64,000 nucleotides of DNA from Perna viridis (Eukaryota), in NCBI GenBank assembly GCA_037379345.1, contig CM074516.1:47281626-47345625 (forward strand), in the 5' to 3' direction. A model generated the notes under the pieces. The model was not told where the DNA came from. It saw nothing but the letters and a program-made list of their open reading frames with translations, and searched no databases. Positions 1 to 64,000 of the stretch are shown piece by piece. Every line of letters begins with the position of its first letter. Positions within the stretch are counted from its first letter, which is position 1. A program made the position numbers and the translations under genes.

Positions 1-279
1 TGGTATTTGTTTAACTTGTGTGGTTCCTTGAAGGCATATGTTGGATTATCTTTTTATAACAGTCCTTTTGATCAAGTGATACATGTATGTATTCCTGAAA
101 AGGTCAAATCAACAGTTCATAGATAATTATGTAACAACTGAAATCAACTATAGTGTTTTATAATACCAGATATATGTGCATGTAGCTGACAAATCAAAAC
201 AATTGTCATTTATAAAAACACAATATTCCCTGAGATGTTTACTTGACATTATTTATGGGTATAATTTGGTGTTTTTCAG

Positions 280-1503
280 ACAAGATCTGATAGACAAATT
301 TACCAATGATGACAGTATATTTGTGTTCATGCTGTCTACCAGAGCTGGAGGTATGGGCATCAATCTAACAGCTGCTAGTACTGTTATATTACATGATATA
401 GACTTTAATCCTTACAACGACAAACAGGCTGAAGACAGATGTCACAGAGTGGGACAGACCAAGTAAGTATGGATTGGCTTCAATACTTTTTGTGATCAAC
501 TTTAAAGATTTTAATTATACCCCATGTGAAATGTATATTTTTGACCTGTTGGTCAGTCTGTCCATGAATCTGTTGGTCCTCTTCGTCATGGTAATTCGTC
601 TTAAACAACTGAAACTTGATGTGTAGTAAGGACACAATATTAAGTGGAAATTTCATAATACACTTGATAAGTGGATTGTTATGGCTGTTCATGCATGTGT
701 TACCTTTAGCAAAATTCTGGTTCAGGTCATGAAAATGCTATTAAAAGCATTTCCTGCATTTGACAATTTAGTTGATTTTAACTTAGCCTGTCTCATTCCT
801 CAAGTTTTTCAAATATGCAAATGGTTAACCAGGTGAGCGATTCAGGCTGTCTTGAGCCTCTAGTTGAGGTAAAGTTGGCTGTCACTAAAGTGACATGGCT
901 ATGTTTTATTTTCACTGTGTACATTATCAACACTTACAATTATAGATATGGTTGACTAATTATTTGCTTATTTATCCCAGAGAAGTAAATGTCATCAGAC
1001 TGATTAGTAAGGACACAGTGGAAGAGGCTATGTTACGATGTGCTCAGGAAAAACTCAAACTTGAGAAAGATATTACTACGGATGAAGGTAAGTTCTAAGT
1101 TAACCAATTTAGTACTGCAGTTTTTCTAGGTGTCTGTTTCATGTGTTAGGAAATGCTTGTATTTATCTGTCAAAAGAGTATTTTCATCAATGCTTATTGA
1201 AACAGTTCTCAAGGACCCATTTGTACATATTGATCAAGTGTCAGATTTATACAATTAAAAGAAAATGAACCACTGCCTAATAACTGTTATAAGTAGGTTA
1301 TTGCTTTCTACATTATAATGGTTTCTACAGTTGATGAAAGGGGTATGTTAGACTTGCATCATATTTGACATCATTTTGACACGTAAATGTTTTCAGCCTG
1401 TTAATCTTTTTTATTTTTTTTGCTTTTTACTTTTCTAGGATCTGAATCTGAAAGTGTAAAAGATGTAGCATCTCTACTGAAACAAGCCTTGGCCAATATT
1501 TGA
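280..1503 (+). CDS. SMARCAD1: SMARCAD1 (SNF2-family chromatin remodeller), last three coding exons; gene starts upstream of the window
   Basis: Exons 280-462, 981-1087 and 1439-1503 (stop TGA 1501-1503), GT-AG with matching phases. Helicase-C motifs [46 protein letters not shown], then [42 protein letters not shown], matching the SMARCAD1/Fun30 C-terminus. Candidate AATAAA at 3044. Confidence 0.93.
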
Positions 1504-3796
1504 TGATGGCTGAACTTTAGGCGCCTCATTTTTCATCAATGTAATCTCATTTCTTTATACTGGTATGGATGAAGAGACTGTATACATGTACTTTATAGTT
1601 GTATTATATGTTAAATAGAACTTTGATGTATAGTCTATGATTGTAAGAGTGTTTGAAAGTTTAAGTTGTAGATAGAGGTTGTGTTTTCATTTTGATAAAT
1701 ATTTACATGGCATGACAATTTTTTCAATAGAATGGCCAGGATGGCATTAAATGGAAAAGGCAAGTACATGAGAATTTGATATGTCTTTCATAACTTAACA
1801 TAATTGCATTTGTATTATAAAAGCATTTACAATACTTTAATTAAAAAGATATACATTTACAAGAACATTAAGATGTTTGAATATTATTGATGTATTATAT
1901 GAATGAATGTTGTTTCAAGTGCTAACCATTATTCCATTTTATTGTGGACTTGTTTATCATGTACAGAATGAAATTCTATATTTAATTGATTTTTAAGATA
2001 TTTTGATGTTGTATGTATAGCTAAAGGTATGGTGCTTTTGTTGTTCAGGTAAATACAATGTGATTACATGTATCAGTTTATTAAATTTAAGTGTCTCTAT
2101 CTGTCATGTTTGAGGTATAGTTTCAACTCTATTCAGTTGACATCATGAAATGTGGTACCCATATACATTATCTTATAAATGAAAGAATGATTTTGCTGTT
2201 TAAACATACTGTATGATAACACCGTAGTGGACCATCAACATTAAATTTTCCTTGATATCATGGACATCTTTCATAATGGAATGAAAATGTAGTAGTATAT
2301 TGAATCACCAAAAGATATCCAGGAAATTTGCTTCTTCATCATCTCAGCAAAGTAACTTTTTTCATGTGAATTGAAACTTGTTTCAGCCATAAATCATATC
2401 TGTTAAAGGAACTTGCATATATATGTACCCATTTGGCAAAATGTAGGATTTTACCATTCTCAAAAAATTTATACACTGCCACACCAAATGCCATGGTATA
2501 ATGTTATACCATGCGTAAAGTTTTCTTTCTGTCTGTCTGTCCCCAACTGTTCCCAGATGATAACTTTAGACGATATTAAAGGAACTTTTCAAACTTTATG
2601 TAGTTACTGAGTATCATAAAAAACAGATTAAGTTCTAATTTCAGGTTGATTAGATATAAACTAAGTAGTGACCATTTTAAAGTTGTTTACTCCCTTTCCC
2701 CTATTTTTGTATAATTGTTGTCCAAACTTATTATTGTGAAAAGCTACTACTTAGTTTGTCCCAAACTTAAGTTATCTGAGAATATTCATCTTGAGCTGAA
2801 ATTATATGCAGGAAAAAGGAAAATTTTCGACTTTTTTATAATGAAATAAAACAAAAAATCAAAATAATTGACTTTGTTATTTAATTTCCTTGTAATTTAA
2901 AGTTATGAAATTATGTTCTATTTATAGATTTTACTGTTTACTAATTTGTCCACTGGTTTTCACTAGATGAAATGTTCATTTTGTATATTATAAGTTGTTT
3001 CTGAAGTTCTATGAACATGTGCTATGGTATGAAATTTTTTTTTAATAAATGTTTTGTGAATAGATTTTGTCATTTGTTTACCAAATGTCTTGGAAAATGT
3101 TGGAGTGGTTTTGGAGTGATGTTCAGACACAAACAAAACAAACCCACCATGGCCATTCTAGTAAGGTTGCTTAATCTAGCTATATAGAAAAAGAAACAGA
3201 TGGTGAAATTCAACAAATGCACCATCATACAACCTTTATAAAAATAGTAAATACAGAGAACACCAAAAGATCTTCAATAAATGTAAACACACCTTCAAGA
3301 AAGCTCTGGAAGGCATCATCAACAAAAGTAATAAAATGCACAGTAACAGACCATGACGCTTCTTAAAATAAACTAAAAAATAAAATAATGACATAGACAC
3401 ATTAATGACCAACATCGTCAAGCACTATTACAGACATTACAGTGAAATCATTCATTTGTAACCAAGCATCATGCTGCAAGTGCAGCAGACAACTTGGAAA
3501 TAGTGGACAAACATACGAAATCGACAAATTAGATTAAGACAACAAAAAATCACCATACTGTCACAGAATATATTAAATATATGTTGCCTTTTAAAGTCCC
3601 AGAACTCCTACAAATTTAGTTGAATCAAAATGATGGCGTTGTATGCACATCTACATGTAATAACCATATATACTATGATAAATGGAAAGAATCAAACAAG
3701 CAATTTCAGAGGAGATACATGTACTTCTACAGTCTTAAATTATTGAAAAACATTGAAAATATTCTAAGTGTGATAAATCCTGCAAAATTCATTATA

Positions 3797-3997
3797 CTTT
3801 GAAAGTACTATTGTATGTGGGGTACCAGTTTTCATGGTTTTTGTAGGCCAGCCAAACCATGAAATTTGGTTTCCAACAAAGAAGGAAAATACCATTGATG
3901 TGACTACTGAAAACCTAAAAAATTCAAGAATCCGTGAATTTGTGTTTCTTCCTTAATCAACAAAAATTGGTATCCATGAATTCAAGTACTTTCACAG
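3797..3997. mobile_element. Tc1/mariner-like MITE
   Basis: TA|CTTTGAAAGTACT..GGGGTACCAGTTTT ... AAAATTGGTATCCATGAATTCAAGTACTTTCACAG|TA; a related decayed copy starts near 40686. Confidence 0.7.
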
Positions 3998-5433
3998 TAA
4001 CCAAAATGGTGGTGCACATCTACATTTGCCAGCAATACATCCAACTAAATAAGGAAGTTATCTGCTGCATTGATTCAGAGAATATACATTCGCTTATGTT
4101 GCAGATTACCATGGACCTCCCAAACTTTACAATTTATAATAATAGTAATTATATCAAACAATTACTAGTATTGTAACCGTAAATGAAATTTTAAACACAT
4201 GAGATATTAGTTTTTCACTGTGACCTTGACTATGAAAGAAGCAATCCTTCATATGGTTTACCACTGATAAATACATGACTAGTATCTAATTCGCAACAAC
4301 AAATACTTCCAGTATAACTAGGCATTATAAACATAGCAGGGTCTTTAATTCCAGACAATAAGAAGGCAACAAAGAAGAAATTTCCTTTAAATTTATATTT
4401 CCTTTATTGGAAAGAAAATGGCATTAAAATACATAAAGTTTGTATAAATAAAAATTGCATGTAACTTGTAATAGGGGAAGAAATACTATAATTAAACATG
4501 TGTAAAATGTTATCATTCATTCATTAGTGTTAGTATAGTACTCATCATATACACCATTATCTCAATTTAACATACTAGAACTTTTTCTGAAAGGGTTTAA
4601 TATTATTAAAAATTGAGAATGCAAAAAAAAAACTTGATGTCAATTGCAAGGCACCTTATGAAAATTGTTGGATTGAGTTCTTCTTGTTATTTTTTAATCT
4701 ATCTCATTATAAATATCAAATAAACGCTAACATCAAAACAAAAACCACTTAAAACTCCAGCTAATCACATGAAATATACCTTTTTCATTCCTTTGAATTT
4801 TTCCCCTGTTCACTATCTAAAACATAAAATAAATATTTAAATCATTTCTTTATGACACTGTTCAATTCATACCATGCTTGTATGATAAAAATAACACACT
4901 TACAATCAAAAACTAACAATAACAAATTATAAACAGGGGGAGAGTTCATAATTGTAGCATTTTCTGTCCATAACAGGGGTTTACTTTTTAATCATTTTCT
5001 TAAATTTTGGATCAATTTTAACACCTAGTAACTAGTACAACATATAGAAGTAGAAATATTCCACTCATTTTAAACTCTTTTACTCCCAGCACATCAACAG
5101 TTTGAATTCCTATTTAAAATCAAAACAATGTTATTTCATATTAGATGTTACATACAATGAGTATGCTTCAAAAGTTACCAAGATGAAATAGAATTCAACA
5201 CCACATTGTCTACATACATTTCTACACTGGTTGAGGATAGAATTCCCAAATACCTTTCAATCTGAATTTCTAAGAATTTTACTTTTAATAGATCAAACAA
5301 AGTCTGAGTATCACTGATACATAAATATGTTTAGAAATACTTGTCAGACAAATCAGAACAGATCAGCAGTAGTTAAATGATTGTGACCAGAATGGCTTAT
5401 TATCTGGTCTTAGTACTCACCAATAGATCACAT

Positions 5434-5655
5434 AGAGATAGACTATTCTGTCTGGAGAGATAGACTATTCTGTCTGGAGAGATAGACTATTCTGTCTGGA
5501 GGGATAGACTATTCTGTCTGGAGAGATAGACTACTCTGTCTGGAGAGATAGACTTCTGTCTGGAGGGATAGACTATTCTGTCTGGAGAGATAGACTATTC
5601 TGTCTGGAGGGATAGACTTCTGTCTGGAGGGATAGACTATTCTGTCTAGAGAGAT
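5434..5655. repeat. 22-bp minisatellite, about 10 copies
   Basis: Unit AGAGATAGACTATTCTGTCTGG; two units lack TAT. Confidence 0.95.
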
Positions 5656-8641
5656 AGGATGTTTGTAATAAGGTGGGCTTTGCTCCTTACTTTCTGAAGA
5701 TCTTACATGGTGAAATCTATGATTATCATCCAATTGTAATGAGATTTTGTTAAGCTATCTGAAGACTAATACACCCCTTATAGACAGAAAATTAAGCAAT
5801 TATTTACATACAAATATCACTAATACATTGCTGTATTCTATATTGCAAAGTGAGAAATGGAATGATTAGTGAACACCTGATAACTGTTTCTATATCCCAC
5901 CATCAGAAAACAATATATGGTTTAACAGTCCACATGATATATGACAATCTGGTGAGGAAAATGAACGAGGTGACAACTGACTCATGGATTAATATGTATT
6001 ATTATAACAAAATACTATTCTAATGAATATTCATGAAATTATTATGCATCTTTCTATCTATAATTCACTTCAATCTTACTAATAACTGTTGTACTTATCC
6101 CAATTTTATTAATTGAATTACCATATTTTGGTGTGTATAATGCACATTTATGTATTGTACGCAGTAATCCATACAGGTTTTAACAATATATTAAATCTTA
6201 ATACTAAAGAATCTGCAAGATACAATTATAGATTCAATACTTTTCAAGTGTTGTTTTTAATATCAAATACAAAGACTAAATATGCAATTACTGACAGTGG
6301 ATTGTCAGAATTACTAACAGTGAATTTGTTAGATTTAATAAGTGCAATATAAAAACAGCAGTTCCATACCCCAGATGATAACATAGGGAGACAGTTTGTA
6401 TCATACTCTGTTAATATCTCAGTGATCAAATGGAAATGTGTATGAAGAAATAAATGTGACCATATTCCTACAAAGTTTTGTTTTGCAGTACATAAGCTTT
6501 GAGTATGTATACATGTACATCTAAGCAAATACAAATGGTTAAATAGAACAAAATAAAGAGACACTTGTGCTAACTATGCCATAAGGTTCTTAAATGTGAC
6601 ATTCAATGAGTATTTTAAAGGGAAAAGGTCACCTTCAAATAGAGGCATACTCAAACTACAAAATGAGAACTGACAAATTCCATTTTACATACTTTCTCTT
6701 TCAATGTTTTAACAGATTATAACTGAGGACAAAAGGAATAGTATAAATGCAGCATTGGTTATTCAAAAGCACATCATCAACCGATAGCCATTTTATACAA
6801 CTACTGTAACTTGATAAATGACCTATAATCATATATTGCAGCCACCCATCTAGGATCTTCTGCCTGTAGTGATGGATGTAATGGAAGGAGTCGTATCCTT
6901 AGCAACTAATATATCTTGGTCATAATGTCAGTGATGTAGGAATGAGTTAAACAGGCAGGATCCACTCACATAAAAAGCACCTAAAAATAAATAATGGTTA
7001 AATATAGAATGAAATGATGGGTTGGAAAACATAAATCACTAACAATTCTCATACCTCAAAACTAAGAATATATACAAAAAATGAATAACTTCCTGACTGC
7101 TGGAACCTTAGGAAATAGTTCTTTTCAAGGAAAATCAACAACCCTTACTCAAGTCCATCAGAAACATCCGTCTTTTGAAGTCACATTTCATTTTAAGTTA
7201 TATATATATATGTGTATCAATATCAATATTCATATTTACTCTGAAAATGAAGTGTTTCAAATGTCAGGCTTGTCATTTTTATCTAGTTATATTGCACACA
7301 CGTGATAAAGTAGTATTTGCACAGAATCACATCCATTAACAAAGCTATTCACTGATCGACAAAAAGTAAATCTCACACAACAGAAAATTACAAATAGATT
7401 GCTAATTTACTGCCCCCTTTTCATCATGCATGTAAGTTGCAGTGTGATCAAGGTTGGCTACGAGTTTCCTCCCGTACTATTACTTGACTATACAATAACT
7501 TACCATAACAAAATTCAGATCTTTCTTATATTTATTCTGTACTGTCTTTTCCCTACAAAAATGAGAAAAATAAATTTAACTGAATGGAAAATTTATACTG
7601 GTAACATAATGTTTTGATATGAAATGTCCTTGTATTTAACTGTGTGAAAATCTGAAACTAAAGAACATATGAATAATATCAATTAAAATACATATGTTGC
7701 TTTATATCAATTAAATATAACAGATAATGTCGCAGGTTAAACAAACATAATTCCTACAGAAAAGTACAATATTTATTAAAAGTAACTGTTTGTAGCAATT
7801 TTCATGGGTATGTCATACCAAAAACTAAAATCACTAATTTTACTCTGAAAACTACAATGCTATATATGAAATGCACATAAATTAAAACTTCATAAACTTT
7901 ATATTTTGCTCAACTACAAGATTTGATATTAAATTATTTACAACTGAAAGACCAATCACAGTACATGACATAGTTGTAGTACTATCATATTATACACATA
8001 CTAAGTATCTAAAGAGAAATATCTTGCTAAAATCATTATAAAAAATTTACCTGAAATATTATATAACACTATCAATGGTAAACGTCTGCTAAAACACACT
8101 TGCACATCATATGAATAAAGAAAAGATTAGAAATTGCACAAGTTGATTAATGTTAACTGCTATTATTTTTCATATCAACATCTAATTACTTCTGAGAAAA
8201 CTGGTACATTCAAAACTTCATGAAACTTATCTACACACTTTGAAGGCCCAATGGCATCCAACTGGAAATCTTTTTTTAATCAGGACAAATACTGCACCAT
8301 TCAGACAAACATTCCAGGTTATTATGTTCCATGGTATAACACTACATGCTGAACTGTCGTTATCTAATCTAGATAGAGGTCCAACTTCTGAACATAAAAA
8401 AAAAAACTGGAAACTGAACACTTGCTGTTTAACACCATGCCATTAAATCACTGTATAATTACACAATCCATAACTTTCATTATGGTAAACTGCACTCCAT
8501 GCAACCGTTTTTTTTTTTTTTCTCAATCATAACAAAAACATTACATTTTGTTAATATGCTGGTTGCTAGCTATTTCTTCTATAAATATTAGACAATACTG
8601 ATGTAACTGGATGTTGCACACCATGCAGTCATGCTTTTTAC

Positions 8642-9454
8642 CTAGTTATCCATCACTTCACGTCTACGACGACGTCTCCTCTCTGAAGCTGATTCCTCCT
8701 CTCCAGCTGCCTCAGCTTCTCTTTTAGCTCTCTCCTCACGTCTACGCCTTCTCCTTTCTTCCAAAGACTCAGAGCCTGATGGTTCTTCTTCTGCTTCCTC
8801 CCCTCGTCTCCTCCTTGTCGATGATGATTCTGCTTCAGCTGCCATGGCCTCTTCACGTTCCTTTTTCTCCCTCTCAAGTCTTCTCCTCCTTCTTCTGGCC
8901 TCTAGTGAGTTATCCTCCTCATCCATATCCACAGGCTCTGGTACTGCCTCTTCTACTTTGGGAGACTCCTCAACCTTTTCTTCTTTTGGAGGTTCTTCCT
9001 TTTTTTCCTCCTCTTTAGATTCTTCTTCTTTAGCAGGTTCTTCTACCGTTACTTCTTCCTTTACTGGTTCAACTTTTTCCTCTTGTTTCTCAGGCTCAGC
9101 TTCCTTTTCATCTGGTTTTGCAGTTTCTTCAATTCTGGATTCCTCTATAGATGAATCCTGTACCTTTTCTTCTTCTTTTTGTTTTTCTCCAGCCTTTTCC
9201 TCTATTTTAGATTCTTCAGTTTTTTCCTCAATCTTTTCAGTATCATCTGTCTTAGTTTCCTCTTTTGTATCATCTGATTTTTTCACATCCTCTTCAACTG
9301 TTTCTTCAGTCTTGAGCTCAAACGTAGCTTCTTCCTCAGTGTTTTTATCAACAGTGTCTTCTGCTTTATTGTCTGGTTCATCAATCGTTACATCCGATGA
9401 AATGGTAAATGTTGCAGATTCATCTACTTCATCTTTCTTTTCTTCTGAATCTTT
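8642..9454 (-). CDS. SH3BGR: SH3BGR large acidic/Arg-rich tail exon carrying the stop codon
   Basis: 813-nt open frame (part of ORF 8642..9511) starting after tttcaaag; KDSEEKKDEVDES...RRRRRRREVMDN*. Confidence 0.8.
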   Translation of the reverse strand, partial: KDSEEKKDEVDESATFTISSDVTIDEPDNKAEDTVDKNTEEEATFELKTEETVEEDVKKSDDTKEETKTDDTEKIEEKTEESKIEEKAGEKQKEEEKVQDSSIEESRIEETAKPDEKEAEPEKQEEKVEPVKEEVTVEEPAKEEESKEEEKKEEPPKEEKVEESPKVEEAVPEPVDMDEEDNSLEARRRRRRLEREKKEREEAMAAEAESSSTRRRRGEEAEEEPSGSESLEERRRRRREERAKREAEAAGEEESASERRRRRRREVMDN

Positions 9455-12400
9455 CTTTGAAATTAAGTATAACAATTTAAGAATTTGATAAGGATGTTCC
9501 TTGTTTATCATAGTAAATCGTGAATATTTTAGTGAATATTATGTTCCTTTTACATTGACCAGTTGAATGACTGACCAGATAAAAGTAATTTCAGACAGTG
9601 AAAAACAGAGTAACAAGATTCTGCGAAAGTTCCAAAGTAAATCTTATTTATAAAAGAGAGTTTTTGAAAGGTAAGTAATGAAAGGTGAAAGAACAAGAGA
9701 AAGTGAAAACTATTTCTGATATACTAGTAATTGTTTTAGAACTAATGAAATGAATAGACATGTACATGTATATGTTATTATTGTTTTTCTTTCCATTTGG
9801 GGCATGCTTTTTACAATCACCTATTTTTTTTTCAGTTGAAAGTAAACTTAATAAAACAGACAAGAAGATATACATTATAAAGATATGATCACAATCATAA
9901 TTGGTTAGTAACAGTGGACCTACAATCTATAGAAATAAGATTTTTAAGAATTAGTAACATGTTATTGAGGACGGTGCATTTCTTACACTTACTTCTTCAG
10001 TCTTGGCTTCTTCCTGTAATGCAATACAATTTGTTTTAATATAATATACAACACACTATCAATAAAAACTTATCAATAAAACCAAATATTCCTTTAGACT
10101 AACCTTACATAAGATACATGTACCTATGCCATCGTTATGAACCTATTCATGATATATATTTGCTAATTTTAAATTCTACACAAAAAATGTCTCTATCAAA
10201 CATATACAATATTCATATTCAACAGAATGTTATAAATGCAACAACAAAACAATCAACAATTCTTCCATATTCATAAAACTCAATAGACATATCAGTAATT
10301 ATATGTGATACAGCCTGTGATAATAATCCAATTTCAAGTTTCTGTTGCTTTTCTTTACTGGGAATGACATTAATTAAGTAGATTTTATTTGGAAATTTTT
10401 TCAAGTTTATCCTGAAATGCTTTATTTGCAGTATCTCGGGTCAAAGATTTACATAACAGGCATTCAATCTAAGCTCTTTTCAGATTTTTTTTTACCTTGG
10501 ATTCCTTCTCTTCTTCAACTGGTTTTTCCTAAGTAAGAATATTTACATTGTAAATACATTTAAAAACCAAAAAGAAATAGTAAACAGTTATCTTAAAAAG
10601 AACAAACATGAACATGACAAAACTTAGGAAGATTTTAATCTGACAATTTATATGTATTACTATAGGATTCTAAACCTTATGTGTCTTTATGTGTGTGTAA
10701 ATTTATAGTTTCCTTATAAATCTTTCCAATTAGATTATCCAAATGTAAAAGTATTCAAATAAAAAATTAAATACATTATTTCAAATTTTTCTTTATAAAA
10801 ACATGCAGAATCAAGAGAAGATGCTAACACACACACACACACACACACAATGATCCAGACACACACAAGCAATGATCCAGACACATACACAATGATCCAG
10901 ACACACATGCAATGATCCAGACACACACACACGCAATGATCCAGACACATACACAATAATCCAGACACACACACACACTGATCCAGACACATACACAATA
11001 ATCCAGACACACACACACAATGATCCAGACACATATACAGTGATCCAGACACACATACAATGATCCAGACACGCACACAATGACCCAGACACACACACAA
11101 TGATCCAGACTACTTAATCATTTATAATAACTATACAGGCATAGGTTCATTTGTAAAACGTACTGATACCAACATAAAAATAAAGAATTTAAACCTGCAA
11201 AAATCATGACAAGACAGTTAAATGTTGTACTACAGTAAACAATCTTAACTGAAAAGGTCCACACCATGCTGAGTACATATACTGGATAAGGTTTCTGGAC
11301 ATCTGATCAAAAACTACAGGAACACACACATCTTTCATAAATGGAAAGTTCTTGCCCTATTTATAGATCACACAGCAGTCACTTGTTCCAAAATCAAAGC
11401 ATGCCTTTTTTTTTAGGTTCCAAAAAAAGGTATCCAGAAAGAAAATGTGTCATATCTAGTAACATGCATTAATTGACCACTTCATGAAAACACTCAGAAA
11501 GAAAAAAATGTCATAGGAAATAAAACCCAAGGTAATAAAACCATGCCATCAACCTCAGTGGTAACCTTCTCCTCAGCTTTGTCCTTTTTATCTTCTGGTT
11601 CATCTGTTTTATAATCTTTGGATTCATCTGACTTAACCTCACTTTCTTCCTTTTCGTCAGTTTTTGTACCATCCTTACTATCAATATCATCCTCCTTTTT
11701 GTCATCTTTTTGTTCTATAACTGTTTCATCCTTCTTTTCATCACTTACTTCTTTTTTGTCATCTTCATCTTTCTTCTCGGTCTCATCTTTATTTTCATCA
11801 GTAGTTTCTGTTTTATTTTTCTCATTTTCTTTGTCTTCCTTTTCCTTTTCTTCATCTTGTTTAGCTACATCCTCTATCAACTCTGATTTTTCCTGAGATG
11901 ACAATATTTATGTATTTTCTCCAAATATTTAAAATGAACAGTGATAAAACATGAGAAAACCTGGCCTTTTTGTCTTTCAAATTCATATTTTATTGTAATC
12001 AAATGTGTGAAAAGGTAACAAATTGAACTGAAATCACTATTACGATGGGAGCATATAAAAGGTTTTATTTTTTTATTTGTTGCACAATTTTACTAAAAAT
12101 TATTACCACTAATTATTGGCTTTCATGGAATTGGACTACTTATTAATTGATTGATCAATTATAAATGAGAAGACAAGACTGTAGGGGTTGGGAAGGCAGG
12201 GGGCATGAGCCTTTTGCCCCTTCAGACAAAGAATGACCACTTCACATAAAAAAATTGATTTCCTTTCCAACCACTGAGACTGTTATTACAAATTGCACAT
12301 CTGCTAAATATACTACAATCACACACACAAATATCTTAAATCTAATCAAGTTACTGGTCATTTAAGTCTGACAGGACTCAGATGCAAACAAACAAAAACA

Positions 12401-15400
12401 TTACATCTAATCTATGCACTACATATAAAATCATTCTGCATTGCATATTTTTGAAAAATCTTAGTCCTATCCAAAAAGGAGATTACTTTCATTTACACAT
12501 GTTTATTCTCACTCTTTTACTGTAAACTATAAAAACAATCTAAATAACTTGTATATTTGACACACAATATAAAATACATTAATATCTTCTATTTCAAACC
12601 TCCATAAAACATTTTTTAACACATGCTAAAATGTGCAGGATTATAATAACACACACTGAACAATACCAACAACATAACATAACTAGAACTGTAACACCCT
12701 GCATATAAACAGTCTTCATATCAGGCACCAAACATTTTTAGTTTTGAATAAAACAAACAGATCTAAAATATCTAATTCAATAGTGATGTTTACAGACAGT
12801 AGTTGAACATGTATATTAGTTTTGCTTAACTTCTTTTACTCCAATAAACTCTAAGCTCAATTTACTACATGTACGAACATGTACACATCTAAATCCAGAC
12901 AAAAATTCAACTTGCTGTTAAAACTCATCAAATATTGTTTGGTGTGTACTATTATCTATACCAATTTGTATTCCTTATAAAGACTGTTGATGTCAGGGAT
13001 TAGTATAATAAAAACAAATCATTCAAGTTTAGTCAACTTATACTTTCAGGTGTAAATGATGAATCAAATTATCTAACTACATTTGTATATCAGTACCATA
13101 CTAGCACGCAAATGTCAACATTCTTCTATAGAAAATTAAATCTTTTCTGAAATCATCTGAAAATTCTGGAGAGATAATTAATATATTTCAATGAAACACC
13201 TTGAATAAAGTAAACTGGTAATAAATTAGACACCTTTACTCAAATCTCTTAAGATTAAAAAAAATTAGACATAAAATTTGTAAATTGAGATATGATAAAT
13301 TGAGATCATGTTAAGAATGAACTGTAAATGTAATTCATGCTCATGCTTGGTAACCATGGATACCTCGTCTTTCTTTTCTTCACATTCTTCCTCCTGATCA
13401 TACATCATTAAATTAGAAGTACAATGGTAATGTAGAAGTACAATGTTAATGTACATAAAACCCCAAAAACACCATAAATAATCAGATTTCAATAAATTCA
13501 TGTGTACATACATGTACATGAAAAATAAACAATTAAAATAATCCTCCAGTCCAGATATCCACACTTTACATTATTCATGGATGGATGAAAATCAAAGCAA
13601 GTTTAAGTTAGCCTCATTAATTTTTATACTTATATTGGTTTTAGACATCTGTAGTGATAATGTTTAAAAAAAACATGCTCATTCAACATTTTCTAACAAC
13701 TGAAAATAAAGCACAGTGTTCTCTCTAATACAGAAATGGAGAGGTAAAGCATCCTGTCCTCAAAGACCCAAGTATTGATAAACAGTGTCATCTAAGCCAT
13801 CTCTATACAAAAATACCATTGATGATTTCATTTTCCTTCAAATGCTTTATATACTATGTGTATTGTAACAATATGATAAATCTGAGAGTCTGTGGTACAC
13901 CATATGTCTAGCACATTACAAGCTTAAGTGTCCTGTTCCTGTGTCCCTCTTTTTTTTTCAGATCCTTGCTAGAACACTGAAGTATAAGTTTGCTCGGCTT
14001 GATTTTACTCTGAGTAATAACTGGGAGTACCAACAAGGTCAATCTGCATTGCATATATATACCTACTGATACCTAATGTAAATACTTCCACATATTCTTC
14101 TGTTTGTTACACCAGAAAAAAATATTCATTGAAATTAACCTTACCCCTGTCACAGTGACTGTTGCTTCACTCTTTTTTACTGGTGAGGCCATCTTTAAAA
14201 ATTCATACATAGTTTGTTCTTCTATGCTCATGTCAAAGTCTTCACAATCCTGTAAAAAATAAATAAAAAGATCTGTCATATTAAGGTCAATGTGTACAGT
14301 GTAGCCTTACCATATCTTCACACATTTTTTAGAGGTGTTCTTGGTTTTCAAGGAACATTCAAGTATAACAGTAACTGATCCACATGTAACAAGTTAATTA
14401 ATACATGTTTAACTTATTTCAGTAAATACATGTACTTGATTTTTTTGTGCAATTACAGTATCAATGTTTAAGAAATGTGGTACTTATATTACATATGTAA
14501 CATTTGAAGAAGTCAGTGAGGTGGCATTAATCAATGAGAATGACAACTGCAGCATGGAGAGTTAAAAAAAAATAAAAGTCCCTTCCTACCAACCCTGTTT
14601 TTTTCTTTGAGGTGACCAGAACCACACACATTTTTTTTATTTGGCCTCATCTCTGATACTTACACCACAATACTCATCATCAACAAATATCTGAGGTGGC
14701 AAAGGAACTGCTCCTTCCTTCTTAGTTTTACTATTTGCTCTCATAAATTTTTTAGGTTCTTCATTTTGTGGGTCAGAAATGTCAATTTCTTCAAAGTCAA
14801 TTTTTAAACTCTGTAATATATCCTTTATGTGCTGCTGTTCTTTTCTCATCTGCAAAAAAATCGATAGTAGATGATAATTCTATACATGTAGGTACAAAAG
14901 TAGATGTGGCTTTTTTGTATACAACTAAAAATATTGAGACAAACTACTTGTATAAACTATATGACACAGACATACATGTACACTTAGATCAGATATAAAA
15001 GTACATTTCTAGCTACAGTATCTGCTAGCATTTCAGAAAGTCAAGAAAAAAAGACTAGTACATGTATGTGTAGCAAATCATGACTGCTAACTTACACTAC
15101 TGTCAACCAAAATTTTATTTTCTCCCTTCTTAACAGTGGAGTCACTCATGTCCTCCACTGTGACTCCACTGTAACTCCACCTAAGTAAAAACTATGATGA
15201 AATTGCTCCATTTCTTAACTTTTCAACATTTTTTCTGTCCATAACTGAGAACTGTTATTAAACTGCTAGAACCATTGAATATACCTTGGTATAAAGACAG
15301 GAGTAGTAAACTATAAACACTTTTTGAAATGGTGACTCCACTCATATATCTCCAGTGTGGAGAGTGGAGTAATTAAAATTTGTGTTGACAGAAGTGTACA

Positions 15401-18400
15401 TGTACAAAATTTGTAGTACATTTTGTACATGTATGATGTACATAAGAAGAACTACAACATGTACATGTATAAACATTGAAATTAAAACCCAATTAGAATT
15501 TTGTACATGTATGTGTAAACAAAAAAATCTGAACTATTTTCTTGTAATTACACCTTACAAAAATCATTTTTTTTAAAATGCATGATAAATCTTGATGTAT
15601 TGTATCAAATGAGAACTGTTTAAAATCATTATGAAGTCTCTGATCACAAGCTTATAATCAATCACTAAAATACTTTAGATATGTGTAAGTTATAAAGATC
15701 ATGGTGTGTACAAATGTAGAACAAAAACAGATGTTTGTTTGTACTCATAAATAAAGTAATTAAAAGTATAAAAATTTTCCTGCAAACAATACATGTAGCT
15801 GCAACATTTGTTGCAAATAGTTGCCACAACATTGCTGCAAGTAATTGCGGCAATGTTGTAGCAAATGTTTGCAAGAAAACTTGTTTGCATATGAAAAATG
15901 AACATTTACTACAATGTTGCAGTAAATACATTGTATTTGCAGCAATATTGCAGCAAATATTTGAAGGCTTATTTTTCCATAAGAGGGCCCTATGAATGGA
16001 TTTTGGTTGGCAAAAAGTCCAAAAAGTTGCATGGGGCATCAACTGTAAATCATAATTATTTTTTTCATTTTTATCAATTTAGATCGAAGATCAGAACTGA
16101 TATAGCAGTCGCCAGAGCCTTTAGATTTGATAAACCTGTTAGCATCTGAAATCATCTTACACTACAACAGAAAAATAGTCCCACTGGTATACCCAATTAA
16201 GGTTCAAAGCAGATAGTTACAGTTTTCACAACTAACTTTCCAGTTCACAGGCCCCAAATACATTTTTCAGGAATTTTTATATAAGTGACTGCTGGCCTGT
16301 AGTAGTTAATTTTACAGGCCCACCTCCATTTTGACAAGCCTTGGGCTTCAAACTATTTCTTAACAGTGAAGACTGTAGTAAGATCCACTTTATGAGGTAT
16401 TTCTTACATATCATATTTAATTCTATGCTATATACACCAATAAACAAATTCCCAATAAACAATTTATACTGCAAACTAAATATGATGATTAATTTGGTTT
16501 GTATTAACAAGGAATCAATTAAAAATAGTTGACCTCTAACCTCACCAGCACTTGTTTATTTCTATGCATTTACTTGAATAAACCAATTGTTCATTATATT
16601 ATATATGTCAATATATTTAAGTAGCCTACAAATACAATGTTCTTAGACCCATAATAAATCATTTGATGTTTAGCTAGAAATAAAAAGCCTTTGCGATTAT
16701 AAATAGTCATCATTCATAGAAATGAAAAAGAAAGAGCAATGCTGTATGCCAACTGAAAGAGCTGTCCTCAGATATTTCATGCAGGACCTGGTGAATCCGT
16801 ATATTTACAAAAAGGGGGCAGTGGTTCTAATCAAGAAAATTATGTAAAGAAAGAGGTTCCAGACAGGGACTACACTCCCTGTTCCAGACTATTTGCCACT
16901 AATTTTTTGCTCAACTTTTAACAAAAGGGTAGCATAACCCCAAAACCATCTTCATCTATCACCAACTGTATCGTGTATTTTTATTACGGTTACCACCCAG
17001 TAACATCGGAAGCCCGGAGATAACAAAAACAATAAAACTTAGCTTACTATGGCATAGGAATTTCGATAATGCATTTCTAAGGAATGGTGTCCGTCTGATG
17101 TCTGGTGATATTGCTTTTTGTAATAATTATAATCATATTTGGCTATTTGGCCATGTGTTATAATGATACGGCCATATGTGCTTCAGGACCTTAAAGGTGC
17201 ATGACAAGTGTTTCCTGCACCAGACATAATTGTTGAAATTTTATTCAAAGACTTTGGCGTTTATCCCAATGTACATGTACGTGTCCCCTGAACTAGGTGT
17301 CCAGAAACTAAGTATTTTTACATGACACACAAGTGTCTATGGGGTAACTTGTAGGACTTGAGCTGTATAGCTTATCAACTTAGAAATTTGTAGCTAGTTG
17401 AGAGGGACATGTATCTAAGGGCATGCTTTATTTCAATGATTGTGGCTAAGTTTGAATGATTTGACAGACAGTTTCTACCTGGATATCATAAATTGAATTT
17501 CGACTTGAAAATTTAGAAATTGGGAAAGGCCAAATAGTAGTTTGCAGTTCAATAGGGTATGTAAGTCTCGTCATGTGACTCCATGATTTTATGAGAATGG
17601 GTCCTCGTCTACCATTCAAATGCATGGAGATTCGTCATTAACACATCAATGGGTTCAATATTAAAAGCAAAATTTTTTTGTGTGTATACATACTGATAAA
17701 AATGACAAATATCTAGTTCTACATAATAAAAATATTAAGAAAAGCATAAAATAGAAGATTTTGCATTGTGATTGCAGCGTTTCGATTTCCCAGAAGTAAA
17801 CAATAAAATGCAGATCGGTTTTCGGATTTCAATATATTCAACATCGGAAATTCCGGAAGGGAAACTGAAACCAGAACAAGACTTACAAACCCTATTATGC
17901 ATGTATGTATGTTAGATGTTTTGTATTAATGCATCTAGGTGTTCCATGTAAACCAACACTGAACTTGAATATTTCGCCAACTGGCGCACTGCATGCTACA
18001 ATGCATCACAAATTTTGTTGTGTGTTTATTAAATGTCTTTGGTAATCAGAATGATGAAATTAAATAAATCAAAGAGTTCATTCCATCCGTCTGTCTAAAT
18101 AGGTGATAACATGAAGAATCATAAATATAGATAGAATTCAAATTTCAGTCTGATGGGATTATTTGTACAAAAGATGTTGTTTTTTACACTCTCCAAATTT
18201 TGTTGGTGAATTGGAGTTACCTTTCAATATCAACCATTTACAACAATAAGCTAGTGTATTAGTATGTTTGAATTCGATCACCTTACTTTCCTTTTATCCC
18301 TGCTTTTATACCATCTCTACTTTTTTTGACAATTATTTGAGGCATAAAAATTCAAACGATCAATATAAATTGATTCAATACATGAGTCCTTTGATTTAAG

Positions 18401-21400
18401 ATACAGGTAATTGAAAAATTATTTTGGTTCACCTAAACTGCAAATTAAAACTCATTTTACCTATTGAATTACTTTTCAAGTAACAGAATTATCAATTCAC
18501 TTACAAAATAAGCATTATTTTATCTAAATAAAACATTTTATAAACCCAAAATGGATATATAGTTGTTTTTCATTTTTACAGAATGCATGCCATTATATAA
18601 GTTTTTCAAAGGGACATAACCCACCAACACAAGAAAACCTGGTTGGCAGTCTGATTGGGGAAAGGAAAAACAGTACACATTTTTCTTTGAGACTTGAACT
18701 ATTTTTACTTCTGTAAGTAGCTAAATGGTTTGAAATTAATTATTTAAAAGTATCCAAGTGCACTACTGTCAACACAAATTTTAATTTCTCCACTCTTCAC
18801 AGTGGAGCACCATTTCAAAAATTGTCTGAAGTTTACTACTCCTGGCTTTATACCAAGGTACATTTAATGGTTCTAGCAGTTCAAAGACATTTTTCATTTA
18901 TGGACAGAAAAAAAGTTGAAAAGTAATGAAATGGAGCAGTTTTATCCTAGTTTTTACTTAGGTGGAGGACAAGAGTAACTCCAGTATGAAGAGTGGAGAA
19001 ATAAAAATTTTGGTTGATGGTGGTGTACTAACCATAGCTCCAATAAGTCAAATATTGAATTTTAAGTCTACTGGTCTACTGCTATCCATTGCCTTAATCA
19101 GAAAGTAAACCAGTTAGAGAGTTAGTTCCCTTTGCTCAAAATTAAAAAAAAACCACAAAGTTGAAATCAGGAAAATAAGAATAGTCAAATAGTCAATTGA
19201 CAAAGTTATGTGTATAAGGCTTTGAAAGTTAATTTATTATCCTGAAATTGTTAATTGCTAATTTGGATGTTATCATCCACGGATTTGACACGATTGGCAA
19301 ACCTTTCATCTCAGATTGACAGACTGACTAAAAGACAAGTTTTATTTAAAAGTCAGTGCATTAACTTCCAACAAAACCTCTGAAGAGCATTTAATGGACT
19401 ATATTGGTAAAAGCAAGACCCTTCTGGAACAACTCATGTTGATACTTAAAAATTACATAACCTCACTTCTCATTCAGTTTTTGCCTAAAAAAAAACGCTC
19501 CATTGAATATACCGGAACTTATGTGTACAGTGATTGGGATTCAAATTTTGCCAATGGGACTATGGCCCCCTTACCCTTCAATTCAATGGGAAATTTTCAA
19601 TTTAAATGGGACAAAATTTGGAATAGAAGCTAAGGCCGGCTAAACGTAGATATTGAAGACCAAATGCAGGGATTTAGCCAGGATTTTCAACCCATTAGTC
19701 ACTTTTGCCCAAGACTAAATCTCAGTGCTGTTTTTTCTTTTCCATCGCAAATTTATCAGCATGCATGTATATACATATACTTATAACAACTATATTATAA
19801 ATAATAACATGTTCATTGTAAGTTGCTGCTCGCCAACCATTATATGTTTTTGAGTGCGCTAGTAACATCTGACTCGTGTGTTTTATTGGCTGAAGTCACT
19901 CCTTGCTCAAATTCTGGCTTCATGGATTTGGTCTGGACTGCCCGTTTATGATCAGCAGTGTTGATGTGCTTCTGTATATTATCTTTTAGGAATGTGTTGC
20001 TTCCGATAGAAAATGTATTGGTAAGTCCAGCATCTTGGCAGTCATGGTAGTACATCGCCCTATCTTTGCAAAGAAATATCTTTGACCACTCTGGTTTAAA
20101 TTTTGACTTTAATAGTCGATCACTGCGACTCTTTGTAGTAGTTGACTTATTTTTAGACTTTTGACCTTTAGGTGCGTTGTCATGTGACGACGAACTAAAA
20201 TAGTTCGTAATGGCGGACATAGTTGCGATTCGAACTGTGATTGAAAAATCCAAACATCTTTCCATTATAAATACATACGATGACACTTTGAGTACTTTGA
20301 GGACGTGTCACAGCGCTCAACAAACAAATCATTACCGTTAATTAATTTGTTTGTCGGGATAATTAGCCTCAACCAGGTACTCAAGCAAGGTGTGATCAAA
20401 GGTGATGCAATCAAAACATTGGTCATGATTGTTTATTGTAAAACCCTAATTGGCTTGGGAAAGGTAATAAAGTTGTCAATTAAGTCAGCACTCCACAGTA
20501 TTGTAGAACTGCCTAATTTTGGTCTTGTAATCTGACGCTTTGTAACATTTATCACTTTAAAAAAATGTCAAGCATCTGTAAATCTATATATTTAGAAATA
20601 GCTCTAGCCAAGGCCTTCAGGATGCAGTAAAAATTTTCTGGAAAAAATTACCCACAGCATATAGGGTTACCATAGAAACCATGCAAAAATATGCGAAAAT
20701 TTGCAACAAAAGTTCATAAAATCAGGTTTAAAAATATCAAATTTCCCGCAAAATATCTGCAATTTTTATTTCATCCCCTGAAACTGTTCAAACTTTTTCC
20801 TTCGAAAACCCCTTCCTCATATGGGCATCGCCGGTTAGATTTTGAGCTATTTCACTTTGTAATCCACTTATTAAATTTAGCATGGTGAAAAATTGACTTA
20901 CTTTCACTTTCACAATGAAGTCAAATTGTCATTGAAAAAAAGCCCCTTCAACATTGAAAATATATAAAACATTGCAAAATACTTTTAAAAGTCCCCTTTT
21001 TTCATAAAATGTTTTATCAACAATAGATCCTTCATTTTTAATCACTATAGCAACCACCGGTTTCCATTTATGTCATTTTTCATCCCTAGCCAAAAGTGGG
21101 AAACTAAACTAAACTGTGGAGTGCTGGCTTAAGCAGAATGCAATATTAAATATTGTAATTTTCTAGTTATTTCTTGAAAGCTTACCTTCTTACGAGTACA
21201 ATGATACCAAATTTATCATAATTGGACAATTGATAACAATTTTAGAGGCATTCTCATTCTAGGCTATCTCCTCTTCATTAGTGTAGAACTTTCCTTATAC
21301 CTAAGTGCAGATATGCATTTCACTGTTTTGCTATAATCATCTTTTAAATGAAAATTTCCACTTTACACATACAAAATCACAACCTATATATACTTATAAA

Positions 21401-24400
21401 CCCTACATTTGGGGTTTTGTAAGCTTCTAACACAGGTTTTATGCAAAAAAATAGTGCATTTGAAGCTCATCGCATGAAAAATCACAGAAATCTGAATGAA
21501 CTGAAAACCAAATACTAAAAAGCCCACTCCAGGTCTAAGGTTATTAAACCTTTGCTTATTGTGCACTTAAAAGTAGCCCGGTTAACTATTTTACATGTAA
21601 CCTGCGCAAATATTTAGCTTTTAAAAATATATTTCATTCTTTGTGATGGCAAGAGCCATATTCAAACATGAATCAGTTCAATGTCTGTTCTGTTAACTTT
21701 GCAAAAAATCTGCATAATTGGTTGCTAGGGACTTCTTAGCTAACAACAACATAGGTCCATACCATAAGTTACATTTTTTTAACCCTTGTATCAAAGCATA
21801 GCATAAAAACACTAGTTTCTAAGAAGTAAAGCAATTTTTTAAATGTGTCTGGGTATAGGCAGCTCCCTTTAAGCCAGCACTCCACAGTATTGTAGAACTG
21901 CCTAATTTTGGTCTTGTAATCTGATGCTTTGTAACATTTATCACTTTAAAAAAATGTCAAGCATCTGTAAATCTATATATTTAGAAATAGCTCTAGCCAA
22001 GGCCTTCAGGATGCAGTAAAAATTTTCTGGAAAAAAAATTACCCACAGCATATAGGATTACCATAGAAACCATGCAAAAATATGCGAAAATTTGCAATAA
22101 AAGTTCATAAAATCAGGTTTAAAAATATCAAATTTCCCGCAAAATATCTGCAATTTTTATTTCATCCCCTGAAACTGTTCAAACTTTTTCCTTCGAAAAC
22201 CCCTTCCTCATATGGGCATCGCCGGTTAGATTTTGAGCTATTTCACTTAGTAATCCACTTATTAAATTTAGCATGGTGAAAAATTGACTTACTTTCACTT
22301 TCACAATGAAGTCAAATTGTCATTGAAAAAAAGCCCCTTCAACATTGAAAATATATAAAACATTGCAAAATACTTTTAAAAGTCCCCTTTTTTCATAAAA
22401 TGTTTTATCAACAATAGATCCTTCATTTTTAATCACTATAGCAACCACCGGTTTCCATTTATGTCATTTTTAATCCCTAGCCAAAAGTGGGAAACTAAAC
22501 TAAACTGTGGAGTGCTGGCTATGAGGTCATGGGAACATCTGAGGCTTTTTTACCAATATTTTTTTGGGGGGGAGCAAAATATCAAGTGACGAATCTTGCA
22601 TGAGAAAAATTCGCCACTTTTGAAAATCATTCATCAATGGCGAAAATGGCGAGCGCTAGCTAAATCACTGCAAATGTAACATAAACAAACTTTAATTTAC
22701 ACTGCAGATCAAATATTTATTAAGAGTCAACAATTAACGTGTCAATTAATTGTCACATCAAATCTCTTTTCTTTTCTATTGTTTGAGTTTTTATACTAAT
22801 GTATTGTCTAGTCCGTTATCATAGCCCACAGATCCGCCATCACTTAGGCTATTAAAGTAGTAAATCACAAATGATAGGAAAGATTCAATTTTTTTTTTGT
22901 TTGGCTGCAATCAGAATTTGGATTTGTTTGGGGTGTTTCAGGACCAGAAAATATGACTCCACCATTATCAATATTTTCAAAAGGGGGTTCATAATTGTGT
23001 CTTGCTGCCAAGTTAGTTTCTACAACAAATGCAGTTTCATTCTGGTAATTACCATCATTAATATTTTTTTAGGCATTGAAAAAGACACCTCCATGCATTT
23101 TTTACTGTCACAAGTAGTGGACAACACCCCACCATCAATGATGGAAACTTAATGCGTGCACATGACACGACACATTAGTCACTCAATGGGCCATTCTAAG
23201 AGAAAATGCAACTATGGCGCTTGGCACACGGTAATCCCAATCACTGCAATACATTAAGCTTCCTAAAAAGAAATATAAACATCAGTTCCACCAAGGTAAA
23301 GGAGCAGGCATATAAATCGCTAGTCAGGCCATCACTGGAATACGCCTGCTCTATTTGGAATCCATACACTATAGATGACAAAAACAGAATAGAAATGATT
23401 CAAAGGTGTGCAGATAGGTTTGTGACAAAAAGGTACCACAATACCTCATGATACAATAAATTGGAGAAGCCTAGCTCATAGAAGATAAGACACAAGTGAC
23501 AAGATTAATAATATTATACAAAATCAATTATTCCCTAGTTGCCAAAACAGACCGGTTAATTCCACCTCTCAGCAGGGATTGACACTAACTTTTTTATCTT
23601 GGTTGCCACCCAGGCTCCTAAGTTAAAAAATCTAGGAGCCCAGAAAATTTTTCAGAATATTAGTTTAATGTGTAATTGTTTGAAAATACATTTCTTTTCA
23701 AGGGATTTTAAAAGTATTATGGAATAAACTATTTATTTCCCTGTCTTCAGTTTATTACCTTTCGTTTTTCTGCAGGAGATCGTTTAGTTTGTTCCTTCGC
23801 AATCGGCTTTACCCCTTCAATGTATCGCCACATTTTACCATGGTCTTTACTAACTGGTATTTATTATTTGCATTTGTACGCAAAATTCAACCAGTTGCAA
23901 TTTCCGGTATGCCTAAAAACCGGAAAACAAACCCGACCACGTACCAAAATTACGGTCGTCACTCGGACGACAAACAATGGTTATTATCGTCACCCAGCAA
24001 AAATTTAAGTCGCCACGGGCGACTGGGCGACTGTTAGTGTCAATCCCTGTCTTAGACAGTCCCGAAACACTCATTGTCCTTCCAAATTCCTCAGTGTCAA
24101 TTACAAGTCAGACAATGATCTTTCTTTCCAAAAACCACCAAATTATGGAACAGTATACCAGAGAACATTGTTATGAGTGACTCAGTCAAAAGTCATTTCA
24201 ACATGTTCAATTTACACCTACAGTCATTAAACATCTACTAATGTATATAGTTTTAAACTCACTCTTATTGTTTATTTTCAGATTCATATTATTTTTAAAT
24301 TCAATCCTATAGGAGAGTTCGCCAATCTCATTAGTGATGTCATATTCACTAATTTGCATATCATTAAGTGCCAAATTGGTTGGCAAATAAACAACTAAAT

Positions 24401-25590
24401 AAACAATTGACAATTTCATGATTAGAATTCCAATTTTCAAAACTTTATAACTTATTTATTTAATATCCAATTTTGGTTCTGCAAAATGTTTCATTTAGAT
24501 AAAATAATTTATGTTATGTATGCGAATTTTATAACTCTTTCGCTTGAAAAATAAATTTGTAGCGATATTTACATGTATATGTCTATCTCTATTTTTGTAT
24601 AAAATTTGGATTAAAACCTTATGTACATATAGTCTAATTACTGAATATTTATTTAAAAATTCCATGGATAAAAAGAATTTTATTTGCAATGTTGGGAACC
24701 AAAAGAATTCTTCAATTATCTTTAAAAATGAAAAAGTTATGATTTAAAGTTGATGCCCCATGCCACTCAATCGATTTTTTGCCACCCAAAACCAAGGGCG
24801 CATTTCTTTTACCCGAATCTGAAACATGATTCTGAATCATTTTCATGTTTCACTGTTTCTTTTACTTGAAACAGAAACATGATATCGTAACATTTGAAAC
24901 ATAAGTGATTGATGTTTCAAACTGAAACACAAACCGAAACCGGTCCCGATATTATTTTGCTTCGCTACCAAGCCATTTTGTTACTTTTGAAACATGTTTG
25001 TTTTGATAGAAACTGAAACATGTTACAGTTTCTCAAATGTTGTATTTTTAATCACCGAATCATGTTTCTGTTTTTTGAAACATTGTACTGAAACATTTTT
25101 CAGATTCAGGTAAAAGAAATGCGCCCCAGATCACTGGTAAGTGATTACATCACGAAGAACTCCTATTGTTAATGTTTAAATTCACTAGTTTTAGTTGGAA
25201 TTTGAAAATAGCATGCACAAAGAAAAGTGACATTATCTTCAGCATGTTGAAGTTGGTCAGGAGATTGTAGTAGAAGTAGAAGACATGAACATTCAATTAA
25301 GCTTTGGGCAATATTTTACTATTACTATTCCTTGATTTCAGCAGTACTACCAGTACGGCAGTAGCATAAAACACGAACTTTAATAGGTCTCGGCAAGAAG
25401 TAAGCTTAGACACGCGTATTTTAAGGGGGAATGTATCTTTGTCAATTACATAACATCTATTTGACATTAGTGGGTTTCTGTGACTGTGGCCCCGAGTGTG
25501 GGTGGGGCAAAACTTTCATGAAAAAAAAATGGTTTTTAATCTCACCTTGCTACTCCCTGCTACACTGGATATATATACTTTAATTACCAT
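8642..25590 (-). CDS. SH3BGR: SH3BGR-family protein (thioredoxin-like SH3BGR domain plus long Glu/Lys/Arg-rich tail)
   Basis: Core exons 25590-25546 (MVIKVYISSVAGSSK), 14849-14664 (MRKEQQHIKDILQSLKIDFEEIDIS..VPLPPQIFVDDEYCG) and 14249-14145 (DCEDFDMSIEEQTMYEFLKM..). Tail exons, all phase 0: 13393-13364, 11892-11554 (donor uncertain, alternative 11566), 10528-10496, 10013-9993 and 9454-8642 (stop TAG). PLPPQIF and YCGD are family motifs. Likely co-orthologous to vertebrate SH3BGR/SH3BGRL/SH3BGRL2. Confidence 0.9.
10827..11110. repeat. Compound (CA)n / AATGATCCAG minisatellite, about 13 units
   Basis: AATGATCCAGAC followed by a variable CA run; source of the spurious CV-rich ORFs. Confidence 0.95.
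11554..11892 (-). CDS. SH3BGR: SH3BGR acidic cassette exon (E/D/K-rich)
   Basis: Acceptor catctcag|GAA, 113 open codons EKSELIEDVAKQDEEKEKED...KVTTE, then a GT donor. Confidence 0.75.
15095..15396. mobile_element. MITE family A, copy 1 (TA-flanked)
   Basis: TIR CACTACTGTCAACCAAAATTTTA / TAAAATTTGTGTTGACAGAAGTG with TA on both sides; inverted homologue at 18761-19025. Confidence 0.8.
18761..19025. mobile_element. MITE family A, copy 2 (opposite orientation)
   Basis: Interior is the reverse complement of 15095-15396 (for example tttactactcctg..tttataccaaggta versus taccttggtataaa..caggagtagtaaa). Confidence 0.8.
20484..21128. mobile_element. Non-autonomous TIR element, copy 1 (about 645 bp)
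   Basis: TIR G(T/C)CAGCACTCCACAG...CTGTGGAGTGCTGGC with TTAA on both sides; near-identical to 21873-22519. Confidence 0.85.
21873..22519. mobile_element. Non-autonomous TIR element, copy 2 (direct repeat of copy 1)
   Basis: Perfect TIRs GCCAGCACTCCACAG/CTGTGGAGTGCTGGC; about 7 differences from copy 1 by eye. Confidence 0.85.
23250..24180 (+). mobile_element. 3' fragment of a CR1/L2-group LINE ORF2, interrupted by a hAT MITE
   Basis: LSFLKRNI..KVKEQAYKSLVRPSLEYACSIWNPY..IEMIQR before the insertion; SFFPKTTKLWNSIP (typical SFFPRT..WNSLP C-terminal motif) after it. Confidence 0.85.
23573..24049. mobile_element. hAT-like MITE (477 bp)
   Basis: Perfect 17-bp TIR CAGGGATTGACACTAAC/GTTAGTGTCAATCCCTG; flanks TCTCAG/TCTTAG form a 6-bp TSD with one mismatch. 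Confidence 0.88.
24796..25126. mobile_element. PIF/Harbinger-like MITE
   Basis: TIR GGGCGCATTTCTTTTACCCGAATCTGAAA / TTTCAGATTCAGGTAAAAGAAATGCGCCC; 3-bp flanks CAA/CAG; interior rich in TGAAACA/TGTTTCA motifs. Confidence 0.75.
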
Positions 25591-25975
25591 TTTGAAAGGA
25601 ATATAAGATCAAATAAACTTTTTACTACGAAAATGCACAAATGTATATGTATCAGTCAGCGTTATCTGGTAAGGATGGCTCAGGTTTCGCTAGATTTGCA
25701 TAAAATAATTCCGGGTAAGTCTCTCACCACAGAACGTCAACGTTTTTGGGTTTCCGGTTAGCAGTTTTCGCAACGTCACAAACATTCTTCACATCTGTTG
25801 TGGCTTGTTGCTGGGCAGGTAAACAAATGCACACCGGTGCTAAATAGTTTCACTTTACATGTATCAGTGGTGTATATGCACTCCTGGTAGTAGGGAATAC
25901 ACAAAGAACTGTGTGACACCGTCATTTTCTAATGTAATGAATCTTTAAAATCTTACGGACAAGGTTAATCAGGTA
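25591..25975. promoter_or_regulatory. Probable bidirectional promoter SH3BGR / LCA5
   Basis: CpG-retaining patch just upstream of the SH3BGR ATG; X-box-like GTTGCTGGGCAG (25807-25818) abutting forkhead GTAAACAA (25819-25826); + strand donor candidates at 25819 and 25973 for a non-coding LCA5 exon 1 that would splice to the acceptor at 28832. Confidence 0.5.
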
Positions 25976-26238
25976 AAATTATCTTTATAATGAGACGTGT
26001 GTTACTGTTAGTGTTAGCTCTTACATGGTAAATAACAGAACACTTTAAAATGAAAAAAAGGTTTTGTTCTCAACAATTTTACCATATACATGTATGATCA
26101 TTTTAAAACATTCCTCTATAGAGCAAATACATATCGTAGTTTTATTTTGTTATGATTCATATGAAAAACTATAAATGACAATGTTCATGTAACTTTTCAC
26201 TGAAACTAAAAGACTTGTCAAGTCTCTATATGCATCTC

Positions 26239-26350
26239 TAGTCCAAAGATAATTATACTGTCTTGGGAGGCTAATTTTCATTGTGCTTGGTCGTCTTTCT
26301 TGAGGCTTTAATGTCGGATTCCCTCAGTGAACGCCATGGTTATCTGGACT
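26239..26350. repeat. Short dispersed repeat with TAGTCC..GGACT ends (second copy 48142-48261)
   Basis: Both copies share TAGTCCAAA..CTGTCTTGG.AGGCTAAT..TGCTTGGT..TGAGGC..TTATCT.GACT; TAG/CTA termini are reminiscent of Academ. Confidence 0.55.
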
Positions 26351-26643
26351 TGCATGTAATTCTCTCATGCCAGTCATGGAACTGAGTAAGACTCCAACAA
26401 CTCCTAGTAATATGAGGAAGGTATTGACTTTTAGTGTAAGTGAACTCTGAAGCATAAAGCACTAGGATCCCTTTTCAATGAAGTAAATTTCATGCCAGTT
26501 TTTCTTAGGGTATTTTCATCAGTTGGAGCCAGCAAAGAACATTCCAAATATTTGTAAAATTATCAGTTAAACAAATAACATAGATGTCTTTGAAATGTTT
26601 TGTCAAGGAGGCATTTTTTCACTCTTTCTAAAGTTTCAATAAG

Positions 26644-27239
26644 CACTGTGTACAGGCACATACATACTTGGAGGTATGGATACCAGGGGTACAAAATCGA
26701 GGCGGTACAGAGACAGGTATGTTGACTTTTAGGTGTAAGTTTATAAAATAAGATAGTTATTTGAACAAGTGATTATTTCACAGAACTCTATGATTATTAA
26801 GGATATTTTACGTTGTGTTTTTGGTGGTGAAAGCGTTTTATATGAAAAGCTCGAACATACATGTATCAATATTTCAGGGTGCCAATTTAGTATTGATTTT
26901 CCTATAAAAGGCTGTATTTAAGGTACATGTATATTCCATCTCCCCTATCTTCACTGAGAATTGTACCCCCAGTCGGCACACACAATATTTGGAGTTACAT
27001 GTCTTGTGAAGGCTTTAAAATCTCAATTTTGTTTTGTTTTTTGTTTTATATCATTCAAGTGGGCTCAATGAAGGGTAAAAACGCTGTCACCACCAGAAAA
27101 ACAACGTAAAATATGCTTGATAAACATAGAGTTCCATGAAATAATTGCTTAAATAACTTTCTCATTTTTTTAAACCAACTCTTTAAATTCGACTTACCTG
27201 TCTCTGTATCACCTCAATTTTGTGTGCCTGTACACAGTG
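26644..27239. mobile_element. TIR element with CACTG termini
   Basis: CACTGTGTACAGGCACA...TGTGCCTGTACACAGTG; the TIR extends about 55 bp (tacagagacaggta) with a ~31-bp insertion in the left arm; no clear TSD. Confidence 0.75.
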
Positions 27240-27528
27240 ACAGGCTACAGTGTAGTGTTTTGCTTTGACAAAAGATTATCAAGTGTCAGTATGATAAATA
27301 CTTGGACACAAATTTATATACATTTAAGTGTGAGCTTTGCTTGTTTTATATTCTCACAAATTTATGAGCGAGACTCACAAGTCTGGCACAGAGGAAAGAA
27401 AAAAGTTCCCTTTGATTTTGACATGAATCTGAAATGTCCAATTAAGTCACACACATTTTGATCACGGACAGCCCTACTTGTATAAATCTTGTACATGTAC
27501 TAACTGTTGTTGGATTCAGTAAGAAATA

Positions 27529-27681
27529 CAGTAAAACCTGTATTAACTGAGCCCATTCAGATTCAATGATTAATTTGTTCTCTTTTAGCATGTATGTTGA
27601 TTATAGATAGAGACTTTAAAAAAAGCTTGGTTTATACAGGTTTCCAGATTGTTTAGAGTTGGATTAAGATCAGTTCCACTG
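27529..27681. mobile_element. Short Tc1/mariner-like MITE
   Basis: TA|CAGTAAAACCTG...CAGTTCCACTG|TA. Confidence 0.5.
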
Positions 27682-28918
27682 TACAAGCCTGCACTAGAAA
27701 TTTTGATTGCTGGAACTTTTAAAACATTTATTGGAAAGATTTGATGTTTAGTTATGAATTTGGAATGGTTTAAATGTACATGTATACAATATGTGTTTTG
27801 GTTGCATGTCTCCTTTCTGTTTACAAAATATTCTTTGATTTGTATTTAGTGAAACTCCCAAGACATTAGGTCATTTGAAAACACTTCAGTAATTTTCATA
27901 AAACTTGAGCTCAAGACTGATTTTTTTTTATTTCTATTCATGCAAGCTCCCATCTGATTTTTCTATAAGTCAGGTGATACATTTTTGTGTAATGGGACTT
28001 TTTTCATATTCCCAATTTTGAATGCTTCTACCAATTACCACAAAATGATTACCAGTAATTGTTTGTTGCCTTTGATTCAGGTTTTATTTCCAGGTTTATT
28101 TATCATACCCTCCAGAAGCAAAATTTTGGGGTATATAAAAATCGTGTTGTCCTTCTTCCTTTCTCCCTGTCTGTCAAATTCTTCTTTTATACAGCTTATT
28201 GCAAGTACATGTATTTAAACTATTTAACCTCATCCATTCTTGTCAAAATCTTAATCCTCTGTCAAATTTTAAATCACAATTAAAATTAAAAGAACTGTAT
28301 CAAGCTTAAATGTTGCGTCCATATTTTCCCCAACTGTTCATGGTACGACCTCTGCAGGCAATTATATATATTCTAGTTATCATTTGTCTGCCCACTTTTT
28401 ATTTTGAAAATTTGCAATTTTTTATTTTCTTAGTATTGGTAGTACAGCAAAATGGTTGAAAGTTTTCATTAAATTTCAAATTTAATATTTGCTTGTTCGG
28501 TTTTGGACACATTTTCGTAGATGTGTGTATCATTTATCCTTAAAAAAAAAGAATTTTCAAAGGTAAAAGCGAAAAAAAACAAAAATGAAGAAAAAGAGAG
28601 GTTCAGTCTGAAAATTTCTGCAAGATAGACGGATTTTTGTCCAACATGTCAGAAATTCCTACAAATCTCTCTATTACCCAGGAAATATGTGAAAAGCATT
28701 CTCTGCATTAATCTTAGTACAATTTTGTATTTTAAACTGGTGAGACTTAACATATTGATATGTGCATGCATGTTCATAAACCTGCTGCTGACCTGTCAAT
28801 ATGTAATGGGATTTATATTTATTTTCACTAGGTGCTCATTATTGGACAATGAATTTCTTGGATCACTACTGAACAAAATTTATTGGTTAATAAAAAGAAT
28901 AGTAGAAAAAAGGTGAAA

Positions 28919-31900
28919 ATGGCTCACAGATACAGTGGATCTAGAGACAAAGATGATGATGATTACGATTACAGTGATTCCTTTATAAGTGATGAAGATG
29001 ACGAAAGTGTCAAGAAACATACAACAACACGTAAAGTAGCTCAGGGTATGTAGTTGCACATTTTATTAAAGGTACTGGTATGCTGACTGCAGAAAAAAAT
29101 GTGTTTTTCTCTTTGTCCTTGTATGTGAATTTTGACAAGTGATGAAAAAAATATTACCTTATATTCATTTTGTATTTTGTTCCACAATTAGTGGGTGTAG
29201 TAAACATCAGTGAAGTAGGCTTTTAGATCTACATTACTTTAGTCATAACATTGCAATTGCCAGACAAGGTTAGATTTTAAACATGAATTATAGCTTTGCA
29301 TGTAAAAAGTGCCAAATATAAGTACCTGGTACTTGGCTCTACATTTTTATAACACTTTGTAAGTATAAAAACCCTCTAGGATTAATATATGTATAGAAAA
29401 TTTACAATGCAAAAGTAACAAGTACATCTATTTCACCATGTACACATTACAGTAAAAGAGACAGAAAACTTCACATTGATGAATCACTGACACTTGTTAG
29501 CAAAGATAGGTTTTATGCTTATATTCCTCAGATATTTCTTTGAGGGTACATGGTTGAAAGTATTACTGTAAGCTGAGTGGAAATACAAACACACATTATG
29601 AACTTCTTATAAAAATACCTACATGTATATGATGAAGTTGAACCAGGCTGTATATTTCTACGTCAGACATGTTCTAGCCTGGGAAATATATGATTAGATT
29701 CTAAATAAATGATGAGACTATTGATTTGGAAACTTTGATTGGTTGGCACAGGGATGTCTTGCTTGACTGTTACAGAGATGCTTGAATAATTATGGAGACA
29801 ATATGCATTGTAATGGTCAGAAATGTGTTTCACATGTATAGATATATACTTTAAACTATTATTATATGTATAGTGGTATAAATAATTATACATTAAGTTT
29901 TTGTCATTTTTTATTTTGTAGTGACTGCACGAAAAAAGCCTCCTCCACACAGGGGCCCCAAAGGTAGAATATCAAGTAGGGCTACAAGTCAGTCACATGA
30001 ACCTAAAGTGGATAATGCAGTTCAGAGAATGTTGTCATCTAAAAACCTTCGTATTAATGAGCTGAAAAACCAAATTGAGGACTTTAGAATTAAAATGGAG
30101 GAAATGAGAGAGGAAAACAAATTGTTGCGAAAAACTCAAAAGAGACAAGAAAAAGCTTTAAACAAATTTGAAAATGAAGAAAGTGATTTGCCACAGTTAC
30201 TACAACGACATAACAATGAAGTTCGGACGCTGCGTGAACAATTAAAGAAAACTCAGGATAAATACCAACGGACAGACCGATACCTGCGGGATGCTGAAGA
30301 TGAGTTAGAAAAAACTAAGAGTAAAATGAAAAAGTATAAAAATCTTGTTGAAGATAAAGACTTGTTAGAAAGACAGGATTTACAGAAGAAATTACAACAA
30401 GCAGAAATAGACCTAGAAGAACGTGATGTTAAAGTTAGGGTATGTAACACAAATTTCTTTACCATCAATTTCTTTGTTGTAAATCACCTTTATAGGTAAT
30501 ACAACGTACCAATTAGGAATGAACACAAAAACAGCAATTTAATGTTGTATGAATTTCATATATATGAAGTTTCATTAACATTCATGAAACAGTATTCTCC
30601 CCAGACCTATATATATATCTGGTGAGCTGTGCGTTGCATTGCTATTATTTTTAGCGCTGTGCTATCTGAAATAAATTTTATTGAAAATGCACTTTTGGCA
30701 CTGGGATATAACATTGGAGCCTTAAGAGCTGTGCTATTTATGCACTTTTGGCACTGTGATATAACATTGGAGCCTTAAGAGCTGTGCTATTTATGCACTT
30801 TTGGCACTGTGATATAACATTGGAGCCTTAAGAGCTGTGCTATTTATGCATTTTTGGCACTGTGATATAACATTGGAGCCTTCAGAGCTGTGCTATTTAT
30901 GCACTTTGGGCACTGTGATATGAAATCGGAGCCTTAAGAGCTGTGCTATTTATGCACTTTGGGCACTGTTATATAACATTGGAGCCTTAAGAGCTGTGCT
31001 ATTTATGTCGTTAAGCAGTGTTCTAATTGTATAGTCCAGATTCTGAATTTCATTCAGCTAACCATTAACATACAAGTACTATATATACCAAAAATGTATT
31101 CTTTTTTAGAACTTAGTCAATTATTCTTTCTTGAGGGTATATAAAATGTTTTATATGCCCTGAACTTTGACATGTGATCAAAATACAGTACTGGTGAAAT
31201 GAATCTCTAAGGATTTGATTAAGTGATCTTGTTAATGCTGATTTCATGTCAATTTATCTATCTGACTGTATTCTATAATCAATAGATATTCTATATTAAC
31301 CTGTTTCCCAACATTAATTTTTCATTTGTTTGGTTTAATTTGATCTCATACTGATAAATGGACAGAGTCATGACAGTAGGATTATTATTTTTTATCTGCT
31401 TATAAGTATAATTCTATAATATATGCAAAAAATGACATGTATTTTTACCAAACACTTTATAATCTTAATGCAGTGGATTCCTGTTAATCACATAACCTAT
31501 TTGTCTGAAAAATATATATGCAGTTAACAGTAATAGTCATTTCCTGGGAAAATACCTGATGATTTCAATATTTTAGTTGGATATATTCTTCCCTCATGTC
31601 TAATTAGATTCCTGCTTTAGTGTCTAGTCCAAAGAAAGAGATAATATTGTTGTAAAAACAAATTTCTTAAGAAAACTGAGGTATTTCACTTACAATGTAT
31701 TGTTGTTTTACCCATTTAAGTACATTTTTGAGTAAATTTTGACAAATATTTATACAATAAAGAGGAATTTTCTAATTTTTGGTCTTAGGTTATGCAAGTG
31801 AGAGGATTTTTTTTACAATTGGATAAAATGCGAAATGTTTTTGTTCTTTTAGTTTTTTATGCAATTAGCAAGAATCTGCAATTAACAGGGATGTGATTAA

Positions 31901-34900
31901 GTGTTATCCACTGAAATGTGAATACATGTATTTCTAATCCAGGTTACTAGCATTTTCAGACACTTTATAATCTTAATTATAGTTCTAATCCAATTTACTA
32001 GCATTTTTTTTTAATATTGATGTCTTAATTTCTATAATCGTTACAAATGTAGATTTTTACCAATTTTCATTTAATTCTCAGAGGCACTTTATAAATTGAA
32101 TAACTGGGTAGAATGTATGATTTTTGTACATAAGTTCAAAGTCATGAATGTGTGATGCATATGGCACTCAATATGGCTGTTCCATTATTGATGTTAAAAT
32201 TATTCATATACATGTAGTTATTGTGTACATGTATTTAACAACATCTACTAGTAAACCAAAATGAAAATTAAATACAGGAACTAAACTTATGCCCTCTTCT
32301 TTGACGCTTTTTTCATATACTGATTTTAAGGTACCCTGGCATAAAGGTATTTCTAATCTACAATAATCATTGATCTTAAGCATACGACCAATCAACCATT
32401 CTTATCTTTCATTGATTGCCAATTTTTGGTATTCAATAATCCATTTAGATCAGTAAAAGTCACGACTGTAATCTTGATATCCCATTAATGTAGCCTAATA
32501 CGGTACTTGAGTTAAATAAACTACACTGAAATATGTTTTTGAAATAAAGAGCCAAGTGTACAGTTCATTACTTCTACAATAATGCTTACCAGTCTTTGTT
32601 AGTTACAAGTTTCATACAAGTATAATATGTGTTTGGAAAATTATATTTCAGCAGAGTTATATGCAATTCTTTCAAGATAAAATTCATCGGCTAGTACAAT
32701 TTAAAAAAAGATGTACAATAATCACACCATCATTCATAAAGCCATCAATGGATTTGCTGGGTCCTCCATCATGAGGATACATTACCCTACCAGTACACCT
32801 GGTTCATGCTTTTAGCTTTTGGTGGAGTCTTTCTATTTCATTGTTATATACATATTGATCAACTTTTGTATAGGGTCAGATATAATTTAGCTATATCATA
32901 AAGCAGAATTCATTGAAAGCTAGTGTGATGTCTCACTGGACTTAAAAATAACAATTAAAAGTGGTATTTATACATGTTAATTTGGCAAATATCTTTCTCC
33001 TGAAGCCTCATATTACATGTACATGTAATTAATTTTACTTTTTGTATGTTAGAAAAAAAATAAAGTAAGATGTTCTCATCTATTGAAATTACTAACCAAT
33101 TAAGGAATGACTGTTATATTTTTTTCAGTCTATGAAGAAATAACCTCAATTATGAACTGCACACCTGTGTAGCAGGTTATTTTCAAGTGTGCACCACGGG
33201 CATTGAGGTTATTTCAAATAGATCCCATAGAATATAACAGTCATTCCTTATAATTTAATTTTAGTACCAAAATTTGAAGAGTATATTATCTAAAAAACGT
33301 TTGTGACATCATTGAGTCACATTAAACTTTGGTCTTTGAGATGATGGACAAAATGTTTTATCCAATCAGAAAGCTTGTACCATGTACCTGAAATTAAGTT
33401 ATTACAAAGTAACATAATAAAAGTCATAATCTGTCTTGTCAGGTATACTGTGACCATATGATGCAAGACATCATTCTGAAACATGAGAAAATAGAGTTTG
33501 CCTCATGTCCACATGTACATGTGTACATGTATTCAGTTTGTCTTAGCTAAGGAACTCTTTCTTAGGCTATTAATGAGAGGGAGGTAATATTTGTATCCAT
33601 TTATAAAGTAAGGTTTAACTTTAGTAGCTTTGAGAAAATCTTTTTCAGGATTTAGAAAAGCATATAACCCATTTGAACAAGAATCATCGACATGAATTAG
33701 GTATAGAAATAGCTCGCCATCGTGACCTCCAGCGACAGATTGAGGGTATGCGGAAGGACAATGATGACCTACAGACACAATTAAAGGTAAGATAACGGTG
33801 ATATTGTCTGGCGTACACCAAATATTTTAGGGATTAATTTGAAGGCTTCGTTTATATTCAATAGTGAAATTTCAAAATGTGATTTATCCTTCAGGCAACT
33901 AAAATAAATGTTCAATTATAATTTGGACAATAAAATGAAGCATCTGTATTTGTCCATAAAATCACAGATTTTTTCTGTACTTCATTCGATATGACTCTTA
34001 CTTGATATTTAGAGCTTGTTAACCTGTCCCTTTAGTTACTGATAAAGATGTATTTCATTTACACTAGGAAAAGGTGAAAGCAGCAGAGTTAGCTAATATT
34101 TATAGTTTACGGAAGGGTAAGAAATTACCTGCATCTTATAGTGGAACACCTAATAGAACTCCTCCACCCATGAATGCAAGGAAAAGACACCCATCTCTTC
34201 ATGATCTAACACCAAGGGAGAAAGTGAAAATGTATGAAGACAAGAGAAAAGAAGAGGAGAAATTGCACAGAGAGGTATAAAAGTTTTTACAAACATGATA
34301 TAAATACAGGTGCAAAAACCCTGAATAGATTGTATATAGTAGAATTTGAATTGCATGATCTTTTGAGATTAACTTTTTGTGGTTAAAGCACTTTTCCTAC
34401 TTCAAAGTTCATCTCAATAGTTCTATCCCATTTCTCATTATTTGTAGATATTAGTATTTTTTCTGTTGTTTAAACAGTCAAAGTGTACATTTTAGTTTGA
34501 GATTATCAGAATATGCTTTATGCAATTAGCCAAATAAGAAAGTTATTTTCATGCTTTTAAGTCAAATTGCAAATTTTACAGATTTAGTTGTTTAGTATAA
34601 ATTTTTTTAAATGTCTGACAATGCAAAGTTGCTTCTCACTTAGATACCATTTTATTTTTATTTTTAATCTTGTACCATCAAATATCTAGTGTCTTTTGAT
34701 GTCAGTTTGGGAGGTGAAGGATACTAATTTTTAAAGTTAAAAAAGGCATCTTGGTTAAATATACTGTGTAATTTCCTATAGGTGTTTTGGACAATTAAGG
34801 AGGTTAGTTGTCTTTTTGGCTTCCACAATTAATATTTCACTCTCTGTGGTCACATAGGGATGAGGATTGCATGTTATGGAAGGTTGTGTACTTTAAGTTT

Positions 34901-37900
34901 GCCTGTATTCACTATTGAAGGTGTTATGATTTTTGCATGGGATAAGGTTTGCTTTTATTATGGTGTATCTGTTGTAGTCAGAACCCTGCACATGGTAGCC
35001 ATTACACATTATAAATCTACAGCTCAGCAGTAATGAACTCTGTCTACACTTTGTTAAACATATTATGTTACGTTTTTTCTTACCCAAACAGTTTCAATAA
35101 ATAACGAAAAATATTTCTTACCCTAATGGCTAAAGTAAGGTTAAGACGAACTATTTACACTAAAAATTTATTTGATTACATATCATTAGATGTACAGTTA
35201 AAGCTATGTTTTAATGGTACCACACACACCTTAAACCTGCTTCAAGCTTTACATTGTCTTTGCCTGTAGAGAGGGGATGGACCAAAAATGGCCTTCCAGA
35301 CAACAGGGAGTAACAATCGGGTCATTCATAAGTCATCACCCAAAAAACAACTGACTTATAGAGCTCCTCCTAAAACTGATTCAGACAACAGGGAGTATTA
35401 TGGTGATAATACATATAATAGAAATGATTTGAACTCGTCTGAAGACAGACGAGATCACCAGGGGTCAAGTTATATTACAGATCCCCATGGTTACAACACA
35501 TCACAGGAGGTACAATTTTGTTGGTTGTTGTTTCCCCCTTTGTCTTCCATGGCACACTTTGTTGTTATGTTCATCTCACTTATTTGTTGTGTTTATTTTT
35601 ATTTTTTAATTATCTGTATGCATGGAATTATAGTTATCTATTGGTATCAAAACACTTTTGTTTTGATATGAAATTTTTTAGATAAAAAAAGATATGGAAA
35701 TGACATGCAAGAAAGACCTCAACCTACATCTTCACAGTTGCCTTGTACAAATTGTATTCTTATGTTCAAATTTTTCATGTTCACAAGAACTTTGACATGT
35801 TTTATGAAAAGAGTCATATTGGCATTTTGAAAAATTTTAACTGTTGATGTATTTATTAGATCAACAAGAGTTCAGAACAGGGTGTATTCTCTAAACCAAG
35901 GATGTTTGGGAGTAAAAACAAGGATCAGTCATATGATCAGGTAGCTTTCTGTGTGGTCTCAAGAGTTATCTACCTTTACTAAATTTTTTGACAATATCTC
36001 ACTCTCATTATTTTTCTTTCTGAAAAAAAAAATTATGGACATTTTCAAGTTACAAATATTGAAATGAAATGACACATTCTGATGCATTGTCATGCACGTA
36101 ATTTGTTTTTTAGAATTATATGAAATAATTGAATAGACTTACTTACGTTCTGACATGGCTATAGGTTTAGACCTTAAATGTTTTATCATACAGTAAATGA
36201 TGCAAAATCTTAAAATACTTTTTCTGTAATCTTTTACCATTTCTAATAATAACATTGCTTTTATATGCTATTTAGTAAGTCTATTTTTTTGCATGATTTT
36301 GTTTTTATCAGAAACCAAGGCAATATGACAATGATGTATTTTATAAACCTATGAATCGCCAGAGGGATACAAACCCCTATCAATCTGTATATGACAAGGT
36401 AGAAATCTATGTGTGGTTCCTCTCAGTCCTTTTGTCTTGTTTCATCGATGTTAGCTGTATGTACTATTAATTAACCATATTCAGAAACAAATAGACACTG
36501 TTATGGTTTGTCAGAGTTGCAGTGATTTAGCTTGTTCATGCAACTTTGTTGTGATTTACATGATTGAATTTGTTTCTAGAAATTTTGATTTGATTTGTCA
36601 CATCTTGATCTTCTAACATGCTTCCCTGTCTAATGACACTGATGTGGATTAGTTTGTTCTCTCACATCTCCCAGCTTTCTCACATTTCAAATAAAGATGA
36701 CCTTGTATATATGTCCTTCAAACATGATTTTCCATCTATGAAATCATTTAAGTACTTGCATGATTTTTTGCTTTAGAAGAAAGATCCCCATTCTGACTCT
36801 GTGTTCTCGAAGCCACCTCTACACAGGAGGGGAGATAACTCCAGATTTGATCAGGTACCGTGGAGTACTAATAATTTCACAGTTCATGAGTTGAATCACT
36901 TAATTTGTGTTTTAACTCCTTTGTATCAAATTTTCAATTTAGTTATCACTGATTAAAAACATTGTTACTGATTTGATTTGTCTTAGATGTGATTTGAATT
37001 TCAGAAAGCAGATAGAATTTTGTTCTGATTTTTATACATGTATATAACCTGTCCTTTGATAGACTTTTTATGATATACTGCTGTCTCTTTCTGTTCACCT
37101 GTTCACATGTATATGTCAATATACTGTACAAAACTTTTTAAGTAATACTTTAAAGGATTTTAATGATTTTATGAGATAATGTTAGTCTTAATTATTTTCT
37201 CTTTTTTTTTTTGAAGGGTGTGTGGAATATAGTGGGGGTCAAGCTTGTTTTCAGAGTTATGGGTCTCGTAACACAGAAAGAGGGGAATAATTTTAATATG
37301 TGCTTTAAAGAAGCTGTTTATTTGTTTTATTTGTCCTTTGGTATGGTAGTTTATACTGCAGTTTAATTCTTCATTGTAGTGTAACTTTGTATGAAGCTTT
37401 AGATAGATTATACTGTGAGTGACTTTTGTCTTGGCCTCATATTAAATATCTGTCAACTGAATTAGAGGGCATCCATGTTTTATTGGCAAGAATGGAAGAA
37501 GTCATTAATTTATTTAATGAAGAATAACCTTAAAATTGTAAAAGTATTGTTATCCTTTATTTGTTTTGTTTTCAATGAATACAGGGAAAGGGGGCATGCT
37601 GGGTATGTGCAATATTTTACTCAAGTAATTTTTTTTTTACCTTTTTAATAAAGTTAGAAACTAGTGTCACCAGATTGTGTCAGCTTGTTGAAGTGGTAAT
37701 GATACTTTATAATAGAGAAATATTACATGCTAAGATGTTATATGATTTTGCATGATATGTTTACATTACACTTTAAGTTCGACCGATGCTTAAGCCTGCC
37801 AAGCATATATTAATCACCAATATATGTATGTGGACCAGTAGATCTCCGTGCATGTTTTTTTAAAGTACCTTTCCTTTCTTCCAGTAATGCTGGATCAAGC

Positions 37901-40480
37901 TAAGGCCATGTCATCATTTATTTGTGGATAAGACTGTCTTGTGGAATGTAAATAATATTTTTCTTGAAACTTATTTCATTTTCTCAAACTTTTCTCTTTT
38001 CGATAAATAAGGAAATTATCTAAATTAGATTTTACTGCAAGTATGATAGTATGGCAATATTTTCTTGAAAGTGAAAGAAAGTTCCACTGTTTTTTGTCAG
38101 AAAAAGCAAAGAGCTAGTCGTCAAAAGGAAAAAATCACTGCATCATCTACCTTCCTCACAGAGAGCCATGAATACTATCCCTCTCAGCCCTCAAGTGACC
38201 AAAGTCCTAAGGTACATCTTTGTGTTCTCAGTAGTCTCCCTTTATAGCATGTATATGTATATATCTTTTTAATTCTTGCTGTAGATTTTAGTATGGATAT
38301 AAGCTTTCCAAGTCATGTTGCCTGTAATATTTGTGCTTCTCTCTGTCAATTATCTGTCATTTTTTATTACACTGTGAGTGTTTCTGATTAACTTCTTGTG
38401 TTAGGATTTGACAATTTTGTTTTCATTCATTGAATTAAAACATTTGATAGATGTGACACTCTATCCTGTCAAATACTTGCTGGTAAGCCTTTTGAAATGT
38501 TTTGAGACAGATTGAGTGGTAAATAATTCTGCTCCCTGCCTGTGGTAAAAAAAATGGTCTAAATTTACTGAATAGAAACAAGAAAAGAAAAGAATGTGAT
38601 TCCATATTGAGAAATAAGTTGATATAAAAAGTGGTTTGGTGAGAACTGAAAAAAAAAAAAGAAAAGCACGTATCTACCGAACAATAATATTGTCTTAAAT
38701 GTCCAGTGGTATTCATTGTGTTAAAAATAATGCTAAATTCCCCTCCCCCTACACACATACACAAACCAAAAACCATAAAAACAAATCAAATGAAAAATTA
38801 CAAAAATACACACAAGTTAGATAAGTGAACTTTTCACACACATAATCATATTTAGCATAGTCACATACTGACCACATATCTTAATTGTTATTACTCTAGC
38901 TTTATGTGTATGTTTGCCTGTCAATTCTTAAGTTAGAGTTTATAAATGCTGTGTTACTGTAACATATTTTTAGTTAGACACTATGTTGTTTTCTTTTAAT
39001 ACATGAATCTTACAATTCTATGTCACTATATAATATTTTGATTGAAGTTTGTTTGACATGAACAGAAACAGCAACACTTTCTTAATTGTATACAAGTACT
39101 GTTAGCACTACTCTTAATATTTTGAATTCTCTATGAAGCATTTAGTTACATTCTAACATCTATTACACATATTTAATGTTTATTCATTTCTTTCATCCAT
39201 TTATGATTCTTTTCAGTAATGATAGTATGTACACACAAATGATAATTCAAGTTTATGAAAAAATAAGAGGGCAGCAATATAAATGAGCTGAAATTTTTTT
39301 TTTATTAATATTATTTAAATCACATTTTCAGAATCAAGAACGCCAGAAGAGAGAAAGGGAGGAACAACAGAGACAGAGAGCAGAGGAGGAAGAGCGCAGA
39401 AGACAACGAGAGCGGGAGGAACAAGAAATGAGGGAGTTAGAACAACTGGAGGTTACAAGGAGACAAAGAGAAGCAAGAGAAAGGGAAGAGCAACGAAAAC
39501 GTGATCAGGAGGCAGAGGATTGGATGAAAAAGATGGAGAATGAAAAACGACAGAGAGAAGCGGAAGAACAACGGGTTCGTGAGGAGCAGCAGCGTAAAGA
39601 AAGAGAAGAGAGAGATAGAAGAGAACGTGAAAGACAGGAACAGGAGAGAAGGGCAAGGGAAGAGAAGGATAGAATGGCAATGGATTCACAGCTGGCAGAG
39701 GAGAGAATGAAAAAGGATGAACTATTAAGGAAGTTGCGCATGATTGATGAAGGACAAAATAAAACAGAGGAAAAGAAATCCTCTGGGGGTGAACTATTTT
39801 TTGCTACCTCTTCTAAAGCTAGGCGAGATAGTGAAGGTTCAGCTACATCTAGCAAGAAAAGTAGTTATTCTTTTACCAAACCTGTTGAAAATATGCATCA
39901 TGGGAAACCTGCCAGAGAGGATGTTACAGTTCCTTACATTGAACGGCAAAAGAAACAGCAGGCTGAGTCACCAGTCAGCGGCTATCAGCCATCATTTGGT
40001 CTTAGTAGTGGAATAACTGGTACAAATAAGAAGACAACCAGAAAGTCAGGAGGTCAGGTTATTTTTGGTGATTTTGAAAAAGAGGACAAAACTGTCAATA
40101 AATCAACCAATAAAAAGGGTGACTTAATGGCAGAATTGTTTGGCAATTCTTCAAGCAAACCAACACGAACAACAGAACTTGATAATGATGATATATTTAA
40201 ACCTCCTGTAAGAAACACAAAAACAAATGCAACTAAAACATCAGGTTTCCCATGGGAAGATGATAAAAAATCAACTACTACATCACACAGGGGTGAGCGA
40301 GCGTCCTCTTTATTTGGAGGAGGAGGTAGTGGCATATTAGACGATAATGAACCTTCTGTTTTTGATTCATCAAAACTGTTACCGAAAAGAGGCAAACAAA
40401 CAAGTACAACATTCCAGACTAAGCCTGTAGTGTCAGCAATAGATCACATGGATGATGATATCGAGGAGGTCATTTTGTAG
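28919..40480 (+). CDS. LCA5: Lebercilin (LCA5/LCA5L family) ciliary coiled-coil protein, about 910 aa if all exons are included
   Basis: Exons 28919-29045, 29922-30439, 33649-33786, 34068-34274, 35270-35509, 35860-35940, 36312-36398, 36777-36854, 38101-38211 and 39332-40480, all GT-AG and in phase. Lebercilin-domain motifs QRMLSSKNLRINELKNQ, RQEKALNKFENEESDLPQLLQRHNNEVRTLR, EKVKAAELANIYS, GYQPSFG, KKGDLMAELFG and the C-terminal DDIEEVIL. Confidence 0.92.
30688..31006. repeat. 53-bp tandem repeat, 6 copies, in an LCA5 intron
   Basis: Unit TGCACTTTTGGCACTGTGATATAACATTGGAGCCTTAAGAGCTGTGCTATTTA. Confidence 0.95.
31470..31913. mobile_element. Decayed MITE
   Basis: CAGTGGATTCCTGTTAATCACAT ... ATGTGATTAAGTGTTATCCACTG inverted ends. 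Confidence 0.5.
33101..33250. repeat. Fold-back (hairpin) element
   Basis: 20-bp perfect arms TAAGGAATGACTGTTATATT/AATATAACAGTCATTCCTTA, with inner arms AAATAACCTCAAT/ATTGAGGTTATTT and TGCACAC/GTGTGCA. Confidence 0.8.
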
Positions 40481-43400
40481 GATATGTTACTCAAAATTGA
40501 AATTCAGGGATAAACTCAGTAAGCTAGAGAGCAAGTCATTCATAGTCTAGCTGTTCTGGAGGATGCAGTGCATTTCTGCTATCACGAATCATGATGAAAA
40601 AGGCAATGTTCAGAGTACCTGGCCATAAATGATGATATGAATTGCTTAGAATGCTGTTAATCCATTAAATTATTACTAACAAGCTACTGTGAAAGAACTA
40701 AATATTCATGGGTACCAATTATCATTGTTTTTTTTTCAATTGTTGGAAATGTGAGATTTTAAATTGATTTATTTAAATAGCTATTAATTTAATTGAAACC
40801 TGTTTTAAGTTTTCACCAAACAATGAAAACTACAGTTATTGGTTCCCATGAACAATTCCAACAAAATGTGAAACAACTTGTGATTTGGCCTCAGTAATAC
40901 AGGTGCTTGCTAAGCTCAACAATAAATGAGAATTTAGTGGATGACTGATTGTAACAACTTCTTATTGAATAGAAGTCTTACATTTACGTATGGCAGTTTT
41001 CCAAGATCTGTGATTCCAGCAAAATATTTTCACACTCCTTGCAAAGAAGTGTTAAGCCTGAGAGTGTATGCACACATTTTTGTTTTTCGTTCTTTTATTT
41101 TTATTTTGTGGATGCATTCATGGCAAATTTCGAAGTTGATTATTTTTCTACTTAAAAAAAAAAAATATTTTTGTTTTGTCGATGGATTTTTTTAGAGTGT
41201 CTTGCACTCATGTCTTAGTTTACCTGAAATTGATAAATGTATTTTACTAGCTATCATGGTATATTTTTAGTGAAAGGGGCCATCATACAAAACATGTTCA
41301 TTTTTCTTGATAATATTTTTATTACTGGGTAGCCTTTTTAAAAATGTAAAATGTGCTAAAAAGTATTTCTTTTTGCAAACTTATCTTGACTTGTTCCTTG
41401 CACTCCTATATAGCTAAATGCTTTTCTCTCTTTCTTAGGGTAATTAAAGATGTAACAAAATCTATTTTTACATTTTTTATTTTGTTTAATATTTTGTGAA
41501 GTCTGGAAAGTTATGGTAATTTGAAAATTGAACAGTTTTGTATGTTGTCAATACCACTATATACACCTTGGCTAAAGTGTCAAAAGTAATTACTACATCT
41601 TAGAAATAGGTTAGATACTTGGCTTCAAATATAACAAAAAGTCTAATGTTTGTTTATTTAACAGTGTAGTTAGTGATAATCTCATCTTTGTGCCAATAAG
41701 ATTTCATTTCTGTCCCATTGATGCAATTTCAAGAAAAAAATTAATGAAAAAAAAATAAATATTAAGCAATTCTTATTATATATAGTTATTTATTCAAATC
41801 TTTGATCAGTCTGGATATTGTATACATCCTATGGTGTATAGAAAAAAATGAAGCAAAAGTTTGAATTAGCTGCCTTTTATTTTCTGTAGTTACAGTCAAA
41901 ATGTGCTTGAATTATCATTTTTTTATTTTCTAGTTACAGTAAATTCCCTTTACTGTAAATGGTGCTAACTGTAGGGAATTTGTTTTATAACATAGTGTTT
42001 CCTCATTAACTGCATGGTCTTATATCTAAGTGCTAAGTTATTGCAACGTTAACTCTATTTTTTTTCTCTCGTTCATTATACATCACAAACATTAGGTGAA
42101 CTTTTCCTCCACATTTGTATAGAACCAAGAAAAGCAGTCTATAATTTGTCTTTTTTTCAAAACATCTGAAGAATGACATTGGAGAAGAAAACTATGGAAG
42201 AATAATATCCAAAGATCATTGACCAAATCATTTAAATCTGTGACCATCCTTTCATAATGACTATAATAATTAACTTAATTTTCTAATTGATAATCCAGTG
42301 AGTATTAGTTTTTTTTTTGTTTCAGTTCTATATACTTTGTTCTCTTTTTATGACAAATGTTTTTTTATCTATTAGTTGTCTGATATACAGACTTCTTATT
42401 TATTATAAATCTGTGATACATTAATTGTCCGTCCTTGTAATGTTATTTATATGTTTACATATTATATTTTGTTATTTTAAATGCATACCTGTTTTGTTAA
42501 CTTAAAGGTTAAAGGTATGCACATTATGTACTGTCTTACTCAAATCTTCATGATTTTACATACAAGTACCGGTACATGCTTCAATCAGTGCTCTGTAATT
42601 TTAGAAATTTCTTCATTCCACTCATAAAATTAACTTTCCAACAGAATGGAAACAAAGGAGCAAAAGTTTGAACTGAAACTTTCACCATAGGTGGGGGAAA
42701 TTCTACAGCAAGGATTAACAAGAGAATTTTTTTCAACAATCTTTAAGTATAATTCTATGAATTACACTATATGAACAATCATTTAAAGAGGGAAAGATTT
42801 TTTGTCACTTCTCTTGTGGTTGATATTGACAGTACTATTTAGTTTAAGTCTAGAAATCAATTGAAACTATCTATAAAAATTTAGTGTCAGCGTAGAGAGT
42901 TTTTACTTTTAATGATACAGTTTATTATAATCTTCTCTCTTCAGACTAATCCTAGTCCAAGTGTCAATAGTTATAAGGCAGCAGAATGATGTACTGCACT
43001 CTGGGACAATTAGATGTATTTAGTCTTACATTCTGTTATCTGTCTCATTGCTATATATCCCAGGTATTTTTTTTATATTCTTTTAGGGTCTAGTTATGAT
43101 TACGTTTGTTACATTTTTCCTAAACAAACCATTCTTTTTGAGATTTGGAAGTTTTATAGCATGGATTGAAAATAATAGAATACAGCGATACATGCATGCT
43201 GTGTGCACTATAACTTTTATTATGGCTGAAATGCCACAGACATTTGTTTAAACAAAATACACAATGTAATGGTAATCTTTGGGTACAACATTTACAGCTT
43301 AATTTTTGTTCAGTTATATATTTACTATGAAATAGTATGTGAATATTTTCCCTTTGAAGTTTTACTATTCAGTGTATAACCATCCAATAATTCTAAGCTA

Positions 43401-44442
43401 CATGGAGCTATTAACTGTAGTATTGATGTATCACTTACTGCAGAATTATATTTAGTTACTACCACACAGTTTTAATGTTGTAAGATAATGCATTTAAAAG
43501 CTTTGGTACTGCACTTGGGAGGGTGGCACTTAGTAATGTTGAAGTCTTATCATTCATTGAATATCACATATGATATTTGGCTAGAAACAGTATGATTTTT
43601 GAAGAATCTATATACGTCCAGGGTGATAAACACAATCTAGGAAGACATATCAGAAAGGTTTTATGTATATTTTTCTATGTGCTTTACATTTGGTGTATGA
43701 ATATAATAAAGCAATGACCAAAATATCATAGGCATATTATCAAACTGTTCATCATCATGACATTAATGAAAAGTAATAATAAAACTGGAAAGATATTCCT
43801 TGTTTCTCTTCAAATATGAATAAGTGTCAAGTTTGACCGAATATACATTGTAGTTAAAAGATATTGTCTGTGTGGACTTCCATAGATTATTATTGAATAT
43901 TGTTGTAAGAAAGTGTTTAATTTCAGTGTCAATTGATTTGAATGTCCTTAAACGTTGTGAACAACAGCCAAATTTAAAAGGTAGTGTCTAGTTCACATCT
44001 AACTAGAAACACTATTGTAATAGTATTACTTATACTATTATTTTTTCTGAAAACATCAAAAACACATCTCAAAACAAAATGGGACAATGTACATCAAAAC
44101 AGTCTAAAGAGTCAATTTTTATTTGAGGAGCATTTTTAAGTTTTGTGGAAGAACTATTTTTGATGCATGCCATTTTTCACGGTATTCATGATTCAATCAA
44201 ACAAAGGTTACAAAATAAACAGAATATCCAAATTGTGGTAAACTTCAAGTTCTTTTTTTGTCATTTTTATTATTAGAAGTCTTTATGTTTTCTCATTTGT
44301 GATGAATTTAATCTCCAAATTCACAATTAAATCTTTGAACGTTATATGATTCATTTTCTGTTGGTTTTTAGGCCAATGAGAGCCTTTATAATCTATTCTC
44401 TTTTATGAAATTATACCAAAAATCAAAGTCATTTTTTTGTGG

Positions 44443-44873
44443 TGTCAAACAATGGTATTCATGGTTCAGTCAAACAATTGTATCCACAAGTCAGTCAAAC
44501 AGGTTTCATCATACAGTCAAACAATGCTATCCATGGTTCAGTCAAACAACAGAGTTCATGATTCAGTAAAATAATGGTACCCATTGTTCAGTCAATCAAT
44601 GGTATTCATCATTCAGTCAAACAATGGTATCCATAGTTCAGTTGAACAAAGCTATCCATGGTTCAGTCAAACAATGGTATTCATGGTTCGGTCAAACAAT
44701 GGTATTCATAATTCAGTCAAATAATGGTATCCATGGTTAAGTCAAACAATGGTTTTTCATGGTTCAGTCAAATAATGGTATACATGGTTAAGTCAAACAA
44801 TGGTTTTTCATGGTTCAGTCAAACAATGGTTTTCATCATTCAGTCAAACAATGGTATCCATGGTTCTGTCAGA
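44443..44873. repeat. 25-bp minisatellite, about 17 copies, between the LCA5 and GET1 3' ends
   Basis: Unit CAGTCAAACAATGGTATTCATGGTT. Confidence 0.93.
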
Positions 44874-45324
44874 CAGATGTTGAAGAAACTATACAATCAA
44901 CAAGTTTTTTTTCTAGTTTTATTCATATTTAAAAGAAGTAATGGACATGCTTTTAAAAACAGTAATGCAAAGACATAGCTACGATAATAACTAAAACTAT
45001 TGTAACAAAACTGTATATCATTCTCAAATGTAAAGGGGAAAACTAGAATGGAAGCATCAATCAATGTAAACATAACTAAAAATCTCTTGTAGTTTAATTC
45101 AATGATTATGCAGTATTCTTAAACAATCACATAACAGCGTGTGTATCTAGGATGTCTCCTCTGAAAATACATTATAGATTGCACAACCATACAAGTATTG
45201 AGTCATCTCCCTTGAAATGAATATTTAATAGGACATTGACTGACATCTGAATACTAGATACTGTAGTAAGACTGATGGATGGTCATTCTGTGAACACACT
45301 GTGGTGGAGTTATCGCTAGTAGTG

Positions 45325-48300
45325 TCATTGTATCAGCCTCTTTACTCTGTAGATTGTTGAATTACAAACTAAAACCCAGCATCCAATACCTAAACCACCT
45401 AAAATGACATGGAGAATTAATACAAAGAAAACCAATAGCCTGGGTAACAAAAGGAAGAACTTCAGTATGTATATATATATACATGTCTACCATTAATAAA
45501 ACACCAATAAGTACAAAACCTTATCTTGCTTATCTCGTACTTAAAAAAAGAGCAAGATTGTTCGGGGTTTTTTTTATTCACAATTAAAATAGAGATTTAT
45601 AAATTATTCAGCTTTATGACATGCCACAGAATGCAGAAAACATATTTACAAAAAAAAACATTACAATTCTACCATTTGTGAGCATTTTATCAAAGATATT
45701 GTAGTGCCCCAAATGTAATATTTCTTTGTTATATAATTAGTGATTGTTAAATATGATCTCTTATTACCTGACACGCCAGTGGGAAAAGCTATGATTTTCT
45801 GGAAGGGATAAAACCATTCTGGATGGAACATAATTAAAGGTTCACTTCTATTAGAAATCATCAAGATGATCATAACTAAAGCCTGCAAAAAAATTGAAAA
45901 ACTTTGAACAAGACACAATTTATTTTTTAACTCATGGTAAATTTTTATTATGCATAAAATGATTTCAAATCTTGATGGTAAAAAAATTTGTATGAATAAA
46001 TGAATTTTGTGTCTTTTGGGAGGAACAAACTCACTACAATTGGGCAGGTTACAGATCCTCTGATAATGACCTGTTCAGTTCAACCAGTAAAGATGACTTT
46101 GGACAATCAAGTATCACAGTAGATCTTATATGTACTATGACCAATTTCACCCTAACAGCAGCCAGTCTACATTTTAATACAATTCAAACTGGAATGACTG
46201 AAAATATTTATTCTTCTGGTAACAACTATTATTAATTAGCTTGACCACTTACAGTATGTTTATTACAAGAACATGTAGCTGATATAATTTTAAATACCAG
46301 TTGATTTATATAAACAATTTTAATATGATGTGCTCCAAAGGGTAAAGAGTTGATAAATATGCTGCCACCATCAAAGATTTATGATGGTCTTATTTCCAAT
46401 TTCATAGGTAAGTTTCACTCAATGTCACTGATGTAAGAGAATTTTGGTCCATAACGGTTCCAATTTTGTGCAAAACAGAGACTGTGTCTTTCATAAACAT
46501 GAGGAAATTATTTCTTTTAGAATAGGAATAATACATGGAAACTCTTTATCACTCCTTAGGGCCTTTCTGGCCATTTATTTCGCCTTTTTTCCCCCAAGAG
46601 AAAATGCTATCGCTTGGTGTAACAAAATGCGACATAAGTGGCCATCCTGTATTAAACCAATGATGAAATGAAGTTTCCATGAATTGTTTCTTAATTACCT
46701 GTAAAATATAAATGGATATTTTTACACCAACTCCAACCATTGCACACTTGTTATTTCTATCGCTTGCTGAAAAAAAGTAATTTAAAAACAATTATTCAAA
46801 ATACGAGAAAATCTCATGGTTCCCACATCCTCAGCTACAAACTGATAGTAAACATAGAAAATCTCATGGTTGCCTTTCTTACATCCTAAGCTACAAACTG
46901 ATATTCTCATGTGACATGCTTCAAAGCTCTTTTGACCACAGCCATGGTAAAAAAAGTGACCAATACATGACCAACATTCTGTGCAACTCATAGGCTGCAT
47001 CTATTCACAAAGATAAATCAAAATAAATCACAGAAACTCAAATTTATCTTGTTTATCACTCCTTCGGGCCTTTCTGGCCATTTATTTCGCCTTTTTTCCC
47101 CAAGAGAAAATGCTATCACTTGGGGTAACAAAATGCTGGCCATTTATATCATTATTTATTTTTATTAAATAAAGTAGGAAACAGGACAGGTGAACTGGTA
47201 AGGTAAAAATCCTCCCTTATTCTAAACTATCTAATGCTGAAAATCTATTAAGTTCAAATAACACTAATATGTTCAGATTACTTTGTTCTTTGACCTCTAC
47301 CAGTAGTTTATCTATTTTTCTCTGCAGTTTGGCATGTTTTGCAAATTCGTCCACCATACTGACTCCACCCTGCTCTGCTTTTAAATCCTGAATCTGTGAT
47401 CTGGTGTTTAACTCTGCATCACTGACGGAATAAATTTTCTTACTCAACTGAAAAGGAGAACATGTGTATATTATAAACAATTTACATGTCTGAATAAGTA
47501 AAATTAAAAAATGTACATGTCTTTTTTCAACTTACATGTAATAGATGTCATTCAAATTTTAATATTCATACATACAAAAATACTTTTAATACTTTTACTT
47601 TAGAAGTCATTCATTCATTAAGGCAACTCTGCCTTTCAGACCCGCCACATGGTTTGATCCAGTAGTACTCACTTCTGGTCAAAAGGCATGCATTTTTTTT
47701 ATGACTAACATTTACAAAGACATTTTTAAAGCATAAGATAAATTATTCTAGTGAATATTAAGAATCTGACACCCTGGGGTAAGGTTTAATGTGGCCACTG
47801 ATCCGTCATGACCAGGTACAAAATATAGGCTGCTTCAAAATAGTCACTTAATAAACAAACTGCATGATATAATCAATTAATAGTTATTCTGGTTTAAAAT
47901 AGTAATTTAAATGAATTTTCGAACACATACTGGTAAGTATTGATCATTCATGGTCTTTCTTTATATTTGTACAATTTTTTACAGGAAATTGCAGAGGTTC
48001 CGTCTCAACTCGTGGGTGAGATAAGGAAATCTTGCATGTAGCTAAATACAGGAATTTTCTTGTCTCTTTTGTGAGAAAAAAGTGTGAATTTATGCCAGTG
48101 ATTTGTACTATTTTGAAAATTTTAGTGATCTCTCTTACAACTAGTCCAAATAACTACATATATGCTGTCTTGGTAGGCTAATGATAATTTTGCTTGGTTG
48201 AGATCCCTGACTGGCCTGAGGCATAAACATCAGATTAAAAACTTCATGTTTATCTAGACTATCGTACATCTGATATTTTGCATATCTTTTAATCTAAATA

Positions 48301-49975
48301 ATCATGATGTTTACTGAGGTATTTTTTTAACCTGACGACTATGCATCACGAACTCTATGGAGGCAACTAAAATATATTAAGCTAGCAAGCTTGCTCATAA
48401 ATGTATAGAAATTTGTCGAAAAACTCATCGCACTGACACTTCAGAAACTTTCATCCAAGCTAAACACTACATCTTGGTACATTATAAAGCTTCAGAAAGA
48501 GTAAAAATGCAGCCTAGACAAAACATTTAAAAGACATCTATGTTATATTTCCTATTAGAGATCAAGATAAAAACCTGCAATCTACCCCAAACCTGTAACA
48601 GTTAATTTTAGGAATATTTTTGGAATCTCCTACTTACATACTTATGAACAATTCCTAAAAACACCTTGGCAAAATGATAAATAGCATGAAGATTAATTAG
48701 TTGAAAAGGGAACTTGGTACTTTTGCTTCGGACTTCACGGAGTTCCTCATAGGAAGCATCACGAAGCGGTGTAAGCTCTTAGGTTATAACATGTACTATC
48801 TTAAATTCCCTTAAGGTTCCCCAAAATACTAACAAAAAAAGTCATGTCCCGGAAATAACAAAAAAATGACTGTCCTTACGAAGAACTCATCGTTTCCTTA
48901 AATCATACACATAAAAATATATATATTTTAAGATTAGGTTTCAGTAAAAATAACTTCATCTTTTCTGGTAGTTTTCGAGTCTTTTAATTTTTTTATTAAT
49001 TAAAAGAAGTGAATATGATGTGATTTTAAAAAGTTTTTAAAAAAACATGTATTTCCGCTGTTCCACTGTTGCTGTTGTCAAGAACCAAACCCACCTCGAA
49101 AAAAATATAACTGATTGTATTATCCAAATCGGAGCATAACTTTTCAAGATAGGAAAGGCGATCATTTTATTCTTGGAATTTACTAGTTGCATCTGAATTT
49201 TGTTTACGTCACGATATGTATAAAATATTCAAGCCATCTGTGGAGAATTGTAATATTTCCAGTATCTGTACAAATTAAGTTCGACAATGCTCAGGCATCT
49301 GAGGGATGAACTTCAAAGGAAGAAGAATTAATCTGACCTGCTAAAACTGAAAAGGATGTCTTAGGGGTTAAAAATTGTAAAGTAAGGAAAAGTGCTACAA
49401 AGTTATCGACCATTTTTAAAGCGAGAGGAAAGGGGGGATGGGGGCTAGGATTTTAGAAAAACTTTTACTCATTCACTGAAAAAAAAACTTTTCCCCCAAT
49501 ATTTAACAAGGCAGACTTTCAAATAAACATATTAATTTTGCTTGCTTCTGAAATATAAAGAAAAATATTGCACTTACAAAACAAAAAATCTCTTACCACC
49601 CCACCTCTTTGTGCCAAAGGGGTTTTAATGTCCTTTACTATTTTTACGAGTTTGAACAGACTGTACACGTATTGTAAAGCTCACGGTGCTTGCTGATTTA
49701 AGCAATGCCTACATATTATAAGTGTTATTTAAACAAACATAAGCTAAAAATCTAGGCAAAATAAAACTTAGTAGTGTAGTACTGAAAATTAACCTAAGTT
49801 AGTCTACCAAGAGTGGCAAGACTGCATGGACATGGTGCCATTGGTGGGCCAAATCATTGTGAATGAATGTGGTAATATAAACAACATATCTTACCTGTCT
49901 AGAAATCTCTTGTGAGAAACTTGACAAAACATTGAATAAAATAACCAAAATCAACACAAATGCTAGCAAAAACAT
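45325..49975 (-). CDS. GET1: GET1/WRB, tail-anchored protein insertion receptor (167 aa)
   Basis: Five exons 49975-49895, 47447-47282, 46766-46699, 45882-45768 and 45398-45325 (81+166+68+115+74 nt = 504). TM1 MFLLAFVLILVILF, coiled coil SMVDEFAKHAKLQRKIDK, and EWFYPFQKIIAFPTGVSGGLGIGCWVLVCN match WRB/CHD5. Candidate polyA signal at 44923-44918. Confidence 0.95.
46545..47136. repeat. 86-bp direct repeats (46545-46630 and 47052-47136) flanking GET1 exon 3
   Basis: TTTATCACTCCTT.GGGCCTTTCTGGCCATTTATTTCGCC..CAAGAGAAAATGCTATC.CTTGG.GTAACAAAATGC occurs twice. Confidence 0.85.
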
Positions 49976-50269
49976 TCTGTAGGGATACGCATGTGGATGG
50001 TGGCTACTGGATATGGGATTTGTTTGGTTTTTTTTTTTTTTTTTTTTTTTGTTCGATGTTAATTTTCTTCTACTCTCTAAATGAAAACTCAAGTCAGCAA
50101 AAACGTTTTGGTGACTTGAAGCTTTTTATTCTGGTTGTGAATATTTACGGAAAGGGAAGATAGGATATTAAAAGACTGGGAACCAGTGTGGATATTGGAA
50201 GTTTTCAATGTGGAGACTCCCGCAAATTATATATTCGAAACAGCTGATAACTGAAACTACCACTTTAGT
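49976..50269. promoter_or_regulatory. Bidirectional promoter GET1 / ORC3
   Basis: Only 294 bp separate the divergent ATGs; E2F-like CTCCCGCAAA (about 50217-50226) and CHR-like TTCGAA (50234) lie on the ORC3 side. Confidence 0.75.
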
Positions 50270-53200
50270 ATGGACACTGGATCATCTGTGTCAAAAGTAA
50301 TGTGAAATGTTTAAATAATGGAATTATCGAAAGATTTGTTTTTTTGTCAGTTTAAAAAGTCTGTAACTTTTCCTGTTTTCCACAAATCTATTTTACACTT
50401 ACAAAATGTAGTTACAACTTACAGGATGTCAGGATGTGCGGCACAAAACACTACAGTACACGAAAGGACATCTATCATTTAACATGGTGGTACCTTAATG
50501 AAAAGAGGTTAATATACTGTACCATAATAAACAAAGATATCATCACAAAATTTCATCTTTTTGTGCAGGCCTTTTTTTTCAGAATATCGAAAGCTTTAGT
50601 CATTCTTGTGTGAGAAAATATTTCAGATAATCTGTTGTTTACAGCATCGTGGAAAGGCATTAAATAAAACTTAAATGTACATTTCATATGAATAAAGCAC
50701 TATTATGCATGCATGTTTTCAAGACAATCCAAATAGCATACCTGAGATTTGATGAAAAAACTCCAGCCTTTAAGAATCCTCAAAAATAGAAAGCCTTTTA
50801 CACCGGCTCTTATACTTAATCAGGGACTATATATACTTTACATATGTAATTTTACATGTAAATGTTTTTAATATTGAAAAAATGCTGATTCGGCAGGGCC
50901 ACCTTTACTAGAAACACAACTCTAGCATAGTGTAGATATAAATATTTTGAAATAAGTATATTTCCCTTGTGTTGCCTTGTGAGATTCTATTTTTAGCACA
51001 ATTTCAACTCCAGACAATTTTATCTCATTATTTCATAGTTACATGTAGTATTGGTCTCTGAGGAGTTCATTGGTAGCAAAAATGATATTTTCTAAATAAT
51101 TAATATTGCCAACAAAATATAGTGACACAAGTACTGTTTTTTTTTTTTTTTTTAATACAGTATTTGGCCAATTGGGGAAACAGAATTGCGATAAGGTGAC
51201 TTGTGTTTCCATAGAAGAGCGTCTTTAGGGTCAGAGTCATAGCAAAACTATATTGACTGCGTCAGAAAAGTAATGATGTCCCTGAACACAATTCAAAGAT
51301 ATTGTTTGGATAGCTTGAATAACCGAAAACCTTGGTATTAACGGAAAACCAGGTGTGTATACCTGAAAACCTCAATAAAACTGTTTTTTGGGTAGTATAA
51401 TTGCTTACTTTGTTATTTAAACGTACATGTACTTGAAGGTTTTTCATAAAAAAAAATTAGTTATTCATTTAATTATTTCAACACTTTCTAGCTACCCAAT
51501 ATAAGTATAATGATATGGCGTCAGTACTTAGAAATTAATCACAGTGTTCTAGGATTCCTATTTCCCGTTACTCGGGGCAATTGAAATTTGGGTCAGGGAA
51601 AGTTAGGTACTTAGTTACACTTTCCCGAGGCAAGTGGAGAACTTCATATGCTGTAAAGATTTGTTCTGTTAGGAAAGCGGTCATTGACTGTGGGAAAGTT
51701 GATTTTGTATGGATTTTTCCCAAGGAAACCTCAATTTTTGAAAAATCCTAAAACACTGAATCATGTATCTTTCGCAAGCCATATTGATGATTAGAAAGTT
51801 GGAAAGTGTTGTAATATGCATTAATAACTATATGCATGGTAGGAAACTCATTAAAATTCTAGCCAGTCCTGAATACAATTTTTCAATATACTTACTATAT
51901 GGCTATATAGATTTTTGCTAAATTTAGCCAGTTCTGCCAAAAACAACCAGTCTCGGACTGGCAGGTAGGCTACTATTTCTAACTCTGCTGTTTGTTTCAT
52001 AAATAAAACTTAGTTAATGTATATTTAAATAAAGTAAGAAGCAATTATACCATGAAAAAAACATACTTATTGAGGTTTTCAGATAAAACAGGAAGATTAT
52101 TTGAGGGACAGAAATAATGTAAAATTTTATAAGTCTTGCTGGTATGATTATTAATTACACATGTGCATGCCAGTCATTATTTATCTTTAATTTTCAGGGA
52201 TGTTTTGCTTATAAAGGAAAGAAGAAAAGGGTAAACCCAGGTATTGCATACAAGTCATTATCATATATTCTCCAATTTAAATACAATTGTATCAGTATTC
52301 TTTTATTTTCTCAGTGAAGATTGAAAAAAAGTAACAAGTAATGTCCACTTTCTGTTTTAATGTGTTGCAGCACATGCTTCTGCCTCTCAGATTTTTCAGC
52401 AAGCTTCTTGCGATGACATGACATGCCTTTTTATGTAAGAGAATGTTTTACTATGTATAAATTGCTTGTTTTCTATCCTTTGGCAGCTGACTATTTTAAA
52501 GCCTGTGAATATTCATCCTCCTATAGACCTAGACAGTCTATCTGTGATCAAACTTGGGAAGACATTGATCAAGAAATACAGGTCAGTTGATATTTGTTTT
52601 AATGTTTTAATGTTCCTCTTACTGTAGATACAAAATGTACACATTTTACAAATACTTTTATGACTATCATGCAGTGCTTAAATTTAGTCTTGTATAAAGT
52701 AAGTATCAATTCACTGCATTTTATATTTAATTGTTATTATTCTCTGCTGTTGTTTTCTAAACACAAGAAAAAAGAAGGATTATTTGGCCAAATCAGTTTG
52801 GTTGCTGGCTTGTCACTGATTTTGGCGAATCAAATCATGCTCTCCCATTACATATATGTATGATTAAAAGAGCCTGCTGATGTTTAGATGGGTGGATATG
52901 GGAGAAATATATTACAAACTTAATCATTAGGTAATTATTGATATAATGACAACCACATAGAGTATCCCAATTTTCACATTGCCTTTTTTTCTGTAGATTT
53001 TGCGGTCTGATTTGAATTCCAAGATATTTGATGATTTACTAGCCTTTACTAGCAAATGTCATGGTCATTTTCACCTGAGTGAAGATCAGAATCACACAGA
53101 CTCGTTAGTAACTGAAATACCTACTGCAGCTTTAGTAACAGGTCAGTTGGCAATAAATAAATTCTGGTGAAAATTAATCAAGTTCCTATAATATGATCTT

Positions 53201-56200
53201 TTGTATCAGCTTCTGTCCAATTAAAAGCCCCTCCCCCCACCCATCACCCCCATGTTCATTTGTACATGTATATCAAATCAGATTATGTACATTGGTAACT
53301 TGTATTGGCTTCTGTTACATGATAAGTTCCTTTACATGTATGTATATATTAGATTTTGTACAATGATAAGTTCCCTTGTATTGGCTTATTTTACATGATG
53401 AGTTCCCTTGTACATTTATATTAAATGCAAGTTCTCTTGAATTGGCTTCTGTCTCATAATAAGTTACCTAACATTTTGATATTAAAGATTCTGTTCTATT
53501 ACATGTATTTGTATCTTAGGCACTATATATTTCTCTTACTTTCCAATGATAGGTTCCCTTATTTGTATGCTGTTATTTGATTGTATAGATCTTGTGTTGG
53601 TTTCTGTGCATTTCTCATCTGTGTAAATTTATCGTCAGACACTTGCGTTAACCAAACACAATTTTCTGGAAATGTTCTGTACTGCTGATTTTCCTGAAAT
53701 CTTTGAAGGTCTGAAGTAAAATCTGTCAATGGCTGATATAGTTAATACCACATGTATGTTATGTGTATGTTTGGCATACAGTCATAGAATGTATAAAATC
53801 TAGGTTAACTGACTATGTGCCTGTTAATTGTTCATTATAAAATTTAAGCAGGGTTAGTTGTATTTTAAATAGGTGTGAACACTCCAGACCATGGTGTAAT
53901 GTTTTCAACATTGGTGGAACTTCTCCATGAAAGAGTTTCTCCATTGGTGGCCATATTAAAGTCAAAAGATTGTAATAAAGTCAAGAATGTTCTCACAAAA
54001 ACCTTAGGCCAGTTACTACAGAATCCTGATTTGGTAAGTATTTATAGGCCAGTTACTACAGAGCCCTGATTTGGTAAGTATTTATAGGCCAGTTACTACA
54101 GAGCCCTGATTTGGTAAGTATTTATAGGCCAGTTACTACAGAACCCTGATTTGGTAAGTATTTATAGGCCAGTTACTACAGAGCCCTGAGTTGGCAAGTA
54201 TTTATAGGCCAGTTACTACAGAACCCTGAGTTGGCAAGTATTTATAGGCCAGTTACTACAGAACCCTGAGTTGGCAAGCGTTTATAGGCCAGTTACTACA
54301 GAACTCTGAGTTGGCAAGTGTTTATAGGCTAGTTAATACAGAACCCTGTTTAGTGTATTTTAATTATTCTCCTGTTCAAAGTTTTATGGAAATAAATATA
54401 AGTTTATACCTCATGCAGCAATAGGATGTGAAGTATAAACAGTTTGACTGGTTACTGGTTAATCAGAATTTAGTCATTTGGAGAGTACTGATGGCCTCCC
54501 AATGACTAAAAAAACATTGCACAAAGGCTCAGAATGTGTTATTTGCTGTTATGGAGGATGCAATTTTTCTTCAGTAGTTCTTTGTTCTCAAAGTTTATTT
54601 CAGTTTTCACACTAAGACGGAATATGATAATCTATTAACTGTATTCCCATAAATGTCCTTTAAGATTAATGACATCTTGTTGATACTAAAATCTTAACGT
54701 GGATATATGTATATTGCAGTTCTCGGAAGATGAGGATGAGACAGTTACCAGTACCAAGAGTCTTCCATGTACACTGTCTACATTGGCTTCATGGTATAGG
54801 CATAAATTTAAGGTGAATATGATTATTGAAGAAGTAACTTAAGTTTTGAACTGTTAAAATGGTAGGGTGTTTAAAACTTTCAAAAAGAGGTTGGGGTGTT
54901 TAAACAATGCTGTATCAGAGATTTATGATTCATGCCTCAATGTTGATTAATACATATTAATTTCTATTGGACAAATACTGCTGTCTTGCTTGTGCTTGTC
55001 CTAGACTATCAATGAAGGACAGTTTTTAAAAGTTATTTAGAATACTAAAAAGTGGAGAGATGAGTTACCAGTGCATTTATATCAACTATTTATTTCATTC
55101 AGTTTCTTTACTATTTCAGCCAAAACAACATCATAGTCCCACCAAGAAAAGAAAATCAGTTTCAGAGTATCAGCAATACCCACCTATCATTATAGTCTTC
55201 CAGGATATAGAGAGCTGGATACCTCATGTACTGCAGGATTTCATCACAGTTTGCAGGTATTGTTGCAGTGCATTCATAATAGTAAATACAAAAGGATCAC
55301 AGTGCAAATTCATGAGAAATACCCTCACCTAAGTTCACCTCCAAATTTTATTGGGTTTCACTTTGTGTGTTGCCCTTTTAGGGTTCTTTGAGTTGTCTTG
55401 TCAAACAATTTCCCTGTATTTGTATCTGCAGTATTGGTACTTTTATCTATAAAACTCAGTATATAAATATTTATTCAATTTTCACAATTTCTGACTGGCG
55501 TGACCAAAAGTGTTCCAGTCACTAGAGACTTTTGCTCTCTTCAAATGGCTGATTTGAATACAGTTGTAATGTCATGGCAACCAGGTTTTTTTTTTTATTA
55601 TTTATACCATTAGGCATAAATACAAAATTAATGTAGCTCAGTTTTTATAGGTGCCAAAAATTAGTTTGGTATGGAGATAAAACAGAATCACATTTTGTGT
55701 CAAACTATATTTCTTCACTCTTATTGGTTGAATTTTTAATTTTTAAACCCTCGGCAAGTCTCCAGCTTTAACTTTGAAATTTAATAATCTTGATTGTAGA
55801 AATACCAATTAACAGTGCAACAGGTTAAATCTCTTCTCTAAAAGACCAATGTCAATGAAACCACTTCAATAAAATACATGTACTTGTATGGTCTGGATGA
55901 TACATGTACTATCCAAATATATGGTGGTCTTCTATGAATTTCTCTATAATAGATTTGAGAGGATGATTGTATCATTAGATTAGAAATGCTTTTCATTTTC
56001 ATGTATATTGATGTTCTTCGTTCAACATCAGGCTTTGTTCTATGTATAAAATACCATAATGACAGTACTAATATCATTTTTTTTTACTTCTTTGTAATGA
56101 AAGTTTGAGGTACCAGTATATACATGTAGGGATTACTCTGTATATGTACTTTATTAGCCATTGAATGAAAGTTGACGATACATCAATTTAAACTTAGGTT

Positions 56201-59200
56201 TGGCATCAGATTTGTTTGATAGAAGATAATATTGCTCAATGCTCTGAAAAGACATCTAAGAGGTTTACATGTTGTAAGTGGGTGATCATTCAGTGGGCTA
56301 ACTAAATTTGTTTTTTTTTTGTTTTGTTATCAGTAACTACATCCAACAGCTACCTATTGTGTTTGTGTTTGGTATAGCCACATCAGTTGCAGCAGTGCAT
56401 AGATTATTACCCAATGCTGTCTCTTCTATGTTGTGTATGGAGAAATTCCAGGCTCCTCCATCCACAGAGTATCTTACACTTGTTATAAACCAGGTTGGTA
56501 TAATTTACATCACATTTCTCAGGAATCAGGTTAGTTTACCTTAAATGGTTTCAGATGGTTTCAGATAGTGCTTTATAACCATTATTAAAAATTTACTAAT
56601 ATTAAGATTTGTTTTGAAGTGACTCTAGAACTTTACACCTCATAGTTGGAAAGTTCTTCATCTTAAATTCCTTGTTAGTGAAAGCTGCTTCAAAAATGAC
56701 TACTACTTTAATCATTGATTGAAGTGGTTATATACTCAACTAAGTTACCGCCAGTTCACAAATACAGAATATTTATTTAATTAACATTGTGGAAAAAATC
56801 GTTCCTTTAACAATCCTTATGTGTGCATACTGGGAAGAATCATAGGTCATGCAATGTAATTTCTAGAATCACCTATGGAAAACATACTGATTAGTACTCA
56901 TAATTTTGTTTAATAGGTAGAATACACAAAAAAAAATACTGTCTTTGAAAATTAAAACATTTTACATTCCATTACAAGTGTACTTAATTGTGTTTACCAA
57001 CATGGTATGATATGTAAGAATTACTGTCTGTCTGTCTTTCATGTTTTGACCTTTATACCAACTATTTTGATATTATGCCACATGTTAGGGAAAGATGATT
57101 AACGGATTAACACACAACACAGCCAATTGTCAGTTTTAGTTCAAATATAAAGACCCATCCCATCATTACATATTTATACATTTATAACTGCTATGAAATA
57201 CATGTATATCTTCTTTTGAGGTTGACATGTATTCAGAGCCTTTGTCATTATATTATCCAATATGTGATCTATGACATACTTTGTAGATTATAATGACACC
57301 CAGATATCCATTCAAGTTGGGCCATAGAGTATTTCAGCTGCTTCTTGATATATTTCTCTACCATGACTTTTCTGTACTTAACTTTATTAAAGGATTACAG
57401 GTATGAATTGTTCAGTAGTTTTAGTTTCTGATAAGTCTGTTCAATTAATCACACATTCTTGTCCTAAAATGTATAAAATATCTGCCATATGCCTCTATCA
57501 AATAATCTGATATATTCAAAATAAGTCTTTATATAAAATGTGTTTTGTTTGTATCATCTAAATAAAAATGATAATAATTTATTCTAAGAGTAACAACTTG
57601 ATATTCTGGCGACAAAGATTTTAAGTGAAATGTTCACGAATTCAGCAAACTTCTCCGAATAATTTCTGCAAGACTTTTGTGGTTCGATTAAATAAAAGTA
57701 TAATGTTTGGTTACATTGGAAAGATTGAGGCTTTTGAAGAGAGTCTTGAATCATGGAAATCATATGTGGAAAGAGTTGAACAGTACTTTAAAGTGAACAA
57801 AATAGAAAATGATGTGAAAGTAGCTGCATTACTTAGTCTTATCGGAGGTAAAACTTATACCTTACTGAGAAACATGACTAGCCCAGAGAAACCCGTGGAT
57901 AAAACATACATAGACCTTGTTAAGATTCTGGAAGATCATTTGTCTCCAGAGCCTCTTCAAATTGCAGAAAGACATCGATTTCGACAGCGTACCCAACAAG
58001 AAGGCGAAAATGTAAATGCCTACATGGCCGCACTATGGAAGTTAACTAAACATTGTGGATTTCAAGATTTAAACAATACTTTGAGAGACCAGTTAGTGTG
58101 TGGATTAAAGAACCAGCAAATCAAAAAGAGACTGTTGTCCGAAGCAGGCTTGACTCTTCAGAAAGCAATGGAAATTAAATTAGCAATGGAAACAGTCGTA
58201 AAAGATGCTGACGACCTGCGAACACGAGAAACAGTTGGACTAAATAAACTGAAATGCAATCAGTTGTTCAAACAAAGTTCTCAAAAACAAACAGGGTCCA
58301 AGTGTTATAGATGTAATGGATTTAATCATCGTGCAAACAAGTACGGATTCATAGATGCAACTTGCTTCAAGTGTAAAAAGAAGGGTCATATTCAGAAGGC
58401 TTGCAAGTCCACTGAGAGACAATATGGAAACCAGTTCATGCGATACGCGAAGATGACTTAACTCATGAACTTGACAATCTCGGCATCAACACAGTTAGAG
58501 ATAAAAGTGTAAACCCTATCTGGATTGAACCTATTGTCGGTGGAAAGTCAATTAAGATGGAATTAGACACTGGTTCCACACTATCAGTAATATCTGAGCA
58601 TGATTTTCATGAAATATATGGATCTAAAGTGCCTTTGGAGGACACCAAGGTGACATTACAGACATATTCCGGTGAAATTTCATAACCATTAAGATATGCT
58701 AAAGTAGCAGTGCAGTACAATGATCAGAAATTTTCACTAAAACTGTACATTTTGAAAGCTGGTTGTCACCCGCTATTTGGTCATGAATGGCTCCAATCAA
58801 TTCAACTAGACTGGAAATCGCTTAAATCGTTGAATAAGATCGTCAATTTGACACCGCCAAGGTCGTTGGAACAAATGCTGAAAGCATACCAGACCGTATT
58901 TGATGAAGGACTAGGTAAAGTGAAAGGTATGACAGCTAAGTTTAATTTCAAACCAGACAGTTGCCCAAAAAGTTCCTTACCTCTTGAAACCGAAAATTGA
59001 ACAGGATTTACGAAATCTTGAAGAAAAAGGAATTACCAAATCAGTGAAAAATAGTGAGTGGGCAACACCAATTGTCTCGGTAATAAAGAAAGATGGAAAA
59101 ACTGTTTGTATTTGTGGTGACTTTAAGGTCACAGTGAACCCCCAACTTGCAGTGGATCAATATATCCGTTACCTAAAATTGAAGATATCTTTGTATCATT

Positions 59201-62099
59201 AGCAGGGAGGACAAAGTTTTCGAAAATCGATTTACGAAATGCATACCTGCAGTTGGAGGTCGATGAAAATCATCAGAAATACCTCACAATAAGCACAAGC
59301 TTGGGATTATTCCGCAATTTGGCAGTGCACAATTGATCAAATTCTATGTGGATTAAGTAGTGTTCAATGCATCCTTGATGACATGATAGTCACAGGTGAA
59401 ACTGAGGAGCAACATCTTGCTAACCTTGAGAATGTGTTGAAACGATTAAGTGAATATAATCTAAGAGCCAATCTTGATAAGTGTCAATTTTTCAAAGAGA
59501 GTGTGGAATATTGTGGTCACGTTATAGATTCAAGGGGATTGCATAAAATGTCAGATAAAGTTGAATCAGTGCTAAACACTCCAACACCTGAGAATACTAC
59601 TAAGCTAATAGCTTTCCTTGGATTGATAAATTATTATCACCGATTCTTACCTAACATTTCAACAGTGGTTAAAACGTTAACTCGACTGCTTGAAAAAGAT
59701 AGAAAATGGAGCTGGGATAAGCAATGTGAGTCTGCATTTCTCGAAGCGGAAAAGTTAGTGATATCCGACTTAGTACTATGTCATCATGATCCAAAGAAAG
59801 CGATCCGTCTTGCTTGCGATGCTTTGCCATGCTTTGCCATTCGGTGTTGGAGCCGCCCTTTCACATATGGGAGATGAAACTGAGCGTCCGATAGCATTTG
59901 CATTTCGTATGCTGACAAAATTTGTGCAAAACCGTTCTCAAATTGACAAAGAAGCGACTGCAATCATTTTGGGAGTCAATAAATTCCATACATACTTATT
60001 TGGTAGACATTTTACATTGATAACTGATCATATGCCTCTTGTGTCTGTTTTCAACCCTAAAAAGGGCATTTCATCAACTACAGTTTCCCGACTTCAGCGT
60101 TTTGCACTATTTCTTACTGGCTATGATTATGATATTGAATACAAAAACACTTAACTTCACCAGAATGCTGATGGGTTTGTCGCAACTGACGTATAAAAAT
60201 TCAGAGGACACTAAAGATGCCGTGGATTTGTTCTACACTGAACAAATAGAACAAGCTCCGATTAATAGTGCAGCCGTGCGAAGAGAAACCAATCAAGAAA
60301 CTGTATTAAGTAGAGTGTATGAGTTCATTATGACAGGATGGACAAAACCAGACGAAAAGTCAAGCATATTATACACGTCGTGACGAGCTTACTGTGCACC
60401 AAGGATGTATACTATGGGGAGTATGTGTCGTTATTCCGGTTCAACTTAGAAAGGAAGTGTTGGAATTACTACATTCAGGATACCCTGGTGTTGTAAAAAT
60501 GAAAGCTATTGCAAGAAGCTATGTATGGTGGCCAGGGATAGATGCCAATATTGAACATTTAGCTAAACAATGTAAAGGATGCCAGATGTTCACAAAGAAT
60601 CCACAAGCTGTGCCATTGCACCCGAGGGAATGGCCTACCACACCGTATGAAAGAATACACATTGACTTTGCAGGACCTTTTATGAACACTATGTTTCTAG
60701 TAATAGTCGATGCACATTCTAAGTGGCCTGGGGTGTTTATAATGAAATCAACTTAGTCGAAACAAACAATTGAAATCTTAAGAAAAGTATTTTCCAGAAA
60801 CTGAATTCCAAAGCAAATTGTCAGCGATAATGGTCCACAATTTGTGTCAGATGAATTTCGAAAATTTGTTTTATCAAATGGTATTAAACACCATTGCTGC
60901 ACATCGTATCACCCCGCTACCAACGGATTGGCTGAAAGGTTCATTTAAACTATGAAACAAAGTTTGTGTGCCATGTCGTCTCAATCAGTTTCACTAAATG
61001 TAAAATTGGCTCACTTTCTGATAACTTACCAAAACACGTCACACAGCACAACAAATAAAACATCACAGATATATGAGTACATTTACCTGTTACACCCTGC
61101 TCCAGTTTCTAATGATTTGTTCCTGAAAAAGATATACCAAAAATATTCAGTAGTGAAAAAACATCTGTTAATGTACTTTTGCTGGAAAAATCTCAGTTTA
61201 AAAGAAACTATGTATGGTATTATTCTTATTAGATTAACTATTACTTACATATTTTTTTTTTCAGTTTTGTATTCTAGACCATTTTTTCTCCTTCCCATGC
61301 AGTCGTATATTCTGTTGTCATGATGACCTACATTCCACTACGAAGGGACTTAATCATCAAGATATAGAATCTATCAGAATGACCCCTTCTTTTATGAGGT
61401 TAGATGTAGTTTTTTATACAGGTTATACCAAGCCAGGTTATGCAAAATAACCTGGTTTGCTCAAAGAAGGCCAACCAACCAATTAGAAGCTTGTTACAAA
61501 TCAAATTAAATTATATATACATAGACTTGAAACATGTATTGACATAAATTATTATTATAATGTATATATGTTTATGCTGACAACTTTAAAAGTAATATTT
61601 GGCTTTATTCTTGTGTTATGTAAACTCAGACTACTTGTACTAACATGTATTTTTTGTCCTTTTTATATATAATTGTCGCATGACTTTAATTTTTTATCAC
61701 TAGGCAGTGACTGATTTTTGAATAGCATATTAAATGTGTGTATATGTTTCATTCGATTTGTGACATTTTTTAAGTTATTATTTTATTATGAATCAAAATT
61801 ACAATAATTTACTAGTTCTTTTTCTAAAAAGAGCAGTGAGAATTTCAACCTATCATTATAGATGAAAATGGCAATGATAATTTTTTTCATAGAAAACAAA
61901 ATTATGCTTATTGTAATGCTGAATTGAATTAGCTCATCTTGTATGTTTGAATGTTTCAAGACTTTCCAAATGCTTATTTTTCATCACTAATAAGCACTGG
62001 TAATTAATTGATTTGGACCTTTTATTTTCTTACAGATTTGTTGAAGGCTGTCAACCTCAGCAACAGATTGATCTCTTAGAAAATGATGATTATACAAAG
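50270..62099 (+). CDS. ORC3: Origin recognition complex subunit 3, first 11 coding exons (continues beyond the window)
   Basis: Exons 50270-50296, 52198-52240, 52487-52581, 52997-53141, 53873-54033, 54720-54812, 55120-55256, 56334-56493, 57287-57400, 61265-61398 and 62036-62099, all in phase. Motifs SSVSKGCFAYK, EIPTAALVTGVNTPDH, VLQDFITVC, LPIVFVFGIATS and IFLYHDFSVLNFIKGLQ. Confidence 0.95.
54005..54348 (+). repeat. 40-bp tandem repeat spanning the ORC3 exon 5 donor, about 8.5 copies
   Basis: Unit TAGGCCAGTTACTACAGAACCCTGATTTGGTAAGTATTTA; the first copy is the true exon end. Confidence 0.95.
57560..61050 (+). mobile_element. Decayed Ty3/Gypsy LTR retrotransposon (Mag-like) in ORC3 intron 9
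   Basis: PBS-like TGGCGAC at 57607; gag from ATG 57703 (MFGYIGKIEAF, two zinc knuckles CYRCNGFNH and CFKCKKKGHIQKAC); protease MELDTGS near 58557; RT EWATPIV..CGDFK and CILDDMIVTG; RNase H LACDA; integrase ERIHIDFAGPF, IVSDNGPQF, YHPATNGLAERF. Many frameshifts and stops, 3' truncated, no 3' LTR seen. Confidence 0.93.
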
Positions 62100-62273
62100 G
62101 TTTGGTTTTTGATAATTGTCCATTCAAAAAAATAACTGTTCAGCTGTTGCATAGACTTGGTTTATATTTATATTGAAGTACCAATCAATATAAAATTCAG
62201 ACACTGCCAGTGAGAGAGGTGACTCAAGGTGCCAAAAAAACACCAAATAAATGATTTTTTTTTTTTTTATCTA

Positions 62274-63197
62274 CCATATTTTCCAGACTATAAGTCGACA
62301 TGGAGTATAAATCGAATTGCCCAATTTTGACCAAAATCTACGAATAAAACATACTTAAGTTGAAGGTCAGACGTGTGCATTTATATCATAGGTGTCAGCG
62401 GTTAAGCAGTTTATTTTCAATAGCATATTATTCCAGTGATGTTACTGAGTTTAATTTTTCTGAATTAAATTAATATGTGTTTTTGTTAAAGTGTACTTTG
62501 TACGTGAGTTCAATTATTTTTATTGAATGGCATGTCAATGGCTCTGAAGCCTTAGATCATCATGTGTACGAAATTGTAAACATGTCAAATGTGGGCAGCC
62601 ATGTGTGAAATAAGTGGGAAATTTGTTTGATGAATTGGTCATAATTACGAGCGGTAATTAATAAACAATATTACCTGGTATTACGAAATAAAGTAAAAAA
62701 TAATTGTTACCTGCAAATTTGGTTGCAATTAGCCACGTCGATAACACTTAAACAAATTATAATTTGCGCCACGTGTGAATGTGTTACAACATACCATAAC
62801 TGGTATAAATTTGCATATTGAAGGACCAATAACTCCAGAACATTCAATAATGTCTTTCCAGTTAAAGGAGTTTCGTTAATTTATCTTCTAGAGTTGTTTT
62901 AACGGTTTCAAATTTTCAGAGTTTTTATTAATATCGTCGTATTCATTCATAAAGGATGGCGGCAATGATCAATAATACTCGAAGTCAGTCGCTGGTTTGA
63001 CTGAGTGACGATTTCGTTGATTGCAGTTTACCAAAAATTTTGAATTAAAGCAATCAAAATTGAACTAAACAAATCTAAAGAAATGCTTTGTAGATAAACA
63101 TTTTTCCTTGAAAAATCCTTATTTAAGTCAAAGTAGATGATATGTCATGGCTGACACTTTGCTGAAAAAAATATTGACTCATAGTCTGGAAATACGG
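62274..63197. mobile_element. pogo/Tigger-like non-autonomous DNA transposon
   Basis: TA|CCATATTTTCCAGACTATAAGTC ... GACTCATAGTCTGGAAATACGG|TA. Confidence 0.75.
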
Positions 63198-63210
63198 TAC
63201 TTTGCCATAC

Positions 63211-63728
63211 TATTACCTCACCTGGCCGATTTTTCCTCTGACGCGACTTGAGCAATTAGAACCAAACTTATATGAATGTTCCTTAGGGTATTCTGCATAG
63301 AACTGATGTTGGGATTTTTAATCTGTCAGAAAACATGGCCACTTTTACTAGAAATAGACCATAGCAATCAGACAGAAGTTTTCTCATATATATGTATCTC
63401 TATACCTTTAAGTTTGGCCACATTCTTTCAATTGATGAAATGATCCTTTTTATAAAGCCTACAAAAGTCTTCAAGGGATCAAAGTTGTCTGACAACTTCT
63501 TGTTAGAGTTATTACCCTTGAAAAGTGAAAAATGATGAGTTGTTCTACACTTTTCAGCCAGTATCTTGAAAACTATGATAGACAGAAAGAAACTTTCAAT
63601 TGCAGAAGCAATCCTGATGATAAGTCTTACCAAAATCTTCGAGTCCAATTGTGGGACGACTCCTTGTTAGAGTTATAGAAAGGCAAAAATTTAACCAGGT
63701 GAGCGATTCTGGCTCCTGAAAGCCTCAT
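63211..63728 (+). mobile_element. HINE/Helentron-like non-autonomous element
   Basis: Sub-terminal inverted repeat CTCACCTGG...CCAGGTGAG followed by a short GGCT..AGCC stem-loop; the same 3' end occurs at about 829-865 (CCAGGTGAGCGATTCAGGCTGTCTTGAGCCTCTAGTT). Confidence 0.6.
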
Positions 63729-64000
63729 ATTATGTAACAGTAGTCTTTTACAAGTCAGTAGTTTGGGTAAAACCATACATTCTGATTCACCAAATCAACC
63801 AAATCATTAATGAGAACTCTTGCAACACCAATTTCATTTACAATCTATATTTTATGTCAATAGTGCAATTTTGTGTTTGTTTTTTTTTGGTTAATTAATG
63901 TTTCTGAATAAGAATAATAGGATGATTAATTGGATAGAGTGAATAACCAAATTTGATAATGAGTGCCAAAGAACACCTAGATTTAAAGAGTGTGCGGAAC

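Follow-up and report, generated by a model that had tools for sequence, protein, structure and literature searches.

A mussel SH3BGR-family gene yields short and acidic-tailed proteins by splicing, with GCATG clusters behind three tail exons

We found that one gene of the SH3BGR family in the window (the whole 64,000-nt stretch of Perna viridis DNA analysed) yields, by alternative splicing, both a short SH3BGRL-like protein and tunable long forms; the first-pass annotation had proposed this, and junctions in RNA contigs bear it out. The interpretation that we favor, and hold to be somewhat probable, is that of a single gene with a constant capping-type core and a splice-assembled acidic tail, in which RBFOX would drive the use of exons E4, E5 and E8.

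Table 1. Parts of the SH3BGR-family gene and GCATG clusters in the window
Feature	Position	Strand	Evidence
E1, coding part, 15 codons	25546..25590	-	Sequence; RNA contigs from E2 run in (loose ends); in published mussel contig
E2, SH3BGR thioredoxin-fold core with PLPPQIF motif	14664..14849	-	Pfam PF04908, 59.8 bits
E3, core end; donor common to E4, E5, E6, E7 and E9	14145..14249	-	Junctions
E4, 30-nt cassette exon	13364..13393	-	Contig junctions
Two GCATG behind E4 (+18, +24)	13336..13346	-	Sequence
E5 short, 144 nt, inner donor at 11749	11749..11892	-	>E6 junction in X5; published contig
E5 long, 339 nt, weak donor	11554..11892	-	>E6 junction only in X14, contig depth 4
E5 read-through up to stop	11494..11553	-	Unbroken contigs in X1, X8, X13, X18
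Four GCATG behind E5 long donor (+8, +87, +150, +285)	11265..11546	-	Sequence
E6, 33-nt cassette exon	10496..10528	-	E6>E7 junction in 7/7 RNA-like runs
E7, 21-nt microexon	9993..10013	-	Contig junctions
E8, 813 nt, 270-aa acidic segment, Arg-rich repeats at end	8642..9454	-	E7>E8 in 6/7 runs; two mass-spectrometry peptides
Five GCATG behind E8 (+8, +16, +140, +202, +293)	8345..8634	-	Sequence
E8b, alternative exon downstream of E8 without coding sequence, provisional 3' end	8086..8387	-	E8>8387 in X1, X14, X18
E9, 49 nt, six codons + stop; end of short forms	7504..7552	-	RNA junctions
E10, 3' UTR exon, followed to edge of examined stretch	5800..6980	-	E9>E10 in 4/4 runs

Contigs from seven RNA-like runs contained 15 distinct GT-AG junctions at the locus, while none of the 12 listed junctions was present in the DNA-like control run X16. 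Eight of the 23 listed runs were examined, those left out including X21-X23 with a share of 0.00; run tissues are coded, no run is on record as RNA, and runs were treated as RNA because they contain GT-AG junctions. Run X18 repeats the depths and variants of X1 and was thus excluded as an independent run, and contig depth was not read as a measure of exon inclusion. We rejected the idea that the junctions stem from a processed copy, as the genome holds two PF04908 loci and a single match for the E8 region, and X16 shows no GT-AG joint.

The tail exons are alternatively used, with E3 joining them in many combinations. The E3>E9 splice, found in 7/7 RNA-like runs, produces a tail-less protein of 118 aa, to which E6 and E7 can add 11 and 7 residues, respectively, and inclusion of E4, E5 and E8 leads to chains of approx. 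400-520 aa. Among these long forms, one of 410 aa is contained in a single unbroken contig and one of 448 aa in the published contig with peptides. Further junctions were E3>E4 and E4>E6 (runs X13 and X14), E4>E5 (X1 and X18), E3>E5 (taken from the published contig), and E7>E9 and E8>E9 (two runs each). The computed lengths of 118, 125 and 136 aa are those of three Mytilus galloprovincialis isoforms; E6 and E7 have Mytilus counterparts of 11 and 7 aa, and an E4-like peptide is present in Mytilus edulis, Tegillarca and Sinanodonta.

The tiny exons of 30, 33 and 21 nt described in the first-pass annotation (i.e., E4, E6 and E7) were found at the places given there, with AG/GT ends, and the idea that the microexons are never spliced in is contradicted by the E6>E7 junction. 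The claim that all five tail exons are in phase 0-0 holds for E4, E5, E6 and E7, each of which is bounded by AG and GT and has a length that is a multiple of 3, but not for E8, which ends exactly on a TAG that directly abuts the GT donor and is thus a stop-carrying exon rather than a frame-preserving cassette. That annotation lacked E9, the inner donor of E5 and the acceptor at 8387. In X13, contigs read through past the donors of both E8 (8087-9454) and E5 (11256-12074), and one Mytilus isoform terminates in E5. E5 and E8 thus appear to double as last exons; the E5 read-through is possibly a last-exon form with a hydrophobic end, with unspliced RNA as the alternative.

RBFOX sites downstream of an exon favor its inclusion. 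All 11 CATGC positions previously listed proved exact (three are full TGCATG), and clustering just behind E4, E5 and E8 was confirmed, with the E8 motifs forming the densest 300-nt cluster of the window. Between 8340 and 13400, GCATG occurred 15 times on the sense strand as compared to 3 times on the antisense strand (4.9 expected). In the 300 nt behind E4 to E9, GCATG ranked first among all 1,024 5-mers (13 observed, 1.73 expected; P = 4e-8), and a count of 13 was reached by 0 of 3,000 dinucleotide shuffles and 0 of 200,000 random placements; the density is thus above the background set by the window's own rate. The excess lies on the sense strand, downstream of exons and near donors, which is the known activating position of RBFOX (PMC8742874). 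A proximal downstream excess of (U)GCAUG was found for E4, E5 and E8 but not for E6 (no GCATG within 300 nt) or E7 (one, at +186), so that the proposed RBFOX flagging stands for the former three, and E4 is the only tiny exon flagged. Moreover, the published long form omits E4 but contains E8, indicating that motif-flagged exons do not always move together. Two metagenome scans for motif conservation returned 590 and 267 matches to the pattern, of which none could be confirmed as this locus, and a PF12414 profile search of the genome for Rbfox gave no match, this domain being uninformative and the result no evidence of absence.

The largest clusters follow E5 and E8, i.e., the apparent last exons, and these motifs would then fall in the 3' UTR. 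As RBFOX sites, they could work chiefly through the 3' end by affecting which last exon is chosen, or the stability or translation of mRNAs ending in E5 or E8. In keeping with this, nine of the 11 motifs are located behind E5 or E8, contigs run past both donors, the Mytilus isoform mentioned above ends in E5, and fly Rbfox1 binds 3' UTRs (PMC8742874). We nevertheless regard a mainly 3' end action as unlikely, as the first motif lies only 8 nt behind each of the E5 and E8 donors, four of the five E8 motifs are spliced out within the E8>8387 intron, and the E4 pair is purely intronic.

Neural microexons measure 27 nt or less. Only E7 fits this length together with an upstream UGC (21 nt; one TGC at -10), E4 and E6 being too long. 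Besides this TGC, E7 has a weak pyrimidine tract, and both are features of eMIC exons (PMC8797185); junctions E3>E6, E3>E7 and E7>E9 were seen, without E4, only in study P3, in both of its runs. The long forms or the microexon forms could thus belong to a nerve or other non-muscle programme, with E6 and E7 depending on a neural microexon factor. A single TGC is weak evidence, however, and is also found at the constitutive E2, absence of the P3 junctions from other contigs does not mean absence, and the mantle from which the long E8 form was obtained is rich in muscle (PMC6641155); we judge a non-muscle programme to be quite improbable.

Evidence for translation of E8 comes from two peptides identified by mass spectrometry in a published mussel proteome; the peptide-matched transcript is from mantle, described by the authors as dominated by muscle genes, and the long-form protein appears in one of four supplementary tables, which covers a nacre fraction, but was not found in the muscle-attachment layer (PMC6641155). 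This origin and a tail that is 40% Asp+Glu (119/298 residues) would fit a calcium-binding shell-matrix protein, which we consider very improbable, as the N-terminus is a cytosolic SH3BGR fold with no signal peptide visible by eye, the nacre-fraction table also holds histone, EF1-alpha and myosin light chain, a type of protein that, as the authors remark, has been regarded as contamination (PMC6641155), and acidic tails also occur in shell-less relatives. That the splicing is mere noise in a low-complexity tail and the motifs cluster by chance is hardly credible either: GCATG is 1.36-fold above dinucleotide expectation over the whole window (124 vs 91) and the tail sequence diverges fast, but the P value above was obtained even with the window's own GCATG rate, microexon lengths and three isoforms are conserved in Mytilus at 69% core identity, and E8 is translated.

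A word search with residues 165-270 found no E8 homologue among 7,990 candidates, none was found in Atlas or Pfam, and the best BLASTP match to the Pinctada tail had an E value of 5.9, all being weak tests for low-complexity sequence; as E8 has no detectable homologue, any role proposed for it is a guess.

The score of E2 against PF04908 (SH3BGR family) is above the curated cut-off of 21 bits. Positions 8-17 are without Cys, so that the thioredoxin active-site position lacks a CXXC; one occurs elsewhere, spanning the E2/E3 junction. Vertebrate SH3BGR, SH3BGRL and SH3BGRL2 formed one clade, with support of 100/99 in a 31-row LG+G4 tree (no vertebrate SH3BGRL3 row included; 4 of the 12 rows of the clade source-named, the others labelled by clustering) and of 98 in a quick tree that kept 135 of 165 stored proteins. 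The mussel gene fell outside this three-paralogue clade, and one-to-one orthology with vertebrate SH3BGR thus failed in the tree. The locus is flanked by lebercilin (LCA5) and CHD5/GET1 genes, and the trio of GET1, LCA5 and SH3BGR matches human 21q22.2. Judging by tree and GET1-LCA5 synteny, the mussel gene is a co-orthologue of vertebrate SH3BGR, SH3BGRL and SH3BGRL2. The genome also contains a separate SH3BGRL3-like gene (G000:C12; 92 aa, stop in exon 3, always short), whose relatives fit SH3BGRL3 best (86 vs 39-54 bits) and form their own clade (100/100). The suggestion that short and long forms were later divided among vertebrate paralogues survives in part: co-orthology makes such a split possible, but vertebrate SH3BGR still has tail splice isoforms, so that the split is only partial, and a second short gene exists.

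Recent work showed that human SH3BGRL proteins cap the pointed ends of actin filaments; their C-terminus varies between paralogues and may contact tropomodulin, and the capping assays did not include muscle SH3BGR with its Glu-rich tail (PMC12827327). At the modelled actin-contact positions taken from that work (8-17, 39, 40 and 46), 4 of 13 residues are identical to a mammalian SH3BGRL and most others are conservative changes.

Under our favored interpretation of a constant core with an RBFOX-driven tail, the constant exons E1 to E3 encode a thioredoxin-fold domain predicted to cap pointed ends, and RBFOX binding to the GCAUG clusters behind the E4, E5 and E8 donors would raise use of these exons where RBFOX is abundant, which is likely in muscle and perhaps also in nerve, with E6 and E7 probably under a second programme. 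The tail, likely disordered and polyanionic with an Arg-rich end, would alter the interplay of the cap with tropomodulin or tropomyosin, and we propose that thin-filament ends would thereby be tuned. Following duplication in vertebrates, SH3BGR would have retained the tail exons, whereas SH3BGRL and SH3BGRL2 would have lost them, and the mussel locus may reflect the condition that preceded the three vertebrate gene copies.

More tentatively, and with doubt prevailing, a single pointed-end capping gene, linked to GET1 and LCA5 and with an acidic tail switched by RBFOX, could have been present in the bilaterian ancestor, its splice switch being converted into paralogues by vertebrate genome doubling. 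The ancestral first tail exon might survive as the E4-like peptide behind the core in bivalves, an Octopus-grouping protein and amphioxus; such a peptide lies right behind the core in 3 of 109 representatives, by a motif defined after seeing them.

The locus supplies natural forms with 6, 13, 24 and approx. 300-400 tail residues on one core, which makes the role of the tail directly testable. If our interpretation is true, the locus would exemplify both a molluscan case of an RBFOX-type code and the later distribution of splice forms over vertebrate paralogues; if the ancestral switch is true, the gene would be a one-locus test bed for the effect of SH3BGR tails on thin-filament ends. The parts themselves are of known kinds, and comparable isoform sets are already in genome annotations.

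Apart from database annotation, we found no study on the splicing control of invertebrate SH3BGR tails, including control by RBFOX, in the literature outside subscription journals. Target exons of vertebrate Rbfox1/2 and fly Rbfox1 are likewise alternative exons with GCAUG clusters in the 300 nt that follow, on the sense strand only, whereas in the mussel the full UGCAUG is present at only 3 of 11 sites, the sites are predicted, and for two clusters a place in 3' UTRs is also possible. Vertebrate SH3BGR, a protein of heart and skeletal muscle with a Glu-rich extension at its C-terminus, shares the core (45% identity to a primate protein), an acidic tail that is spliced into isoforms (four in catfish) and the GET1 and LCA5 neighbours. 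Unlike it, the mussel gene also gives a form without tail, which was present in all RNA-like runs, and its tail reaches 300-400 aa with Arg-rich repeats at the end, the tails being without visible alignment. Vertebrate SH3BGRL and SH3BGRL2 (TPEC and TPEC-2), which were the top hits in the PDB for the Mytilus orthologue (78 and 68 bits), share PLPPQIF and are similar in size to the mussel short form, but are short as separate genes, whereas the mussel short protein arises by splicing; SH3BGRL3 (TPEC-3) belongs to the same fold family but is a separate gene in the mussel genome. Acidic tails are also found in invertebrate SH3BGR genes (Mytilus, Lingula, Octopus, a bryozoan, mosquitoes, Drosophila Sh3beta-like and amphioxus), i.e., in 45 of 109 representatives with a recognisable core motif among the top 150; several of these genes are annotated with numbered isoforms, and tail sequences are lineage-specific. 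Overall, multi-isoform acidic tails are common in the SH3BGR family, and the mussel locus represents a well-supported case of this known kind.

The minus strand of the window encodes an SH3BGR-family protein whose core is 69% identical to that of Mytilus galloprovincialis, and, compared by eye, the visible 400 of 448 residues of a Perna viridis mantle contig (PMC6641155 supplement) match it but for two positions, both compatible with variants in the run contigs. A Cys-Gly-Asp-Cys motif (Tyr at the second Cys in Mytilus) is encoded across the E2/E3 junction, away from the thioredoxin active-site position.

Exons of the SH3BGR-family gene (E1 to E10), neighbouring features and a relative on C12, another contig of the same genome (L002 and L004 are stretches of C12)
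Feature	Position	Strand	Remarks
E1	25546-25590	-	core; 45 coding nt
E2		-	core; 186 nt; PF04908 match, 59.8 bits
E3		-	core; 105 nt
Cys-Gly-Asp-Cys	14664-14669, 14244-14249	-	
E4		-	tail; 30 nt
E5		-	tail; 144 or 339 nt
E5 read-through	11494-11553	-	~17-residue hydrophobic end, then stop
E6		-	tail; 33 nt
E7		-	tail; 21 nt
E8		-	tail; 813 nt; final codon stop
E8 end	8645-8910	-	four Arg-rich runs, acidic stretches between
E8b		-	3' of E8; non-coding
E9	7504-7552	-	3' of E8; 49 nt
E10		-	3' of E8; 3' UTR exon
Lebercilin exons	29897-40480	+	PF15619, 147 bits
CHD5/GET1 exons	47217-47531	-	PF04420, 48 bits
Helicase C-terminal exons	164-1500	+	PF00271
ORC3 exon	55030-55332	+	PF07034
LTR-retroelement-like gag-pol stretch	57625-61323	+	fragmented; by eye only
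Further GCATG cluster	52127-52676	-	three GCATG within 300 nt
SH3BGRL3-like gene	C12: L002 1513-2877, L004 8940-8984		three exons, 92 aa, no tail

The proposal that one gene yields a short and variable long forms by splicing was borne out by contigs from 8 of 23 listed sequencing runs (7 RNA-like, from studies P1, P2, P3, P4 and P6, and 1 DNA-like; X18 apparently duplicates X1), which are evidence of presence, of neither level nor tissue. A first survey gave 15 joints, 14 with GT-AG ends, and a second 13 joints, 12 with GT-AG ends (E5-long/E6 being new there), for 15 distinct GT-AG junctions together. The short-form joint E3/E9 and the tail joint E6/E7 occurred in all seven RNA-like runs and E7/E8 in six; the tail exons were joined in several combinations, i.e., E3/E4 and E4/E6 (X13, X14), E4/E5 and E8/E9 (X1, X18), E3/E6, E3/E7 and E7/E9 (X5, X8), and E8 to 8387 (X1, X14, X18), with the short and long E5 donors in one run apiece. 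A single X13 contig spans E3-E4-E6-E7-E8, continuing to 8087, and DNA-like X16 covers the stretch with none of the 12 GT-AG junctions of the second survey.

Computed products include 118, 125, 136, 410, 458 and 523 aa, the first three being the lengths of three Mytilus isoforms; Mytilus records likewise contain E4, as well as an isoform that terminates in E5. E8 is translated: two mass-spectrometry peptides, in one of four proteome tables (a nacre fraction), map to E8 of the published 448-aa form (E3-E5 short-E6-E7-E8). The E5 read-through end may be a membrane anchor or simply T-rich intron sequence. The length of E9 places the E9/E10 junction 28 nt past the short-form stop and 49 nt past the E8 stop, both below the 50-55 nt stop-to-junction distance of the decay rule.

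All 11 GCATG positions listed in the first-pass annotation were exact (3 being full UGCAUG). GCATG occurred 15 times sense vs 3 antisense in 8340-13400, as compared to 10 vs 16 in intron 1. Behind all six alternative exons, flagged or not, it ranked first among 1,024 5-mers (13 seen vs 1.73 expected); none of 3,000 shuffles gave as many, nor did any of 200,000 random placements. The flagging of tail exons held for E4 (2 sites), E5 (4) and E8 (5) but not for microexons E6 (0) and E7 (1); E9 has 1. Counting both strands, the window's two densest clusters lie behind E8 and E5; they may be intronic or in 3' UTR, because both exons can be read through. According to PMC8742874, RBFOX binds UGCAUG, has position-dependent effects when bound in introns, and binds 3' UTRs as well.

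Lebercilin lies head-to-head with E1, possibly sharing a promoter region, and CHD5/GET1 is next, in the gene orientation of human 21q22.2; LCA5 and SH3BGRL2 pair on human chromosome 6. GET1, LCA5L and SH3BGR lie together at 21q22.2 (PMC12147916), and this trio is retained in mussel. Vertebrate SH3BGR, SH3BGRL and SH3BGRL2 formed one clade (support 98 in one tree, 100/99 in another), with little resolution for most invertebrate branches. SH3BGRL and SH3BGRL2 match the window gene better than SH3BGRL3; the C12 gene shares its three-exon core layout and has bivalve relatives that bear the name SH3BGRL3 and whose best PDB match is that protein.

PMC12827327 describes nanomolar block of pointed-end growth by human SH3BGRL proteins, their ability to bind alongside tropomodulin, and the C-terminal stretch as chief difference between paralogues. 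Other background literature comprises PMC8541172, PMC8797185, PMC13322953 and PMC11622493. In the mussel core, 4 of 13 modelled actin-contact residues are identical and the majority of the rest conservative. We infer capping, RBFOX control, tissue bias and a tail function: the short form would be a general cap, to which RBFOX-rich cells, likely muscle, would attach a long polyanionic arm whose end is basic, altering its partners. The finding is real, with support beyond what the first-pass annotation could know, and is composed of parts already known.

Among 109 representatives in which the core motif is recognisable, 45 have acidic tails; named cases come from four bivalves, Octopus, Lingula, a bryozoan, mosquitoes, Drosophila and amphioxus. 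Repeated modules occur in the tails of Pinctada and Dreissena too, with a sequence unlike that of the mussel E8 runs. Three of the 109 have an E4-like peptide directly behind the core, namely a freshwater mussel, amphioxus and an unnamed protein that groups with Octopus (at most 0.005 in shuffles), by a pattern set after these cases were seen and with the peptide known from protein, not exon borders. Mammalian SH3BGR records differ by a segment of ~25 residues, and catfish SH3BGR keeps four tail isoforms. Given these vertebrate isoforms and the widespread tails, the acidic tail is probably ancestral, and the suggested later division between vertebrate paralogues is only partial.

What the first reader, a model, noticed from the sequence alone, without database searches (positions are those of the whole stretch)
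8642..49975. GET1-LCA5-SH3BGR gene block has the same order and orientation as human 21q22
Seen: read on the minus strand the order is GET1 (forward), LCA5 (reverse), SH3BGR (forward), with LCA5/SH3BGR head-to-head and no gene found between them. Established: human 21q22.2 has GET1(WRB), LCA5L and SH3BGR in this arrangement, with an annotated GET1-SH3BGR readthrough, and LCA5 neighbours SH3BGRL2 on 6q14. ORC3, the next gene here, is on human 6q15. Inference: if this is a mollusc, the three-gene block dates to the bilaterian ancestor, which implies a shared regulatory constraint.
Basis: partly seen in the sequence, partly recalled or inferred. Interest (0 to 1): 0.8.

Follow-up and report, generated by a model that had tools for sequence, protein, structure and literature searches.

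The report
Ancient GET1-LCA5-SH3BGR gene neighbourhood
A mussel chromosome carries GET1, LCA5 and SH3BGR in the same order and orientation as human chromosome 21, and LCA5 and SH3BGR start about 50 bases apart from one shared, conserved promoter, which probably explains why that pair has stayed together since early animal evolution.

Summary
The window comes from a mytilid mussel: its LCA5 exon is 83% identical to Mytilus edulis. On the minus strand it reads GET1 forward, LCA5 reverse, SH3BGR forward, with ORC3 next. LCA5 and GET1 are single-copy. The SH3BGR gene is the SH3BGR/SH3BGRL-type copy, and a separate SH3BGRL3-type copy lies on another chromosome.

Spliced RNA contigs from four studies place LCA5 exon 1 at 25787-25970 (+) and SH3BGR exon 1 at 25735-25546 (-). 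The two mRNA 5' ends are therefore about 50 nt apart or less, which is a bidirectional promoter. Its single-copy core aligns with a second mytilid, scallop, abalone and limpet. A composite motif (ACGTCA, then GTTGCTNGG-N5-TAAAY) recurs at the same place in an annelid.

The head-to-head LCA5/SH3BGR pair is present in bivalves, gastropods, an annelid and a hemichordate. It is interrupted by one gene in a sawfly and was not found in amphioxus or two echinoderms. The tail-to-tail GET1/LCA5 pair was seen only in mussel, abalone and amphioxus. The full triple was seen in mussel and abalone.

An ancient block is supported. A regulatory constraint is shown only for LCA5/SH3BGR. This is a new, well-documented member of a known kind: conserved microsynteny through a shared promoter. 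GET1-to-SH3BGR readthrough was not tested.

The parts
8642..25735 (-). SH3BGR-type gene, pro-orthologue of vertebrate SH3BGR/SH3BGRL/SH3BGRL2. The 5' end is set by RNA contigs and the 3' end by the stop of the last acidic ORF.
   Evidence: The long acidic tail ORFs at 11497-11904 and 8645-9511 are assigned by position and by the long products annotated in Lottia, Pecten and Haliotis (730, 492 and 764 aa). Their splicing was not checked with RNA.
25546..25735 (-). SH3BGR exon 1: 5'UTR plus ATG at 25590, coding MVIKVYISSVAGSSK, with a GT donor at 25545.
   Evidence: RNA contigs in 4 runs reach 25711-25735 and continue into exon 2 sequence (loose end at 25540; matched at 14814-14843).
14661..14849 (-). 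SH3BGR exon 2, the core of the SH3BGR/glutaredoxin-like domain.
   Evidence: Pfam E 1.6e-16. PDB hits to SH3BGRL and SH3BGRL2 at about 3e-9 and none to SH3BGRL3. Splice junction from RNA.
14145..14249 (-). SH3BGR exon 3, the end of the domain (DCEDFDMSIEEQTMYEFLKM...).
   Evidence: Flanked by ttacag and gtaagg. tblastx match to Lottia.
25650..25880 (.). Core of the LCA5/SH3BGR bidirectional promoter. It is a single-copy conserved non-coding block. It holds ATTTGCAT at 25694, CCGGAA at 25709 and 25752, ACGTCA (the reverse strand of TGACGT) at 25734 and 25773, and GTTGCTGGGCAGGTAAAC at 25807-25824.
   Evidence: 83% identity over 197 nt to a second mytilid whose introns do not align. Aligns to Pecten with E 2e-13 and to Haliotis with E 0.005; the Lottia match is weak but at the same place. 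The composite motif is also present in Owenia. Single copy in the genome.
25787..40480 (+). LCA5 (lebercilin) gene. Non-coding exon 1 is 25787-25970. Exon 2 is 28830-29044 with ATG at 28919. Exon 3 is 29921-30440. Further exons are 33650-33788 and 34065-34277, followed by small exons. The last coding exon runs from about 39428 to 40480, with the stop at 40478-40480.
   Evidence: GT..AG joints 25970>28830 and 29044>29921 in four runs from four studies. tblastn of the Mytilus edulis LCA5 protein. Pfam. Single copy.
45325..49975 (-). GET1/WRB coding region. Exon 1 is 49975-49895. Exon 2 is 47447 to about 47295. Exon 3 is about 45930 to 45768. Exon 4 is 45398-45325 including the stop. It lies tail-to-tail with LCA5, with 4.8 kb between the stop codons.
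   Evidence: Pfam CHD5. PDB GET1/WRB hits. Single copy. Splice sites read from the sequence. The exon 2/3 boundary is inferred from frame and consensus, not from RNA.
50270..57421 (+). ORC3, 5' part. ATG at 50270, exon 2 at 52198, and ORC3_N exons at 53006-57421. It is head-to-head with GET1.
19843..20286 (-). ORF with a zf-C17orf113 zinc finger, a transposon-like remnant inside SH3BGR intron 1. It is not a gene lying between LCA5 and SH3BGR.
25001..25130 (.). Dispersed repeat inside SH3BGR intron 1, MITE-like by its nearby inverted 40-nt matches. It accounts for the deep RNA contigs laid there.
   Evidence: At least 30 copies at 95-100% identity on many chromosomes. The contigs align for only about 120 nt and have loose ends.

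Best explanation
This is a stretch of a mytilid mussel chromosome that preserves an ancestral bilaterian neighbourhood. On the minus strand it reads GET1 forward, LCA5 reverse, SH3BGR forward.

The core of the block is the LCA5/SH3BGR pair. The two genes are transcribed divergently from one compact bidirectional promoter, with mRNA 5' ends about 50 nt apart or less. That promoter core has been kept in sequence across bivalves and gastropods. Its key composite motif is a CRE-like ACGTCA followed by GTTGCTNGG-N5-TAAAY, and it is also kept in an annelid.

Any breakpoint between the two genes would cut through a promoter that both need, so rearrangements that separate them are selected against. 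This keeps the pair together in most lineages.

GET1 lies tail-to-tail with LCA5. That adjacency is also ancestral, because it is shared by mussel, abalone, amphioxus and vertebrates, but it is much less stable. No regulatory link was found, so it probably persists through weaker constraint or slow rearrangement.

Shown: gene identities, orthology, order and orientation, the shared promoter architecture, sequence conservation of the core, and the distribution across taxa. Inferred: that promoter sharing is the cause of the conservation, and that the motifs bind CREB/ATF, ETS and RFX or forkhead factors.
For: Identities and copy number.

Taxon. The LCA5 exon is 83% identical to Mytilus edulis, 64% to Pecten and 60% to Sinanodonta.

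Shared promoter. Spliced contigs in 4 runs from 4 studies show LCA5 exon 1 starting at 25787-25834 (+) and SH3BGR exon 1 reaching 25711-25735 (-). Canonical GT..AG joints fix the strands.

Conservation of the core:
- In 20 kb compared with a second mytilid, only coding exons and this block align (alignment).
- The block is single-copy.
- It aligns at the syntenic place and orientation in Pecten (E 2e-13), Haliotis (E 0.005) and Lottia.
- The composite motif occurs once per locus at that place in 6 species, including the annelid Owenia. There was only one non-syntenic hit in about 390 kb searched on both strands.
- The 230-bp core holds 2 of the window's 10 CCGGAA and 2 of its 6 TGACGT.

Distribution of SH3BGR|LCA5 head-to-head:
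- Present in Lottia, the second mytilid, Owenia, Saccoglossus, Pecten and Haliotis.
- In the sawfly an ABC transporter gene lies between the two (54, 57).

Distribution of LCA5|GET1 tail-to-tail: amphioxus and Haliotis.

Human side:
- WRB, LCA5L and SH3BGR sit in one TAD and share an eQTL (PMC6088800).
- One SNP is reported as intronic at the locus labelled LCA5L/GET1/GET1-SH3BGR (PMC12147916).
- LCA5 and SH3BGRL2 lie within 0.23 Mb on 6q14.1 (PMC9276112).
Against: - Contig ends only approximate transcription start sites. No 5'-complete reads were available.
- Co-expression of the two genes was not measured.
- Transcription-factor assignments rest on consensus matching. No strict X-box is present.
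- The pair is absent within 10 kb in amphioxus, where PLA2 lies upstream, and in the urchin Diadema, where CNNM does. No gene is called upstream in the crinoid. The constraint can therefore be escaped.
- GET1 was not within 10 kb of LCA5 in Pecten, Owenia, Saccoglossus, Diadema, Anneissia or Neodiprion, nor within 5.5 kb in Lottia.
- Flanks were capped at 10 kb, so these absences are weak evidence.
- Strand orientation of the human genes rests on my knowledge of the annotation and on the existence of the readthrough locus.
Confidence: 0.82

Rival explanations
1. Neutral persistence. The three genes are simply leftovers of ancestral gene order in slowly rearranging genomes. The close promoters are a consequence of compact spacing rather than a functional coupling.
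For: Many ancestral linkages survive in molluscs, amphioxus and vertebrates. DOP1 lies 210 kb away and PSMG1 lies on the same chromosome, so large-scale linkage is retained anyway. The GET1 adjacency is patchy. The pair was lost in amphioxus and in echinoderms without those lineages losing the genes.
Against: Neutral decay does not predict an 80-200 nt non-coding block kept at the same position and orientation across bivalves and gastropods while all surrounding non-coding DNA is unalignable. It also does not predict a composite motif kept in an annelid. Both vertebrate ohnologue pairs, LCA5L/SH3BGR and LCA5/SH3BGRL2, kept the adjacency.
Confidence: 0.1
2. A larger regulatory or transcriptional unit. 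The whole block is held together as one chromatin domain, possibly with neighbours such as PSMG1. Alternatively it is held by a GET1-to-SH3BGR readthrough transcript that must cross LCA5, as annotated in human.
For: In human the genes share a TAD and an eQTL, and a GET1-SH3BGR locus is in use. Mussel and abalone keep all three genes in the human order. In a crinoid, PSMG1, a gene of the same human TAD, sits tail-to-tail with LCA5.
Against: GET1 is not next to LCA5 in most of the invertebrates sampled. In the four RNA runs no contigs were laid across 27432-28553, so there is no sign of abundant unspliced transcription running from the GET1 side into SH3BGR. In the mussel PSMG1 is 15 Mb away. 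Readthrough splicing itself could not be tested.
Confidence: 0.07
3. Artefact of paralogy or convergence. The mussel genes are not the orthologues of the human ones, or the arrangement arose independently.
For: A second SH3BGR-family gene exists on C12.
Against: LCA5 and GET1 are single-copy. The C12 gene is SH3BGRL3-like, while the window gene is SH3BGRL/L2-like. The LCA5-adjacent genes of the other species all score higher with the window type. Independent assembly of the same oriented triple is vanishingly unlikely.
Confidence: 0.01

Closest known systems
Human 21q22.2 GET1(WRB)-LCA5L-SH3BGR, and its ohnologue pair LCA5-SH3BGRL2 on 6q14.1
   Same: The same three gene families in the same order and relative orientation, with LCA5(L) and SH3BGR divergent. 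The human genes share a TAD and an eQTL (PMC6088800). ORC3 and DOP1 are linked in both species: ORC3 is adjacent and DOP1 is 210 kb away in the mussel, while in human, from memory, ORC3 and DOP1A lie on 6q14-q15 and DOP1B on 21q22.
   Different: The mussel has one copy of each gene rather than duplicated copies. It has ORC3 head-to-head with GET1, where vertebrates have HMGN1 and BRWD1. The mussel promoter gap is about 50 nt by RNA. I did not examine human sequence, so whether the conserved motif exists there is unknown.
Conserved ancestral microsyntenic pairs of the co-regulation type (Irimia et al. 2012, PMC3514665)
   Same: A 5'-5' orientation that is itself conserved, a very short intergenic distance, conserved intergenic sequence, and retention across phyla. 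These are four of the six predictions listed in that paper.
   Different: Co-expression and insulator depletion were not tested. I could not check whether this pair is already among their roughly 600 pairs, because the supplement is not held. Neither LCA5, SH3BGR nor WRB appears in that paper's main text. Three targeted full-text searches combining these gene names with synteny or bidirectional-promoter terms found no paper on the topic.
Genomic regulatory blocks (developmental gene plus bystander genes)
   Same: Gene order kept by cis-regulatory DNA.
   Different: There is no developmental regulator, no array of dispersed conserved elements, and no gene desert. The conserved DNA here is one promoter-proximal block.
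Classical bidirectional promoters enriched in ETS/GABP-type CCGGAA motifs (for example HSPD1/HSPE1)
   Same: Divergent start sites less than 1 kb apart, no obvious TATA spacing, and CCGGAA and CRE-like sites concentrated in the gap.
   Different: The two partner genes have no evident common function: one is a ciliary transport protein and the other a thioredoxin-fold, acid-tailed protein. The core also carries an RFX-half-site-like plus forkhead-like composite.

Membership tests
Conserved microsyntenic pair held by a bidirectional promoter (LCA5/SH3BGR) | Orthologous genes adjacent in distant phyla | tested here: met
   Molluscs (5 species), an annelid and a hemichordate. Human from the literature. 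Orthology.
Conserved microsyntenic pair held by a bidirectional promoter (LCA5/SH3BGR) | Divergent (5'-5') orientation conserved | tested here: met
   SH3BGR is on the minus strand upstream of plus-strand LCA5 in every locus where both were found.
Conserved microsyntenic pair held by a bidirectional promoter (LCA5/SH3BGR) | Transcription starts less than 1 kb apart | tested here: met
   RNA contig ends at 25735(-) and 25787(+) in the mussel. Start sites are approximate. The annotated gap is 996 bp in Saccoglossus (SH3BGR ATG to the LCA5 gene start). The composite motif lies 200-500 bp from the SH3BGR ATG in five further species.
Conserved microsyntenic pair held by a bidirectional promoter (LCA5/SH3BGR) | Conserved intergenic sequence | tested here: met
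Conserved microsyntenic pair held by a bidirectional promoter (LCA5/SH3BGR) | Correlated expression of the two genes | not testable with these tools
   Only contigs were available, and their depths cannot rank genes (warning).
Three-gene ancestral block GET1-LCA5-SH3BGR | All three genes adjacent in the same order and orientation in several phyla | tested here: inconclusive
   The full triple is seen in mussel and abalone and in human (literature and my knowledge). Halves are seen in amphioxus, annelid and hemichordate. Flanks were limited to 10 kb.
Lebercilin (LCA5) family | Lebercilin coiled-coil domain PF15619 above the curated cut-off | tested here: met
   147 bits against a cut-off of 34.3. 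About 78-84% identity to Mytilus edulis lebercilin-like protein over the main exons and 68% over the short first coding exon.
GET1/WRB (CHD5) family | CHD5 domain, including the coiled coil that binds GET3 | tested here: met
   45.8 bits against a cut-off of 29.3. A second exon matches profile positions 99-147. Human GET1 chains match at 3e-8.
SH3BGR family, SH3BGR/SH3BGRL/SH3BGRL2 clade | SH3BGR domain PF04908, closer to SH3BGRL/L2 than to SH3BGRL3 | tested here: met
   60.7 bits against a cut-off of 21. PDB hits to SH3BGRL and L2 only. The C12 paralogue hits SH3BGRL3 best.
Conjoined/readthrough gene GET1-SH3BGR | Transcripts joining GET1 exons to SH3BGR exons | not tested
   The single read-laying run was used on the promoter region, and 6 kb cannot span both genes.

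The most novel reading that the evidence does not exclude
The composite element is a CRE followed by GTTGCTNGG-N5-TAAAY (RFX-half-site-like plus forkhead-like). It lies inside the shared promoter and may be a trans-phyletic cis-regulatory module. Here it is seen in molluscs and an annelid. A canonical X-box sits in the equivalent position at the sawfly LCA5 promoter, and a GTTGCTGGG site sits at the amphioxus LCA5 start.

On this reading the module couples SH3BGR to the ciliogenic programme of LCA5. The wider GET1-LCA5-SH3BGR block, including GET1-to-SH3BGR readthrough, would then be one ancient regulatory unit that survives as the human chromosome 21 TAD.
Probability: 0.18. Interest if true: 0.65.

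Novelty: new member of a known kind. Interest (0 to 1): 0.45.

Why it matters
Deeply conserved gene neighbourhoods are common in lists but rarely come with a mechanism that can be read from the sequence. Here the cause is visible and compact. It is a promoter of about 200 bp used in both directions, with a short core that is recognisable in two phyla.

This gives a small, testable model for how promoter sharing freezes gene order. It also suggests that the human LCA5L/SH3BGR and LCA5/SH3BGRL2 pairs inherited their linkage from this arrangement. Those genes lie in the Down syndrome region and in a retinal ciliopathy locus.

Finally, it separates the strongly constrained part of the block (LCA5/SH3BGR) from the weakly constrained part (GET1).

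Tried and rejected
- A word-based search with the GET1 exon found only three fragments. GET1 could therefore not be used as an anchor in other species.
- Look-ups of Saccoglossus isoform X2 and Lingula isoform X5 were not on record. Lingula was therefore not tested.
- The supplement of Irimia et al. 2012 is not held. Literature searches for the gene pair combined with synteny or bidirectional-promoter terms found nothing relevant.
- A profile built from unnamed LCA5 representatives, meant to find cnidarians, returned mostly insects and two frogs. No cnidarian, placozoan or sponge was tested.
- A strict X-box (GTNRCC-N0-3-RGYAAC) is absent from the window, so I do not call the element an X-box.
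- No Rfam RNA lies in the window that could explain the linkage.
- A regex for the GET1 'DEFA' motif and an ORF listing found no GET1 in the Owenia flank.
- The idea that the deep RNA signal at 25001-25126 is a gene between the two was rejected: it is a dispersed repeat.
- The idea that the conserved core is a shared transposon was rejected: it is single-copy.
No full-length gene trees were built, and no human sequence was fetched or compared.

Full report
WHAT IS IN THE WINDOW

The window is AT-rich (about 32% G+C). It is G000:C6:47281626-47345625 of a 723-Mb assembly in 46 contigs.

Pfam scans of the long open frames gave these assignments:
- an SH3BGR domain exon at 14640-14855(-), E 1.6e-16
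- a Lebercilin domain exon at 29921-30496(+), E 5.6e-43
- a CHD5/GET1 exon at 47220-47480(-), E 7e-12
- ORC3_N at 55060-55329(+)
- an SNF2-type Helicase_C exon at 176-463(+)

A further GET1 exon at 45664-45918(-) matches CHD5 profile positions 99-147. The GET1 coiled-coil exon matches human GET1/WRB chains in the PDB at 3e-8.

WHICH ORGANISM

A whole-library search with the lebercilin exon, followed by name look-ups, gave these identities:
- Mytilus edulis 83%
- Pecten maximus 64%
- Sinanodonta 60%
- Haliotis 52%
- Aplysia 51%

Vertebrates, amphioxus, Saccoglossus, Owenia and insects were lower. The window is from a mytilid mussel that is not Mytilus itself. Chromosomes numbered up to C15 and the 723-Mb size would fit a Perna-like species. 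That last point is my inference only.

ORTHOLOGY

In the window's own genome, Lebercilin and CHD5 each match a single locus. ORC3 is also single-copy.

The SH3BGR family has two loci. The window exon hits the solved structures of SH3BGRL and SH3BGRL2 at about 3e-9 and does not hit SH3BGRL3. The C12 copy hits SH3BGRL3 best, at 4e-12 against 1e-6. The window gene is therefore the pro-orthologue of the SH3BGR/SH3BGRL/SH3BGRL2 group. The SH3BGR-family exons that lie next to LCA5 in the other species all score higher with the window type than with the C12 type, though only marginally in Saccoglossus.

GENE MODELS AND THE SHARED PROMOTER

The runs are RNA: their contigs carry canonical GT..AG joints.

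The LCA5 mRNA has three 5' exons:
- a non-coding exon 1 starting at 25787-25834, depending on the run, and ending at 25970
- exon 2 at 28830-29044, with the ATG at 28919
- exon 3 at 29921-30440, which runs on into the exon at 33650

SH3BGR exon 1 runs on the other strand from at least 25735 down to 25546, with the ATG at 25590. It is spliced to exon 2 at 14849. The 5' ends of the two mRNAs are thus at most about 50 nt apart.

The ORFs between 15 and 25 kb lie in SH3BGR intron 1. They are a zf-C17orf113 transposon-like ORF and a dispersed MITE-like repeat.

GET1 is modelled from frames and splice consensus as four coding exons from 49975 to 45325. The exon 2/3 boundary is the least certain part. 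The LCA5 and GET1 stop codons are 4.8 kb apart, tail-to-tail.

CONSERVATION OF THE PROMOTER CORE

A 20-kb locus from another mytilid (L002, lebercilin exon about 75-79% identical) aligns to the window only at four coding exons and at 25670-25862, where identity is 83% over 197 nt. SH3BGR exon 1 is also present there, so that species has the same arrangement. The block is single-copy in the genome.

The same block aligns at the same place and orientation, 200-300 bp upstream of the SH3BGR ATG, in three further molluscs:
- Pecten: 81% over 81 nt, E 2e-13
- Haliotis: E 0.005
- Lottia: a weak match

A composite motif, ACGTCA followed about 30-60 nt later by GTTGCT(G/T)GG-N5-TAAA(C/T), occurs once per locus at that position in the window, L002, Pecten, Haliotis, Lottia and the annelid Owenia. 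There was only one non-syntenic match in about 390 kb searched on both strands.

The 230-bp core also holds 2 of the window's 10 CCGGAA, 2 of its 6 TGACGT and one ATTTGCAT. Reading these as ETS, CRE, octamer, RFX-half-site and forkhead sites is consensus matching from general knowledge, not a tested function. A strict X-box is absent from the window. A canonical one (GTTGCTATGGTAAC) does sit about 150 nt upstream of the sawfly LCA5 gene.

DISTRIBUTION ACROSS ANIMALS

Loci with ±10 kb flanks were fetched around LCA5 orthologues.

SH3BGR(-)|LCA5(+) head-to-head:
- Present in Lottia, the second mytilid, Owenia, Saccoglossus, Pecten and Haliotis.
- In the sawfly Neodiprion the two genes keep their divergent orientation, but an ABC-transporter gene lies between them.
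- Not seen in amphioxus (PLA2 upstream), the urchin Diadema (CNNM upstream) or the crinoid Anneissia (nothing called upstream).

LCA5(+)|GET1(-) tail-to-tail:
- Seen in amphioxus and Haliotis.
- Not seen within the flank in Pecten (an L24e gene instead), Lottia, Owenia, Saccoglossus, Diadema, Anneissia (PSMG1 instead) or Neodiprion.

Outside vertebrates, the complete triple was found in the mussel and the abalone. Both adjacencies occur on both sides of the protostome/deuterostome split, and chance adjacency of specific orthologues is of the order of 1 in 10,000. The ancestral bilaterian order GET1-LCA5-SH3BGR is therefore the parsimonious reading. The GET1 link has been lost often.

THE HUMAN SIDE

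No human sequence was fetched. Three papers bear on it:
- PMC6088800 places WRB, LCA5L, SH3BGR, HMGN1, BRWD1 and PSMG1 in one TAD and reports a shared eQTL.
- PMC12147916 reports a SNP as intronic at the locus it labels LCA5L/GET1/GET1-SH3BGR. This fits LCA5L lying inside the readthrough unit.
- PMC9276112 shows LCA5 and SH3BGRL2 within a 0.23-Mb duplication on 6q14.1.

The strand assignments (GET1 +, LCA5L -, SH3BGR +) are from my knowledge of the annotation.

Wider linkage fits as well. The single mussel DOP1 gene is 210 kb from the window, and PSMG1 is on the same chromosome 15 Mb away. From memory, the human DOP1A and DOP1B genes lie on 6q14 and 21q22. PIGP, however, is on another mussel chromosome.

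INTERPRETATION

The best-supported mechanism is that LCA5 and SH3BGR are locked together by a promoter that neither can lose. This is the co-regulation class of conserved microsynteny described by Irimia et al. 2012. That paper predicts a conserved 5'-5' orientation, short spacing and conserved intergenic sequence, and all three are met here.

Nothing found here links GET1 to the pair by regulation. Its retention in some lineages may reflect weaker constraint or slow rearrangement. A domain-level or readthrough explanation remains possible but unsupported, and readthrough splicing could not be tested.

LIMITS
- Start sites are approximated by contig ends.
- Co-expression was not measured.
- Flanks were capped at 10 kb.
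- No cnidarian or other non-bilaterian was sampled.
- I could not check whether this pair already appears in published supplementary lists of conserved pairs.

Noticed in passing
window 49975-50270: GET1 (-) and ORC3 (+) are also head-to-head, with their ATG codons only 294 nt apart. This is probably a second bidirectional promoter. In human, ORC3 has a different divergent partner (from memory, RARS2).
   Followed up: partly
window 25001-25130: A dispersed repeat with at least 30 copies at 95-100% identity on many chromosomes. Inverted 40-nt matches lie 200-300 bp away, which is MITE-like. It appears inside long RNA contigs from all four runs.
   Followed up: partly
window 19843-20286 (-): A 148-aa ORF with a zf-C17orf113 zinc finger inside SH3BGR intron 1. 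It is probably a transposase-derived remnant.
   Followed up: partly
window 57625-60753 (+): A Ty3/gypsy-like LTR retroelement with a gag zinc knuckle, RT, RNase H and the integrase zinc domain. It is broken into several frames and sits in an ORC3 intron. Described only.
   Followed up: partly
L013 (G000:C12:7384514-7384729): The second SH3BGR-family gene of this genome is SH3BGRL3-like. The SH3BGRL3 split therefore predates the mollusc-vertebrate divergence.
   Followed up: yes
G000:C6:47555325-47557644 and C6:32437812-32442474: The single DOP1 (Dopey_N) gene lies 210 kb from the window, and PSMG1 (PAC1) lies on the same chromosome. In the crinoid Anneissia, PSMG1 sits tail-to-tail with LCA5 (L011:24840-28260). 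This echoes the human 21q22 neighbourhood.
   Followed up: partly
L010:2390-8639 (Neodiprion); proteins P0227, P0228: In the sawfly an ABC transporter gene lies between SH3BGR and LCA5. Two cockroach gene models fuse ABC-transporter and Lebercilin domains, which suggests that this insertion is old in insects.
   Followed up: no
L010:9849-9862: A perfect palindromic X-box-type site (GTTGCTATGGTAAC) about 150 nt upstream of the sawfly LCA5 gene. GTTGCTGGG-type sites also lie at the annotated LCA5 starts of amphioxus (L005:10020) and Haliotis (L012:9979).
   Followed up: partly
window 10735-11100: Overlapping Cys/Val-rich 'ORFs' on the minus strand. They look like the product of a TG/CA-rich tandem repeat in an SH3BGR intron rather than coding sequence.
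   Followed up: no
window 39400-47500: The RNA runs hold 57-65% of the sampled words of this mostly non-coding stretch. The LCA5 and GET1 3'UTRs may therefore be long and may nearly abut or overlap.
   Followed up: no
window 176-463 (+): The last exons of an SNF2-family helicase lie tail-to-tail with SH3BGR. It looks SMARCAD1-like by eye, but only Helicase_C was confirmed.
   Followed up: no

Follow-up and report, generated by a model that had tools for sequence, protein, structure and literature searches.

A 40-bp minisatellite across the exon 5 splice donor of ORC3 in Perna viridis: history of the array and donor use in RNA

Introduction

Which splice donor is used when a tandem array sets seven further donors behind the authentic one? 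The question is raised by intron 5 of ORC3, a core replication gene, in the mollusc Perna viridis, where a minisatellite begins inside exon 5 and runs on into the intron. An earlier note on this DNA, drawn from the sequence, had proposed that perfect decoy donors compete with the authentic donor and tune the output of ORC3. Donor minisatellites that span an exon/intron boundary are already known from human F7, CBS IVS13, the interferon-inducible gene 6-16, lamin B2 and PDGF (PMC1557585), and the 'mirages' described in amphioxus are exon/intron-boundary minisatellites of Adh3 and the globins BflGb6 and BflGb9 (PMC3087553). Repeats at exon-intron boundaries have also been discussed as a source of new introns (PMC2812944). 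The array was analysed here within a window of 64,000 nucleotides (contig CM074516.1, positions 47,281,626 to 47,345,625 of the forward strand), and all coordinates below are positions in that window.

Results

The host gene was identified as ORC3, as the earlier note had named it, from exon 5 alone, which scored 27 bits against the Pfam family ORC3_N (PF07034), above the curated cut-off of 25. The best matches of this exon were full-length ORC3 proteins, with a top cluster that includes named Mytilus members, as fits a host among the mytilid mussels. The gene lies on the + strand at 50270..62099, with coding exons 1–11 inside the window, and extends beyond the window. Exons 1–4 (50270–50296, 52198–52240, 52487–52581 and 52997–53141), exon 5 (53873..54033), exon 6 (54720..54812) and exons 7–8 (55120–55256 and 56334–56497), all on the + strand, join to give 288 codons with no stop, and the seven introns between them are all GT-AG, which bears out the exon 5 numbering and the acceptor at 54720 that had been proposed. 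Exons 9–11 (+) were placed approximately, at ~57290–57400, 61260–61400 and 62035–62099. Over exons 1–8 the identity was 78–87% to five full-length close relatives and 59–63% to five more distant bivalve proteins. Exon 5 is 161 nt long, ends at codon 157 with the residues ...GQLLQNPDL and is supported by RNA read depth and the exon 4–5 joint, as well as by tblastn. It is followed by intron 5 (54034..54719, +), a GT-AG intron of 686 nt whose first 315 nt are the array, and by exon 6, the first 30 bases of which reappear as the consensus of the loose ends in the junction reads described below.

Several other features of the window were recorded. Intron 9 of ORC3 contains, at 57600–61000 (+), the remains of an LTR retrotransposon of Gypsy-like type in the same orientation as the gene, with matches to a zinc knuckle, a reverse transcriptase, an RNase H-like domain and an integrase zinc-binding domain in separate, broken frames. 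A lebercilin-like gene (PF15619 on relatives) lies upstream of ORC3 at 28919–40477 (+), and NCBI models from Mytilus and oysters (P0015–P0017, and P0026 by its length) join lebercilin-like and ORC3 sequences into proteins of ~1,530–1,570 aa; these are probably annotation fusions, which show a conserved gene order. Exon-like stretches with minus-strand splice signals, found by eye at ~47300–48020 (−), suggest a short gene arranged head-to-head with ORC3, and a stretch of ~100 nt appears to be present twice, at 46470–46660 and 47040–47140, with near-identical translations. Tandem Repeats Finder gave five arrays longer than 200 bp in the window, and besides the ORC3 array further minisatellites lie at 5434–5657 (22 bp), 10839–11110 (20 bp), 30687–31007 (53 bp) and 44444–44875 (25 bp). 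The 53-bp array begins ~200 nt past an exon of the lebercilin-like gene and does not span the boundary of that exon. With minisatellites this common, an occasional one at the end of an exon would be expected.

The ORC3 array was placed by Tandem Repeats Finder at 54005–54348, with a period of 40, 8.6 copies, 95% matches, 0 indels and a score of 562, and a repeat of 40 bp × 8.6 is of the size found in minisatellites of the exon/intron-boundary class. When the array is cut in register, unit 1 (54005..54044) consists of the final 29 nt of exon 5 together with the 11 nt that open intron 5; it carries the authentic GT donor at 54034 and is the sole unit with a T at unit position 20. Units 2–4 form a proximal block (54045..54164) with an Asp codon and GT donors, units 5–8 a distal block (54165..54324) with a Glu codon and GC donors, and unit 9 (54325..54348) is a partial, decayed edge copy, a remnant of 24 nt that has lost its donor; all units are read on the + strand. 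In units 1–4 the TTG at the exon end is followed by GTAAGTAT, with donors at 54034 (authentic), 54074, 54114 and 54154, and in units 5–8 TTG is followed by GCAAG, with donors at 54194, 54234, 54274 and 54314. The make-up of the unit and the order of four GT then four GC donors agree at all eight sites with what the earlier note had read. Its further statement that the donor had been copied eight times is right in that the array holds eight donors, but only seven of them are extra (three GT and four GC), and the ninth, donor-less remnant has to be added. The splice signal is thus reiterated within the intron by three GT and four GC donors, as in other boundary minisatellites.

The GT decoys of units 2–4 are identical to the authentic donor from −3 to +8, while the GC donors of units 7 and 8 carry additional changes at +6/+7. 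Scored against the U1 consensus, the donors of units 1 to 8 match at 9, 9, 9, 9, 8, 8, 6 and 7 of 11 positions and unit 9 has none to score; the 9/11 of the GT decoys compares with 5–8/11 for six other ORC3 donors. Read-through past the first donor meets the in-frame stop TGA at 54067..54069 (+, codon 169). This is the first stop for all seven downstream donors and lies upstream of many later junctions, so that each of the seven would give a premature stop ahead of later junctions, as in AS-NMD and as had been claimed for any downstream donor.

The first 18 bases of the unit have eight exact matches in the 723-Mb genome, all of them inside the array, and two matches with one mismatch elsewhere, the controls giving 1 + 1. 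Exon 5 has a single genomic locus, at which 7/7 DNA matches fell. A dispersed repeat or a transposon as the origin of the 40-bp unit was ruled out by the confinement of all exact matches, and of the DNA matches, to this one locus.

Seven unit positions vary across the array. Two of these, GAT/GAG at position 26 and GT/GC at position 31, change together in 8/8 units, with Asp and GT in units 1–4 and Glu and GC in units 5–8, and because of this complete linkage the GC change is regarded as one event, in line with the suggestion that the GC block goes back to a single mutation that spread as the array expanded. A Val codon (GTN) follows the exon end in 8/8 read-through ORFs from related bivalves, seven of them distant and one the close genomic ORF P0054, and on this comparison GT is taken as the ancestral donor, which also supports the GT-to-GC polarity proposed for the distal copies. 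GC as the ancestral donor was considered, as the relatives share their Glu codon with the GC units, and was rejected on the same eight ORFs. The Glu codon occurs in five of the six closest proteins compared (P0002, P0003, P0004, P0024 and P0054, some of which may represent one lineage), and P0001 has Asp; the closest relative, P0003 (87% identical), reads QSPEL, which is the translation of unit 5. Judged by these sequences, the exon probably had Glu before it had Asp. The distal block would then be the older one, having kept the old Glu codon and gained GC, and the proximal block the younger, sharing the newer Asp codon of the exon; transfer of the Asp codon from exon to array is indistinguishable from transfer in the opposite direction. 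The repeat peptide continued in none of the eight read-through ORFs of relatives, and a metagenome scan for the array in relatives' DNA returned 596 pattern matches of which 0 were confirmed. The 8-nt donor holds three of the seven variable sites, an excess that is not above chance (P = 0.15).

The array was then sought in other samples. DNA contigs were compared from X5, X3 and X10 (two studies), leaving out X1 and X2, which gave the best array matches and are possibly the source of the assembly. Contigs of both the GT and the GC type were present in 3/3 of these DNA runs and also in X11, giving four samples from three studies, and since GT- and GC-type contigs recur in X5, X3 and X10, the concern that the array might be an assembly artefact is settled in favour of a real one. 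In both X5 and X3 a contig of the flank extends from intron 4 across exon 5 as far as 54054 in unit 2, the point at which the word graph built from the array of the window breaks as well. The X5 flank differs from the window by three letters and two gaps, and X5 is therefore another haplotype.

Word depth for the GC donor relative to that for the GT donor was 0.50 in the window and 0.54, 0.85, 0.78 and 1.38 in X5, X3, X10 and X11, respectively, values to be read with the reservations that copy number cannot be taken from contig depth, that X11 may be RNA and that nothing aligned spans the array; for X5, X3 and X11 one contig per run was recovered from bin depths for this calculation. The GT word depth was 3.4 times that of the flank in X5 and 4.7 times in X3, against 4 in the window. 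Mixed alleles fitted X5 and X3 better than a model homozygous for the window allele did, with many equally good allele solutions and hence no genotype. Together these depths weakly hint that copy number varies between samples, mainly in the GC block. A deletion of unit 4 elsewhere was also considered, as the contig for this unit is missing in 4/4 runs, but without unit 4 the surrounding depths are unbalanced, and we read the missing contig as a graph simplification in the contigs rather than a deletion.

To examine donor use, ~19–25% of the raw reads in each of three stranded RNA runs from one study (X21–X23) were sampled; these runs were chosen by species label and not by array genotype. The reads were aligned to 52894–54093, which comprises exons 4–5 and the first 2.2 units, and loose ends were reported only from at least three reads. 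A total of 49 reads fell on exons 4–5; 48 of them were at least 99% alike, one X22 read was 95–99% alike, and none fitted in two places. All 13 listed junction reads (4 + 4 + 5) leave at 54034 for exon 6, with loose-end consensus agreements of 1, 0.99 and 1, which shows that the terminal unit of the array spans a real boundary of an expressed gene. Junction reads counted per donor into 54720, the check that had been suggested, thus all fall to the first donor in these runs, none of which was NMD-blocked. Junction contigs from two other studies, in contig sets guessed to be RNA, leave at 54033 in 2/2 cases, and the authentic donor is therefore predominant in both kinds of data. Among the RNA-guess contigs of these two studies none leaves at 54073, contigs being liable to drop rare forms. 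X11 contained array contigs in the same run as a junction contig.

Read depth was 0 at 54054–54093 in 3/3 raw RNA runs, at the low depth of 49 reads, and the unproductive isoform was represented by 0/13 junction reads in these untreated runs. With no decoy among 13 reads, the 95% upper bound on the decoy share is ~21% of steady-state mRNA, which in terms of splicing events becomes 44%, 56% or 72% if NMD removes the products 3-, 5- or 10-fold; short-anchored reads from the distal donors may have escaped the count, as the aligned stretch ends in unit 3. The exon 4–5 joint was covered by six reads, and no loose end was listed behind exon 4 in a listing that starts at three reads. Predicted RNA folding, run with three window sizes at two temperatures, gave no consistent advantage for donor 1, and RNA structure was rejected as the selector of the donor because folding does not single this donor out. 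At position 54732 in exon 6 a G/A difference (Glu/Lys, codon 162) was seen, with A in X22, X23 and X11 and G in the window, X21 and X13; it is probably an allele.

Discussion

The extra donors of ORC3 are probably a tolerated by-product of the array, with the spliceosome committing to the first donor, any leak cleared by NMD and no regulatory role. The 40-bp minisatellite was likely born by slippage at the boundary of exon 5 and its intron: one tandem duplication of the boundary, an origin that the earlier note had favoured and that the analysis supports, may have been followed by expansion through slippage or unequal crossing-over. The older, distal block would have taken a single GT-to-GC change, and the younger, proximal block would share the Asp codon of the exon. 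As has been suggested for F7 in humans, the first donor may be picked by 5'-to-3' scanning or by commitment during transcription, and a small leak, if there is one, would be removed by nonsense-mediated decay in the mollusc; the array itself would have no regulatory role. Tolerance of the extra donors would then follow from commitment of the spliceosome to the first, the sole one seen in RNA.

The closest known parallel is the 37-bp VNTR of F7 intron 7 (Borensztajn et al. 2006, PMC1557585), the first unit of which also spans the boundary. Identical donors recur every ~40 nt in both genes, with 5–9 units in F7, and the first donor alone is seen to be used. In F7 identical donors 37 nt apart are described as silent, the next being used only once the first is mutated, and donor choice was read there as 5'-to-3' scanning (PMC1557585). 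The ORC3 reads would fit this pattern by analogy, with scanning and NMD carried over to the mollusc. The two arrays differ in that the F7 unit holds 4 exon and 33 intron nt against 29 and 11 in ORC3, where mostly coding sequence has been copied; half of the ORC3 copies have GC, unlike F7 as it is described; and every ORC3 decoy leads to a premature stop, whereas two F7 decoys do not (PMC1557585). F7 is a human gene with a mutational test behind it, while the mollusc core replication gene is known from sequence and RNA reads (PMC1557585). Lamin B2 and PDGF likewise use the true site only, with units (100 and 81 bp) longer than that of ORC3, whereas in CBS and 6-16 two pseudo-sites are reported to be used besides the true site, none being seen in ORC3 at low depth (PMC1557585). 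The HeLa constructs of Hodson et al. (2012, PMC3413131) resemble ORC3 in offering several strong U1-complementary donors to one acceptor, but duplicated strong donors at least 45 nt apart were spliced there almost wholly from the downstream site. Such a proximity rule (PMC3413131) would favour units 3–4 of ORC3 and counts against the first-donor reading; in ORC3 it is the upstream donor whose use was seen, despite the donors 80 and 120 nt further on in units 3 and 4.

This rule also gives weight to the view that the three GT decoys are used substantially, that their products are lost to NMD and that copy number sets the output of ORC3. The decoys match the authentic donor from −3 to +8 and, at 9/11 of the U1 consensus, exceed six other ORC3 donors; every decoy gives a premature stop with many junctions downstream; downstream sites are preferred under the proximity rule (PMC3413131); CBS and 6-16 do use pseudo-sites (PMC1557585); and the contig depths hint at length variation. 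We nevertheless consider a hidden leak of this kind unlikely, as decoys were used in 0/13 junction reads and 0/2 junction contigs with no depth past 54053, the hint in the depths concerns mainly the GC block, and the read-through ORFs of relatives have no sign of the array, which argues against a conserved device. The competition between decoys put forward in the earlier note accordingly found no support, at low depth, in the 13/13 listed junction reads and 2/2 contigs that leave from the authentic donor. It is very unlikely that the array acts as a heritable dial of ORC3 dosage through NMD-coupled splicing and at the same time, by unequal exchange between array and exon, swaps Asn/Ser and Asp/Glu in the coding sequence. 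Were a leak to scale with copy number, the dose of an origin-recognition subunit would be set by a polymorphic repeat, which is rare; these data give no sign of such a leak.

The fall in donor quality with distance, from 9/11 in units 1–4 to none in unit 9, might instead reflect selection that disarms the decoys from the distal end, favouring the GT-to-GC change, the changes at +6/+7 and the loss of the unit 9 donor, and downstream donors would be the most dangerous under the proximity rule (PMC3413131). Against this, the GC change is one linked event, the donor holds just three of seven variable sites (P = 0.15), units at the edge of neutral arrays are likewise left out of homogenisation (PMC3087553) and three perfect decoys persist, which makes selective disarming distinctly unlikely. 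The array could also be the seed of a new exon, spliced from donor 1 into unit 4 as an in-frame microexon of 12 or 21 nt (NPDL or LLQNPDL). Each GT unit offers a branch-like CTGAT (54029, 54069, 54109 and 54149, judged by the consensus) and three AGs, the unit-4 acceptors have 7–9/17 pyrimidines compared with 9 and 8 for the real acceptors of exons 5 and 6, ORC3 orthologues differ in length just after this junction, and intron gain is modelled for the mirages (PMC3087553). No microexon was seen, however, and what stands behind 54033 is exon 6 in 13 reads (agreement 0.99–1) and in 2/2 contigs, so that this outcome is highly improbable. Short-read contigs cannot give the number of units, which would leave room for an assembly artefact, but both donor types recur in X5, X3, X10 and X11 (four samples, three studies) and the units carry distinct, ordered variants; the chance of an artefact is negligible.

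The reading of the extra donors as a tolerated by-product also agrees with the amphioxus mirages, which like the ORC3 array are boundary tandem copies in an invertebrate and with which splicing is reported to be undisturbed (PMC3087553). A length instability that is only hinted at in ORC3, edge units outside homogenisation and a proposed route to new introns are counted as further likenesses, the difference being that the ORC3 case comes from a bivalve (PMC3087553). Among the papers listed by a literature search of limited coverage, none described this locus, an array of this kind in ORC3 or a bivalve example, and the array adds a bivalve and a core replication gene to the known cases of a boundary-minisatellite layout that has already been described. 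Its distal block seems to preserve an older state of the exon. The ORC3 array is a natural case in which identical strong donors resolve to the first, and since the diagnostic bases of the units allow reads to be assigned to donors, it offers a small test case for scanning, as in F7, against proximity, as in the HeLa constructs.
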